64,000 nucleotides of DNA from Macrostomum lignano (taxonomy: Eukaryota). Position numbers and translations under genes: made by a program. Where the stretch lies: assembly GCA_002269645.1 (NCBI GenBank), contig NIVC01001181.1, forward strand, positions 279,387 to 343,386, given 5' to 3'. The notes beneath the pieces are model-generated. The model did not search any database. It was given only the letters and a program-made list of their open reading frames with translations, and was not told the origin of the DNA. Of this stretch, positions 1 through 64,000 are shown piece after piece; within the stretch, counting starts at the first letter, position 1; each line of letters opens with the position of its first letter.

Positions 1-1697
1 CTTTTTTCCTAGACTATTCTATTGTGCATAGGCTAAGAAGAATAAGAAAAACCAATAAAATAGGCCTAATAGATATGAAAATGCTATATTTATCAACTAG
101 TATATATAGATCAAAGAAACAAATAAGAACTACTTGCTACTTCTCTATAGAGTTCCACTATAACCACTACAATCTCTTATCTTATCGTATTACTATATCT
201 TATCTGTCTCCTCTTATCTTTATTAGAAAAGTTAACAAATTGTAGATGGCTGTCTATTGCATTTTCAACATTTTCTAATGTCACATTGTGGATTCAAGAA
301 AGGCAAGCAATGTTACATTGTGCAACAGAATTAAAGTTGAAAAGCAGGGTAGTATTGCATGTTACAGCATATCATAGTTAACAGGTAGCAATGTTAGAAA
401 CATGATGCACATATGATATTGCAGGAATACTATAATTGTCATTTAAGACTGAGTAGGCTATTGAGTTTCAGAATATTTACTTTATTTTCCAAATATTTCT
501 ATTGGTTGTTATCTGCCATTTTCTGCCATGTTTTATAATTTTTCAAATCATGTCATTATACTTATCATTCTTTTGTCTCCAATATCACACATTTGGACTA
601 CTTTTTTAGTATCAATATTGTGCATCTATGGATTTTCAAAACTTAATTCAATAAGGCTTTTTATCTGATAATCTAAATCATAGAAAGCATATGCCAGAAT
701 AAAAAATATTCTTCTGCTTATCAGTTGTATTCTATTATCAATGTTAATTAAAAAACAAATGTGTCCAATTCTTGTTTCTTATAAACCCTTATATATTGCA
801 TAATTATTAGTAATTATGTGGTAGTGCAAACTCCCACTGATGTTTTATTATTTTAAATTTTCTAATAAAAATTTTATGGACTGACATTGGACCCCCATTT
901 TGCTATTGCCCCATTTGTGGCCCAATCTGCGTATCCTGTGGCGCAGTTCAATGATGAATTTCAGTCCCTGTTCTGGTTTTCCCACCCTTTTTTCTGGTCT
1001 TGCATGTTCTTTTTCTGATTTTGTTTGTTTCCTCTTTGATTTTCTGCGGCGATTTTTGCTCCCCATGTTCTGGACCCATGTCCACATCCTGTCCCCAGAC
1101 TCTGTACTTCCTTGCCCAACGTCTGCTCCCCCATTTGTATTTAATTGGCCTCATTTGGCCCAACTCTATAACCTCTCCCCTCTTCTTGTTTTCTCAAATT
1201 ATTTAGTAGCCCTATCTATTTTTGCTAATACTCTGCTTTGCTAGTGCTCCATTTAATAATACCCATTAATACATTTCTCATAACTTGTACTCTACCTTAG
1301 CTTAGTCTCTTTCAACTTTAATTTAAAGCCTCGCACCATGGCTCCCCCAGTATCATTTGTCGTCAAGTCGACCCAAACATTCAATAACTAACTATCCTAC
1401 TAATTATAATAAATGAACATTAATTTATTTTATTTTCTGTTGCTAAATACCTAATTAAGAGCCATAGCCTATCTTAAGTCATTTGTCTATAGGGCATAAA
1501 ATAACCAAGTTCTCGATTTAAAGAAGCTCTGAGACTTTAATGTTCCATAATACATAAATTATGGTAGTGGCAGTGCTACTCTACTCGCAGTAATAAGTCA
1601 AGCATACAATGTACATCTGTTTTGGTGTCTAAGCCCTATTGGAATAAGTGGTATTTTCGCGGACAGCATCCGGCGCACTTTTTCTTTTTCCTCATAG

Positions 1698-1857
1698 TCA
1701 TGGCGCATTGCGCCCTACGCGCGCCATGCGCCATGACGCACAGCAGCTCACAGGTAAGATGCAAGGAGGACATCACGCGCTACATACAGCGCTGCTGAAC
1801 AAGGATGAGAAGCATGCACAGGAGAAAGTCAGCAGCACGGTGGAAATTCAGCAAACT
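1698..1857 (+). other. Isolated exon-like GC-rich island (possible internal exon of an unidentified gene)
   Basis: Polypyrimidine tract plus TAG acceptor (ttttttctttttcctcatag) at 1697 and GTAAGT donor at 1858. One frame is open (HGALRPTRAMRHDAQQLTG...EIQQT). No recognisable homology. Confidence 0.3.
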
Positions 1858-3550
1858 GTAAGTAAAACTTGTTTTTCTAATTTCTATAACTTTGATAATA
1901 TTGCTATGGGCTATAGTATAGCATATCTCCTATCATATGTATTGATTGCTGTGTCATCTAGAATATGCATGCAAGTTAATCGTAAAATTGGAAATTGTAG
2001 TTGAAAGATCGCAGCAGAAATGTTCTTTATTGCCTCATAAACATTATAACATAGTGCCAAATGCTAATTGCTCTTAATGTTCTCTTATAACGCAGTTGCA
2101 AGAAATAAAAAAGTAAACTAAATTCTATTAAAAGTCTCAAAAAATTTTCTGCTTTGTTTAATTATCTTTTTGATTGGTTGCGCGTACATTTATTTATGCT
2201 GACATTTAAATGTGAAAATATTCTTTGAAACACCATGCTAAATAGTTATCAGATTTGATAACCCGACCCGAGCCAAAGTGCTACAACTACTACTGAAAAA
2301 GTGTGTGGATAAGGCAAAGACAATTTTGTTTGTTCGTGAACTCTGTGTTGTTCATCACGGAGTTTCTTCATTTTGTATTAACCGATTAGCCAAATTGAAG
2401 TAAAGGGTTTCAGTGTTCGTAATTATTTTAAGTACTCACTGATGCAATTGCCACACTATTTACATTATTTATTTTTCTTTGAATAGACCAACAATGTAAC
2501 TTTGTAAGTCAAAAGACGAGTAGACTAAGAATTAAGAAATAGATACAACTACAACAGAAGGGGGCAGAAGTACAGTACAGAACAGAGTGCAGTAAAACAC
2601 AAGTGCGGTAAAACACACAACTTTCTCTCAATCTCTTTAAATCTCTCAAAAACGAGTGATGCATCATCAGAATGAACATGATAGAGACTGGAGTCATGCA
2701 CAATATCACCTAAACCTAGAGTGCTATGGCACCCTAGGATTTGAAGATTTGAATGACACATCGTCCATACCACCTTAGGATTTGAAGATTGTCATGACGC
2801 ACCGTCCAGGCCACTTTATGATTGCCATGGCGCACTAGATGCACTGTCCACAGTGTCTGAAAACTTATTCCAATAGGGGTGTCTAAGGACCCACTCTGAA
2901 TGCTCATGCAGAATGAAGACTGCTTGCCTACGACTGAAACTACCCTCCCCCAGAATTGAGGACCCTGGCAGCTAGAAAAACAGGAGAAATTTTGTTAGAG
3001 TTTGTCTATGCAATTTTTTGGATTTAATTTCTGCAAATTCAACATTACAAACAATTCAAAAGTTAGAACTGCCCCAATTTGGTGTCAAACCTACCAACCA
3101 CCAAGAAAATTTTCATTTCTCTGCCCCACTTCAAAAACAAATACTAAGCTATATAAAATATAAATATATATCATAAACTATACCTATCTATACTTTATTT
3201 ACCCTTGGCTTTGTTAGTTTTAACTCATTATAAAAATATAAAATAAATGGGCAATCCTGTAGTTTTGCTTATAAAATTATTTTTGTTAAAAATAAAAACT
3301 TTTAAGTAACTTTAAGCTTAGTAAATGATAGAATAGATAATAGGAAACAAATTTAATATATTATTAAGTGCCTAATTTTGCTTAAATGCATATTTTATGA
3401 TATTTAAAAAGAATATGTTTTCTTTCTAGCAATTTATAGCTAGCTGACCTGCTGCCCCAATAATAATTATGCCTATGGCCAAGCAACATCTTACTACAGA
3501 ACTTTGCAAACTAATTTGTCAACTTGCATAGTCTATAGAATAACCATAGA

Positions 3551-4006
3551 TAGGGGTTGGGCGATATTGAATTTTCGAGATTTTCGAGATTCGAGATTGG
3601 CCTCTTCAAGATATTTGAGATTTGATCAAGATTCAAGACATATAGTGGAACAAAAAATATATTTAATAAGTGAAATAAAGTAAATTAATATTAAAATAAA
3701 AACTATAAACTCTCAAAACTATATATTAAATTTGTTTGTTATCTTTATCATCTATTTTTTAGTTAATAGGGTCTTAAATTAGAAAAGTATTCTTTGTAAC
3801 ATGCAAAATTTAAACAAAATATTGACATTGACACCATCAAACTCTATGATATGATGTTGCATGCTTCTTATAGATTGAAATGTTTTTTCGAACATTTAAT
3901 TTTTATCTCAAATCTTGACATTTTTTCGAGATCATGAAGTCAAGATTGAGATTTGAGAAAACCCCAAGATCTCGGATCTCGAGATCGAGATCTTGTCCGA
4001 TCCCTA
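3551..4006. mobile_element. Non-autonomous hAT-type DNA transposon (MITE), 456 bp
   Basis: Perfect 8-bp target-site duplication ACCATAGA (3543-3550 and 4007-4014). Imperfect TIRs TAGGGGTTGGGC / GTCCGATCCCTA. Subterminal GAGAT(C/T) repeats at both ends and an AT-rich core. An 8-bp TSD is characteristic of hAT elements. Confidence 0.8.
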
Positions 4007-5880
4007 ACCATAGATGAAATAGCTTCTATGAAGTGGCTCACTCGAGGTACTATCTAGTGTAGCATTATTATCTACTTTAACCTCCATTAACATTGTTTAT
4101 ATATATTCAAACAATAGTAGATACTCAATAATAAGTTAAATTCATTTTTTTATCTATTCTATCCCTTATTACACTTAAGGTTACTTAAAAGTTATTATTT
4201 TTAACAAAAATAATGTAATATACAAAACTACAACAGGATTGCCATAGAAATATTTATAATTTTTTTTCAGTTACTATATAAATAATTATGCTAATACTAT
4301 TATATAGTACTAGGTAAATAGCACCAAAAATATTTACAATAGGCCCTATTCTAAATAGAAAATGATTCCCATTTTCTAGACTAGGCCCTTGTCTAGGGAT
4401 TTTTATCTTTTTTGTTTCTTCTCTTTTCTCTCTTCTATTTCCCCCTTAAGCTAATGGCCAGCAGCCATTAGCTTAGTTCTTTATCTGGGCATCTGGCCCC
4501 AGCCCCCAGGGTAAACAAAATTTCTGACTCCAAAGTCCAAACATAAATTTTAAGCAATGGTTTAGTATTTAATGATGAATGAACCTAATGAAATGAATGC
4601 AGAATGGAATTGAATTAAATTGCAGGAATGCAGCCGCTATAATATGAATGAAATGCAAAAAATATTTGGATGCAGTCCATTTCGCCTTTGGCAAAGGCGA
4701 ACTTTTAGTTTTAGTTAGAGTGCAACAGTATTTTTCGTTGTAATTAATTGACGTTTGCCAAATCTCTTCACCAAAGTGGGTTGAATGGAAACAATATTAT
4801 ATACGGTATACAGATAACAGATGCATTACCTATGTAAAGGCTAATTTACCCTGCCTTTATCTATGAATTGCGATCACTTGAAAGGATACATGAATTTAAT
4901 AATTATTAACTTCTTATTCTTAGTAGTAGTAGTAATAAATAGCTTAGGCATGACAGGATTGACAGCCTGATTACCAATACGAAAAAAGTGAGTTGATTTA
5001 CACAAATGTATTTTCGAAAGTTAAACTAAGATTTTGGCGAGACGATTTGTTTGCTGAACGTTATATTCGTAATTTTAGAGAACCTTTTCTACGAAATTAT
5101 TAAATTTGAATTTGCGCAAAACTTAATTTTTGCGACCGGTACATAAAACTGCATGAAAACAAATGTGCGACAGCAAAAAGCTTTAAAGCGCAGGATAAAT
5201 GTTAGTAATGAAATGGAATCTTAGTATCATTTGATGTTTTGATAAAAATTGTATAAAGTAGATACTGTAAGTTTAAGCAAAGAGCAAAGAAATCCTGGCG
5301 AGCAAATATATATAAATACATGGTTATTGAAGTACATAAACAACTACATGTATGAACAAAATGTAACCATTCAAAAAGAAATTTTGCTTTAAGATGAAAC
5401 CATTATAAAAGCATTTACTTAATTATCAATTGATAAAAGATTTAGAGGCCTATATATGCTGCTCTCTGCATGGTTTGTCAAATTTTCAGAATCAAATAAG
5501 CACATCAAGCTAGGCGTAGCATATCTTTGGAATGAACGAACTATATATAGCTCCGTTTGGGATGAGTTAAAAAATAAAAAAAATGAAATTTTCAATAAAG
5601 AAAAAGTTTGGGTTATAATACTCGTATATATCTCTCTATATGGCCCCCAAGCATGCATGCATGGGTACGCTCAAAAAGAACAAAGTCGTCGATCTCTGTT
5701 TGCACCCTGCGACCAATTGGACGAACTTATTCATCATCATAGCAATCGAAAGATACTGTTTTTCAAATACTGAAAGTTAAGAACTCTGTGCTTTTTTCAA
5801 GAAAACAATTGGCCATGGCATTTTTAAAGTACGTATTATGATTAAAGTAAGCTGTAATTATCAAACTTCGCTGCTGCATA

Positions 5881-6190
5881 TTGACAACAACAGTGACAAC
5901 AACAACAACAACAGAATACGAGTTCAGTGTCACAGGGCGCCCCTCAGGGCCGAATCCAGGGCAGCCGGCGTCAGCCACAGCAGGCATGCAGTCGACGATT
6001 AAACGCCAAGTGCGCGGGCCTTGCCCCGCCAGTAGGGCCAGCAGCACCTCCTGCACCGGCTCTGGGCAGTACGACTCGGCGTGGATGATGTGGCCTGCCA
6101 GCTGGAGTCGCCGACGGCGCAACAGGTCGCTTGGACGGACCAGGCCGGCGCGGTGATACAAAGCCGCGCGTTGATCACTCGCTCGTAGCC
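5881..6190 (-). mobile_element. 5'-truncated non-LTR retrotransposon (RTE-like) 3' fragment
   Basis: Minus strand encodes AALYHRAGLVRPSDLLRRRRLQLAGHIIHAESYCPEPVQEVLL, the post-RT C-terminus. It ends in TGTGACACTGAACTCGTATTC followed by a (TGT)n tail and is homologous to the copy at 15652-16340. Confidence 0.75.
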
Positions 6191-8099
6191 TTGCAGAGGT
6201 GCATGTACGCTTCGTATTGCTATACGTGGCCATGTACTTTAAATTTAAAAATGAAAAGAACGGTTATATCGACATATACAAGTCCATGGTGAGCAGCTTG
6301 ATAACTGTATACTGTAACATGTACAAGCACTGTCCTGTATTCAGCTGTTACACTTTTTATCACAGTCATTTGGCTAAGATTAGCGTTGTGTATTGCAAAG
6401 GCATGCTATGCGAAGGGATAGTTCGGGGACAGGGTTTCTAGAAACTTCCACAGCAGGACTTGTTTACGCATTGTTCCAGAAGTTTCCTCTCCCGGTCTTT
6501 CAAGAACTTTCCTTCCCCGCGTGCATAAATATACGAGCCGCCCTCCTATTGGCCAAGCCCTCTTTTGGTGCCACTGAGCGCCCGGATAATTATCTATATT
6601 GTTTCTGCGTTCGTTAATTCAACAATTCAACAATTAGGAAAGAAAAAAGATTCGAACGTAAAACCAACAATGATCGAGCCGCGTTGTCACAGTTTTTAGG
6701 CATATATGTAGGACATGTACGATTGTACGTAGGATATTAAATAAACTCACAATCCCAATTTTCTAAATGAAAAAGCTATATAAATACCAACTGCATGAGC
6801 TATTGATGGGTTTCGACCTTCGGGCTCCTTGTTAGGGAAGCCTTCGGGCCTCAGGCTCAGAAATAAATCAATTAGAGACCTGGCCCCCCACTCCTGTCAG
6901 ATGGTCAGCCCCATGGTAGCTTGATCGTGTGGCGAGCAGTCTAGGTCCTATAGCTAAGAGAGGGACAGCGAGAGACGAGCAGGGAGAATTTTGAAAGTAG
7001 AAATTAGCTAATCCGCAGATCAACTAACTTGCTGCCACCAGCCCGTGCGCCCTGGCTCACCACACCGGGACTCTCGAAATCGGGCTTCCGACTAGAAGGG
7101 GCTTTGCACTTACCTGCCAACTAGTGTCTTTTTGCTGTCAATCTCGAAGTCATAGCCGATTATAAGGGACACTGCTGGGACTAGATCGCATTGGCCATGC
7201 AGGTACAGAGGGGACTTGTGCAGGGGATTCTTGCGGTGGCGAGTCTATGGGGTATCTACATGTACTATTACATTGCTAAATACGAAGATATGTACTTTGG
7301 GCCTTCAACGCGCCAACTAGCCTCTCATAGCGCTGATGATAGACTAACTCGAACTTCAGAGACCGCATGATTCATTTACCCGAGCCGCTTGGCTACCCTA
7401 GAGTGCACAAAGTACATCTCTGGCGCCGATTCTGCACTTCTGGCAGTTTTGCTCACTGATTTGATAGATTGGTCGACTGAGAACTGCCTTGCCATTGGTC
7501 CACTGTGACCGGCGCCTACTAGCTTAGCTACTCATCTGAGCCATCGGCGAACAAAGAAACAAAACCGATAAAAATAACTGTTAGATTTAACCTTCTCCTT
7601 AGTTCACTTCACACTTCAGACTGAATTGGAGTCTTAGACTACTAGCAGTATTATTGAATGATTCCTGCCTCAGCAACAGCACTACTGAACAAAAAGAGCA
7701 AAAGTGTGCGCCTAATTCAGCTACTGAAACAGGGGACAGAAAAGGGATCACCCAATCAAGCAAGTCTAGGTAGCCTCTCACCCAACCAATCAGAAGCTCA
7801 ACAGCCGGAGACCGCAGCCGGAGGTAATCCACAGTGACCGAATCGGCTCGATGCTCTGCAGCTGTAGACTCGGAATGATGCTGTCACAATGTTCGCTGTT
7901 AGCTATAGCAGGTGATGCTCTTAACTTGATGTTCGCTGCTGATGACCGGGGGACTCGTCCTTGATGATGATGGGGGGAAGTCGCAATCCGGGGATCAAGA
8001 AACGACGGTCAGTTCCGGGCCGGTGGAGTAGGAACCCGGCCAGAGTCGGAACGGGTTGGGAACCGGTTGGGAACAAGTTGAGGTCCGAGCGGGCCAAAA

Positions 8100-8240
8100 A
8101 CACCGGTTTAAATAGCCGCCAACTGGACCGCAGTTTGTTATAATGGAACACGTCGATTCTGATTGGCTGAGCCGTTTTGTTAAAATGAGCGCCGAATTTT
8201 CTGATTGGCTAAGCTTGTTGCTACCCAGAATCACGTGACC
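8100..8240 (-). promoter_or_regulatory. Promoter-like motif cluster (two CCAAT boxes, E-box, TATA-like element) facing leftwards
   Basis: CTGATTGG at about 8159 and 8201 (CCAATCAG on minus), CACGTG at about 8231, and TATTTAAA on minus at about 8106-8113, in the canonical upstream order. Confidence 0.35.
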
Positions 8241-9388
8241 GAGAGATCCTATCAGTTCCCACAGGGTCGTAAAAAGATGACAGGTGCGGCCATAAATCAC
8301 TCAAAATCGCAACAAAATGATTTATGACTTTTCGCGTAGGATTGACAGAAATTAATGAAAAAATATACATTAGAAAGCTCTTATTAAATAGAAAGTGAAG
8401 ATAATGAAGAGAAATTGCTCATCGCTAATCCCAAGGTACTTTTAGGGGTAAAACGCATAGCTGTCAAAGCTGTCACACGCTTGAGTGAACACGAACAATA
8501 GGCTCTGACCTCATAAATCTTGATGGCCTGTCAAAATGATGAGAAAAAAGCTACTGCCCGCATCCTCTCAGACCATCTGGCGCCCGCTTCAACACTGAGT
8601 GAGGCGCAGGTGGCTGTCAGACCAACTTTGAAAGCGATGATTTATGACCCAAAAAGCTGCGCCTATGTTATTATGACTACTAGTATGACCAGACATTACA
8701 TCTAGTATAGATTCTATGAAAATTCGCAGAAAAAGGATAAAAATGCCCATTGCCCACTGTTAGTAGGCAAGTAAGTTTAGAGCCCATGTGCTAGCGCGGG
8801 ATTTGGGAAAAAGTGCGTCCTCATCACTATTTTTGAAAGTCAAGACTTAAAAAGATGAACATTGGGCCTGCCTCCTACATACATAAATCAAATGCAATAA
8901 CGATTTTTTTACTCCTCTACTTGAGTCACTCTACTTGAGTCGTCTTGTATGTAACAAAGCTTGCATGGAACAAAGCTTTTAAAATTCTGTGCTACGTACG
9001 TATTGCTTGTCTAATTGCAGCGTACCGCACTTGCGAATGGCAGCTTAGTCGATGTCTGTAAAGCACATAGAAATTCCCACAACACAGCTAGTTATCACGC
9101 TACGAGGTAAAAAACGAATATGCAAGTACATGCTGTATATACGCCCTTCAACAGAAACAACAAAAGCGCAGATGAGAGTTTTTCAAGAAAAAACTGCTAT
9201 ACTCTGAACCATGATACGAATAGAGCATCCCAGCGAAGAGCTATAAGCGAGCGAAGTGTACGCTTTTGTGCAAGAGGGTTTGTCGGTCATTCACACAAGC
9301 TTACTTTAACGTATATCTGTACATGCAGCTATACGAGTTATAAGCGCCAAGCTTGCTGTAACGTTGATTTAAAAAAACCTAGCAAAAT

Positions 9389-11011
9389 ATGCTTCGACAG
9401 ATTCTGCCGTCGCAACTGACGAGTCTAGCGGACTCCGTTTCTCCCAATCGGACAGCAGCTACAAGAAGGCCATCGCAACTGCCGCGATTCCCGCCGCTCT
9501 CGGGGCCTACGTCCTCTACTACTGGCGACAAGGACGCGACCTCCCTCCCGGTCCTGTAGGCCTGCCTCTCATTGGCCGTCTGCCATGGACCGATCCGAAG
9601 AACTTGCACCTCACGATGCAGAAAGTGGCAGAGAAGTACGGCGACATTACTTCGTTCTACCTTGGCTCGCGCCTGCTCATTGTGCTCAACTCGTACCAGA
9701 TGATGAAGGAGATGCTGGTAGACTACAACTTTGCTGGTAGACCGAGACTGCGTCTGTTCTTACAGCTGACCCGCGACTGCGGCATCATCTTCACGGAAGT
9801 CTGCGAACTCTGCGAGACTTCGGCTTTGCTAGAGCGGAAACTGTCGAGATGGTCGACGATCGACTGGACTCCATCTTCCAGACGCTTGATGAGGCCGCGA
9901 CGTCGGTCACACCGATGGAGGTGCTCGGCACTTTCATTCTCGCCTCCAACTCGATCATCACTGAGATGACACTCGGTCACCGATTTGAGCGAAACGATCC
10001 CGAGTTCTTGAAAGTCAATGCATTGATGAAAAAACTACCTGACGACGGCATAACCGAATCAGCAAGTGTCTCGTTTCCGATCATTGACAGATTGAGTGAG
10101 CTGTTTGGTCTATCAAGCAGCGTTGTTCAGAATCTAGAGTACCTGCACTCGTTCATACGGAAAGGGATCCAACAGCGTGAGAAGATAATGGTGGATGAAA
10201 GTACGGAACCCGAGTGTCTCTACGATGTATATATCCAGGTAAAAACTCGAATTCAGACAGGAGCACAAAAACACAAATTATTTTTTAACAGCTGAAACTT
10301 TAACGATTTGATTGCCACCATGACTACTTATTAGGAAAAGCGCAAGTCTGAGAAGGCTGGCGACTTTGAGACGTTCAAGGATTTCCAGCTCATTCGAGTG
10401 TGCTTCGAGTTCTACCTGGCCGGCACTGACACGACCGCCCGATCGATGGAGTGGCTGCTGCTCTACATGGCCTTCTATCCGGAGGTGCAGGACCGAGTCC
10501 AGAACGAGCTCGACTCCGTAATCGGTCAGTCGAGACGTCCACGGATGCAGGACAGGACAGAACTGCACTACACCAGCGCTGTCATCGACGAGACCTACAG
10601 AAAAGCTTCGCTGGCTGCCATCGGAGTTTTCCATCGCTCAGTGGAAGACGCAACCTTCCACGGCTACCGGATCCCAAGCGATACGATCATCATTCCGAAC
10701 GTGTACGGCGTCCACCACCGAGCCGAGTACTGGGAGAGACCGAACGAGTTCTACCCTGAGCACTTTCTCGACAACAAAGGTCGCTACCGGAGCAGTCCGT
10801 ACCTCATCCCGTTCCTGATTGGTCGGCGCTCTTGCGTTGGCGAGTCTCTGGCGTGAATGGAGATTTTCCTGTTCTTCACGGCCATCATGCAGCGGTACCG
10901 GGTGCGGCCGGAGCTGGAAAGTGCGGCAAGAAGAAGGACGACATTCCGTCTGGTCGTCTTGGAATTTTGCGGATGCCGGGGCGATACCAGTTGATTATGA
11001 GCCGTCGATAG
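9389..11011 (+). pseudogene. Cytochrome P450 (CYP2 clan) pseudogene, copy 1; exons 9389-10238 and 10335-11011
   Basis: Aligns to the intact copy 2. Lesions: 1-bp deletion in the T-run at 9438-9440, 31-bp deletion at 9797/9798 (removes the C-helix WxxxR), CGA>TGA stop at 10854-10856, and a 2-bp insertion near 10929. Exon lengths 850 (=882-32) and 677 (=675+2) match these exactly. GT-AG intron of 96 bp. AGTDTT, ETYR, PEHF and FLIGRRSCVG motifs are retained. Confidence 0.9.
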
Positions 11012-11976
11012 ACCTTGATTGATATTTTTAGAACAAAAGTAGCTTCTGTTGTTTTCATTTGGCCCTGCACATGATAAAAATTACATTTTTACCCAGAAGT
11101 TGCTTAATTATAATCGTTCTTAATATCTCCAAGATATTCCAGTCCTTATATGTATGGTACGTGCACCTGCAAAGCGCTTAGCGAGTGGTTCGCTCAGTTG
11201 GAATAGTAGCTGAATAGCAACTAGCTATACTGTAACACCTATTACTTGATTTACCCTTATCGTTCTAGCGTCTGTCTGCTTTGTGGCCTCGTTGAGTTGT
11301 TTTTGGTCTTGTGATAATCGTGGTCTAAAATTAGCCAAAAGTTCTGAGTAAAACTTTTCATAAGTAACTACGGCTATCAAAAGTTACTTCGAATCGAAAT
11401 CGTTTAATTACACCACTTCCTGTATGCTATTTTAACGTCCAAGAATGGCACATGTTTATAAAACCGATCAGTGAAACCCGTCAGCAGTTTTTACGAGTGC
11501 ATAGGCAAAATATTCTATGCTTCTATCTACTCCGAGCATATGCGCTTATCAGCTACAAAAATATAAAATGCATCACTCGTGAAGTCACTTGTTATTAGTG
11601 TAACAATAACAATAATTAATAGGTACCAAATTTTAAAGACAAAAAAGTTTACTCTACTTTTTTTTAACACTCGTATTTATTTTATTTCACAAAAAGATGT
11701 AAACTGTGATATGACTGGCTAAGATTCTAAGAACATATTCAAATACTGCGATAGCTACAATAAAAAAACTGCTTTCTGGAAAAAGTAGTCTTGAAAAAAA
11801 GAATATAGTGTTCAGTGAAATTTTTCCACTGTGAGAAATAACAACGTAAATTCAATCCAATGTGCTAAGTGTAGCTAAAATTGATGTTTCAAACTGGTCT
11901 CGTCACGTCAGATTTTAAATTGAAAACAATGGATATGTACGCACAGTTCAGAACCAGAACCTGGCGATCAGGAGAC

Positions 11977-13607
11977 CTAACGGCGGTCGAAAATCAGACG
12001 GTATTCCCCTGGAATACGCAAAGATCCCATCCAACCAGATAGGATGTCATCCTTCTTTGCCGCACTCTCCGGGGCCGGCCGCACCCGGTACCTCTGCATG
12101 ATGGCCGTGAAGAACAGGACAATCTCCATTCGCGCCAGAGACTCGCCAACGCAAGAACGCCGACCAATCAGGAACGGGATGAGGTACGGACTGCTCCGGT
12201 AGCGACCTTCGTCGTCGAGAAAGTGCTCAGGGTAGAACTCGTTCGGTCTCTCCCAGTACTCGGCTCGGTGGTGGACGCCGTACACGTTCGGAATGATGAA
12301 AGCATCCGATGGGATCCGGTAGCCGTGGAAATGGGTTTCCTCAACGGCTCGGTGGAACACTCCGATGGCAGCCAGCGAGGCCTTTCTGTAGGTCTCGTCG
12401 ATGACAGCGCTGGTGTAGTGCAGTTCTGTCCTGTCCTGCATCCGTGGACGCCTCGACTGACCGATTACGGAGTCGAGCTCGTTCTGGACTCGGTTCTGCA
12501 CCACCGGATAGAAGGCCATGTAGAGCAGCAGCCATTCTATCGATCGGGCGGTCGTGTCAGTGCCGGCCAGGAAGAACTCAAGGATTACGCGTATGAGCTG
12601 GAACTCCTTGAACGTCTCAAAGTTGCCAGCCTTCTCAGCCTTGCGCTTTTCCTGTGAGAAAGTTAATCAAAGATATTGCTGTTATTTATACGACTATAGA
12701 AATAGTAAAGCCTAAATTCACTCACGTGGATGTAGACATCGCATAGACATTCCGGTTCTGTGCTTTCGTCGACCATCACCTTCTCACGCTGTTGGATCTC
12801 TTTCCGTATGAACGAGTGCAGATATTCAACATCGTGAACGACGCTGCTTGATAGCGGGAACAGTACGATGAATCGTTCAACAGCTGGGAACAAAGCGCTT
12901 GCCGTTTGAACAATGCCCTCTTCAAGTAGTTTCTTGATGAGCTTGTTGACCTTCTGAAACTCGGGATCGTTTCGCTCAAATCGGTGACCGAGTGTCATCT
13001 CAGTGATGATCGAGTTCGAGGCGAGAATGAAAGTGCCGAGCACCTCCATCGGTGTGACCGACGTCGCCGCCTCATCAAGCGTCTGGAAGATGGAGTCCAG
13101 TTGATCGTCGACCATCTCGACAGTTTCCGCTCTAGCAAAGCCGAAGTCTCGCAGAGTTCGCAGACTCAATCGACGATGCTGGCTCCACATGTATCCCTCC
13201 GTGAAGATGATGCCGCAGTCGCGGGTCAGTTTTAAGAACAGACGCAGTCTCGGTCTACCAGCAAAGTTGTAGTCGTCCAGCATCTCCTTCATCATCGGGT
13301 AAGAGTTGAGCACAATGAACAGGCGCGAGCCAAGGTAGAACGAAGTAATGTCGCCGTACTTCTCTGCCACTTTCTGCATCGTGAGGTGCAAGTTCTTCGG
13401 ATCGGTCCATGGCAGACGGCCAATGAGAGGCAGGCCTACAGGACCGGGAGGGAGGTCGCGTCCTTGTCGCCAGTAGTAGAGGACGTAGGCCCCGAGAGCG
13501 GCGGGTATCGCGGCAGTTGCGATGGCCTTCTTGTAGTTGCCGTCCGATTGGGAGAAAACGGAGTCCGCTAGACTCACCAGTTGCGACGGCAGAATCTGGC
13601 GAAGCAT
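11977..13607 (-). CDS. Cytochrome P450, CYP2 clan, copy 2; exons 13607-12726 and 12651-11977; 518 aa
   Basis: N-terminal hydrophobic anchor, PPGP hinge, WSQHR (WxxxR), I-helix AGTDTT, K-helix ETYR, PEHF and heme motif FLIGRRSCVG. Phase-0 GTGAGT...CAG intron of 74 bp. The spliced frame is open. Confidence 0.95.
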
Positions 13608-14675
13608 TTTTGTTTACTTCTTCGCTAGTAAGCATAACACTCCTTCAGGCTTAGGGCTCACAGAAGGGTTTTCTGTTTTGCGAAAGCTCTTTAGCTAGTG
13701 TGTAAATGCTTTTCTTATCAGTTACCCCCATGCTGTTGGGCAGGCGTATACTTTGAGTACATTCTCCTTGTACGGTTAGGGCAGAGTGTACACTGTGACC
13801 GGTGTACACCCTAGTTAATTTTGAACACACAGGCTAGTAGCTCGTACAAGAGGGCTTTGCAGAGTGTGAGGGTAAGGAATGAAAAGAGGATGGCAGGAGG
13901 TACGGTTTGCTGGATTGTTTAGCGTACGTTATTAATTCCAATGGAAAATACCCAGGCCATGGCTGCAGCTATTTAATTATTTTGACAAAAATCAAGCCCG
14001 AGCAAAAAACACCTACACTGCATTGTCGTTTACAGAAAGCCGAAAGAGATGCAAGATGAGAACAAAAAAGTCTTTGCAGAACAGTAGCAAGCAAAAAATA
14101 GAAGTGGCTCATATTTATATGCAAATGCAATATTGCCCTCACCTACAGTTGCATCAAGGCAAGTTAACGCTGCCGCAAGCAACTCCGAAGGTCAAAGATT
14201 ACTCAAACCAATTTACAGGTGGTTCAGACCGATTGTAAACTGGAATAGAGTTAGCTCAATTTAGTTTTGATTTTTTATTTTTCTTCTCAATAATAACTTG
14301 CTAGACTTTATGTTCAACTGTGCAATCGTTAACTGTAGAAGTTTTGAAAAGGTGGGCAAGATAAGCGTGGACATTGCGCAATCTCCTTTTATGCTCTGGT
14401 TCAATATACTTAATCTGCTACAAAGGATCTGGCTAAAAACAAGGTTGTCTATAGACTACTTTTGGAGAATTGGATTTGCTAAAAAGCCATCACATCGCAA
14501 CCTATCAAATCATCAACTGCTTTCTTCACAGTTTCTTGTAACTCTTGACAAAAGAAAGACCAAATGGTTTTATCCAAATAATGTCTTTTTCAAACCCTCA
14601 GCATCTTCTTAAAGGTCAGAAATCTTTTTAGGGAATAGATGTTCCATGCTAACTGTTTCCTTATTCTGCCTGCAA

Positions 14676-14987
<312 letters not shown>

Positions 14988-15651
14988 TCGTGGTGTTGTG
15001 CCTTCTCATTAGTGCACTCATTAGTTCGCGAATCTTTCCAATCAGAAACTGAAGCCTGTTTAAAAGATAAGAAACTGCCTATACCGTTCAGTGTCTATAA
15101 GATTTGGAGGTTACGCGCAAATGCGTCATATGCAGCATTAAAGATGGCTAAGCTGGCTTCAGCACAAACTATTTTTAGACACCCTTTCAACGCAGCTTTA
15201 TCGCACAGAATGAGCCCAGAATGAGCTCGCTCTTCAAGCTTGGAATAATAGCGAATGCAGACTGCAGAGGCAGATTTAGACTCACAGGGCCATACAGCAG
15301 GGTATGAGTTTCAGGGCTAAATTAAAATGCGCATAACCGGTTGCAGATAAAATGCACTATAACAATTAACCTTAGCCTGAGATGCCCTCTACTGTTCGAT
15401 TCGCGTAATGGGTTGGAATAGTGAAACAAATTGCTTAGTCTTAGCTGTAGAACTGCTTTACTGTAGGTATACTGACGCACAGGGTTGCTTGGCATCATGG
15501 ACAACTAAATTAGAAGATCGTTCGGCGGGGTGGAGGCCAGGTTGGGGCAGAGGCCACTCGGACAGTAAATTTATTTGGCCTTTGCGCATAAAAATTGGTC
15601 AGGTGGTTGCTGTGCGATTCAGAAAGCTACTGTACACCCTGTGTGAGCGTG

Positions 15652-16340
15652 GGAGCTGGACAAGCCAGTTGCTGTTGCGGCGAGTGTCGGCCTGGTGGTC
15701 AACACTCAGAAGACCGTCGTGCTCTGCGTGGCGGACGACATCGAGGCTGCGATTTTGTGCCGAGGCGCTAATGGACAGGCGACAGAGCTTCCGCGTTGTC
15801 AGCAGTTCGTCTACCTCGGCGGTCTGGTTCCCGGCGTCCGCGAGGATTTGCGGCGTCGCCGCGGGCTTGCCTGGGCTGCCTTTCGTTCTGTGAGGGCAGT
15901 CCTGCAGTCCGAGGCCTTACCTGACCGCCAAGAGGGCGGCGTTGTTCCAGGCGTTGATCGAGACCGTCCTGCTGTACAAAGCCGAGACCTTGACGCTGAC
16001 GGAGTCGCTCGAGCAACAAGTTGACGCGGCGCCTTCAAGATCGGCTACGAGCGAGTGACCAACGCGGCTTTGTATTGCCGCGACGGCCTAGTCCGTCCAA
16101 GCGACCTGTTGCGCCGACGGCGACTCCAGCTGGCAGGCCACATCATCCGCGCCAAAGTCGTACTGCGCACAGCCGGTGCAGGAGGTGCTGCTGCTAACGC
16201 ATATCGCATAGGCAGGCCCGAACTCATCGACTGCAGCCTGCTGGCTGACGCCGGCGCCCCGGATTCGGCTGGCGGAGTGGCGTTCATTCGCGACCCGGCC
16301 CTGAGGCGCGCCCTGTGACGCTGAACGCGTATTTTGTTGT
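15652..16340 (+). mobile_element. 5'-truncated RTE-like non-LTR retrotransposon with 10-bp TSD
   Basis: Frameshifted RT C-terminus (VGLVVNTQKT...FVYLGG...RRRGLAWAAF...ETVLLY...RRRRLQLAGHIIRA), (TGT)n tail, and direct repeat TGTGAGCGTG at 15642-15651 and 16341-16350. Confidence 0.85.
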
Positions 16341-16934
16341 TGTGAGCGTGTGTAGTGCATGAGTGCGTGCCTGCATACAGTATCGGCGCCCTTGTTTGTG
16401 CTCAGGAGTCACCGGGGAATGAGCAGAATTGCCTCAGAGCTGCCGAAGGCCGCGCCAGAATGATAGCAATTTTCAGGGTTTCCTTCTAGATTCTTATATT
16501 TCTAAAAAGCAAGTCCCTGCAAGAAATCTTTAAGAGAACACAACTGATAAATAGTGCTTTGCAGGTTCTAAAATTCGTAGCCAGACCTGTGTTGTCTCAT
16601 AACTTCAACTCTGAGTGAGTTGAGTAACACAAAATGACGAAACTCTTCTCTAGTCGCTGAGCGCTTACCTGCGTAGAGAACCGAGAAGGTTGTCTAGCAA
16701 AGCTGCGATAGAAAAAGAGACTTGAAAACCTGTTTTAGGTGGGCAGAAGTACAATGCAGCTAATTTTAGATTTACCCTCTAAAAGTTTTAGAGGGCTACA
16801 ACTGGAAGAAGCTCGGACAATCGAAAAAAGAAGAATGGAAAATAACCTGGGTTGCGCGAGCATAAAAGGGGCTGAATTATGCTACTAGCATTCAGTTTCT
16901 ATATAGCTGCTCTTTGCACAAGCCACAAGCCAAA

Positions 16935-18591
16935 ATGGCGTCACTAAGCGGGCTTCTGCCAGGCCCATTGTCTACTAGATCGCTATTGACGAGCTTGTTG
17001 AACCTTGAGAATGACAAAAAATGGCTTTTTCTGACAGCTGTTCCTGCAGCCGCCGCTGCTGGGGCCTATCTATTGAACCGCTGGGTTCGAAACCGCGACC
17101 TCCCCCCTGGCCCCGTCGGTGTCCCAGTGCTCGGCCGAGTGCCTTGGTCTGACATGGACAACATCCACCTGACTATGGCGAAGGAGTGCGAAAGATACGG
17201 CGACATCTGTTCGTTTTACCTTGGCTCGCGACTATTCGTCATCGTGAACTCCTACCCGCTTATGAAGGAGATGCTGGACGACCAAACGTTCGCCGGACGA
17301 CCGCAGATGTCATTTATGCGACGAGTTACGCGCGACTGTGGAATCCTCATCAAAGAAGGCGAGCAGTGGAGCCGGCACCGTCGGTTGAGTCTCAAATCGC
17401 TTCGCGACTCCGGCTTCGCGCGCCTGAAAACGATCGATATGATCGACGACCAGCTGGACATCATCTTCGAGTGCTTCGACAGATTTTCCTCGTCTTGCGC
17501 GGGCTAAAGTGGTGAATAGCTTTCTGCTGGCTTCGAACTCTGTCATCACCGAGATGACGCTCGGCAAAAGGTTTGATAGGAATGATCCGCACTTTCAAAA
17601 GGTGAACTCCAACATCAACGACCTGATTCAACTTCGCCTGTTTCAAAGTGCCCCATTTCTATACAAAGCGGTTGAACTGCTCGTCTCCGTGCTGCCAATG
17701 ACCGATGCGAGAATTGTCAAAGCAGATTTCGTGCACAACTTCATCCAAGAGGAAGTCCGGAAACGCCAGAAGATCATGGAGACGGAGGGAGCTCAACCGC
17801 GATGCCTGTGCGATACGTACCTGCTAGTAAGCTATGACATATAAATTATTAGAATTAAAGTCCAGCAGAATTCTATAATTGAGGCAACTTCAAAAAAACT
17901 TTCTAATCGCTTCCAGGAGAAACGAAAAGCCGAGAAGGCTGGCGACTTTGAGACGTTCAAGGAGTTTCAGATCGTTCGAGTGTGCTTCGAGTTCTTCCTG
18001 GCCGGCACTGACACGACCGCCCGATCGATGGAGTGGCTGCTGCTCTACATGGCCTTCTATCCGGAGGTGCAGGACCGAGTCCAGAACGAGCTCGACTCCG
18101 TAATCGGTCAGTCGAGACGTCCACGGATGCAGGACAGGACAGAACTGCACTACACCAGCGCTGTCATCGACGAGACCTACAGAAAAGCCTCGCTGGTAGC
18201 CTGTGGTCTGTTCCACAGAGCCGTTGAGGAAACCCATTTCCACGGCTACCGGATCCCCAGCGATGCTGTGATCCTTCCGCGGGTGTACGGCGTCCACCAC
18301 CGAGCCGAGTACTGGGAGAGACCGAACGAGTTCTATCCCGAGCACTTCCTCGACAACGAAGGTCGCTACCGGAGCAGTCCGTACCTCATCCCATTCCTGA
18401 TTGGTCGGCGCGCCTGCCCGGGCGAGTCTCTGGCGCGAATGGAGATTTTCCTGTTCTTCACGGCCATCATGCAGCGGTACCGGGTGCGGCCGGAGCCGGA
18501 GTGCGCGGCCCGCAGAGAGGAGATCCTCACCGGTCAGCTCGGAGCGGTGAGAATTCCTGGTGAAAATCGACTCATATTAAGTCGTCGGTAA
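16935..18591 (+). CDS. Cytochrome P450, CYP2 clan, copy 3; exons 16935-17826 and 17917-18591; one frameshift near 17500 (pseudogene or sequence error)
   Basis: All P450 motifs are present (PPGP, WSRHR, AGTDTT, ETYR, FLIGRRACPG). Exon 1 is 892 bp (3n+1) and the frame shifts between FSSSCA and KVVNSFLLAS. GTAAG...CAG intron of 90 bp. Confidence 0.85.
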
Positions 18592-19249
18592 GGCTTTGGT
18601 TTAAGACAGCTTTTGTCAGCGACATTCTAAGCATGTTTTTAAGACAAAATTCAGCTTTAATATCATAGCTTATATTTATTTCAACAGCCTAATCCGTGTA
18701 TAAGTGAAAGATTGACTCCATTGATTTTGTCAGGATGTAGTACTTGAAGTATTTCGGATGGCTCAACACTTTCTTCTTTTGTAGTTATTAGCATGATAAA
18801 TAATAGCGCTGAAAGCAAACTGCGATTTATGCTTAAATAATAATTATAAGCTGTGTTCTCTTCCAGTTTTGAAATTTAGCAATGCGTAAGCCGTGACTCG
18901 ACAGTACTACTTGTTAGCTTAGTAGCTACATTGGTATTTTTTCTACTTTTTTAAATCTATGCAATTTTACATTCCCTTCTATAATAGAGAAATAAGCGCT
19001 TGATATGCTACTCAGCAAGTAGATATGCAATACAACAATTAGAGAAAACTAAATTTAAAGTTGGGTTGCCGAATATCAGTGTATTTTGTTATGTTTCTAA
19101 AAATAGGAGTAAAAAATTAACTAATACGTAATGTAAAGCTAGACAAATTTTCTTGAGAATAAGAGGCCATCCAGGTAATGTAAAGTTTAACGCCAGAATC
19201 AAACTTGAAGTGCAGCTACGGATCAAGCTGTTGCCAATCGATAACGTTT

Positions 19250-19470
19250 CTAGGAACGGGATGTCTCCAGGCGTTTCTAAGAATGGGATGCCTCTGTGTT
19301 TTTAGAAATGGGAAGTCTTGGTGTTTCTAGGATTTGGATGTCTCGGCGTTTCTAGAAATGGGAAGCTTTGGCGTTTCTAGGAATGGGATGTCTCGGTGTT
19401 TCTATGATTGGGATATCGCGGCGTTTCTAGGAATGGGATGTCTGTCTCTGCGTTTCTAAGAATGGGATGT
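19250..19470. repeat. Degenerate ~30-bp minisatellite (GCGTTTCTAGGAATGGGATGTCTC core)
   Basis: About 7 imperfect tandem copies. Confidence 0.8.
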
Positions 19471-20044
19471 CTCGGTCATTCGAGTCATCTGGTTGAAAGT
19501 TTCATGAAGCAGAATCTTAGCAACAATTTTTGTGAAGCTTCTTTGGATAGCTTGTTACACTGCAAGGTCAGTGGACTATTAAAGGAGATGCTTTGTTTCT
19601 TCAGAAAATTTTGTTGAAAACATTTTGCAGACCCATTGTGTCTTGTAGTTTATTAGTGCATACTGTACTTAGAAGTGACACTAATCTAAGCGAACTGATC
19701 GAACAGCTGCACGCGAAAAAATGGGGGTTAAACTAAAATCATTGAATGGCCTTGAAGAATCTCATGCCCTCTGTTTGTACTCTAGCCTTACAAATAATTA
19801 CCTTTAGGGGTCGTTTTTAGCCTCTCGGGACCAGCTTAAGGTCGGAGAAGCGTACTCGAGTACAGGCCTCGGACCATGCAGTGTATTTGAGCGCTCCTAA
19901 ATCTCTCAGCGTCTCCAAGGTATATGTAGCTGCGTACATTACGTAAAATCTCAACCCCCCCCCCCCAAGAAACCTGTGCACACACAGCGCTGCATAAGTT
20001 CGTGGTACGTTGTACATTCGTCAATTGTTTATGCAATATAAAAT

Positions 20045-20056
20045 GCAGATATAAAA
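20045..20056 (+). promoter_or_regulatory. Candidate TATA box of CYP copy 4 (GCAGATATAAAA)
   Basis: About 85 bp upstream of the ATG. The same 12-mer occurs upstream of copy 5. Confidence 0.4.
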
Positions 20057-20135
20057 TTTTCTAAACGTTTAAAAAATAAGACAACAAAAAAACTTTGCCA
20101 GCTGTCAAGAAGACGAATCTAAAACTCAGCTACAG

Positions 20136-21992
20136 ATGGAAGGAGTCATAGAAATGCTACCGAAATCCTTAGCCAGCCTCCTAGGGGATAATTTCTATAC
20201 GGTAGCGGCACCAGCGGCCGCGGGACTTGCCGCGGCGTACATGCTGTACTCTTGGCGACAGGGTCGCGACCTGCCGCCCGGACCCGTAGGCCTGCCCGTG
20301 CTAGGACGGTTGCCATGGATAAGTCGCAACCAGATGCACCGAAGCATGATGAAGATCTGTCAACAGTACGGCGACATCAGTTCGTTTTACCTTGGCTCGC
20401 GACTGGTTATTGTAGTGAACTCGTACCCGCTGATGAAGGAGATGCTGGACAGTCAGATGTTCTCCGGTAGGCCTCAGCTCCGCCTATTCAAGAAGCTGAC
20501 CCGCGGCTGCGGCATCATCTTCACGGAGGGCGACGTCTGGAATCAACAGCGACGCTTAAGTCTGCGCACTCTACGCGACTTCGGCTTCGCTAGAAAGCGG
20601 ACGGTGGAGATGGTAGACGAACAGCTCGATAGCATGTTCAACGGCTTTGACGAGATCGCCGCTCTGTACGAGCCAGTCCAGCTGCTAGAAACCTTCCTAC
20701 TGGCTTCAAACGCCATCGTCGCGGAGATGACGCTTGGACAGAAGTTCGAAGCCGACGATCCAGCTATGAAGCTGGTGAACGCCATTGTCAAGAAGCTGAT
20801 AGAAGATGGCATCATTCAAGGTGTGGAGTTCCTGTTCCCAGCTATGGAACGGCTGGCTGACCTCGTGCCGGCCTCGAGCAGTCTTGTTAGCGACACCGAG
20901 CGCCTGCACGACATGATTCGGGGCCAGATTCGCAAACGCGAAGCGGTGATGAAAGATGAGAGCGTTGAGCCGCAGTGCCTCTGCGATGCCTACATTAAGG
21001 TGAGCTAGTAACATCTCGACCTAACGCAATCAATCGATAAAGTTTTCCTGCAGCGAGATTCTCCCGAAACAGAGCTTATATATAACTACTAATGCTTTTT
21101 TGGAATTCTCAAAGACACATACTTTGATGACACGTTTTGCCCTCTCACAATACTTAGCACAATAGAGAGACCTAACCAGTTACTTTGGATTGCTACAGAA
21201 GTTTTCGTGGTCATTTTGTAAAGAAGAAGACAAAAAAAACAGCCAGGTATTCGGTTGTTTACTCGAGCGCGTGTCATCATGTCACCCCATATTGCTCGGC
21301 TTTGCAACTAATTTCAGGAGAAGCGCCAAGCTGAGAAGGCTGGCGACTTTGAGACGTTCAAAGAGCACCAAATCATCCGAGTGACCATGGAGTTCTTCCT
21401 GGCCGGCACTGACACGACCGCCCGATCGATGGAGTGGCTGCTGCTCTACATGGCCTTCTATCCGGAGGTACAGGACCGAGTCCAGAACGAGCTCGACTCC
21501 GTCGTCGGTCAATCGAGGCGTCCACGGATGCAGGACAGGACAGAACTGCACTACACCAGCGCTGTCATCGACGAGACCTACAGAAAGGCCTCGCTGGTCG
21601 GTACTGGAGTTTTCCATCGCTCAGTGGAAGACGCAACCTTCCACGGCTACCGGATCCCGAGCGATGCGATCATCATCCCACTGGTTTACGGCGTCCACCA
21701 CCGAGCCGAGTACTGGGAGAGACCGAACGAGTTCTACCCTGAGCACTTTCTCGACGACGAAGGTCGCTACCGGAGCAGTCCGTACCTCATCCCGTTCCTG
21801 ATTGGTCGGCGTTCTTGCGTTGGCGAGTCTCTGGCGCGAATGGAGATTTTCCTGTTCTTCACGGCCATCATGCAGCGGTACCGGGTGCGGCCGGAGCCGG
21901 AGTTCGCCGCCCGCAAAGAGGAGATCCTCGCTGGATCGATTGGGGCTTTCGTGTTTCCCGGCGACTATCAAGTCACGATGGACCGGCGCTGA
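20136..21992 (+). CDS. Cytochrome P450, CYP2 clan, copy 4; exons 20136-20999 and 21318-21992; 512 aa
   Basis: PPGP, WNQQR, AGTDTT, ETYR, PEHF and FLIGRRSCVG motifs. Phase-0 GTGAG...CAG intron of 318 bp. The spliced frame is open. Confidence 0.95.
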
Positions 21993-22954
21993 TGCCAGCT
22001 GAATCAGAGCTTGACCATAGTGAAAACTGTCACGGTCTGTCTAAAGAGCAAACTGCTATAGTTTATTCTATCTTTTTATACGGAAGCACATTAGCCGAGT
22101 AACCGATACAATGGTTTTAACTGGCTAAGTATAAAAATCTGAAGAGTAACTTTAGAGCTTACGAGATATTTATAAGAGTTAATTGATAATTGTAATTCAG
22201 TGTATTTTTGTGTAATCGTGTCCTCCCAGACAAAATAGAGATATCTTTTATGCTTTTTTTGTTCTTTAACTTTTAACTCCCTGACAGATAGACATAAAAT
22301 AAATTCAGATCGACGTTTTACAGTCGAAAACTGACACTACAGCCTATGATCATATGGTTCAAAAATGGTAAGTAGCCTACTCTTAGTAGCGCATCGCGTG
22401 CGCTTTCGTTTCGAAGCAAAAGGGTTAGCTATTTCTAATAACCACAAGTATTGCATTAATATTATCTACACAACAGTCTCCTCCTCTATCCGCTGTCTCC
22501 TCATCTATCCGCTGTCTCCTCCTCTATCCGCTGTCTCCTCCTCCTCTCCGCTGTCCTCTTTCTCAACACTCTCCCCACTCCCTCTATCCCTCATATTTAC
22601 TCCTTCAGCTCAAAAACGTTCATTATAAACAACGCTATTCTAATTTCTAGTACTGCGTACTACTTTTCAATCGGATTCTTTCTGTTTGTCCCGCCCCTTC
22701 AGAACTTTCCTTGTTTTTCTGTCTCCCACAAACTCCCCCACCCCTAAACCGACCCAACTTACTTCAGTTCGCCAGTCCAAAAAGTCGCACAGAATGCAGA
22801 ACCGGAAATCCCCCCGGGAGAGAAATGAGGCACAACTTGCAATCGTAGTAGCAATATTTTCGCTTCAAAACTTCTAGTGCACAGAAGAGCCAATTAGCGA
22901 AATAATTTTACCCTCCTAGTTTAGAGTCTTTTTTAATCAGTCTCCAAGTCTCTA

Positions 22955-25575
22955 GACCGATTCAAATACAGACTTAGAAACCGATTCAAATACAGACTGT
23001 AGCGACAGATTCAAATACAGACTTACAGACAGATTCAAATACAGACTGTAGCGATAGATTCAAATACAAACTTAGAGACCGATTCAAATACAGACTTACA
23101 GACAGATTCAAATACAGACTGTAGCGATAGATTCAAATACAGACTTAGAGACCGATTCAAATACAGACTTACAGACAGATTCAAATACAGACTTAGAAAC
23201 CGATTCAAATACAGACTTACAGACAGATTCAAATACAGACTTAGAAACCGATTCAAATACAGACTTAGAGACCGATTCAAATACAGACTGTAGCGACAGA
23301 TTCAAATACAGACTTACAGACAGATTCAAATACAGACTGTAGCGATAGATTCAAATACAGACTTAGAGACCGATTCAAATACAGACTTAGAGACCGATTC
23401 AAATACAGACTTAGAGACTGATTCAAATACAGACTTACAGACAGATTCAAATACAGACTTAGAAACCGATTCAAATACAGACTTAGAGACCGATTCAAAT
23501 ACAGACTGTAGCGACAGATTCAAATACAGACTTAGAGACCGATTCAAATACAGACTTAGTGACCGATTCAAATACAGACTGTAGCGACAGATTCAAATAC
23601 AGACTTACAGACAGAGACAGATTCAAATACAGACTGTAGCGATAGATTCAAATACAGACTGTAGCGATAGATTCAAATACAGACTTAGAGACCGATTCAA
23701 ATACAGACTGTAGCGATAGATTCAAATACAGACTTAGAGACAGATTCAAATACAGACTAAGATACCAATTCAAATACAGACTAAGATACCGATTCAAATA
23801 CAGACTGTAGCGATAGATTCAAATACAGACTTAGAGACCGATTCAAATACAAACTGTAGCGATAGATTCAAATACAGACTTAGAGACCGATTCAAATACA
23901 GACTTAGAGACAGATTCAAATACAGACTATAGCGATAGATTCAAATACAGATATACAGACCGATTCAAATACAGACTTACAGACAGATTCAAATACAGAC
24001 TTAGAGACAGATTCAAATACAGACTTAGAGACCGATTCAAATACAGACTGTAGCGATAGGTTCAAATACAGACTTAGAGACCGATTTAAATACAGACTTA
24101 GAGACCGATTCAAATACAGACTGTAGCGATAGGTTCAAATACAGACTTAGAGACCGATTCAAATACAGACTTAGAGACCGATTCAAATACAGACTTAGAG
24201 ACCGATTCAAATACAGACTGTAGCGATAGGTTCAAATACAGACTTAGAGACCGATTCAAATACAGACTTAGAGACCGATTTAAATACAGACTTAGAAACC
24301 GATTCAAATACAGACTGTAGCGATAGATTCAAATACAGATTTAGAGACAGATTCAAATACAGACTAAGATACCGATTCAAATACAGACTAAGATACCGAT
24401 TCAAATACAAACTGTAGCGATAGATTCAAATACAGACTTAGAGACCGATTCAAATACAGACTTAGAGACCGATTCAAATACAGACTTAGAGACCGATTCA
24501 AATACAGACTGTAGCGATAGATTCAAATACAGACTTAGAGACCGATTCAAATACAGACTTAGAGACCGATTCAAATACAGATTTAGAAACCGATTCAAAT
24601 ACAGACTGTAGCGATAGATTCAAATACAGATTTAGAGACAGATTCAAATACAGACTAAGATACCGATTCAAATACAGACTTACAGACAGATTCAAATACA
24701 GACTAAGATACCGATTCAAATACAAACTGTAGCGATAGATTCAAATACAGACTTAGAGACCGATTCAAATACAGACTTAGAGACCGATTCAAATACAGAC
24801 TTAGAGACCGATTCAAATACAGACTTAGAGACCGATTCAAATACAGACTTAGAGACCGATTCAAATACAGACTTACAGACAGGTTCAAATACAGACTTAG
24901 AGACCGATTCAAATACAGACTTAGAGACAGATTCAAATACAGACTGAGACAGATTCAAATACAGACTTAGAGACCGATTCAAATACAGACTTAGAGACCG
25001 ATTCAAATACAGACTGTAGCGATAGGTTCAAATACAGACTTAGAGACGGATTCAAATACAGATTTAGAGACAGATTCAAATACAGACTGTAGCGATAGAT
25101 TCAAATACAGATATACAGACCGATTCAAATACAGACTTACAGACAGATTCAAATACAGACTTAGAGACAGATTCAAATACAGACTTAGAGACCGATTCAA
25201 ATACAGACTGTAGCGATAGGTTCAAATACAGACTTAGAGACCGATTTAAATACAGACTTAGAGACCGATTCAAATACAGACTGTAGCGATAGGTTCAAAT
25301 ACAGACTTAGAGACCGATTCAAATACAGACTTAGAGACCGATTCAAATACAGACTTAGAGACCGATTCAAATACAGACTGTAGCGATAGGTTCAAATACA
25401 GACTTAGAGACCGATTCAAATACAGACTGTAGCGATATATTCAAATACAGACTTAGAGACCGATTCAAATACAGACTGTAGCGATAGGTTCAAATACAGA
25501 CTTAGAGACCGATTCAAATACAGACTGTAGCGATATATTCAAATACAGACTTAGAGACAGGTTCAAATACAGACT
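22955..25575. repeat. Variant-repeat minisatellite, 24/25-bp units with constant core GATTCAAATACAGAC
   Basis: About 108 units. Tails are TTAGAGACC, TGTAGCGATA, TTACAGACA or TAAGATACC. Confidence 0.95.
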
Positions 25576-26583
25576 TTATTTGAATCAATCGCGAAAACTC
25601 TGTTTGAATCGCGAATAAATTTGCTCTCATTTCATGCCAGAAGAAAGTGTCGTATTTTAAGTGCAAATGCAAATGCAATGCAAATGCAAAAGTGCAAGCT
25701 CTGATTCCGTGCCATTTGCACTAAATAATCTCCCTCATAGCCACAGGCTCCACAGCTCCAAATGCAGAGGTCACCGAGTTCAGAAAAGTGTAGACTAGCT
25801 CTGCCGTAAAAAAGCCCCTAAAAACCACATAAAAGCCCGGCGCAGCTGGTTTCTCTCACCGCAGTAAACAGCTTCCCAGAAGGTGAGAAACACTACAACC
25901 ATTGTTTACTGAGGGCCCGACCTGTAGCACCCGCCCCTCCCCCACCCCAGAGGTCTAAAAACTGATTCTGTACCGGATTTGTATCGGGCGTGACCCTGCA
26001 CCGCTTGCAGTTAGTTAGCTTTCTAGCATGCAGAGAGCAGTGAACTGGCCTTGCGGGGCCGCGTGAGAGACAGAGAATTCAGGGCATACTACGAATGCTT
26101 GGCAGCAGAGTATAATAGGTGTTATGCAGAGAATTAGTGACAGGGGTTTTACCCTGGGTCGTCCCCTTCACCCTCGCCTCTCAATTCACAATGCAGTGCG
26201 GCTTAAGTGCACTAAAGGGTGGGGCATTATTCAGGTCTCAAAACTGTCAACTCTCAAAAATACCTAAATGACAGGTTCGCAATTCTGCAAGCAAACTACA
26301 GCTAGACTCAATGACTCAACACATGTGGACCCTGGAAGGTCAGCGCAACTGAATCCACGGGTCTTCTTCAATGGCTATTTACTTAAAGCCTGTAATTGCA
26401 CCCATATAATTTCTTAGAAAAGTCTTCATACTGGCATGAAAGCTCCTAATTGTAGCTCTAAAACATGTGATATGGTATGAAATGGCAAATTATTTTATTA
26501 TTGATACTAATAAGCACAGATTATAACTATACTCTTACGACAGACGCGGACAAACCCTGCTAATTATCACTTTGTATTTTTAT

Positions 26584-26735
26584 TTAGTGACCAGTGTAAC
26601 TTGGTATCTGGACAATTGAACTCATATTTTAGGCTTAGTGACCAGTGTAACTTGGCATCTGGACAATTGAACTCGTATTTTAGGCTTAGTGACCAGTGTA
26701 ACTTGGCATCTGGACAATTGAACTCGTATTTTAGG
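26584..26735. repeat. 51-bp tandem repeat, 3 copies
   Basis: TTAGTGACCAGTGTAACTTGGCATCTGGACAATTGAACTCGTATTTTAGGC repeated three times. Confidence 0.9.
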
Positions 26736-28300
26736 TCTTTTGACCTCTTGTGTCTGCCGTTCATAAAAACTACTCGCATGTCATTCTGTGTAATTTCATA
26801 TGAATACCAGCTACTCTATCTTGCTTCTTCTATCTCACAAGCTCACACTACACCTCTGCAAGGCGGGGACAGTTAAAAAGACAGCCCTGGATATGTCCAA
26901 GCGTACTTTAATAAAAGCAAGTGCTTTCTAACTAGCTCATTTAAGCCTCTCTGTCTCTCTCTACCTGTCTCTCTCGCTTCGACAAACTAAACAGCCATGG
27001 AATGCGAAAACTATTTCTATTGGCATGGAATTTAGCTTAGCTATTAAACAATACAGCAACCCAAGGTATAAGAGGTGCTGTTGATGACGCTGCAGGCAGC
27101 CGGTGGGTGGAAATAGGTGCACATTCGTTGTAGGTTTTTGTTTTGTTAGTTGTTATTGTTGTGGTTGTTTTTGCTTATGTTGCAGATAGATCTTGGGAAA
27201 ATGTTTCTGCAAGTAGTTACTATAAATCAAGATGGACTATGTTTTAGTACTCCATGACTCAGAGTTCGAGTACGTACAATATTATACTGAAGTATTTAAA
27301 ATGCGCTTGAGGAGTATATAGAGAAGTCTGGGTAAGAAAGAAAGACAGGGAGAGGGAGAGGAAAGAGGAGAGCTGAATCCTTATCGTTCCAGGGTTATTG
27401 ACATGACGCGACTGGCGGAGGGGCGAGCCGAGTTCAAGTGTCTGACAACTGCCCCAAAAGTTCACTTTGCATATCATTTTTAGCCTTTTGCACTTAGGCG
27501 ACTCGTCTGAACCTGTTGCACTTTTGCCTCTCGAACTTATGCACTGCTCAAATTTCCTCCAAGTGCTCAATTCAAGATCATTTTACTTTTGAGACGGGTT
27601 ACCAACATAGATCAGAAATGGAAGACTAGCTAGGGAAGTTGTGAAGCTTGGAAATTGTGATGTCGAGTGTAAATTGTTAGAGTTGTGAAATTTCACAATT
27701 GTGAAAAAATTTAGGCTTAAAAATCTAGGCAAGTTTCTACTGAATCTGCAGGGATTAATAATATTGCGCAGATTTTGTTATAAACAGCTGGTTTTAGAAA
27801 AAGAAAGCCTATGCCTGTAGCAGAAAATGAAAAATGATTAAAAAGTGCGCGCGAACTCGCAGGCGGCCTCTTTCAGGAGGGAACAACCTCCTTTCCACTA
27901 AGGGGGAAGAGTTAGGGCAGGGTGAAGCTCACAGTGAAGTAACGAGGCTCCGGGCTGTGCCGTACGTTTGTACAGCAAAGCGGATTTCGTATATGATATT
28001 ACTCGTACCTTCGGTCAAGCCGTCTGACCTTAAACCTTAAATTAGTAAGCCTACTGGACTGGCTTTCAGTGGTGATGGTGTTGAATGGGATAAATAGGTA
28101 TAAGGTCAAAAAGCCACGAATTCAGGGTCTAGAGACACAAGAATTCTGTTGTCTGTACTAGAGGACGGTATTGGCCTCACACAGCAAGTTATTGCTAGTA
28201 TTCGTTTGGAAATGTTGTGCTTTCTGACGATTTTTCATTGATTTTTATGACAAGCTTCTAGCGGCTTTTTAGCCAAGTCAAGCTCCTAGTCAATTACATG

Positions 28301-30339
28301 TAGTGGCTATTCTAGTAGTCAATTAGTGGCTATTCTAGTAGTCAATTAGTGGCTATTCTAGTAGTCAATTAGTGGCTATTCTAGTAGTCAATTAGTGGCT
28401 TTTCTAGTAGTCAATTAGTGGCTATTCTAGTAGTCAATTAGTGGCTTTTCTAGTAGTCAATTAGTGGCTTTTCTAGTAGTCAATTAGTGGCTTTTCTAGT
28501 AGTCAATTAGTGGCTTTTCTAGTAGTCAATTAGTGGCTTTTCTAGTAGTCATTCAGCGGCTTTTCTAGTAGTCATTTAGTGGCTTTTCTAGTAGTCAATT
28601 AGTGGCTTTTCTAGTAGTCATTCAGTGGCTTTTCTAGTAGTCAATTAGTGGCTTTTCTAGTAGTCAATTAGTGGCTTTTCTAGTAGTCAATTAGTGGCTT
28701 TTCTAGTAGTCATTCAGTGGCTTTTCTAGTAGTCAATTAGTGGCTTTTCTAGTAGTCAATTAGTGGCTTTTCTAGTAGTCATTCAGTGGCTTTTCTAGTA
28801 GTCATTCAGTGGCTTTTCTAGTAGTCAATTAGTGGCTATTCTAGTAGTCAATTAGTGGCTTTTCTAGTAGTCAATTAGTGGCTTTTCTAGTAGTCAATTA
28901 GTGGCTTTTCTAGTAGTCAATTAGTGGCTTTTCTAGTAGTCATTCAGTGGCTTTTCTAGTAGTCAATTAGTGGCTATTCTAGTAGTCAATTAGTGGCTTT
29001 TCTAGTAGTCAATTAGTGGCTTTTCTAGTAGTCAATTAGTGGCTTTTCTAGTAGTCAATTAGTGGCTTTTCTAGTAGTCAATTAGTGGCTTTTCTAGTAG
29101 TCATTCAGTGGCTTTTCTAGTAGTCAATTAGTGGCTTTTCTAGTAGTCAATTAGTGGCTTTTCTAGTAGTCATTCAGTGGCTTTTCTAGTAGTCATTCAG
29201 TGGCTTTTCTAGTAGTCAATTAGTGGCTATTCTAGTAGTCAATTAGTGGCTTTTCTAGTAGTCAATTAGTGGCTTTTCTAGTAGTCAATTAGTGGCTTTT
29301 CTAGTAGTCAATTAGTGGCTTTTCTATTAGTCATTCAGTGGCTTTTCTAGTAGTCAATTAGTGGCTATTCTAGTAGTCAATTAGTGGCTTTTCTAGTAGT
29401 CAATTAGTGGCTTTTCTAGTAGTCAATTAGTGGCTTTTCTAGTAGTCAATTAGTGGCTTTTCTAGTAGTCAATTAGTGGCTTTTCTAGTAGTCATTCAGT
29501 GGCTTTTCTAGTAGTCATTTAGTGGCTTTTCTAGTAGTCATTCAGTGGCTTTTCTAGTAGTCATTCAGTGGCTTTTCTAGTAGTCAATTAGTGGATTTTC
29601 TAGTAGTCAATTAGTGGCTTTTCTAGTAGTCAATTAGTGGCTATTCTAGTAGTCAATTAGTGGCTTTTCTAGTAGTCAATTAGTGGCTTTTCTAGTAGTC
29701 ATTCAGTGGCTTTTCTAGTAGTCATTCAGTGGCTTTTCTAGTAGTCAATTAGTGGCTATTCTAGTAGTCAATTAGTGGCTTTTCTAGTAGTCATTCAGTG
29801 GCTTTTCTAGTAGTCATTTAGTGGCTTTTCTAGTAGTCAATTAGTGGCTTTTCTAGTAGTCATTCAGTGGCTTTTCTAGTAGTCAATTAGTGGCTTTTCT
29901 AGTAGTCAATTAGTGGCTTTTCTAGTAGTCAATTAGTGGCTTTTCTAGTAGTCATTCAGTGGCTTTTCTAGTAGTCAATTAGTGGCTTTTCTAGTAGTCA
30001 TTCAGTGGCTTTTCTAGTAGTCATTCAGTGGCTTTTCTAGTAGTCATTTAGTGGCTTTTCTAGTAGTCAATTAGTGGCTTTTCTAGTAGTCATTCAGTGG
30101 CTTTTCTAGTAGTCAATTAGTGGCTTTTCTAGTAGTCAATTAGTGGCTTTTCTAGTAGTCAATTAGTGGCTTTTCTAGTAGTCATTCAGTGGCTTTTCTA
30201 GTAGTCAATTAGTGGCTTTTCTAGTAGTCATTCAGTGGCTTTTCTAGTAGTCATTCAGTGGCTTTTCTAGTAGTCATTTAGTGGCTTTTCTAGTAGTCAA
30301 TTAGTGGCTTTTCTAGTAGTCATTTAGTGGCTTTTCTAG
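28301..30339. repeat. 23-bp minisatellite (GTGGCTTTTCTAGTAGTCAATTA)n
   Basis: About 89 copies with CAATTAG/CATTCAG/CATTTAG and CTTTT/CTATT variants. Confidence 0.95.
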
Positions 30340-30671
30340 GGGACAATGAGCGGTTTTTAGCAAAAGTGATCCAGACTGAACTCTAGTTGCCGTACCGTCT
30401 CATTTAAATGGAAACAAATTATTTAAGAAACTAAGATCACGCGATTAAACATATTGACTGTTTTTTACACTACTCCGCTGCAGTCGCACTCTACAAGGTT
30501 ACATTGTCTAGTCTAATTCAGAATCGTTTTGGGAAACGAATTAATTTCAGCATAGATTCTTCCATTTTTCTTGTCTGCGGTATTTGCGCCCTGAGCTTGT
30601 GTGAATAAACTTGACGAACCCATGCAGCAGCATTGCGCAAATACTCGCTGCGTAAGCGCGGTTAGACAGAC

Positions 30672-30683
30672 GCAGATATAAAA
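30672..30683 (+). promoter_or_regulatory. Candidate TATA box of CYP copy 5 (GCAGATATAAAA)
   Basis: About 230 bp upstream of the ATG and identical to the 12-mer upstream of copy 4. Confidence 0.35.
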
Positions 30684-30907
30684 ATAGCACCCTGTCGAGA
30701 GCTCTCTTTGGCAAACACAATTGGCTAAAAAGCTAAGGCACAACTGGCCACCCGCAGACACACACCGGTTGGCTGGGAGTCCCCCCCCCCCTTAACCCGA
30801 GGACTATCTAATGAAGGACAACCGCCGCTCCGCTAGACAGTAACCGCTCCCTTTACGCCTTCGTCTGTTCGCCATCTAATAAGACAGCCTACATAAGCCA
30901 AACTGCA

Positions 30908-32592
30908 ATGCAACCGCATCGCCAACTGTTCGCCGACTGGCTGCACTGGACGCTGGCGGTCACCGGCTTGGCTTCGAGTTCGACGTCCAGCAGTTCGACA
31001 ATGTGCTCGGCAGCTACGGCGATGGTAGCCGTGGCAGCCGCCGCCGCCGCCTACGCAGCCTACTGCAGCTGGAGGCGAGCTCGCGACCTGCCGCCCGGGC
31101 CTGTCGGGGTGCCGCTGCTGGGGCGACTGCCCTGGGCCGACGCCCTGTGCCTGCACCTGACGATGCAGAAGGAATGCCAGAAGTACGGCGACTTGTGCTC
31201 GTTCTATCTGGGCGGCCGACTGTTTGTGGTAGTGAACTCCTATCCGCTGATGAAGGAGATGCTGGACGACCCGGTGTTTGCGGGCAGGCCAAGACTGCGC
31301 CTGTTTGAGAAGATGACCAGGAACTGTGGCATATTTCTAGTCGAAGGCAAAGTCTGGTGCCATCAGAGACGACTGAGTTTGAGGACGCTGCGTGAGATCG
31401 GGTTCTCCGGCTCCAAGGCGGTTGGCATGATCGAGGATCAGCTGGAGCCGCTGCTACAGCAGCTGGACGAGGCAGCGGAGGCTGCGCAGCCGGTGAAAAC
31501 TCTGGACACATTTCTGCTGGCCGTAAATTCCGTCATCACCGAGATGACGCTTGGCAGGCGGTTTCACCGCGACGATCCCGACTTCAAGAAGGTGACCAGC
31601 CTGATCGCGGCCACGCTGGAGTCGGGCATCTCCGAGACCGCCTGCTTTCTGTTCCCGGCCGCCGAGAAGCTGCTGGACATCATACCGATGTCTACGCGGG
31701 TGTTTCGCGATGTCGAATACCTGAACGAGTTCTTTCGCCAGCAGATCCGACTGCGGGAGGCAGCGATGCCGGCTGGGTCCGATGTGCAGCCCACCTGCCT
31801 GTGCGATGCGTACATCCAGGTGAGACCGCTGGAAGAATTTAGAATTTGGTCCGAAGACCAGCACTAGTATAAAAGTAAACCAATTAGTGCTAAACCATTT
31901 CGTAAATTTTACAACAGGAGAAGCGCAAGGCTGAGAAGGCTGGCGACTTTGAGACGTTCAAGGAGTTCCAGCTCATCCGAGTGTGCTTCGAGTTCTACCT
32001 GGCCGGCACTGACACGACCGCCCGATCGATGGAGTGGCTGCTGCTCTACATGGCCTTCTATCCGGAGGTGCAGGACCGAGTCCAGAACGAGCTCGACTCC
32101 ATCGTCGGTCAATCGAGGCGTCCACGGATGCAGGACAGGACAGAACTGCACTACACCAGCGCTGTCATCGACGAGACCTACAGAAAAGCTTCGCTGGCTG
32201 CCATCGGAGTTTTCCATCGCTCAGTGGAAGACGCAACCTTCCACGGCTACCGGATCCCGAGCGACGCGATCATCATCCCACTGGTTTACGGCGTCCACCA
32301 CCGAGCCGAGTACTGGGAGAGACCGAACGAGTTCTACCCTGAGCACTTTCTCGACGACGAAGGTCGCTACCGGAGCAGTCCGTACCTCATCCCGTTCCTG
32401 ATTGGTCGGCGTTCTTGCGTTGGCGAGTCTCTGGCGCGAATGGAGATTGTCCTGTTCTTCACGGCCATCATGCAGCGGTACCGGGTGCGGCCGGCCCCGG
32501 AGAGTGCGGCAAAGAAGGACGACATCCTCAGGGGACACATGGGATCACTGCGAGTGCCCGGAGATTATCGGCTGATTTTCAGTCGTAGATAA
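30908..32592 (+). CDS. Cytochrome P450, CYP2 clan, copy 5; exons 30908-31819 and 31918-32592; up to 528 aa
   Basis: PPGP, WCHQR, AGTDTT, ETYR, PEHF and FLIGRRSCVG motifs. Phase-0 GTGAG...CAG intron of 98 bp. The start may be a later Met (MCSAATAM). Confidence 0.95.
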
Positions 32593-33546
32593 TTTATGAA
32601 TAATTGCTGCATCTTCAAGCACTTGTGAGCCGTCTCATGAGACAAAACGACGCCATTTTTATTGTTCTGGTGAACTGATCAGAAATAAACTCACAGTGTT
32701 ATTCTAGTCTAGTCCCTATTATAACACAGCTGTTGGTAGAAGTTGTTTTAAAAATTGAACAAACTAAATTTATTTTTCTCTGTCTGTTATCCTGCAATGA
32801 TGAAACTGTCATTAGCTGATATCAAGTATACAGTTCATATTTCAATTTATATCAATAGTCAATACAATGTATACGTAACTAACCCACTATATTAAAAAAG
32901 TAATAATAATAAACGAACAAATAAATTAAAACTTCACTTTACTAGCTCTGCATTATTTTATTGTTTATTATTTATTAGCCCACACAGGGCAAACATCCAG
33001 CAACTACTACAAACCGATATGGTTACCTTGTATATAATAAAAACAAAACTTACAAGCCACACATTACAGCTTTGCTACTTACACAAGTAGTGTAATTCGG
33101 ACTAAAACATAAAAACTTGTGAGTCAGACAATAATAATAATGTGAACTATAAGTAAAAAATCAACAGAACACAAAAACGGAGAATCTAAAAAGCGCTCAC
33201 ACAAATTAATATGATACTGCAATAACATTTCAGCAGCAAGTCAAGCATAAACTACAATACATGTTACCAGCAAGTTATGCAAGTGTGCTCACAATTATTT
33301 GCAGTAATTCAAACCAAATAATATAATGAAAATTTTCAGTATATTATTAGATCACGCTTAGGATCTACTTTGTACCAAACTAGAGAATAAAGAATTGAAA
33401 GAACAGTTTTCATTGCATCGTATTGAAACAACTAAAACAAATCTGCAATAAGAACTAGAACTCAAAACAATATGGGTCATTGTTTACAGATTTTCTACAA
33501 AATGGAAAGCTATCGGTGAAGGAAGTGAGATTACTGCGGAGTGGAG

Positions 33547-33735
33547 TGGGTGCGGGGCGTGAGGTGGGTGCGGGGCATGGGGGTGGGTGCGGGGCGTGGG
33601 GTGGGTGCGGGGCGTGAGGTGGGTGCGGGGCATGGGGTGGGTGCGGGGCGTGAGGTGGGTGCGGGGCATGGGGGTGGGTGCGGGGAGTGGGGTGGGTGCG
33701 GGGCGTGGGGGTGGGGGTGGGTGCGGGGCGTGGGC
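33547..33735 (+). repeat. G-rich 18-bp minisatellite (GGGTGCGGGGCATGGGGT-like)
   Basis: About 10 imperfect copies with multiple G3-G5 runs. Confidence 0.85.
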
Positions 33736-35094
33736 TAGGTGGTTGATTTATCTAGAACACAATTTGTCAATTGCTTGAATAGGTGTTCTGGCAGGCAAAA
33801 TCATAAAGAAACATTAAAAAAACAAATCTGCACAGGGCGTACCGATTAGAAGCAGTATATATACATATATATATATAACAATATATATATTGCATAACAA
33901 TAGGAACTTATATATATATAAGTTATTATGATTAAAACAGTCTTGTAAAAAAGTTATTAACAGAAAGCATTAAAACGAGAAAACACAGCAGGCAATAAAT
34001 CAGATATTAACACCGAATATTTACCATAAAAATCCAAACTAAGTCTCGAATAGGGAAAGTGCTGCGGTGGGGTTCAAAATAAAAAAGTTAACGGAAGAGA
34101 TAAGAAAAAGAAATTAAGACAACAAGCATAAGGACTGAAATTTGTCTGTTTATACAAAAGCAGAACGATCGATGAAAATTCATATTTTTGAAAAGATACC
34201 TTGAAGAATTAGATTCAATAAAATGCCAGCGAAAAAAACTAGGGGAGATTTTTTAATGCGAAAAACTCTTCGTTAAAAATGAATAGTTACAAAAACAGTA
34301 AAACAAATAATGCCGGAAAACAACAAAATGGATGATTGAAAAAAATACATTAAACAAAAATGTACACCTTCTAAACAGTTTAATAGTATAAGCAGTGGAT
34401 ATAGCAAAAAACAGCTGGATAAAATTTACAAAGAAGCCATGAATTCGCGGGAAAACCGTTTAAACAAAAAATGAATTATAAAACCAAAGGAAATTGACAT
34501 TTATTAACACAAAAAAACTGCATCAAGGTATTTAAACAAAGAATAAAAGCAATTTTAGTAAAAAAACAAAAATTAATGTAAACTGAATTTTAGTGCAGCT
34601 ATGACAGTTGCCAAAAAAACTTGAATTCGCGCCAAAACTATTTACAGTTATTAAAACGACTTCCTCGATTATAAGAATAAAAAGAATCGATATGGCACGA
34701 GTTCAAATTTTATTGACGAATGACAAATGAAAAAACAGGGCTAGGGATATCTGTAGGAACGAGTACATGCACATAAATAAATGAATAAGATAAGTAGAAA
34801 GCAAACAAAACTCCCTACAAAGCATATTCTAGTTTGTAACTACACTAGCTTAATATAGGAAAATTAAAAAGTTCGCTAAATATCGGCTGTTAGAGCTGAA
34901 TATACGCTTGTGTATACTTTTTATTCGAATCGGTGAGCATGAAATCTAGGTATCGAAATATTAATATTTTACTTATTAATTCCAAAAACAGTTTATGATC
35001 ATTCTCTAAACACGCTGGTTGCACGCTAGCTAAGATACAGCCTAAATAAATATTGATATCGATACATATCGGTAGTCATCAACATTAGCCATCC

Positions 35095-38000
35095 TCAATA
35101 GCTGGTAGCCGTAGAGCTGGACCTGGATAGGCAAGATCCGGCGCAGGTGAAATCGGGCAAGAATTTCAAGTAGCTCTGCAGTCGCCTTGGCAACAGCACT
35201 TGATTGCACAGGTACTGGTCTGGCCACATCTGGCGGAGTGAGTGGGGTTCGGGTGTACACGTAAGTTACGGTGACAATACCATGGCGTCTATACTACACA
35301 GATGACAATACCCAGGTATATATCACACTGGTACAATACTTAGGTATCTATCACACAGGTGACAATATACCCAGGTATCTATCACACGCAGGTGACAATA
35401 TACCCAGGTATCTATCACACACACGCAGGTGACAATACCCAGGTATCTATCACACACACGCAGGTGACAATACCCAGGTATCTATCACACAGGTGACAAT
35501 ACCCAGGTATCTATTACACAGGTGACAATACCCAGGTATCTATTACACAGGTGACAGTACCCAGGTATCTCTCACACAGGTGACAATACCCAGGTATCTA
35601 TCACACAAACACAGGTGACAATACACAGGTATCTATCACACACATATGACAATATACCCAGGTATTTCACACACAGGTGGCAATACCCAGGTATCTATTA
35701 TACACAGGTGGCAATACCCAGGTATCTATCACACAAACACAGGTGACAATACCCAGGTATCTATCACACACATATGAAAATATACCCAGGTATTTATCAC
35801 ACACATATGACAATATACCCAGGTATTTCACACACAGGTGGTGTTGTGATTGACAATGCTTGCGCAATGAACTGACCACTAACAATTAACTATTGACCTT
35901 ATTGAATGCGTGGGCGTATACTGTACTCAGACTAGAATGAGTAGGTGATTGCGTATCGATTTGGCAATGCAACGTGCAAGTAGGAGTTTTACCTCTATAA
36001 ATATATTGTGAGCGAGATTTGTGTCTCGCCGAGAAAGCTTCAATCAAAGAAACTCTCTGTGTTAATTAGAACACAACAGGTGGCAATACCCAGGTATCTA
36101 TTACACACAGGTGGCAATACCCAGGTATCTATCACACAAACACAGGTGACAATACCCAGGTATCTATCACACACATATGAAAATATACCCAGGTATTTAT
36201 CACACACATATGAAAATATACCCAGGTATTTATCACACACATATGACAATATACCCAGGTATTTCACACACACAGGTGGCAATATACCCAGGTATCTATC
36301 CCAGGTGTCCATCTTTACCTGCAAGATGACCTCCCTAGCCATCGCCCTGAGAGTGAGGGGCTGCGGCAGCTGTCTAACCATAACCGAACACTCGCTAGAA
36401 GTCGAACCGGTCGCCAAGCCGAGCCCTGCAGCCAGGCCAGGAGGTCCGGCAACGCCAACAGTCGAATTAATTGAAGCCACGGCAACGCTAGTTGTGCCAC
36501 TAGAAGCCGCTGAGCCATAGGTGAAATTAGTTGCGTAGGCAATTCTGGATCCGCATCTGGACAGCACCGGCGTGTAATTAGCCGGGCAGCTGTGCAGCGG
36601 GCAGGCATAGCGGCTGTAGCGAAGGCAGTAGACACGGACCAGGGTGTCCGAGTTGAACGCGACTAGCTGACAGGCCAGTGGCTGCCTAGAAAGTTTTTTA
36701 ATTTCCAATTGGATCTCTCTCTGTTCTCTCTAGTGTTCTCATTGGTCGAGACTAGGATTGGCAGTCTCTCTCTATCCCTTCTCGTGTTCTGATTGGTCGA
36801 GACTAGGATTGGCAGTCTCTCTCTATCCCTTCTCGTGTTCTGATTGGTCGAGACTAGGATTGGCAGTCTCTCTCTATCCCTTCTCGTGTTCTGATTGGTC
36901 GAGACTAGGATTGGCAGTCTCTCTCTATCCCTTCTCGTGTTCTGATTGGTCGAGACTAGGATTGGCAGTCTCTCTCTATCCCTTCTCGTGTTCTGATTGG
37001 TCGAGACTAGGATTGGCAGTCTCTCTCTATCCCTTCTCGTGTTCTGATTGGTCGAGACTAGGATTGGCAGTCTCTCTCTATCCCTTCTCGTGTTCTGATT
37101 GGTCGAGACTAAACTCCAACTCTTCCTGCAGTTTGATTGGTCAGCACCACTCTGACTTCAGTTTAACAAAAGTATAAAAATCACCTTGAGCGACGACCAC
37201 CACCACCACCTCCGCCGCCGCCACCGCCGCCGCCACCTCCGCCAGAGCAGAGGCACTCGGCAGTCTCAGTAGTAACCGCCAGCAGCAGATGACCAGCCTT
37301 GGTGTACAGAAGCCGTCGAACAGTTTGATCAGGCGGCAGGCCGAGCGGCGAAGTGCGAAGTCGCAGCCATTTGTGACAGTCCAACACGCAGATGCCGCCT
37401 GAAGCGGCGGCAGCTGCTGCGGCAGCGGCGGCAGCAGCGGCGGCGGCGGCTCTCGGCGTGGCGGCCCGGAGCGGGTGCTGGTGCTGCGCGTTGTTGCCGG
37501 CAGTGGAGCCACCGGAGGAGGCGGTCGATGACACCCGGCCGAAATTGGTGGCAGCCAGGCGGAGGTTGGCAAAGCGGGGATCGAATGCGAATAGGCAGCC
37601 GGCGCGGGAATCATCAGCTGCGGTGGGGCGACGGTGAATGGGTGGATGAGAATTGGTGAATACGTGGAGCGGGACTGGTGAATGGATGCTTCAGTATTGG
37701 TGAATGGATGCTTCAGTATTGGTGAATGGATGCTTCAGTATTGGTGAATGGATGCTTCAGTATTGGTGAATGGATGCTTCAGTATTGGTGAATGGATGCT
37801 TCAGTATTGGTGAATGGATGCTTCAGTATTGGTGAATGGATGCTTCAGTATTGGTGAATGGATGCTTCAGTATTGGTGAATGGATGCTTCAGTATTGGTG
37901 AATGGATGCTTCAGTATTGGTGAATGGATGCTTCAGTATTGGTGAATGGATGCTTCAGTATTGGTGAATGGATGCTTCAGTATTGGTGAATGGATGCTTC

Positions 38001-39734
38001 AGTATTGGTGAATGGATGCTTCAGTATTGGTGAATGGATGCTTCAGTATTGGTGAATGGATGCTTCAGTATTGGTGAATGGATGCTTCAGTATTGGTGTA
38101 TTGATGCTTCAGTATTGGTGAATGGATGCTTCAGTATTGGTGAATGGATGCTTCAGTATTGGTGAATGGATGCTTCAGTATTGGTAAATGGATGCTTCAG
38201 TATTGGTACATGTAAATGGGTGGATAAGGATCGGTGAATAGGTGAATTAGGATCGGTAAATAGGTGAATTAGGATCGGTGAATAGGTGAATATTAGGATC
38301 GGTGAATAGGTGAATTAGGATCGGTGAATAGGTGAATATTAGGATCGGTGAATAGGTGAATTAGGATCGGTGAATAGGTGAATATTAGGATCGGTGAATA
38401 GGTGAATTAGGATCGGTGAATAGGTGAATTAGGATCGGTGAATAGGTGAATTAAGATCGGTGAATAGGTGAATTAGGATCGGTGAATTAGGATCGGTGAA
38501 TTAGGATCGGTGAATAGGTGAATATTAGGATCGGTGAATAGGTGAATTAGGATCGGTGAATAGGTGAATTAGGATCGGTAACTAGGTGAATGAGGATCGG
38601 TGAATAGGTAAATTAGGATCGGTGAATAAGTGAATTAAGATCGGTGAATAGGTGAATTAGGATCGGTGAATAGGTGAATTAGGATCGGTGAAAGTGTTGG
38701 TAAATATACCAATAAGGCCCTAGTAACCAACCTCTGACAGAGCCTCCTTGGTCCGCAAATCGTACAGGTGCAGCACGTCAAAATGCGGGTACCTGACTGA
38801 GGGCATCAAAACCAAGCATTTAGTCTCGTCCGGTGCGATTTCGCCGCGTACTAGTTCGACCGAGAATTCGGTGAATTGTTTGCCAAATATGCCGAGAAAT
38901 TTGTTAATCTGCAGATCCACCAGGCCGAATTGAGAGGCCATGTTGCGAACCAGGTGCAGCACAATTAGGTGGCCACGGTAGCATAGGACGGACTTGACGT
39001 GGAAGTTCTGCAAAAATACAAGATTATTGCAGAGGGTTGCTTGAATATGGTAAAAAATTGAAAACTCAAAAACACGCAGTCATACATAGATCCGGGGTCC
39101 TCTTCGTTTGGGGCCATTTGTCACAGTTGTTTGATGTAATATAGGGGTGATATGTCCTCCTTTATCTGGGGTCATTTGTCCTCCTTTATCTGGGGTCATT
39201 TGTCCTCCTTTATCTGGGGTCATTTGTCCTCCTTTATCTGGGGTCATTTGTCCTCCTTTATCTGGGGTCATTTGTCCTCCTTTATCTGGGGTCATTTGTC
39301 CTCCTTTATCTGGGGTAATTTGTCCTCCTTTATCTGAGGGGTCATTCGTCCTCCTTTATCTGGGGTCATTTGTCCTCCTTTATCTGAGGGGTCATTCGTC
39401 CTCCTTTATCTGGGGTCATATGTCCTCCTTTATCTGGGGTCATTTGTCCTTCTTTATCTGTGGGTCATTTTCCTTTTATGGGGATCATCTGTTCTCCACG
39501 CGCGGACGCGACTCACCTGAATCGAAGACAAATGAGCGGGTATATGATTGTACTCGAAGTGCTCAGCCATTCGAGCAAATTTCGCTCGCTTAGGTGGCCT
39601 GGAGCCGCAGCCGGATGTGGTGCATTTCTTAGAAATCGGGATCAGAGTCTGCTGGTGGATGCAGAATCCTGGGAAGCATTCGCTGTAGAGCTTTGATGAG
39701 CATGAGAGCACAGACTGATCGAAGTTTGCAGCCT
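35095..39734 (-). CDS. Beta-propeller-like protein with C-terminal SOCS box; exons 39734-39517, 39007-~38728, 37617-37185, 36685-36319, 35229-35095
   Basis: GT-AG sites with compatible phases. The spliced C-terminus PQPLTLRAMAREVILQ|MWPDQYLCNQVLLPRRLQSYLKFL is a SOCS box (BC box plus Cul5 box). Strand-like repeats LHLYDLRT, FAFDP, ICVLDC, LLYTKAGHLLLAVT and VRVYCL. The exon 2/3 junction needs a weak GTTACT donor or a missing base or micro-exon. Confidence 0.75.
35275..36305. repeat. Intronic ~27-33-bp minisatellite (CAGGTGACAATACCCAGGTATCTATCACA) in two blocks, 35275-35840 and 36073-36305
   Basis: Tandem variants. The end of block 1 (about 35665-35840) is nearly duplicated in block 2. Confidence 0.9.
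36735..37110. repeat. Intronic 51-bp minisatellite carrying CCAAT motifs
   Basis: (TCTGATTGGTCGAGACTAGGATTGGCAGTCTCTCTCTATCCCTTCTCGTGT) repeated about 7 times. Confidence 0.95.
37676..38691. repeat. Two abutting 22-bp minisatellites: (GGTGAATGGATGCTTCAGTATT)n then (GGTGAATAGGTGAATTAGGATC)n
   Basis: About 24 copies at 37676-38207, then about 21 at 38225-38691. They fill the SOCS-box gene intron. Confidence 0.95.
39150..39450. repeat. Intronic 24-bp minisatellite (TGTCCTCCTTTATCTGGGGTCATT)n
   Basis: About 12 copies. Confidence 0.95.
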
Positions 39735-39759
39735 CTGTGGGAGTTGCAGTTGTTACAGG

Positions 39760-40235
39760 GTCATACAGACTGGATTCATTCTGGTCATATAGACTGGATT
39801 CGTTCTGGTCATATAGACTGGATTCGTTCTGGTCATACAGACTGGATTTATTCTGGTCATACAGACTGGATTCATTCTGGTCATATAGACTGCATTCTTT
39901 CTAGCCATACAGACTGGATTCATTCTGGTCATATAAACTGGATTCATTCTGGTCACACACACACTGGATTCGTTCTGGTCATTCTGGACATAAACTCTGT
40001 CTTGGCTTTGGTCATAGTCGGACTCGGTATTGGTCATACAGTGTGGCTCGGTTTTGCTCATACAGACTGGCTTGGTTTTGGTCATACAGACTTGCTCGGT
40101 TTTGGTCATACAGACTTGCTCGGTTTTGGTCATACAGACTGGCTTGGTTTTGGTCATACAGACTTGCTCGGTTTTGGTCATACAGACTTGCTTGGTTTTG
40201 GTCATACAGACTGGCTTAGTTTTGGTCATATTGAT
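39760..40235. repeat. Two related 24-bp minisatellites (CATACAGACTGGATTCATTCTGGT; CATACAGACTGGCTTGGTTTTGGT)
   Basis: Blocks at 39760-39985 and 40030-40235. Confidence 0.9.
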
Positions 40236-40686
40236 TGGGCTGATTTCAATCATTAAGACTGGCATCTAATAACACAGCAGATGCTAATGCCAATGCGTTA
40301 TTTTTATGCTCAAAGTATCACCTAAATCGGCACCACAGGATGCAAGCTTTTCAAAGTATCGAAGCGCGCCTTTCCTTGAAGTAATTTCGTCATATTATAT
40401 ACATATATAAATATTCCTGTAATGGTTCACTGCATATTGCATTTTATACAAAGCCAGTCACGCAAGTCTATCCACAGCCGCCGACTGATTAAATTATGTG
40501 AGCGTCTCAATTTTGCCGTCAGATAAAAACATCCAGGGCGGGGGTTCGCGTGACACCTGACATCTTTTTTTGAGTTTGAGATTTACAAGGCCGTGGGAAA
40601 TATAAATTGCAACGGGGCAGCTCAGTTTCCGAATTCATAAGCAGAAAAAATATTTCGAAGGCAACATCAAACTATCTGGGAGTGTA

Positions 40687-40960
40687 GCCGATATGTAGCG
40701 TCAGAAATATAAATTTATTTTGCCGATATGTAGCGTAAGAAATATAAACTACTTTTTAGCCGATATGTAGTGTCAGAAATATAAATCAAATATTAGCAGA
40801 TATGTAGCGTCAGAAATATAAATCAAATTTTAGCTGATATGTTGCGTCAGAAATACAAATCAAATATTAACCGATATGTAGCGTCAGAAAAATAAATTAG
40901 TTTTTAGCCGATATGTAGCGTCAGAAATATAAATCAAAGTTTAGCCGATATGTAGCGTCG
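40687..40960. repeat. ~42-47-bp tandem repeat (GCCGATATGTAGCGTCAGAAATATAAAT core)
   Basis: About 6-7 imperfect copies. Confidence 0.85.
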
Positions 40961-42559
40961 AATATACTTCCGTATAAAGTGCGAAATTTCGATTTGTGCC
41001 GCAGATAACTATCCGAAAAAAGAATAAATTTGAAAAGAAAATAACAAAAAAACTATTAGAACGACCTTTGATTGAAGAAAAGCTGAAAAGTTGCAGAAAC
41101 CAGACAAAAGCAAGCCAGAAGCGCCATGAACAGGATTTAAAGTGCGCGTGTGCACACCTGCACCGAAAGAAAGAGACTGGCTTCATTAGTGGCACAGAAG
41201 AAGAAATCATAGGCTGGTAGACAAGAAAAATCTAGGAGGAAAAGTCGGTCGAAAGAGAGAGAGAGGAAAATCCCCAATGGGATTAGTTCGACCTACTTTG
41301 ATATCCTGGAACTGATTTTCTTCCCATTAGATTCTCCCTGCGCAGGCGACTTATTAAGAAGAATTGGACCCGCTAATAGAATTTCCGGGCCTCACTGTTC
41401 CGCTCTGATTAGCAATTCTTAAAGGAGGCTGCGAGATTCCGGCAAAGCGCACCCCCAATTCAGGCATATTTCCTATTTGGAAGGAGAAGTCGCTTATCTG
41501 AATATAGGAAAATAATAAAATTTATGGGCTATTATTCCATCTAGTCACTAAGCAAGTGTACGCTACAAAATCTGGCTCTCTTGGAAAGTGCAAGCTAGCT
41601 AATCTAGCCAACCTAAAACAATACGCATCTTATTAACCTTTTCGCGCTGGAGCTAGAAATGCAAAAGCTCCCGTTCGTGCCGACATGGTCAGCTGGGCTG
41701 ACCATAGACTATAGCTAGAATCTTATTGCACCCCTGTGTAAAAGCCTTTCTCGCCAAGAAGGGAGCATTTTGGACTCGGCCTGGACAAATCTAGGGTCGA
41801 AAAAAGCAGTTTCAATGTGCATTTTACTTAATGCTCTCTGAATAGATTATGCAGTGTGTACACTCGATATCTGGCTACATGTATAAACACTCCGGTTCAC
41901 TTTAAAATCTGCAAGGCCTTTTTGAAATAGAAAGCATTGTTTAGCAATTTGACGATCATTATTCATATTTTTAATGCAGAACAATCAATTACTACAAACA
42001 ATGCATTGTCTGTAGGATCGTCAAACAGAAAAACAATGCAAAGAATCAGCGGACGCACTGGGACCGCTAATTGTTTATCCATTGCACCTACTTAATAAGC
42101 ACTTAATTCGAGTAGTGCATCATTTAATTGAAAATTAAATCTGCTACATCGGATTCTGAGACTGATGATGTCATCACAGAGAATGCTGAAACCCGGAATG
42201 CTCGGCAGGAACGGCTACTATGCAGCACATAACTTTTCTTTTACCATAAACTCCAAACAATTACCAGCAGTAAAGGCTGTTGGTCCATGGTCAGTCCGGC
42301 AGTCTTAAATTAAGAGACGATAAAAGAAATGCCAACCCACAGAGTGTTAGCATAAATATATGCCCTAAGACCTATAATAAGCCAATACTAATGCTTCCAT
42401 TCTGGCATTGGGACAGCAACTGTCAAAGAAACCCATCCTTGCTTGGTTTTTTTTCAACTGAAGCCTCGCTGACCAAAATGCCAATAGCAGTGTGCTGACT
42501 TCGCTTGCTGAAAAACATGCCGGTATAGAAATAGCTGATTAGTTCTTTCGCCCCTCCCA

Positions 42560-43440
42560 TCTTCCCATATATCTTCCTATCCCTCCTATCTTCCTATCCC
42601 TTCTATCTCCCCGTTCCTTCTATCTTTCCATCTATCTTCCTGTCCCTTCTATCTCCCCATTCCTTCTATCTTTCCTTCTATCTTCCTGTCCCTTCTATCT
42701 CCCCATTCCTTCTATCTTTCCATCTATCTTCCTGTCCCTCCTATCTCCCATCCCTCCTATCTCCCATCCCTCCTATCTCCCCATTCCTTCTATCTTCCCA
42801 TATATCACCCTATCCCTCCTATCTCCCATCCCTTCTATCTCCCCATTCCTTCTATCTTTCCATCTATCTTCCTATCCCTCCTATCTCCCCATTCCTTCTA
42901 TCTTTCCATCTATCTTCCTATCCCTTCTATCTCCCCATTCCTTCTATCTTTCCATCTATCTTCCTATCCCTTCTATCTCCCCATTCCTTCTATCTTTCCA
43001 TCTATCTTCCTATCCCTTCTATCTCCCCATTCCTTCTATCTTTCCATCTATCTTCCTATCCCTCCTATCTCCCCATTCCTTCTATCTTTCCATCTATCTT
43101 CCTATCCCTTCTATCTCCCCATTCCTTCTATCTTTCCATCTATCTTCCTATCCCTCCTATCTCCCCATTCCTTCTATCTCCCCATTCCTTCTATCTTTCC
43201 ATCTATCTTCCTATCCCTTCTATCTCCTATCTCTTTCCATCTCCCAACCCCGTCTATCTTCCCATTCCTTGAATCTCCAATCCCAACTATCTTCCCATCT
43301 ATCTCCCCATCCCTTCTATCTCCCATCCCTTCTATCTTCCTATCAATCTTCCCATCCCTTCTAACCCCAATCTTTTCTATCCCTTAATCCCGCGCCTATC
43401 ATCTAATCTCTTCCATCTCATAGCATCTTTCCGCTATCTC
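42560..43440. repeat. Pyrimidine-rich ~46-bp minisatellite (CCTTCTATCTCCCCATTCCTTCTATCTTTCCATCTATCTTCCTATC)
   Basis: Near-absence of G on the plus strand; tandem units degenerate at the ends. Confidence 0.9.
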
Positions 43441-44094
43441 CAAATCCATCCAAATTTTCTATCTTCTATTGTCGCTGAAAGAGTGCACGCGGCAGAGTTA
43501 ACATAAAAACTGAAATTCCTAGCAATCAAATCCCAAAAGACTTGTCCATAAATGAAAGAGTAGTAAACAAGCATTATTAGACTCCATAAAATCTGGCAGC
43601 TTAAATTAGGCCAGCTATTTAGGCAAAACTATTTTGTAGCCATCAATCAGTCTACAATAACGTAATGTACATATACCAGTTCTTCTACCAGTGCAGCTCG
43701 TGCAGAAATGGCTAACGAACAACAATAAACATATAAATTAATGAGTTATGGCCAGTGAAGACTTCGCGCAAATCATTAGGGAAATATCTCTGCATCTATG
43801 CCTGTGCACTTTTGGCAGACAGACAGACAGAATGTACTTTAGCCAAAGATTTAGTGTTCTTGTTGCTATTATAAGTGCTAGTTGCCTAACAGCCTGTGCA
43901 TTAACTGTAGTCATCGCTAAAGGACAGATTTATTACTGTGCTAATTAGACTTCGGGAATTGATTCCGTTAGGTGTTTGTCGCTAAGCAATAACTCCATGC
44001 TGAAGTACTCGTATACTCGTAAATATCGGAGTTGCAACAAACTAAAACGAATGAAAACATCACTGAAAACAGAGAAGTGGAGAGAAAAAGAGTG

Positions 44095-44762
44095 AGCTAG
44101 TGGGTGAGAAAGGATTAGAGTGGGTGAGAAAGGATTAGAGTGGGTGAGAAAGGATTAGAGTGAATGAAAAAGGATTAGAGTGGGTGAGAAAGGATTAGAG
44201 TGGGTGAGAAAGGATTAGAGTGGGTGAGAAAGGATTAGAGTGGGTGAGAAAGGATTAGAGTGGGTGAGAAAGGATTAGAGTGAATGAGAAAGGATTAGAG
44301 TGGGTGAGAAAGGATTAGAGTGAATGAGAAAGGATTAGAGTGGGTGAGAAAGGATTAGAGTGGGTGAGAAAGGATTAGAGTGAATGAGAAAGGATTAGAG
44401 TGGGTGAGAAAGGATTAGAGTGGGTGAGAAAGGATTAGAGTGAGTGAGAAAGGATTAGAGTGAATGAGAAAGGATTAGAGTGAGTGAGAGAGGATTAGAG
44501 TGAGTGAGAAAGGATTAGAGTGAATGAAAAAGGATTAGAGTGGGTGAGAAAGGATTAGAGTGAATGAGAAAGGATTAGAGTGGGTGAGAAAGGATTAGAG
44601 TGGGTGAGAAAGGATTAGAGTGGGTGAGAAAGGATTAGAGTGAATGAGAAAGGATTAGAGTGGGTGAGAAAGGATTAGAGTGGGTGAGAAAGGATTAGAG
44701 TGAGTGAGAAAGGATTAGAGTGAATGAGAAAGGATTAGAGTGAGTGAGAGAGGATTAGAGTG
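44095..44762. repeat. Purine-rich 20-bp minisatellite (GTGGGTGAGAAAGGATTAGA)n
   Basis: About 33 copies with GGG/GAA/GAG variants. Confidence 0.95.
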
Positions 44763-45404
44763 CGAGAGAGGCTGGAGCAGACACCTGACTAGCAACTAAC
44801 AAGCGCATTAGTAAAGCAAGTCTTCAATACCTAGCGAAGCACGCAATCTCACTGGAAAGCAGGTTAATAATAGCATACCTAGAGACAGATTATTAGTACA
44901 CGGCCACTTCCTTCCTGCTTAGTTTAATTTTAGAAAGCCTTAGACTGTAATATAAGCCAAAACACAGCGAGTTAGAGATAAGATAGGTACCAGTAATCCC
45001 CTTTGGGAGTGCATAAGCGAGCTGCAGAGGAGCTTGGGAATCGGGATGCTTGCGATGGGGAATTAATGATGGGACCGCAATGTGAGTCTGTTTTTTCAGA
45101 GTTTTCCTTAATCTAGAAGGCTTATCTTTTTCTACCGAAACTTCAAAGCAAATTACCGAGCCGCGGTAGGAGGGAGGATAAAAACAACCAAATTGCGGGG
45201 CTTTGACAATAATTTATGAGCAGTAAAGTTTTGCCGACTGTATCGGGTATTCGGTACGATAAACTACGAATAGAATAGTGTTTGAAGAGAGTGGGTCTTC
45301 CTCTTTTAGGAGACCCCAGCAGCCATTGGCATCTTTAAAACAATATTCTGATCATTTGTCGAACTCCCAGGATAAATTGTCTTGGGTTAGAAGCCATATC
45401 TTGG

Positions 45405-46085
45405 GGCATGAGCCTGGGTGGTGAGCCCTATACTGGGTCATGAGTCTCATCCTGGTTCATGAGCCCTATCCTGGGTCATGAGCCCTATCCTGGGTCATAA
45501 GCCCTATCCTGGGTCATGAGCCCTATCCTGGGTCATGAGCCCTATCCTGGGTCATGAGCACTATCCTGGGTCATGAGCACTATCCTGGGTCATGAGCCCT
45601 ATCCTGGGTCATGAGCCCTATCCTGGGTCATGAGCCCTATCCTGGGTCATGAGCACTATCCTGGGTCATGAGCCCTATCCTGGGTCATGAGCCCTATCCT
45701 GGGTCATGAGCACTATCCTGGGTCATGAGCACTATCCTGGGTCATGAGCCCTATACTGGGTCATGAGCCTCATCCTGGGTCATGAGCCCTATCCTGGGTC
45801 ATGAGACTCATCTTGGGTCATGAGCCTCATTCTGGGTCATGAGCCCTATCCTGGGTCGTGAGACTCATATTGGGTCATGGGCCTCCATTTTGTGCCATTA
45901 GAGTCATCCTGGGTCATGGGCCTCCATTTTGTGCCATGAGAGTCATCCTGGGTCATGGGCCTCCATTTTGTGCCATGAGAGTCATCCTGGGTCATGGGCC
46001 TCCATTTTGTGCCATGAGAGTCATCCTGGGCCATACCGGTAAGCCTCATTTTGGGTCATGAGCCCTATATTGGGTCATGAGACTC
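45405..46085. repeat. 19-bp minisatellite (AGCCCTATCCTGGGTCATG)n grading into a 39-bp derivative
   Basis: 19-bp units to about 45860, then about 4 copies of GAGTCATCCTGGGTCATGGGCCTCCATTTTGTGCCATGA. Confidence 0.9.
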
Positions 46086-47113
46086 ATTCTGGATATCAAG
46101 TTTAGAAGTTTTCCACAAAAATTTCCTAATGCTCGGTCACGAATCGTAGAGTTTTCAATTGTAGATTTATCGTCACTCGTGCATTGGTGAATTTTTCAAA
46201 GACACCAAAACTGCCTGATCAAAGGAATAAGATAATCGCTGCTTTTTTTATTTGGATCATTATTCAATACCGGAACGTGACGAATCATGATGCATGCAAT
46301 AATGAGTATTATGGGACGGACATTTGTAGACGGTCACAAGGGAATCTAGTAGATAATGATAATTCATAAACAGGAAAGCCGATAATAGAAAAAAATGAAT
46401 GCAATCAACATACGAGTATATCAAGGACCACCGGCAAGAGATTTACATTAGAAACCAACATATTATCAAGGACCACTAGCAAGAGATTTGGACTGGAAAC
46501 TCGAGTAAACCCGTGCAGGACTTTCTCACATCAACATATATCAAGGACCTCTGGCACGAGATTTGGAAATCAGCATATATCAAGGACCACAGGCAAAATA
46601 TCTGGATTGGAAACTCAGGTAAACTGATATTGGAATTTTCAAAAACAAATTTACACAGAAACGAATTCCAGTTCAGGAAATTACGGACAATTGCCTAAAA
46701 AAATCAATAAATTATACTTGTCAGTAAGATTACTCTGATTACTCTGGAGTCAATATCGCTAGAGAAGAAAGAAAGGGTCCTTGATCTGGCGCACAAGAGG
46801 CCGAGAGACAGATTGGAAGAAATCGAGCTCAAGTGAGCAGAGCAGAAGAGCTTAAGTAAGAAGCAGCGGATAATGATAAGACCCGCTTGCCGGGATCTGG
46901 AGGCCGCTAATAGAAAATCGAGGTGACACAGAATGGAGATAATGCAGAGAGGCTGAGAGGATTAATCTAAATCAAGGCTCCTGCGCCTACAGGCGTAAAT
47001 GAGATAGAAGAAAAATAAAACAAACGCTGAGGAAATCGAGTGCAGACTCTCGAGTACGCAGGCCCCGGGCTCATCGAAGCAAGACCGACAATGTTAATGC
47101 AATACTTCCCCAC

Positions 47114-47257
47114 TCGGCTCAGAAGCTGCTCCACGCCTAGGGGCAAGGGATGGAGAGCTCGGCTTGAAATTTCGGCTCCGGATTCGGAAATAGCGGGACT
47201 GTGCTTCTGTCGGTGATGGGAATACAAGTATTGGAAAACGTAAAAGTGCGATGTCGA
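47114..47257 (-). CDS. Possible additional internal exon of the SOCS-box gene (144 bp, phase-preserving)
   Basis: CCCCAG acceptor and GTGGGG donor. Length is 3n, it is open in the phase-1 frame ([30 protein letters not shown]...), and it is GC-rich. Confidence 0.3.
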
Positions 47258-47301
47258 CTGGGGGATATTGAGAGCAAGTGATTGAAGGGAGAGAAGCACA
47301 C

Positions 47302-47794
<493 letters not shown>

Positions 47795-48133
47795 CAACTG
47801 GAGAATCTTTACTAAGCTGATAGAACACCCCAAAAGCAGACCGAGAAGCAGGCAGGGCAGCAGCAATCTACACAAGAATAAGCCAGCCCAGAAAGCCGAA
47901 GGAGAGCACTATAGCTTGATTAAGAATCGACTTTCTGTAGAAGTTTCTCGCGCCCCTAAGCCCCCTTTTTTAGCGCGCTGAGCAAGTACGAAAGGAATTC
48001 GAGGAAGTGCGCCCGCTCTGCATGGGTAACTCAATTGCCGCTTATTAGGGGGACTGCACGAGTGACTTGTATAAGGAAGAGTTTGACAGGGAATCTCGAA
48101 AAAGGGAAAAAGAGATGAGAGGGAGAGTGGCGG

Positions 48134-48136
<3 letters not shown>

Positions 48137-48196
<60 letters not shown>
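48137..48196. repeat. (GA)n microsatellite
   Basis: About 30 dinucleotides. Confidence 0.95.
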
Positions 48197-48198
<2 letters not shown>

Positions 48199-48349
48199 AA
48201 GGCGACTCAAATACACAAAATATGAAACTCCAACTATAGCTAAATTATGCCAATTGAAACTTTCGAATAGCACAAAAAAGTTTGCATTTTGCTGATAAAA
48301 TTACTCAGGCTGACAGAAATTACTAGAGTACGCCTAGCACTGAGCACAG

Positions 48350-48495
48350 GCCGTTGAGCACTGGCTGGATGAGACAGTTGAAAAGCAAGTTCGATGACAG
48401 TCCTGTCTCCATCGCCCTCACACGCCTCTTATCTGCCTGCCCGACGGCCCATTTCACCCCAATCGATCCGGCGGGTCTCAAATCCATCGACTCGG
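48350..48495 (+). other. Isolated plus-strand exon-like segment
   Basis: Strong G|GTGAGT donor at 48496 and one open frame (PLSTGWMRQLKSKFDDSPVSIALTRLLSACPTAHF...). The acceptor is weak and no partner exons were found. Confidence 0.2.
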
Positions 48496-48904
48496 GTGAG
48501 TCGGCCTCAAGGGGTGAGGAAGGGGGGCGGTTTGGAAGAGACGGGAGAGAAGGTCAGGGCAAGCAGCAGCATCCAAACTGAGAATGCAGAGCAAACAGAA
48601 GGAACCGGTTAGCACTGAAGTAGCAAAGATCTGCAGTAGAGAAGGAGGACCCAGTCTAGTATAGTGCAAGGTGACGACTAGCGGGTGGAAAACTGTCAGA
48701 ACAGTTTAAAACTGACGGAACTAGCCTAATAGAATGCTGCTCAACGAGATGGAATCGATTAGCACTCGAGCATTGTAATTAAGATCAGTGGGTAGGTGAT
48801 CTGGCTATGCTACTGCCTCTCCCTCACGCACAAATCATTTAGCATTTAGGTATTTAAAACTTCCTGCTCCCATAATTACGGCCAGAGGAGGCTGAAATCA
48901 CCTA

Positions 48905-49548
48905 GATGAGATCATAGGAGACTCAAATCCCCAAGATGGGATTATAGGAGACTCAAATCCCCAAGAAAGGATCATAGGAAACTCAAATCCTCAAGATGGA
49001 ATCAGAGCAGACTCAAATCCTCGATATGGGATCATAGGAAACTCAAATCCCCAAGATGGGGTCAGAGGAGACTCAAATCCCCAAGATAGGATCACAGGAG
49101 ACTCAAATTCTCAAGACGGAATCAGAGCAGACTCGAATCCTCGATATGGGATCATAGGAGATTCAAATCCTCAAGACGGAATCAGAGCAGACTCGAATCC
49201 TCGATATGAGATCATAAAAGACTCAAATCCTCAAGACGGAATCAGAGCAGACTCGAATCCTTGATATGGGATCATAGGAAACTCAAATCCCCAAGATGGG
49301 ATCACAGGAGATTCAAATCCTCGATATGGGATCATATGAGACTCAAATCCTCGATATGGGATCATAGGAAACTAAAATCCCCAAGATGGGGTCAGAGGAG
49401 ACTCAAATCCCCAAGATAGGATCACAGGAGATTCAAATCCTCAAGACGGAATCAGAGCAGACTCGAATCCTCGATATGGGATCATAGGAGACTCAAATCC
49501 TTGATATGGGATCATAGGAGACTCAAATCCTCAAGATAGGATCAGAGA
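48905..49548. repeat. 30-bp minisatellite (GGGATCATAGGAGACTCAAATCCCCAAGAT-like)
   Basis: About 21 variant copies. Confidence 0.9.
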
Positions 49549-50169
49549 AAATGACATGTCATGTCAAGTATTTACTTACTTGGCTTGCAACAAAATACTT
49601 GGAGGAGACTCGAACAATGTAGGTGACGGTGAGTATTGTTTAATTTAAAGTAGCACTTAGTCGATCGCTCCGGCAACAAGAATATGCTTGGTCATTGATC
49701 TCAGCGTAAAGCGGTTAGTCTGAAGCATATTTCAGCTAGCTGCTAGTATAATATTCATAGAACTTCCTTTGTTAAGGAAGAAAAAACTTTTTAAGAAGCC
49801 AGCGAGTCAATGGAAGTCGAATCACGTGATTTGCGACGGTCATCATCCGCTTTCATTCTTTCTCCAGCTCAACCGAAGACTTCCACTCGATTTAGACTCA
49901 AGTAACTTTTCCATGCTATGAAAAATACTTCAAGTCTGAGCGTTTTAAGCGGCTTGTGCTTAAATGCTACTTTCCTTTGTTATTGTTTCCTTCCTCATTA
50001 GCAGTGTAGCCCGTACATTAGCAATTAACGTAAGCTGCATTGAATCTTTGTGAAATAAACTGCTTATTCCAATTAAAAGACAATTCTATTTAACTCTCTT
50101 GTTGTCTGTGGGGTTCTTTCTGTCTTACTGTCTGTTCAGAGCCTATCACTCGGTTATTGTCTGTCAGAG

Positions 50170-50590
50170 TCTCTGTCGCATTGTATGTTGGAGTCTTTTC
50201 TGTAGCACTGTCTGTTGGAGTCTGTCAGTCTGTCTGTCACATAGTCTATTGGAGTCTGTCAGTCTGTCTGTCACATTGTCTGTTGGAGTCTGTCAGTCTG
50301 TCTGTCACATTGTCTGTTGGAGTCTGTCAGTCTGTCTGTCACATTGTCTTTTGGACTTGGAGTCTGTCAGTCGGTCTGTCACATTGTCTGTTGGAGTATG
50401 TCAGTCTGTCTGTCACATTGTCTTTTGGAGTCTGTCAGTCAGTCAGTCGTTTTGTCTGTTGGAGTCTGTCAGTCTGTCTGTCACATTGTCCGTTGGAGTA
50501 TGTCAGTCTGTCTGTCGCATTGTCTGTTAGAGTCTTCTGTAGCATTTTCTGTTGGAGTCTGCCTATCATTTTGTCTGTTGGAGTCTGTAA
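50170..50590. repeat. ~34-bp minisatellite (TGTCTGTTGGAGTCTGTCAGTCTGTCTGTCACAT)
   Basis: About 11 imperfect copies. Confidence 0.85.
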
Positions 50591-50833
50591 GTCTATGTCT
50601 TTAAATGTCTATCAAAGTCTCTGACACTGCCTGTCTTACTGTCTGTTTCCTTCTGCCAATCAATCAGTCTTACAGTCTGTTTGCCTGCTGTCAGTCTAAA
50701 CAGCAGACTTTCCAGTCCATTATATCGTACTCGCACAACAGCAGGTTAGGGTTAGTATGTTTAAACAGTCCGACATCAGTGAAGACAAATATAAACTGGA
50801 CACAGGGCATGCGAGCACATATATCTGACTCAC

Positions 50834-50981
50834 CGTGGTGACCCCGGGCCCACTCGTTCAGCGAGCACCGGTGAATGCTGCCCCAGGACACAGACCGGCG
50901 TCTGACAGATTTCGGACCGGCTGAAGCCGGGGCGGAGCCGCTGTACAGCGAGCCAACGGGTCGACTCTCTTCCAGGCCCAT
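50834..50981 (-). CDS. Probable first coding exon of the SOCS-box gene (MGLEESRPVG...WARGHH)
   Basis: ATG at 50981 and a consensus G|GTGAGT phase-1 donor at 50833, matching the phase-1 acceptor at 39734 (G+AG=Glu). GC-rich. Confidence 0.45.
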
Positions 50982-51034
50982 GCTGCAAATGTTAGCGGCG
51001 GCACAGGCGATGCTAGTTGCTGTAGATTGACAGC

Positions 51035-51513
<479 letters not shown>

Positions 51514-52374
51514 CTAGCAAGGAGTTGAAGCGCCTAGAGACTAATAAACCTTCATTTAACCAGATTTACAAGAAAGTAATGAAACAAGTACAAAAATTAA
51601 TGTTTTTTTACCTTTTCTTCGCAGGCTATATTTAAAGTCGGTTAAAATAGTTTTTTCTCTGCTTCGAAAACTCTTCAAAAACTAAAATAGCCTAGGTCAC
51701 ATAAGCCACTTATTAGAACTGTAGAAAGCTAGTTTTAGGCCCGCCCAAACAAATACGGAGGAGCCTCAAACAGATTTTATAAGCAGCTGGTTGGAATTTG
51801 ACAGGAGACGGGGAAGGGGGAGAACAGGGGGAGAGGAAGGTAGTAGTGGCCCAGCAGCCAATGCGCTTTCAGCAACCTACTGGCTCAGCTAAAAGAGTAG
51901 AGGCCGCGGCGCAGGAAGAAGAAAGCAAGAACGCTCGAATGTGGCTGATCGGGCAGCAGCCAATTAAAAAGTGAGGAACCATCCGAATTCCCGAAGCGGC
52001 CGCATGGCGTGATTGGAACTGAAACAAACTGTCAGGGTTGGGCAGGACTAGGAGCGAGGCGTGCAGTTGAAGAGAGGGAGAGGGGAAGAGAGCCGAGCCG
52101 AGACAGATTAGACACGAGTCAAATCCGTCAAGTGTACACAGAGACAGAATCATTCATTTAAATAGTTGCCAGCCAGTGGCAGTCCCAGTCTGCCTGAGTG
52201 CCCCCCCCCCAGCCGAGACCGCTGAATGTCACTAGAGTGCATCGCGAGTGATGAGGGAGGTTTGTTGAGTGAGGCACAAGATCGATGAGAAAGAGGAAGC
52301 CTCAAGTGTCGGCCCAACCACCTACCTACCCAGCTGGAGGCTGTCTGTATCCAGTGCGAATATCTTCGATTAGC

Positions 52375-52415
52375 CAGGGGTGGGCAAACTTTTTAGAGAG
52401 TGGGCCAAATAATAC
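52375..52415 (+). mobile_element. Solo hAT-like transposon terminus (CAGGGGTGGGCAAACT...GGGCCAAAT)
   Basis: Matches the common CAGGGGTxGGCAAAC hAT TIR pattern. No partner TIR was found. Confidence 0.35.
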
Positions 52416-55400
52416 TTCATTGAACAGCCGCGAGCCAGAGCTTTGGGAACTTTCTTGGTTGATAGAAATCTTTGGTTGAAAAGTACAATTGCAATAAAAC
52501 ATGCATATATGACCTATGAAGTCACACCAGCTGTGTGACTTCGTTTTGTGACTCACCCAATCCTTGTGCAACTTAGTTTGCTGCCTTTGTTACTTTGTTT
52601 TTGTTTCTCTTTTTGTTTTGCCTTCTCTTTTTTTGTTTCTTTGTACTGCACTTTCCATTTTACTTTTTCCTATTATCTATCATGGATTTTGTGCATTTCC
52701 TTCTTATCTTTTCTCTTTTTAGACTGTCAATTTTATGATCTTTGGATTGGATTGGACTTTGTAATAGTTGGCTAGCAATGACACATTTGCAATTAAAAAT
52801 AGTTCTCAACTTTAACAGAAGAACAACTAGCATTTATTGATTAAAAAAACAAAATACAGAAAGAAGTGCACTCCTATAAGAAGCAAAGCCTATATTCTTA
52901 ATAAAGAATTAATAATAGTTAAAATTTAAAATATTACTAAAATATTCATGCAATAATTATACTTAAAATATTAGGAAAATTTCATAAGAACAAAACTAGG
53001 CCTATTTGAAAACTCAAAAAGTAATAGAACTTAAACTTTCATTTAGTCCATAAAAGCTAAATAAATGCAAATAGTCTATAAAAATGAGGTCTATAATAAG
53101 AATAAGATCTAGGGAGGGGAGCTTTCATTGTTTTTTTATTTTTCATTTTTATAAAAATTATATAAGTACATATATACAAATTACTAATAATAGGCTATCA
53201 TTAGTAATAAAATTGAGATAGGCCCTATACTATTTAAACAATTAAGATAATTAAATTAGGCCAAATTATACAATTTCCCTTTATATTAAAAATTATTTAG
53301 CTGAGTATTTTTTTAGTTATATAGAATAAAAGTGCCTTGAAGTTATATATATTATATTATAATATTATAACATTTAAACACGATTAAATACTTTTTAAAT
53401 ACTTGTTCTTAAGCCTAATAAAGTCTTTTTAATACATAAATCATGTTACTTAGGCCTAATCTATACTATAGACAAAAGAACAAAATTAAATATTTGAGCA
53501 TTTTATGATTAAGTGTTTAGTCTAGATTCAAAGTCATTATATATCCAATTTATGATTCTTGTAATTATTATATTTATTATTATTATTTATTGATTTAAAA
53601 CTTTTCTAAAGAGAAAATCCTCATTTATAATAATGAAAAAGATTTAAAATGGAATATTTGATAATGATAAATATACTATTACTATCAATATCATAAATGG
53701 GCTAAATTGACAGGCTTTAAACCTGTAAGCATAGCTAAACTATAAATTTGTACATTAATGATTAAGTATACTTCAGTCAGTAAAGTGTGAATATAAATTC
53801 TGGGATAAAAAACTTTCATGTTCAGTTATAAAATAACTGATTTAACTGAACATGAGAGAGCTTTTTGCATAAATACAAAATAATATAGATTGCACAAGCA
53901 TTTATTGATAGATAGTCTGCACACAATTGTAGAGACCAGAAAATGTATAAATTTAAATCTAATTTGAATCTTTGAATCTAATATTTGAATCCAATGATAC
54001 AAGATTAAATAAAAAAATAAATTATGATTACAGATCAATCGAACTGAAAAACAACCGTTCACTTTAATATTCACAGTTACAGGCCAAATATTACATGTTC
54101 TAAGAAAGTCAGAGAAAATTTATTGCACTTGATTTCGTGGAAGTTTAAATATCGCGCTCGATTAAATCAGCTGACCCAATTTCAAAACACACGTACAATA
54201 CAAGCCGGAAAATTTAAGTATTTTGATTGCACAGAGTGCTACCATTATTTAAAAACTATTATGCCAAGCTTAAGTGCTCGCTAAGTAACTAAATAATTTA
54301 CTTAGCAGTTGACTATGCACAGAATAAAGATATTTCCCCCTATTCTTAATGTCTACGATTCGTCTGTATGGGACATTATACTAGTCTACATTTGACAAAA
54401 ATGTGCTTGCAAAATTTTACGTTTTTGTTAATTAAGTTTATAAACTGACCTAACTTGATCGCGTTAGGTCTAAGAATCCTTTATAGCCAGTTATTTATAT
54501 AGCATATTTTCTTACTTAGTTTCGCGGCGCTTCTTTACAACTATTTGCAAATACAGAAGTCTAGCCGCCGATAAAAAAGAAACTTTCTTCTTGAATACTG
54601 CTAGAGTTTAGCTAAAATTTCTTATAAATTTCTACCTAGTAAGCAAAACAGTGAGTTCGGAAAACAAAGACTAAAGTTTTTATAGATCGCATATTAGCAA
54701 ACTGGGTGAATAGTATTATAAAGCATATATATTTATACCAAGTCTGCATTCCATACATAAATATATGTCGGCATGCGAGTGCCATTTCAGATATATATAG
54801 ATTTATTGAAGTTTAGAAAGAGCCGGATATTTCAATTAATTAAAACAAAAATCGCATTCTGGAAGGGAGTCTGCAGGAGGGCACTGAAACAAAGCATTTC
54901 AAGACTACTTTTGTACGTAAAAGCAGTAAAGTTTTAATATTAACATCGCATAAAAAGCAACAGTTGGGAGATAGAGAATGGTGTGCATAACTAAGCAGCT
55001 TAAAGGAGAACAAAAAGACAAGTTTTACTATGACCAAACAAAAACCCTAACAACAGCAGTGTAGTTCACACATTTGGAGGAGTATTACTAGCTAATAGTG
55101 AACAGTATAGTTTATACAGAAAAAAATATGATACGAAAACAGCAGAACTTGACACGTTTCAAATGGAAACTACGAGCGTGTTTCAAATTAAAGTACAACT
55201 AGCTGAAAATTCACTTCCAAGGTAGCTAGACAAGCATACCCGACCCTGAAATTATCTAGTTCTTAATAACAAAACCAGAATTATTTTTATTGCTAAACCT
55301 AAATTTGAAGTTCTGTTTAAAAGAAAGTAAGATAGTTAACTATATAATAAGCCGATATAAGTGAATATTATCAGGAATATTACAATCCCATGAAAACTAC

Positions 55401-55704
55401 AAAAAAGCGACACTGGAAAAGCAAACAATTTAAACAAAAAAAAAACGGAAAAGAAACTATCATCCAAGATCTTGCGATTTAAACCGACCACACTGAAAGC
55501 AAAGACAACGATCATCAGAAATGAATTAATAAATTGACATTAAAAAAACAAAAATAGCAAATTAAATTAAATGAATAACGAAAGCACACAAAGCGACCTT
55601 CGGGAGAGGGAAAGGCAAACTTTAAAATAACTATTTTGTCATTTATATATCCATGAATAAATTTGGATTTAGGAGACAGAAATTTAATTTTGTCTGGTAA
55701 TTCT

Positions 55705-56580
55705 GTGAACTTCCTTATCTAAGTTACCAGAAGTCCACTGTGAACTTCCTTATCTAAGTTACTAGAAGTCCACTGTGAACTTCCTTATCTAAGTTACTAG
55801 AAGTCCACTGTGAACTTCCTTATCTAAGTTACCAGAAGTCCACTGTGAACTTCCTTATCTAAGTTACCAGAAGTCCACTGTGAACTTCCTTATCTAAGTT
55901 ACCAGAAGTCCACTGTGAACTTCCTTATCTAAGTTACCAGAAGTCCACTGTGAACTTCCTTATCTAAGTTACCAGAAGTCCACTGTGAACTTCCTTATCT
56001 AAGTTACCAGAAGTCCACTGTTGAAGCTATCAGAAGTCCTCTACGTAGGCTACCAGAAGTCACTGTTTAAGCTACCAGAAGTCCTCTACTTAGGCTACCA
56101 GTCCTCAGTTGAAGCTACCAGAAGTCCATTGTTTAAGCTACCTGAAGTCCCACTGTTTAAGCTACCAGAAGTCCATTGTTTAAGCTACCAGAAGTCCACT
56201 GTTTAAGCTACCAAAAGTCCACTGTTTAAGCTACCAGAAGTCCTCTATTTAAGCTACTAGAAGTCCTCTACTTAGGCTACTAGAAGTCCTCTATTTAAGC
56301 TACCAGAAGTCCTCTATTTAAGCTACTAGAAGTCCTCTATTTAAGCTACCAGAAGTCCTCTATTTAAGCTACCAGAAGTCCTCTATTTAAGCTACCAGAA
56401 GTCCTCTATTTAAGCTACCAGAAGTCCTCTATTTAAGCTACCAGAAGTCCTCTATTTAAGCTACCAGAAGTCCTCTATTTAAGCTACCAGAAGTCCTCTA
56501 TTTAAGCTACCAGAAGTCCTCTATTTAAGCTACCAGAAGTCCTCTATTTATGCTACCAGAAGTTCTCCATTTAAGCTACC
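55705..56580. repeat. 35-bp minisatellite (GTGAACTTCCTTATCTAAGTTACCAGAAGTCCACT) grading into 23-bp (GCTACCAGAAGTCCTCTATTTAA)
   Basis: About 9 copies, a transitional zone, then about 15 copies. Shared core ACCAGAAGTCC. Confidence 0.9.
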
Positions 56581-56887
56581 AAAAATCCTATTTTGAAGCC
56601 AAAATCCTAAAGTTCTCTACATAAGCCACGCTAGCACAACCATTGGGTCCTTGACTTATTAAGCTATGACGTCACTCATGTCAAGCAGCTAAGCTAAGCT
56701 TTAACGCACTAACTGAGCGCAAGTTTTCAGAGCCTAAATAATTATTTTAAGCAGTTTAATTCAGACCAGACGAAAACAAGCATAGATGTCAGAAAAGTTG
56801 CCACATTGTCTATAAATGAATGATAATGATGAACTCTTACTGCTGAGTAGAAATCTCCAATCTCCACCCGATTATCAGAGCAGAGCT

Positions 56888-59800
56888 CTAGCTGTGCTTA
56901 GAGCAGCCAGGCTGACCAGAGTCGTACGAAGAAGCGGCGGCGCCCTGTCCCTCGGAGCTGTCCCTCCGCATAGATTCGTAATAGTGCAGAGTGGACTCCG
57001 CCAGCGCCCTGGCCAGTATGGCGTTCTCGTCCCAGTCTGACATCTCGGCTGGCAGGTAGTCGACAAGATTCGTCGCCGGCATTGGCATTGTCGACGATGA
57101 ACGAGCTGCGGGAGACGCCGACGCCGTCGACGCCGCGGCCGCCAATCCGGCATCGGCGAAGTCGCCAACAACTGCGGCGGCGGAGGCGCCGATCGAAGTT
57201 GGCGGCGGAGGAGTTCGCGGAGAGCCGACAACGGCAGCAGCGGAGATCGGAGGGGAGCCCCGAGGCGACAGGGGCAGCAGCTGGTGCTGCTGCTGCTTCG
57301 AACGGGGGCTTCGCCTGCCAGTGCCGGCTGCGAAGCCGCCGCCTCCGACACCCACCCCACTACCGCCTCCGCCGCAGGCGGCAGCGGATGACGCATTCGA
57401 GCCTTTATATGGTTGGATGGAAATTGAATTTGGTTTGTACCTTTGAGCAATGACTCATTACTGTCTTCGACTGTCTGCCTGAAAGCGTTTTAGTCTGTTT
57501 AATTGTGGGTCTGTCTGTCTGTCTGCCTTACATTCAGCTTACAGTCATCGCAAGACGCACACGGGCAGACAGACAGACACAAACAGACAGGCAGACAGAC
57601 ACAAGCAGACAGACAGACACAGACAGGCAGACAGACAGCACGGACAGACACAGACAGGCAGACAGACAGCACGGACAGACACAGACAGACAGATAGACAG
57701 ACAGAAATACAAAGCAAAATCTATTGCGGATCAGGACAAACATGAAAACTGCAGCACGAACCTCCGAGCCGGGAATTCACGTATTCCTTGTAGCTCTCCT
57801 CCGCAATCTGATTCTCAATCTGGCTCTGCATTAAATCCCAATCAGTATCGCGCATTTTATCTTTCAGCATGGCCTCCTCAATTTGATTCTCTTCTGATCG
57901 TTTGATCGCCTCAGACAGCAGCTGCTTGTCGGCCAGGCCGGGTTCGAACTCCGGCAGCCCGAGGCCGATGCCGACAGTGGCGGAGTACGGCTCCCTGATC
58001 GAATTGTAGTGAACGCTGCCGTGATAGCTCAGCCGGATGGGCGGATAATCGGTCTTGTATTCGCCGTGAAACACGTTGCGAGGCTCTGCGGAGTAGGTTA
58101 ATTAATTAACAAGATCGAATATTATACGGATTAATTATCACGCAATGGCACACCAATCAGATTTAGATTGCATTAGGGGAATCCCTGTTTATTGTACCTT
58201 AATCACTCAGATGTACATTGAATAAGGGGAATCCCCTGCGTATTCTAAGCCAACCAATCAGATGTTCATTGAATAAGGGGAATCCCCTGCGTATTCTAAG
58301 CCAACCAATCAGATGTTCATTGAATAAGGGGAATCCCCTGCGTATTCTAAGTCAACCAATCAGATGTGCATTAAATAAGGGGAATCCCCTGCGTATTCTA
58401 AGCCAACCAATCAGATGTGCATTGAATAAAGGGAATCCCCTGCGTATTCTAAGCCAACCAATCAGATGTGCATTGAATAAGGGGAATCCCCTGCGTATTC
58501 TAAGCCAACCAATCAGATGTAGATTGAATAAGGGGAATCCCTGTTTATGGTACGCCTTGAATCACTCAGATGTACATTGAATAAGGGGAATCCCGCTTAT
58601 TGCACGTCAACCAATCAGATATACATTGAATAAAGGGAATCCCCTATTTATTGCACGAAAACCAAGCAGATGTACATTGAAGAAGGGGAATCCCTGGTTA
58701 TTGTTACTTTGAACAGCCGCTAAACAATCTGATTAAATTGCAAAGGCAATGTCTAGCGACTGTTTAGTGTTTTTAGACTCAATGCTCGCGTAGTGATTTA
58801 TTTTTTAAACTATGAAAATGAATAAAAAGCATAAACAATTCGCACCGATATCGTAGTAGTAGATTTCAATCGGTCTGTTATAGACTTCGGCCAGAGCTTG
58901 AATCTCCAAATGGTTGCCATGGCAATGCACGTTGCGCTTTCTAGCGATGTACTTGGCAAAGTCCTCCGTGACGTACTGGGAGAAGTGCTCCTCGTTCTTG
59001 CTCATGTAGTTTAGGCAGTTTGTGCGGACCTGTTTTGTGAGAATGCATTGCGATTCATTGGTTTTCTAAGTAGACTGTTTGCCCCTTAACAAGCGGCCAT
59101 CCAGGAACTGAGGATCTGGGAGGCTCAGCCACAAACTGAGGTTTAGAGGCTGGCCCAGCAGCTGAGGATCTGGGAGGCTGGCCAAGCAGCTGAGGATCTG
59201 GGAGGCTGACTCAGCAACTGAGGATCTGGGAGGCTGGCCCAGCAACTGAGGATCTGGGAGGCTCAGCCACAAACTGAGGTTTAGAGGCTGGCCCAGCAGC
59301 TGAGGATCTGGGAGGCTGGCCCAGCAGCTGAGGATCTGGGAGGCTGGCCCAGCAGCTGAGGATCTGGGAGGCTGACTCAGCAACTGAGGATCTGGGAGGC
59401 TGGCCCAGCAACTGAGGATCTGGGAGGCTCAGCCACAAACTGAGGTTTAGAGGCTGGCCCAGCAGCTGAGGATCTGGGAGGCTGGCCCAGCAGCTGAGGA
59501 TCTGGGAGGCTGGCCCAGCAACTGAGGATCTGGGAGGCTGGCCCAGCAACTGAGGATCTGGGAGGCTGGCCCAGCAGCTGAGGATCTGGGAGGCTGGCCC
59601 AGCAACTGAGGATCTGGGAGGCTGGCCCAGTAACTGAGGATCTGGGAGGCTGGCCCAGCAACTGAGGATCTGGGAGGCTGGCCCAGTAACTGAGGCTCTG
59701 GGAAGCTGGCCCAGCAACTGGGAATCTGGGAGGCTGGCTAGAAAGCTACCCATGCTAATAAGCGCCATATTTGAATGCACCCAGCAAATACACAGAGCCG

Positions 59801-62800
59801 CACCTCGTCATGCATTTCCTGGTCACCATAAATCTGGTCCGCAACAGCCCTGAACAGGCAGGCGCCATCGCTGGCCATCTGCTTGATGCACCAGCCTTTC
59901 TTTTCCATCATCTGGGCGAATTTTTCTTCATCCTGTGGGAAAAAGGGATATAGTGAACAGGTTGTGTCAAAAAAATTAGAAAATAAAGCATGAAAAAATA
60001 ATTTACCACATAAATAGTACACTTAAGATTAAAAGTTGGATGGGTTTAATATTTTTTGATGTGTTTGGATTTAATTATAGTTATTTCATAGTTATAGTTA
60101 AGATCATGTTAGATTATTTTTGTTTTTTTAAATAATAAAAGACCTAAGACTTTATTGTTAGACAAAATAGTCTAAGTCTTAGATAAAATTTTAGTTACAT
60201 TTTGTCAGTTCCAAATTTGAATTTTTTTCAAAGGCTGTCATAGCAAGCCAAATCTAAAGATAAAATTGATTAAAAATATATATGAAACACTATAGTATAT
60301 CTAGCCTTTATAATATAGAATATTTTGTTGTGTACAACTTTCTTAGAAAATATAGTACTTATTCAAATGTCTGCCAAACAGTAATAATTTTGTTTAAGTG
60401 CTATGCACTCAAATAATATTCTACAAAATTAAAAAGTTTGTTATAAATACATTGCCTGATTGGTATAAATAGGAGCCCAGAATGGGCCAGGAAAAGCAAC
60501 TGCTCGCTTGCTCAAGTAAGATCGTGACAATTAGTCCACTCAAAAAAAATCCTAAGCATTTTTACTTGGCTTATTCATTTCTATAGTATTAAGCCCCTTG
60601 TTGGGAGTATCAGAAACCACTAAAAGCAAGAATCACCTCAGGGCAGAAAAGCACTATAGAGTAGTAAGATCGCCACAGGGCAGGAAAAGTGCCTCAGGGA
60701 AAATGCACAAGGCTGTGACCCTCTGATCCAGGGAATGCCCAGGACTGAGAGAAAACTTATAGGAATAAATAGAGTAGACAATGCCATTAGACCACTCAGG
60801 CCAGAGAGTACAATACATGTACAGATGCTACCAATAAGATAAGTAGATGCTACCAATATAGAAGTAAATAGAGAAGTAGTCACATTACCAATAAGTATAA
60901 GAACATTGATACAAAAGTACATTAATAGAGAGAAGTTTAACCCTGCAACAACAGCTTTGGAACCAGAAAATAGGAGTTAGAAAGTAGCCTACCCTACAAC
61001 AGCTGGTAACTCAGTGATAGGATATTTGTAAGGACAGGAGAAAGAGGCCTATCACATATTAATAATAGATAAATTAAAGACTTTTAATACAAATGGGCCT
61101 AACTTGCCTAAAGCATAGGTTTAAATCTAATTTTTTGTTTATTGAAAAAACTATTGACATTCATTCTATTTTATTGTAATTTGATTTTTTTGGAAAAGTA
61201 TACTTAATAGGTACTAAGTAGAATATATATTTATATATATTATATAAAGATAACTTATCATCCTTTAAGGTTGGACAATATTTCAATCTCACAACTGATG
61301 TTTGAGATTGTGACTTGTGATTTAATTTAAATTTTAAAAAGTGACAAGAATCCAAGATAAAAAACACATTTTTGTAAAGGGAAGTAACAATATGTAAATT
61401 AGTAAAATAAGGAATAAATGCATAGCCAGAAATATAATTGTAATTTTATTCTTTCTTTTCAGATTGTTAGATAAGAATAACTAGGCTAATATTATAATCT
61501 ATTACATTATTGCAATCAATTGTAAAATAATATACAAGTTGACTTATTATGATTTTGCAAATACTAATATAATCTTATCATTAGAAAATACATTTAATAG
61601 TAGAGGTCGGACAGGATCCTGATCCCGATCTCGAAATCTCAGGATCCCGAAGAAAATTGAATTCCCATGGGACCAGAATCCTGACCCTTAAAACTCAAGA
61701 TTTGGAAATAGGTCTTTTGATTAAAAATTTATAGAATTAGTGATTACTTAAGGTATTTTGCTTCAACTTGTACTCGTTACATTATTTACTTTGTTGGTTA
61801 CAAAACTTCATATCAATTTTGTTGTGTTTTACTTTTTGATCTTGACAATCTTTTTTCAATTTTGTTTAACTTTACATGGACAATACACTAAAAAAACCTG
61901 ATCCGATTCTTGAATCCCGATCCCAATCCAAGAAAATAATTATTCCCAATCCCGATCCAGCCCGAAGATTTCAATCCTATCTGACCTCTACTCAATAGAC
62001 ATTAACTTTTGAGGTTAAATACAATGCTTTTCATTTTATAGTTATTGTTTATTGCCTCACTTATAATAATAAATTCAAATAAATACTTGAAAATTCAAAT
62101 GAGTGTAACAAATACTTTTTTTAATATTAGGCCCTACCCTATTATTATTAGATTTTATGCAAGTTTCAAAATAAATAAATTCCAAAGTCTTAAAGTTGCA
62201 ATTGAATCTTATATTGTATTCTTTATAATATCAAATCTGAAAAATCTCAAAATTCTATATTGGCCTAGCCTAGGCCTAATTATCTAATAAAAAATGTTGA
62301 ATATACTAATAAAACTTAATAAAACTATACTATACTTTAAAACTTGAAATGAAAAAAACTAAATTAATTGCTTACCTCAATAGTTTTCCTAGTGATATTG
62401 CCATAGTATTCATCTTCACTATTATTATCATCAGAGTTGCAAATGTCTTCTGAGCTGATGAGCCAGGCAGAAGGGCCTGTGGATGAGATGACTGATATAA
62501 TCCTTGATGGGCAGGAAGCCCACAAGAAGCACCTTGCTGACTAGGTGGAAAATTTTTTCAGAAAAGCCAGGAGACAAGCACCTCTTTTTGGCATGACAAC
62601 CACTTTCCAAATCATACTGAGCTGATGGCCTCTCTTTTCTGGAGCCTATAACATTTCTTTCATGGCGAACATTCATAGAAGAGCTTGATGTGGCCAGACC
62701 TATCGCCAAATGGCTGTCTGTAGGCCTCGGCGTTTGGCAATTCCGCAAAATTGTGCGACTGCGGTTGAAAGCCACTCGGTGATGATGTCCATGCCCATGA

Positions 62801-62992
62801 ATAACATCAGACAAGTTTCCAGAGCGATGATCTATCTCAGGGTGTGGCATGCGGCTGGTTCTTGGCCAAAATCTGGTGAAGGATATTCAGAATAACCTGC
62901 AGCCTGAGACGAGGAAGCACCATGAGCATGATGGCGATGCTCGCGTTGCTCATTTCTTTCCTTGTGTGCCTTCTTTTTAGGCAAATGGTCAT
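56888..62992 (-). CDS. OTUD5: OTU-domain deubiquitinase OTUD5/DUBA orthologue; exons 62992-62376, 59932-59804, 59029-58846, 58085-57762, 57402-56888
   Basis: Catalytic loop [41 protein letters not shown] His loop, [18 protein letters not shown], and C-terminal [17 protein letters not shown]. Exon 1 ends [16 protein letters not shown] (the OTUD5 activating phosphosite motif) and starts ATGACCATTTGCCTAAAAAGAAG (MTILPKKK with one T missing). All junctions are GT-AG and phase-compatible. Exon 1 has 3 or more indels. Confidence 0.9.
57505..57705. repeat. Degenerate (CAGA)n in OTUD5 intron 4
   Basis: Interrupted GACA repeats. Confidence 0.85.
58150..58700. repeat. Intronic 51-bp minisatellite with CCAATCAG and palindrome AGGGGAATCCCCT
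   Basis: (CATTGAATAAGGGGAATCCCCTGCGTATTCTAAGCCAACCAATCAGATGTG) about 7 near-perfect copies plus degenerate flanking copies. Confidence 0.95.
59105..59737. repeat. Intronic 28-bp minisatellite (CTGAGGATCTGGGAGGCTGGCCCAGCAG)n with higher-order variants
   Basis: About 22 units. The variant block CAGCCACAAACTGAGGTTTAGAGG recurs three times. Confidence 0.95.
61601..61990. mobile_element. Non-autonomous hAT-type MITE, 390 bp, in OTUD5 intron 1
   Basis: 18-bp TIR TAGAGGTCGGACAGGATC / AATCCTATCTGACCTCTA (3 mismatches), degenerate 8-bp TSD TTTAATAG / CTCAATAG, and subterminal (A)TCCCGA repeats. Confidence 0.75.
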
Positions 62993-63699
62993 TTTGCTGC
63001 TGACACTAGCTGATGAGAATGAATCAGTTAGACGAGATGACGAATTATCGTCTGAAGCGTCAAATTGACTGCGAGATGAATTTGGTCGAGTGCGCCTCCT
63101 TTGATTTGATCTTGGTTTTCTTCGTTAGAGTTACGATCAGGGCCAGGCCCGGATGATTCAGTAGTGAGTTGCGATAGGGTAATCAGAATATTTTCAAACA
63201 AATTGTTCAGTGAATCTGGATCAAATGATGCACCTTCTAACTCCTTACTATCTTCGTCTTCGATTCCAACCATTTAATTCGTGCACCCATTGACAACGAA
63301 AAACAGGTGTACAGGTATAGTTGAAAAAGTATTTGACCTCTACGTGAGTTTTTATATTAATATAAATAATCAGCTGATTCTGATAAAAAAATTTAATAGC
63401 AAGTGTTTTAATTTTAATTAAAAGTCTGGAATGTTTTATTAATTGTAAAATTCTTTATATTACAAAGATTTCACGAAAATGAAAAATACCTCAGAAAACC
63501 TTTGTTTTACTGTACCAAAAAATTACAGATAATCAATATTGCCTAATTAATAACTATCATATGCCAAATCAATATTGGATTACAACTCGGGGAATCTTTC
63601 CTTCCTCCTTTAATTCAAAATTTATCCTTGTGATTAAGCAGTTTGCTTTCACATCCTTGATAGAAGGCATGAGGGGGCTTCTGGGACAAAATTTTTCAC

Positions 63700-63915
63700 G
63701 TCCTCCATAATCCACCTAAATCCATCCATATTATCCCTGACAGAATCAGAAAAAAAGGGGGTCGCACTCGCTCACAAAACGTCCTCCATAATCCCATTAA
63801 ATCCATCCATATTATCCCCGACAGAATCATGAAAAAAGTGGAGGGGTCGCACTTGCTCCGAAAACTTCGAACATAATCGTATTAAATCCATCCATATTAT
63901 CCCTGACAGAATCAG
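63700..63915. repeat. Degenerate ~80-100-bp tandem repeat (AAATCCATCCATATTATCCCTGACAGAATCA core)
   Basis: About 2.5 copies. Confidence 0.75.
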
Positions 63916-64000
63916 TGCATAACAGGTTCCACTAACACCTGTTATGCTCATTGACACTGACATAATCCACTAACATCACCACAGAAACAATCAGAAAATA

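Follow-up and report, generated by a model that had tools for sequence, protein, structure and literature searches.

The stretch of DNA analysed here, referred to as the window, matches the terminal 64 kb of contig NIVC01001181.1 (GCA_002269645.1) from Macrostomum lignano at 100% identity and contains five two-exon CYP2-clan cytochrome P450 loci (c1-c5) at 9389-32592. In these loci a second exon with blocks that are the same in every copy accompanies a first exon that is largely diverged, which poses the question of whether the array consists of young duplicates, of genes held alike by selection, or of old genes made alike by gene conversion. An earlier note on this DNA described a "five-gene cluster"; five loci are indeed present, but c1 is a pseudogene and c3 has a 2-bp frameshift in this contig, with c2, c4 and c5 intact. 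One locus of the array is inverted, c2 lying on the (-) strand and c1, c3, c4 and c5 on the (+) strand, and a tblastn search of the 64-kb window turned up no P450 sequence, whole or fragmentary, beyond these loci. Residues 47-483 of c4 match the Pfam p450 profile (PF00067) over the whole domain (E=1e-98), CYP2R1 and CYP2B4 being the nearest structures in the PDB (E about 1e-74). The N-terminal hinge LPPGP (PPGP), the I-helix AGTDTT ((A/G)Gx(D/E)T(T/S)), the K-helix ETYR (ExxR) and the Cys-ligand loop FLIGRRSCVG (FxxGxRxCxG) are found in all five copies; in c1 these motifs are there, but the reading frame is broken. The introns measure 96, 74, 90, 318 and 98 bp, exactly as previously listed, and all are phase 0; the peptides quoted earlier for the F-G, SRS4, SRS5 and SRS6 regions are likewise all found in the copies. 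In the M. lignano annotation c2 corresponds to PAA71198.1 (P0002), except that this model has a different N-terminal start. The parts of the genes are as follows.

9389..10238, (+), c1 exon 1 (pseudogene), lacking, relative to c2, 1 bp near 9438 and 31 bp at ~9798
10335..11011, (+), c1 exon 2 (pseudogene), carrying a TGA stop codon (10854-10856) and, further on, 2 inserted bp (10929-10930)
10416-10604 and 10707-10910, (+), homogenised cores of c1
10605..10706, (+), divergent island I2 of c1 (exon-2 nt 271-372), covering SRS5 plus the beta strands after SRS5
11977..12651, (-), c2 exon 2 (intact), cores 12570-12382 and 12279-12076
12726..13607, (-), c2 exon 1 (intact)
16935..17826, (+), c3 exon 1, frameshifted by the absence of a GC dinucleotide at 17502/17503
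17917..18591, (+), c3 exon 2, cores 17998-18186 and 18289-18492
20136..20999, (+), c4 exon 1 (intact; PAA71199.1)
21000-21317, (+), c4 intron, 318 bp
21318..21992, (+), c4 exon 2, cores 21399-21587 and 21690-21893
30908..31819, (+), c5 exon 1 (intact)
31918..32592, (+), c5 exon 2, cores 31999-32187 and 32290-32493
Exon-2 nt 46-81 (N-terminal part of SRS4), nt 271-372 (SRS5 and beta strands) and nt 577-672 (SRS6 and C-terminus), islands at equal offsets in all copies

Synonymous divergence in sliding windows is far from uniform along the genes, going from ~0.7 to 0.05-0.15 on entry into exon 2 (pS 0.53-0.78 along exon 1 versus 0.05-0.15 in the exon-2 cores). The fall comes shortly after the start of exon 2, with identity at its strongest from exon-2 nt 82 onwards; pS goes up again in the three islands. 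Among paralogs, exon 1 is saturated (pS about 0.72; pN/pS 0.44), and dS drops 5-10 fold, from 1.6 to >2.5 in exon 1 to 0.20-0.41 in exon 2. Two exon-2 cores of ~200 bp, the one running from the I-helix AGTDTT to the K-helix ExxR and the other beginning at the meander, taking in the Cys-ligand loop and ending in the L helix, retain about 97% identity across all codon positions, with pS 0.07 among paralogs. Third codon positions are invariant at 143 of 224 sites in exon 2 versus 38 of 271 in exon 1. The 68-nt and 50-nt blocks that had drawn attention to the locus (exon-2 nt 202-269 and 370-419) are identical in all five copies and are the two longest such runs. The reported divergence of exon 1 is real and extends to saturation, but in its first ~685 nt c1 hardly differs from c2, so at least one pair has a recent common sequence history beyond exon 2. 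Introns and flanks, which had been described as lacking similarity, have none that is detectable except for one gapped c1-c2 HSP that crosses the intron. Differences within exon 2 are not mostly nonsynonymous, as had been thought, with counts of about 1:1 and per-site dN/dS of 0.21-0.43. GC3 is 0.78-0.82 in the cores versus 0.65-0.79 in exon 1, a rise modest enough that any signature of GC-biased conversion is weak.

A comparison with a second species bears on the age of this contrast. The reference is one transcript, P0001/L003 (sp2; Logan SRR28338165), which was the only one similar enough. The exon-2 cores differ from it at pS 0.43-0.56, compared with 0.07 among the M. lignano paralogs; dS to L003 is near saturation, which makes the timing of conversion coarse. 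In the exon-1 tree, c4 and sp2 group together with 98% bootstrap support. In the exon-2 tree, the five M. lignano copies group together with sp2 outside. As a control, a less closely related M. lignano P450 was compared with the sequence most like it in that other-species sample, and exon 2 showed no such drop (pS 0.82 versus 0.77). The trees show the duplications to be older than a species split, and paralogs that are closer within the genome than between species in exon 2, combined with orthology in exon 1, are as far as sequence can tell concerted evolution.

If conversion is responsible, exon 2 should be a patchwork, and copies of the array that diverged recently should differ by exchanged segments. 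Within exon 2, our own permutation test after Sawyer's method gives a global P=0.0002 for mosaic tracts, both for c1-c5 and for c4-c5, and all 10 of the 10 possible kinds of 2:3 split among the copies occur, clustered by position. As a subgenome sample we used three independently assembled versions of the locus, namely the window copy, H2 and H3. These copies differ by 0.89-5.51% in exon 2 versus 0.45-1.18% in exon 1, and for 54 of the 86 exon-2 differences both alleles are found in other paralogs, which indicates that conversion is ongoing. Individual tracts are given here without donor/recipient polarity. In c5, six differences among the subgenome copies at exon-2 nt 439-579 (32356-32496) are patterned as a single conversion tract, the window copy being c2-like at 6/6 and the H2 and H3 copies c1-like at 6/6. 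In c1 of H2, c3-type sequence extends across nt 281-442, overwriting the whole SRS5 island (I2). These comparisons show tracts of roughly 100-450 bp that were evidently exchanged after the three subgenomes of this neopolyploid diverged, and pseudogene c1 evidently takes part. The TGA stop of c1, a CGA>TGA change in exon 2, is missing from H2, and both of its exon-1 deletions are also present in the other subgenome copy; the c3 frameshift is seen in this contig, the other subgenome copy being intact. Since the pseudogene is still homogenised, selection on c1 itself cannot explain its identity to the others.

Could the cores be alike for other reasons? Strong constraint on synonymous sites through codon bias, RNA structure or an overlapping antisense frame, with no conversion, might be suspected from the high GC3 of the cores and from the long antisense ORFs that lie over every exon 2. 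The latter were rejected as a source of constraint because synonymous sites diverge freely between species, as the pS of the cores relative to the other-species transcript makes plain. Constraint also sits badly with a pseudogene that is equally homogenised, with significant mosaic tracts that are mutually incompatible, and with subgenome-copy differences that reuse paralog alleles, and we regard it as extremely improbable. Hardly more credible is a recent duplication of whole genes followed by very fast divergence or replacement of exon 1. The near-identity of most of exon 1 between c1 and c2 is what such a history would leave, but the synonymous saturation of exon 1 is not producible by selection on the protein, introns and flanks are unalignable, and exon 1 of c4 groups with the gene of another species. 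Finally, short-read polishing or collapse during assembly could have spread a majority sequence to all copies of exon 2. Errors do occur in these assemblies, such as homopolymer-type indels (e.g. c4 of NIVC01004602.1 lacks one G that is present in NIVC01002926.1), and there is the chimeric annotated model P0130. However, the three subgenome versions, which were assembled independently and each have copy-specific differences of their own, all show the same exon-2 structure, and an earlier, separate assembly yields concordant proteins (UniRef A0A1I8 entries). In addition, no identical block exceeds 68 nt and each core measures about 200 bp, far less than the length of a long read; they lie in unique flanks, and copy-specific islands survive inside exon 2. 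An artefact is therefore very unlikely.

A more serious alternative concerns the islands. Conversion may homogenise all of exon 2, with diversifying or copy-specific selection actively shielding SRS4, SRS5 and SRS6, so that the array would have a selected constant/variable design, which is what the earlier note inferred. For mapping, exon 2 was aligned to CYP2C9, whose sequence was checked for numbering against PDB 1R9O, with SRS residue ranges that we take to be those of the CYP2C9 literature. Variable exon-2 residues align with CYP2C9 A291, V292 and F295 (SRS4), 362-366 (SRS5) and 471-477 (SRS6). The differences had been said to sit at SRS4/5/6, and the islands do include all three, with a modest enrichment of variable residues (15/38 in SRS versus 40/186 elsewhere; one-sided Fisher P=0.019, odds ratio 2.4), but 40 of the 55 variable residues (73%) are outside Gotoh's SRS. 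By crude pairwise counts, which recombination would bias, pN/pS is 0.61 for SRS4, 0.25 for SRS5 and 0.64 for SRS6; the pooled value of 0.47 compares with 0.29 for the rest of exon 2, a difference in the direction expected of shielding. On the same crude counts, no SRS or island has a pN/pS above 1, as diversifying selection would produce. The term "hypervariable" does not fit the islands, in which neither pS (0.40-0.69) nor pN/pS (0.30-0.44) exceeds the value in exon 1 (0.72 and 0.44, respectively). With synonymous divergence also high, they look like old sequence that has escaped conversion and not like selected hypervariation. Nor do the islands behave as fixed units of each copy, since their segments occur in discordant combinations: nt 294-321 are common to c2 and c3 with an alternative common to c1, c4 and c5, and the SRS5 core is common to c1, c2 and c5. 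The sole hint for selection is that the one whole-island replacement is in pseudogene c1, with SRS4-6 of c2-c5 constant across the subgenome copies sampled; these are very few events, the pseudogene contrast being a single one. We consider actively shielded islands unlikely. The idea that selection protects specificity islands thus fares poorly, with pN/pS never >1, SRS enrichment modest and an SRS5 island transferred, and a new architectural principle is not established by the array.

Very probably, then, c1-c5 form an old tandem CYP2-clan array subject to recurrent short-tract interlocus (non-allelic) gene conversion that affects coding sequence only, and mainly exon 2. This upholds the central proposal of the earlier note, that old paralogs are kept alike in the heme and redox scaffold by recurrent gene conversion, by way of the dS drop, the conflict between trees, the mosaic tracts and the reuse of paralog alleles. 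Conversion would be seeded and resolved within the cores, where constraint on the protein may keep enough unbroken identity for heteroduplex formation. On the 5' side, introns that no longer align and the divergence of exon 1 probably halt the tracts, and conserved stretches of exon 1 that remain unconverted among c2-c5 could reflect a historical loss of identity. The sequence of the three islands, which separate and flank the cores, would be older and less often converted, though still converted and exchanged as modules. Selection against swapping copy-specific active-site residues in functional copies may contribute, although the pattern can be explained without it. A bolder reading is that the ~15 copies across three subgenomes are a selected combinatorial system with a uniform heme/redox scaffold, in which functional copies preserve different SRS4, SRS5, beta1-4 and SRS6 modules that are reshuffled from time to time, with c1 as a reservoir or sink of modules. 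We think this improbable; if true, it would offer a route to new substrate specificities akin to chicken immunoglobulin diversification by pseudogene-templated conversion. The array has practical consequences in any case. The identical cores have already misled annotation (one chimeric gene model and fused 1,100-aa UniRef entries), and when exon 1 is left out they will confound short-read mapping, expression estimates, RNAi and in-situ probes, and Macrostomum P450 phylogenies.

How does this array compare with known systems? In the literature we found no description of P450 gene conversion in M. lignano. The work of Matsunaga, Umeno and Gonzalez in 1990 (J Mol Evol 30:155) reportedly described domain-limited conversion in the rat CYP2D cluster. 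This rat CYP2D paper is cited in PMC3366968. Like c1-c5, the rat CYP2D genes are closely linked members of the CYP2 family. They have the multi-exon structure of mammalian CYP2 genes, whereas c1-c5 have two exons, with most of one exon homogenised, and they reside in a neopolyploid flatworm, whose three subgenome copies show ongoing events. At CYP21A2/CYP21A1P, a P450 pseudogene and its functional neighbour exchange exon-scale tracts. For human CYP2D6/CYP2D7, papers describe exon 9 conversions and hybrid genes. Both of these systems resemble c1-c5 in the exon-scale exchange between a P450 pseudogene and functional neighbours, but they are young duplicates that are alike over their full length including introns, and c1-c5 are alike only in the coding cores. 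The substrate recognition sites that Gotoh (1992) defined for CYP2 proteins are said to be marked by a nonsynonymous excess. Variable exon-2 residues here do include SRS4, SRS5 and SRS6 positions, yet pN/pS at SRS is below 1 and most variable residues lie elsewhere. UGT1A and the clustered protocadherins, in which many first exons are spliced to one physical set of constant exons, likewise join variable 5' parts to a shared 3' part, an analogy only. A shared-exon locus of the UGT1A type was rejected for c1-c5, as each copy has its own exon 2, intron and stop codon; P0130, the single annotated cross-copy model, is an out-of-frame chimera that looks like an artefact. Set beside these systems, c1-c5 clearly exemplify a process that P450 clusters have long been known to undergo, and they do not represent a new gene architecture. 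For a detoxification-type gene family outside vertebrates and insects, they are a very clean, quantifiable case of concerted evolution restricted to a domain, and one in which the three subgenome copies of a single assembly catch conversion tracts in progress, pseudogene exchange included.

Positions 1977-24142 of the window match contig NIVC01001181.1 of the M. lignano assembly GCA_002269645.1 at 100% identity; judged by the offset, the window makes up the final 64 kb of this 343,386-bp contig. Searching with spliced proteins (tblastn) identifies exactly five P450 loci in the window and nothing else that is P450-like. Each locus (c1-c5, numbered by position) has two exons and one phase-0 intron, 28 codons upstream of the I-helix AGTDTT; the intron lengths from c1 to c5 (96, 74, 90, 318 and 98 bp) are as stated in the earlier note on this sequence.

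c1: exon 1 9389-10238, exon 2 10335-11011, plus strand
c2: exon 1 13607-12726, exon 2 12651-11977, minus strand
c3: exon 1 16935-17826, exon 2 17917-18591, plus strand
c4: exon 1 20136-20999, exon 2 21318-21992, plus strand
c5: exon 1 30908-31819, exon 2 31918-32592, plus strand

The P450 motifs PPGP, AGTDTT, ETYR and FLIGRRSCVG are found, and c4 matches Pfam p450 with E=1e-98, its nearest solved structures being CYP2R1 and CYP2B4. A distant M. lignano P450 paralog (P0004; L005 3001-4512, NIVC01001617.1), 48% identical to c4 and in tandem with another P450, is a single intronless ORF of 1,512 bp, and the pre-I-helix intron is therefore not universal among M. lignano CYP2-like genes. Two large minisatellite arrays separate c4 and c5 (22954-25576 and 28301-30339; 24-bp units x ~108 and 23-bp units x ~89), the first of which is ~10% different from the other subgenome copy. 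Dispersed over the window are more than 20 further arrays (17-51-bp units), as well as (AGAC)n, (AGAT)n and (CTGT)n tracts.

The description of a five-gene cluster is right as to the five loci, but only three of them (c2, c4 and c5) are intact in this contig. c1 is a pseudogene with 1-bp and 31-bp deletions in exon 1 and, in exon 2, a CGA>TGA stop (10854-10856) and a 2-bp insertion (10929-10930). The deletions and the insertion are common to another subgenome copy, from which the TGA stop is absent; since the exon-1 deletions are shared, the pseudogene is old. c3 is frameshifted by a GC dinucleotide missing at 17502/17503, in GCGGGCGC context; in the other subgenome copy both bases are present and exon 1 is open (894 nt). 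On NIVC01004602.1 (L008, near position 2462), c4 has lost one G from a GGGG run, and an otherwise identical contig is without this loss. Because this homopolymer deletion affects one redundant c4 copy of the same assembly, the c3 lesion could be an assembly error, and both frameshifting indels may be long-read assembly errors rather than real pseudogenisation.

The five copies are much more alike in exon 2 than in exon 1, with 78% vs. 35% invariant sites and 64% vs. 14% invariant third codon positions, and the 68-nt and 50-nt blocks noted earlier as identical in all five are indeed the two longest identical runs. A blastn self-comparison agrees with the lack of visible similarity among introns and flanks, giving coding matches only, save for one gapped c1-c2 HSP through the intron. 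Nei-Gojobori dS between pairs of paralogs is saturated in exon 1 (1.6 to >2.5, apart from 0.23 for c1-c2) and amounts to 0.20-0.41 in exon 2. Divergence is not uniform along the gene: the sliding-window proportion of synonymous differences (pS) is 0.53-0.78 over the whole of exon 1 and 0.05-0.15 just inside exon 2, where it has two peaks. Exon 2 comprises the following segments, B2 and B3 being homogenised cores and I1-I3 divergent islands (values are among paralogs; pN, proportion of nonsynonymous differences).

B1: exon-2 nt 1-45, exon start; pS 0.33, 91% identical
I1: exon-2 nt 46-81, N-terminal part of SRS4; pS 0.40, pN/pS 0.44
B2 (core): exon-2 nt 82-270, I-helix to ExxR; pS 0.07, 97% identical
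I2: exon-2 nt 271-372, SRS5 and next beta strands; pS 0.45, pN/pS 0.30
B3 (core): exon-2 nt 373-576, meander, Cys loop and L helix; pS 0.07, 97% identical
I3: exon-2 nt 577-672, SRS6 and C-terminus; pS 0.69, pN/pS 0.41

For exon 1 as a whole, pS is 0.72 and pN/pS 0.44; the islands (0.40-0.69 and 0.30-0.44) thus do not exceed exon 1 in variability, and "hypervariable" is a misnomer. About half of the residual exon-2 differences are synonymous, contrary to the view that they are mostly nonsynonymous. c1 and c2 are near-identical over 685 nt at the 5' end of exon 1 (pS 0-0.09), and exon 1 can therefore remain near-identical over long stretches in still-similar pairs. This likeness, which could reflect either conversion or more recent shared ancestry, breaks off sharply ahead of the F-G region, with pS rising there to 0.36-0.76. 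One annotated gene model, PAA66824.1 (P0130; L010 2045-13302, NIVC01001527.1), has c4 exon 2 joined out of frame to c5 exon 2, ~9 kb apart, and UniRef holds fused P450 entries of 1,097-1,169 aa from an earlier assembly; these chimeric transcript assemblies or gene models appear to be caused by the identical exon-2 cores.

In the two cores, a transcript from another species (sp2; L003, Logan SRR28338165) differs from all five copies with pS of 0.43-0.56, and synonymous sites in exon 2 are free to change between species. A control pair, consisting of a more distant M. lignano P450 and the sequence nearest to it in the same sp2 sample, has no exon-2-specific fall in pS (0.82 vs. 0.77). In the exon-1 neighbour-joining tree sp2 groups with c4 (98% bootstrap), so c4 split from the other copies before the species diverged, whereas in the exon-2 tree the five M. 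lignano copies cluster and sp2 lies outside. The pseudogene c1 is homogenised as much as the intact genes. Taken together, these comparisons show that the identity of the cores is due to conversion and not to constraint. Long antisense ORFs (102-151 aa) lie over every exon 2 (10278-10634, 12223-12657, 17890-18345, 21282-21617 and 31909-32217); GC3-rich codon usage together with the sequence identity is the simplest explanation for them. GC3 in the sp2 transcript is 0.88 in the exon-2 part vs. 0.76 in the exon-1 part (0.67 vs. 0.65 in the same-sample control gene), which may hint at GC-biased conversion among sp2's own paralogs.

Exon 2 shows every one of the ten 2:3 splits that are possible among five copies, clustered by position, for example:

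c2+c3: exon-2 nt 294-351
c3+c4: exon-2 nt 586-606
c4+c5: exon-2 nt 186-195 and nt 360-369
c2+c5: exon-2 nt 532-579

When the polymorphic exon-2 sites were permuted in a Sawyer-type test, c1-c5 and c4-c5 each reached a global P of 0.0002, and c1-c4 reached P=0.024. Three subgenomes (S, L1 and L2) have been reported for the Mlig_3_7 assembly (PMC10733133), and colinear versions of the cluster were recovered on NIVC01004602.1 (H2, with exons identical to those of NIVC01002926.1 and NIVC01002927.1) and NIVC01001527.1 (H3). For every copy, the window and H2 differ more in exon 2 (0.89-5.51%) than in exon 1 (0.45-1.18%). At 54 of the 86 exon-2 differences between subgenome copies both alleles are found in other paralogs, compared with an estimated expectation of at most ~7% under independent point mutation (150/672 sites are polymorphic among paralogs). 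Two tracts stand out clearly. One c5 tract (nt 439-579) has six differences, at all of which the window copy equals c2 and the H2 and H3 copies equal c1; in H2, c1 is of c3 type from at least nt 281 to nt 442, the whole SRS5 island included. c1 exchanges tracts with c3 and c5. The species comparison, conflicting trees, mosaic tracts and reused paralog alleles strongly support the earlier proposal that recurrent gene conversion keeps the heme and redox scaffold alike, and conversion among the copies is ongoing.

The variable peptides do map to substrate recognition sites, at CYP2C9 positions 290-295 (SRS4; 291, 292 and 295 vary), 362-365 (SRS5) and 471-477 (SRS6), on the SRS ranges of the CYP2C9 literature. 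The copies were aligned to CYP2C9, its sequence verified against PDB 1R9O. Enrichment is real but modest: 15/38 SRS residues vary vs. 40/186 others in exon 2 (P=0.019), and 73% of variable exon-2 residues lie outside SRS. The further idea that selection protects the islands fares less well, with pN/pS of 0.25-0.64 for SRS codons. AAIG, VACG or VGTG is paired with AVEETHF or SVEDATF differently from copy to copy; the islands thus move between copies as modules rather than being sealed off. On the other hand, the only island seen to be replaced as a whole belongs to the pseudogene c1, and none of c2-c5 changes at SRS4-6 residues between the sampled subgenome copies; this is the one observation favouring selection, with events too few to decide.

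The sequence pattern shows recurrent short-tract interlocus conversion. Tracts would start and resolve within the two cores, because protein constraint would preserve uninterrupted identity there, and would be bounded by introns that cannot be aligned and by the diverged exon 1. The islands would owe their persistence chiefly to divergence, which makes conversion less efficient; purifying selection on residues specific to a copy is a possible secondary factor. Because every copy has its own exon 2, the cluster is not a shared-exon constant/variable system. Gene conversion homogenising the heme-binding region of linked CYP2 genes was reportedly described for rat CYP2D in 1990, conversions of human CYP2D6/CYP2D7 exon 9 are routine knowledge, and for mollusc CYP4 and Drosophila Cyp4p genes, too, exchange between paralogs has been discussed. 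As a pseudogene conversion partner, c1 resembles CYP21A1P and CYP2D7, and the M. lignano cluster is an unusually clear case of an already known type of P450 conversion.

Follow-up and report, generated by a model that had tools for sequence, protein, structure and literature searches.

The window analysed here is a 64,000-nt stretch of the Macrostomum lignano contig NIVC01001181.1 (Mlig_3_7 assembly), and it contains five cytochrome P450 genes of the CYP2 clan with two exons each (c1 to c5). A first-pass annotation, made from the sequence, had proposed that the second exons group in a different way in almost every block. How could five paralogs come to be related by so many conflicting groupings within one exon? 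Recurrent germline non-allelic (interlocus) gene conversion among exon 2 of five old paralogs is very probably the answer, and the evidence for it is given below together with the alternatives.

The spliced protein of c5 matches the Pfam p450 profile (PF00067) with an E-value of 1.8e-94 over profile positions 1-453 of 462. In the exon-2 translations, the P450 signatures AGTDTT (I-helix), ETYR (K-helix ExxR) and PFLIGRRSCVGE (heme-binding FxxGxRxCxG loop) are found, and they align with the same motifs in CYP2R1. The genes are most closely related to M. lignano P450s and to CYP2 proteins of vertebrates; the best matches beyond Macrostomum are CYP2G/2F/2C/2Y/2L/2J/2K at 30-36% identity, and of the solved structures CYP2R1 comes nearest, ahead of CYP2B4. 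Identity to characterised relatives is below 40%, and a CYP family name is therefore unassignable. Homologue searching with exon 2 alone returned only distant fish P450s and missed the close matches. Neither the c5 nor the c2 protein of the window was present in the sequence collection by exact look-up, and independent short-read transcript assemblies of the c5/c2 paralogs were not found.

The positions of genes, segments and tracts are summarized in Table 1, where the exon-2 boundaries agree exactly with those of the first-pass annotation. The duplicates c1 and c2 face each other tail to tail. Compared with its counterpart in another cluster copy (copy C), exon 2 of c1 shares the 2-bp insertion, while the TGA is missing in copy C. 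A c4-c5 hybrid gene, as suggested by model P0135, was rejected, because at this locus the 9-kb spacer is intact and the annotation links c4 with exon 2 of c5 out of frame.

Table 1. Genes, exon-2 segments, recent tracts and partition blocks (window positions; nt numbered within exon 2; a slash separates the two groups of copies in a partition)
Feature	Window position	Exon-2 nt	Strand	Remarks
c1 exon 1	9389..10238		+	pseudogene; 31-bp deletion near 9798 (tblastn match in two frames; deletion by alignment to c2)
c1 exon 2	10335..11011		+	in-frame TGA 10854-10856; 2-bp insertion near 10931
c2 exon 2	11977..12651		-	inverted copy, intact gene; annotated protein P0002
c2 exon 1	12726..13607		-	
c3 exon 1	16914..17823		+	2-bp deletion near 17503 shifts frame in window copy only; frame open in copy C
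c3 exon 2	17917..18591		+	
c4 exon 1	20136..20999		+	intact gene; spliced model identical to annotated protein P0131
c4 exon 2	21318..21992		+	
c5 exon 1	30908..31819		+	intact gene
c5 exon 2	31918..32592		+	
Homogenised framework 1 (c5)	32008..32187	91-270	+	I-helix AGTDTT to ExxR; mean pairwise identity 94-99%, mean pS 0.077
SRS5 island (c5)	32188..32286	271-369	+	directly after ExxR by CYP2R1 alignment
Homogenised framework 2 (c5)	32287..32502	370-585	+	meander, heme-binding Cys loop, L helix; mean pS 0.082
Diverged C-terminal tail with SRS6 (c5)	32503..32592	586-675	+	outside homogenised zone; mean identity 58-66%, dS saturated
Recent c5 tract	32356..32496	439-579	+	c2 state at 6/6 sites that differ from the other two c5 copies
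c2 partner of c5 tract	12073..12213	439-579	-	inverted, ~20 kb from c5
c1 SRS5 tract	10615..10700	281-366	+	29 sites differ between cluster copies
Block		186-195		partition 123/45
Block		281-288		partition 125/34
Block		294-351		partition 145/23 (15 sites)
Block		360-369		partitions 123/45 and 12/345
Sites		439 and 495		partition 13/245
Block		532-579		partition 134/25
Block		586-608		partition 125/34

The alignment of the five second exons has 152 variable columns, 68 of which are parsimony-informative. All ten possible partitions of two copies against three are present (eight of them inside the unambiguous nt 1-585), while a five-taxon tree holds at most two such splits. These splits are clustered in blocks, and the clustering far exceeds chance. 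The motifs listed in the first-pass annotation were all recovered in the named copies, at peptide and nucleotide level. For example, VCFEFYL is shared by c1 and c5 and AAIG by c1, c2 and c5; SVEDATF (c1, c4, c5) stands against AVEETHF (c2, c3), IIPNVY (c1, c2) against IIPLVY (c4, c5), DNxG and CGC (c1, c3) against DDEG and CGT (c2, c4, c5), EIVLF (c2, c5) against EIFLF (c1, c3, c4), and PAPESAAKKD (c2, c5) against PEPExAARxEE (c3, c4). Its statement that no single tree fits them also holds. In the PHI test, which it had proposed as a check and which we ran in our own permutation-tested implementation, z is about -8 for the five copies and none of 10000 permutations is as low; the result is the same (0 of 10000) with ten sequences, and when the test is limited to third codon positions, 40 of 10000 permutations reach a value as low. 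By the four-gamete criterion, exon 2 needs at least 17 breakpoints. When the longest identical run is tested in the manner of GENECONV, p is below 0.05 in 9 of 10 paralog pairs, and exact runs of about 120-190 nt are common to different paralogs.

Exon 1 and exon 2 of the same genes differ strongly in their divergence. Between paralogs, dS is 1.7-2.7 (saturated) in exon 1 versus 0.06-0.21 in the exon-2 core, and it is saturated again in the last 30 codons; protein identity is 41-58% for exon 1 and 84-91% for exon 2. Silent sites in exon 1 are saturated even at conserved peptide motifs, while pS is about 0.08 in the framework. Introns are unalignable between paralogs, and exon 2 of the pseudogene c1 matches the others as closely as intact genes do. 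The five-gene tandem family is old, and only part of its second exon looks young. An outgroup transcript, L004, may point in the same direction. In exon 1 it is nearest to c4 (69.7% aa) and c2 (68%), and c4 and c2 are 63% identical, a modest orthology signal (69.7% vs 63%); in the exon-2 core it is 80-81% identical to each lignano copy, and the lignano copies are 90-97% identical among themselves. A homologue search with the outgroup protein did not find further relatives from other Macrostomum species, so that the concerted-evolution test at species level rests on this one transcript.

Generally, the mosaic has two layers: a framework that is almost fully homogenised, in which exact runs of 125-189 nt (framework 2) are common to paralogs, and old, near-saturated cassettes (SRS4 flank, SRS5 and C-terminal tail), which have themselves been relocated. 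The SRS5 island is built from AAIG, VACG or VGTG, followed by SVEDATF or AVEETHF and by IIPNVY, IIPLVY or ILPRVY, and pS reaches 0.6-0.7 between cassette types. We found no excess of dN/dS above 1 on the SRS islands: pN/pS is 0.46 for the SRS4 flank and 0.31 for SRS5, and the latter value gives no demonstration of positive selection on the cassettes. At 0.77, GC3 in the converted core is only slightly higher than in exon 1 (0.66-0.79), and a clear signature of GC-biased conversion is absent.

The same P450 cluster also lies on other contigs of Mlig_3_7, and two further copies have different block combinations. Every cluster copy preserves the order of the genes and their unique introns and flanks. 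In DV1 worms, chromosomes come in three homeologous sets with about 1.1% divergence in coding sequence, and the variation compared here is that of homeologous or duplicated chromosome copies within one inbred line. Between the window and copy C, 0.7% of exon-1 positions differ (32 of 4422 nt) versus 2.4% of exon-2 positions (80 of 3377 nt; Fisher p 2e-9). For 54 of 86 exon-2 differences between cluster copies, both states are found in other paralogs, indicating that exchange went on until recently. A representative case is the c5 tract of the window: c5_A and c2_A show no differences over nt 370-558, and the length of the recent c2/c5 tract is 141-244 nt. In cluster copies C and E, by contrast, c5 agrees with c1 at nt 370-519, and the motif DNKG is common to these two c5 copies and the window c1. 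Another case is the SRS5 cassette of c1, which is of the c5/c2 type in the window and of the c3 type in copy C; both versions are present in the protein models P0136 and P0132 of the ML2 assembly. New SRS5 combinations were found only in c1 (pseudogene) and c3.

The first-pass annotation had attributed the mosaic to short tracts that pass between any of the copies, whatever their orientation or distance. The synonymous-divergence contrast, the PHI and run tests and the paralog-matching states in other cluster copies support this, and the equidistance of the L004 core, seen for a single transcript, may add to it. Its tract size of tens to about 100 bp proved too small: the best-bounded recent tracts measure about 86-250 nt, namely c2/c5 nt 439-579, which sits in the identical nt 370-558, and c1 nt 281-366.

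The evidence for conversion is pattern-based throughout and comes from assembled sequences rather than reads or pedigrees. The mosaic, its poor fit to any tree, the contrast at silent sites and the differing block combinations of other cluster copies are observations; how breaks are repaired, which copy was the donor in each event and what part selection plays at the islands are inferred from them. In the proposed mechanism, a broken exon 2 would be repaired by homologous recombination templated by exon 2 of another paralog, with a template choice that is independent of orientation and effective over at least 22 kb, and about 100-250 bp would be copied per event without crossover. Because exon 1, the introns, the flanks and the final ~90 bp of the CDS are too diverged for strand invasion, conversion would reach only some 500 bp of exon 2. 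It would keep the framework near-identical in all copies, silent sites and pseudogene c1 included, and three short islands would remain diverged, namely the I-helix flank (SRS4), SRS5 after ExxR and the C-terminal tail with SRS6. The islands may persist because selection purges conversions that erase functional differences, or because the local mismatch density blocks conversion, and a whole island might now and then be co-transferred into another paralog. Overlapping tracts from different donors would then lead to the block-wise conflicting partitions.

Chimeric second exons could also be false, created by Pilon cross-mapping between paralogs or homeologs or by reads mixed in the Canu consensus. 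Mlig_3_7 was assembled by Canu from PacBio reads and polished by Pilon with Bowtie2-mapped Illumina and STAR-mapped RNA-seq reads; the three chromosome sets are near-identical, about 93% of read pairs multi-map in this genome, and identical framework stretches of 120-190 nt outlast many short reads. Because of short-read polishing and multi-mapping, isolated informative sites within identical sequence (nt 201, 439, 495 and 532) are possibly mis-assigned, and the state of nt 439 does flip between cluster copies in 4 of 5 paralogs. However, the main blocks consist of 6-30 differences per 20-140 nt, where reads of the wrong paralog would map no better than the right ones, so that short-read mis-polishing, the scenario the first-pass annotation named against itself, fails to explain multi-site blocks. 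Moreover, the paralog-specific mosaics of c2, c4 and c5 repeat on the independently assembled contigs B/C/D/E, both c1 versions recur in the differently assembled ML2, and polishing is unable to make dS so low in the exon-2 core next to a saturated exon 1. ML2 draws on the same PacBio reads and is only partly independent, though several haplotypes recur in it. On balance, we consider an artefact improbable as the source of the mosaic. Still harder to accept is a history with no exchange, in which strong purifying selection and codon bias act on exon 2 and the conflicts are parallel substitutions at the few free sites. The C-terminal half of P450s is usually better conserved and GC3 is high, but neither accounts for framework silent sites that are so little diverged next to saturated ones in exon 1, or for a pseudogene as similar as its intact neighbours; the conflicts form blocks instead of scatter, PHI is significant on third positions too, and the differences between cluster copies form runs fitting one donor. 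This reading has hardly any likelihood left.

Among mechanisms with real exchange, unequal crossing-over or a recent duplication of exon 2 only, giving hybrid genes, is known to happen in tandem arrays in the former case, and the tail-to-tail pair of c1 and c2 would suit it. Yet each copy changes its nearest relative many times in the space of 600 bp, with a four-gamete minimum of 17 breakpoints, while order, introns and flanks stay as they are, and a crossover with the inverted c2 would invert the interval and not yield a hybrid; we regard this origin as very unlikely. Conversion templated by RNA or cDNA from spliced transcripts was suggested by homology limits that coincide with mature-mRNA boundaries, 2-4 nt before the exon-2 splice acceptor and, where the homology of c1 and c2 begins, 3-4 nt before the ATG. 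The same boundaries are expected if non-coding DNA is too diverged for strand invasion, however, and no tract crosses the junction of exon 1 and exon 2: at the end of exon 1, identity of c1 and c2 is just 67-83%, with higher values on both sides. The 3' end of the CDS and the 3' UTR are not homogenised either. With zero tracts over the exon junction, RNA templating was rejected as the main mechanism, and the chance that it produced this pattern is minimal. DNA-templated conversion among the paralogs remains the preferred reading.

Conversion of this kind has precedents. In the human CYP2A/B/F cluster, with CYP2A13 as its hot-spot, and in other clusters, non-allelic conversion copies tracts that average about 250 bp and produces polymorphic alleles matching donor paralogs. 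Vertebrate CYP2-type conversion is also known from CYP2D6/CYP2D7, CYP21A2/CYP21A1P and rat CYP2B1/2B2. The M. lignano cluster resembles these in that tandem xenobiotic-type paralogs exchange short tracts, non-functional copies included, and the alternative allele state is the state of a paralog. In contrast, all five copies of the window take part with one partner inverted, conversion is restricted to part of one exon while the other exon is saturated, and the host is a neopolyploid flatworm whose "alleles" are homeologous chromosome copies. A mosaic of converted and unconverted segments in tandem copies is also found in HMA4 of Arabidopsis halleri, through interlocus gene conversion; those are young duplicates of another gene family in another kingdom, whereas here old duplicates keep just a core segment young. 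Divergence peaks maintained despite gene conversion were described for red/green opsin exon 5, RHCE/RHD and the Tigriopus GOT1 paralogs, and the SRS4 flank and SRS5 likewise rise as narrow peaks at functionally important residues from low divergence. However, selection is not shown at a peak pN/pS of 0.31, and the peaks are not fixed to a locus, as whole cassettes relocate.

In MHC, R-gene and immunoglobulin-type families, pseudogenes act as donors of haplotype diversity. Similarly, pseudogene c1 has recent tracts in common with functional genes, and a few cassette types are reused combinatorially; but there are only five copies, and evidence for balancing selection, directionality, somatic events or dedicated machinery is lacking. 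In chicken immunoglobulin and trypanosome VSG systems, events are somatic or clonal and run one way from silent donor to expressed acceptor by dedicated machinery, whereas here every copy takes part in the exchanges, which are fixed in the assembled chromosome copies, and the sequence gives no pointer to such programming. A germline cassette-shuffling device, in which ancient SRS4/SRS5/SRS6 cassettes, partly stored in pseudogenes (c1, and c3 in the window copy), are converted into expressed P450s across paralogs and the three homeologous sets, with diversity of substrate range favoured as in MHC, is unlikely; if it existed, worms would differ in their detoxification repertoire.

In summary, the patchwork of exon 2 is real and very probably made by gene conversion, yet this is a well-known evolutionary route for clustered detoxification genes. 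The locus offers a clean, quantifiable case of concerted evolution limited to an exon, in a detoxification cluster of a lophotrochozoan. Flatworm P450 trees built from the C-terminal half will mislead, and orthology must come from exon 1. Exon 2 is also unusable for paralog-specific probes, RNAi, qPCR and guide RNAs, and short reads are unassignable there, in a species that is increasingly a model for toxicology and regeneration. The three homeologous sets act as an internal clock, against which conversion has tripled the exon-2 divergence between sets since their separation, and the system could thus serve to measure rates of non-allelic conversion after polyploidisation.

Five paralogous cytochrome P450 genes of the CYP2 clan (c1-c5), with two exons each, lie at 9.4-32.6 kb of the window, and each contains one phase 0 intron of 74-318 nt. 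The window at 1977-24142 is 100% identical to the fetched locus of NIVC01001181.1 in GCA_002269645.1 (Mlig_3_7). The spliced product of c5 matches the whole Pfam p450 domain (E 1.8e-94); its nearest relatives outside the genus are CYP2-family proteins with 30-36% identity, and its nearest solved structures are CYP2R1 and CYP2B4. Because DV1 worms of M. lignano are neopolyploid, and their three homeologous chromosome sets are diverged by ~1.1% in coding sequence and 2.2% overall (PMC10733133), the same cluster is found on further contigs of the assembly. The cluster in the window is called copy A here.

Genes of the P450 cluster (window positions) and further copies of the cluster in the assembly
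Feature	Location	Strand	Content
c1	exon 1 9389-10238, exon 2 10335-11011	+	gene model
c2	exon 1 12726-13607, exon 2 11977-12651	-	gene model
c3	exon 1 16914-17823, exon 2 17917-18591	+	gene model
c4	exon 1 20136-20999, exon 2 21318-21992	+	gene model
c5	exon 1 30908-31819, exon 2 31918-32592	+	gene model
copy C	NIVC01004602.1		c1-c5
copies B, D	NIVC01002926.1 (B), NIVC01002927.1 (D)		nearly the same as copy C
copy E	NIVC01001527.1		part of c3, plus c4 and c5

The gene c1 (9389-11011) is a pseudogene: exon 1 lacks 31 bp near 9798, 2 extra bp are present near 10931, and a TGA interrupts the frame at 10854-10856; this TGA is confined to copy A, and copy C has CGA. In c3, a 2-bp (GC) deletion near 17503 shifts the frame of exon 1, which is open and free of the deletion in copy C (locus L005, 5580-6491). 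The deletion is either an indel of the assembly or a pseudogenisation limited to a single chromosome set.

Except for the c1/c2 pair, exon 1 is only 41-58% identical between paralogs in protein and 55-64% in nucleotide sequence, while protein identity in exon 2 is 84-91%. Among the intact genes, Nei-Gojobori dS is 1.7-2.7 (saturated) in exon 1, drops to 0.06-0.21 across exon-2 codons 28-195, and is saturated again in the last 30 codons. Introns and flanks are unalignable between paralogs, and the high-identity homology starts 2-4 nt ahead of the splice acceptor. Exon 2 of the pseudogene c1 is as similar to the others as the intact genes are among themselves. The contrast at silent sites goes beyond what purifying selection on the protein can produce, but is within reach of homogenisation by sequence exchange. 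The genes c1 and c2 are arranged tail to tail as an inverted pair. Their identity is 93-99% over the first ~570 nt of exon 1 (9386-9953 vs 13611-13040), from 3-4 nt ahead of the ATG onwards, but falls to 67-83% over the last ~300 nt, and neither the intron nor the upstream DNA can be aligned. Conversion thus also reaches exon 1 in this pair and is not strictly an exon-2 phenomenon.

We also compared one outgroup transcript (a Logan contig of run SRR28338165). Its exon 1 is closest to c4 (69.7% of amino acids) and c2 (68%), with 63% between c4 and c2 themselves, while its exon-2 core is 80-81% identical to each M. lignano copy and these copies are 90-97% identical among themselves. Such a pattern, resting here on a single sequence, appears to be the classical signature of concerted evolution.

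The first-pass annotation had described a mosaic of exon-2 variants at 10335-32592, a span whose two ends coincide exactly with the start of c1 exon 2 and the end of c5 exon 2, and each of its motifs is found in the copies named. The exon-2 nucleotide alignment of the five copies has 152 variable columns, of which 68 are parsimony-informative. All 10 possible two-versus-three partitions are seen, 8 of them within nt 1-585 where the alignment is unambiguous, while a five-taxon tree has room for only two. Written as 123/45 for c1, c2 and c3 against c4 and c5, the partitions run as follows along exon 2: 123/45 at nt 186-195, 125/34 at nt 281-288, 145/23 at fifteen sites in nt 294-351, 123/45 with 12/345 at nt 360-369, 13/245 at nt 439 and 495, 134/25 at nt 532-579 and 125/34 at nt 586-608. 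The PHI statistic (our own implementation, with refined incompatibility of neighbouring informative sites and permutation of site order) is 8 standard deviations under expectation for the five copies, and none of 10000 permutations is as low. PHI is also significant for the exon-2 core alone, for third codon positions only (40 of 10000 permutations as low) and for ten sequences (0 of 10000). Moreover, at least 17 breakpoints are needed by the four-gamete test, and in 9 of 10 pairs the longest identical run proves significant in a GENECONV-style permutation. The mosaic is confirmed and is beyond chance.

Exon 2 consists of a framework (nt 91-270 and 370-585; mean pS ~0.08) and islands (at nt 43-90, at nt 271-369 and in the tail, which starts at nt 586). 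Within the island at nt 271-369, pS between cassette types is up to 0.6-0.7, matching the height of exon 1. According to the CYP2R1 alignment and standard P450 landmarks, the islands are the I-helix flank ahead of AGTDTT (SRS4), the stretch immediately past ExxR (SRS5) and the C-terminal beta-hairpin region (SRS6), so the substrate recognition site labels proposed earlier are reasonable. Positive selection in the islands is not demonstrated, with pN/pS at 0.3-0.5, and the cassettes look old, not fast-evolving.

Comparison of cluster copies records recent events. Between copies A and C, 0.72% of nucleotides (32 of 4422) differ in exon 1 and 2.4% (80 of 3377) in exon 2 (Fisher p 2e-9), and of the 86 exon-2 substitutions in the multiple alignment, 54 involve two states that both occur in other paralogs. 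For example, c1 of A and C differs at 29 sites within nt 281-366: the window c1 carries the AAIG, SVEDATF and IIPNVY types, as in c5 and c2, while that of copy C carries the VACGL, AVEETHF and ILP types, as in c3. In c5, ten sites differ between A and C/E, and six of these (nt 439, 442, 495, 532, 578, 579) form a run where the window c5 equals c2. Over nt 370-558 the window c5 and c2 have the same sequence, while in C and E c5 matches the window c1 without a difference over nt 370-519, a stretch that contains the DNKG motif. For c3, the cluster copies differ in a sub-block at nt 309-321. As c2 is inverted and 20 kb from c5, neither orientation nor distance within the cluster is a barrier, and this shared tract bears out the exchange regardless of orientation that had been suggested from the sequence. 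The pseudogene c1 swaps tracts with intact genes despite its lesions.

The exon-2 mosaic is best explained by recurrent non-allelic gene conversion. Non-crossover repair would use exon 2 of another paralog as template and would be restricted to the ~500 bp where homology remains sufficient, and overlapping tracts from differing donors would leave the block-wise conflicts. Islands may be kept because selection purges conversions that would wipe out functional differences, or because heteroduplexes cannot form across dense mismatches; at times an island is transferred whole within a tract. The best-bounded tracts are ~86-250 nt, in agreement with the mean of ~250 bp estimated for human non-allelic conversion. 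The earlier interpretation is supported with refinements: tracts are short, as proposed, but the best-bounded ones exceed the suggested tens to ~100 bp.

The silent-site data contradict selection acting alone with parallel change, and the conserved gene order and the inverted partner c2 contradict unequal crossover. RNA-templated repair is not needed, and no tract crosses the exon junction. The rival of weight is that assembly or polishing created the mosaic, since Canu assembled Mlig_3_7 from PacBio reads, Pilon polishing then drew on Illumina and RNA-seq data (PMC5730564), and most read pairs multi-map in this genome. This could affect lone informative sites (nt 201, 439, 495 and 532) that are embedded in 100 or more identical nt. 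One of them, the D/N site at nt 439 (window 10773, 12213, 18355, 21756, 32356; LDDEG/LDNEG/LDNKG), has fully identical flanks and changes state between A and C in c1, c2, c3 and c5, four of the five paralogs; it is either an exchange hot spot or a site type prone to short-read polishing errors. However, the main blocks carry 6-30 differences per 20-140 nt and recur on separately assembled contigs, and both c1 versions occur in protein models (P0136, P0132) of the differently built ML2 assembly, which shares the PacBio reads and is only partially independent. We therefore regard an artefact as very improbable, and gene conversion remains the preferred explanation.

In this cluster the public gene models are in error. 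The model P0135 links c4 to c5 exon 2 out of frame over the 9-kb spacer (locus L007, 2045-13302, NIVC01001527.1), and ML2-based UniProt models (P0129, P0132, P0136) fuse two or three cluster genes, one with antisense translation. ML2 models of c2 (P0127, P0128, P0130) join a window-like exon 1 to a copy-C-like exon 2, and may represent either a chimeric consensus or the haplotype of a third chromosome set. Several copies contain long open frames on the strand opposite exon 2 or in its +1 frame (12223-12657, +; 17890-18345, -; 31949-32401, +), most likely as by-products of GC-rich codon usage spread with exon-2 homogenisation. Much of the c4-c5 spacer is taken up by two large minisatellite arrays (22954-25576 and 28301-30339), with units of 24 nt (~108 times) in one and 23 nt (~89 times) in the other, and more than a dozen further arrays plus (AGAC)n, (AGAT)n and (CTGT)n microsatellites are found at 14.7 kb and 33-60 kb. 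Neighbours of the cluster are annotated in other copies (L005 20886-21631; L001 14282-21685): a WW-domain protein gene beyond c1, with its mapped position preceding the window start, and a minus-strand gene of 525 residues beyond c5 (~35-42 kb in the window), which has no Pfam match.

Gene conversion in P450 clusters is long established, among others for CYP2D6/2D7, CYP21A2/CYP21A1P and rat CYP2B1/2B2. The human CYP2A/B/F cluster has a hot-spot in CYP2A13, with SNP alleles equal to donor sequences (PMC3161012). Opsins, RHCE/RHD and MHC are textbook cases of divergence peaks inside converted duplicates and of pseudogene donors (PMC3924837). Our literature search found no description of such P450 conversion for Macrostomum. 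Compared with the known cases, the M. lignano cluster is particular in its five participants, the more than ten-fold dS contrast inside a two-exon gene, the mobile SRS5 cassettes, and the recent events recorded by three homeologous chromosome sets.
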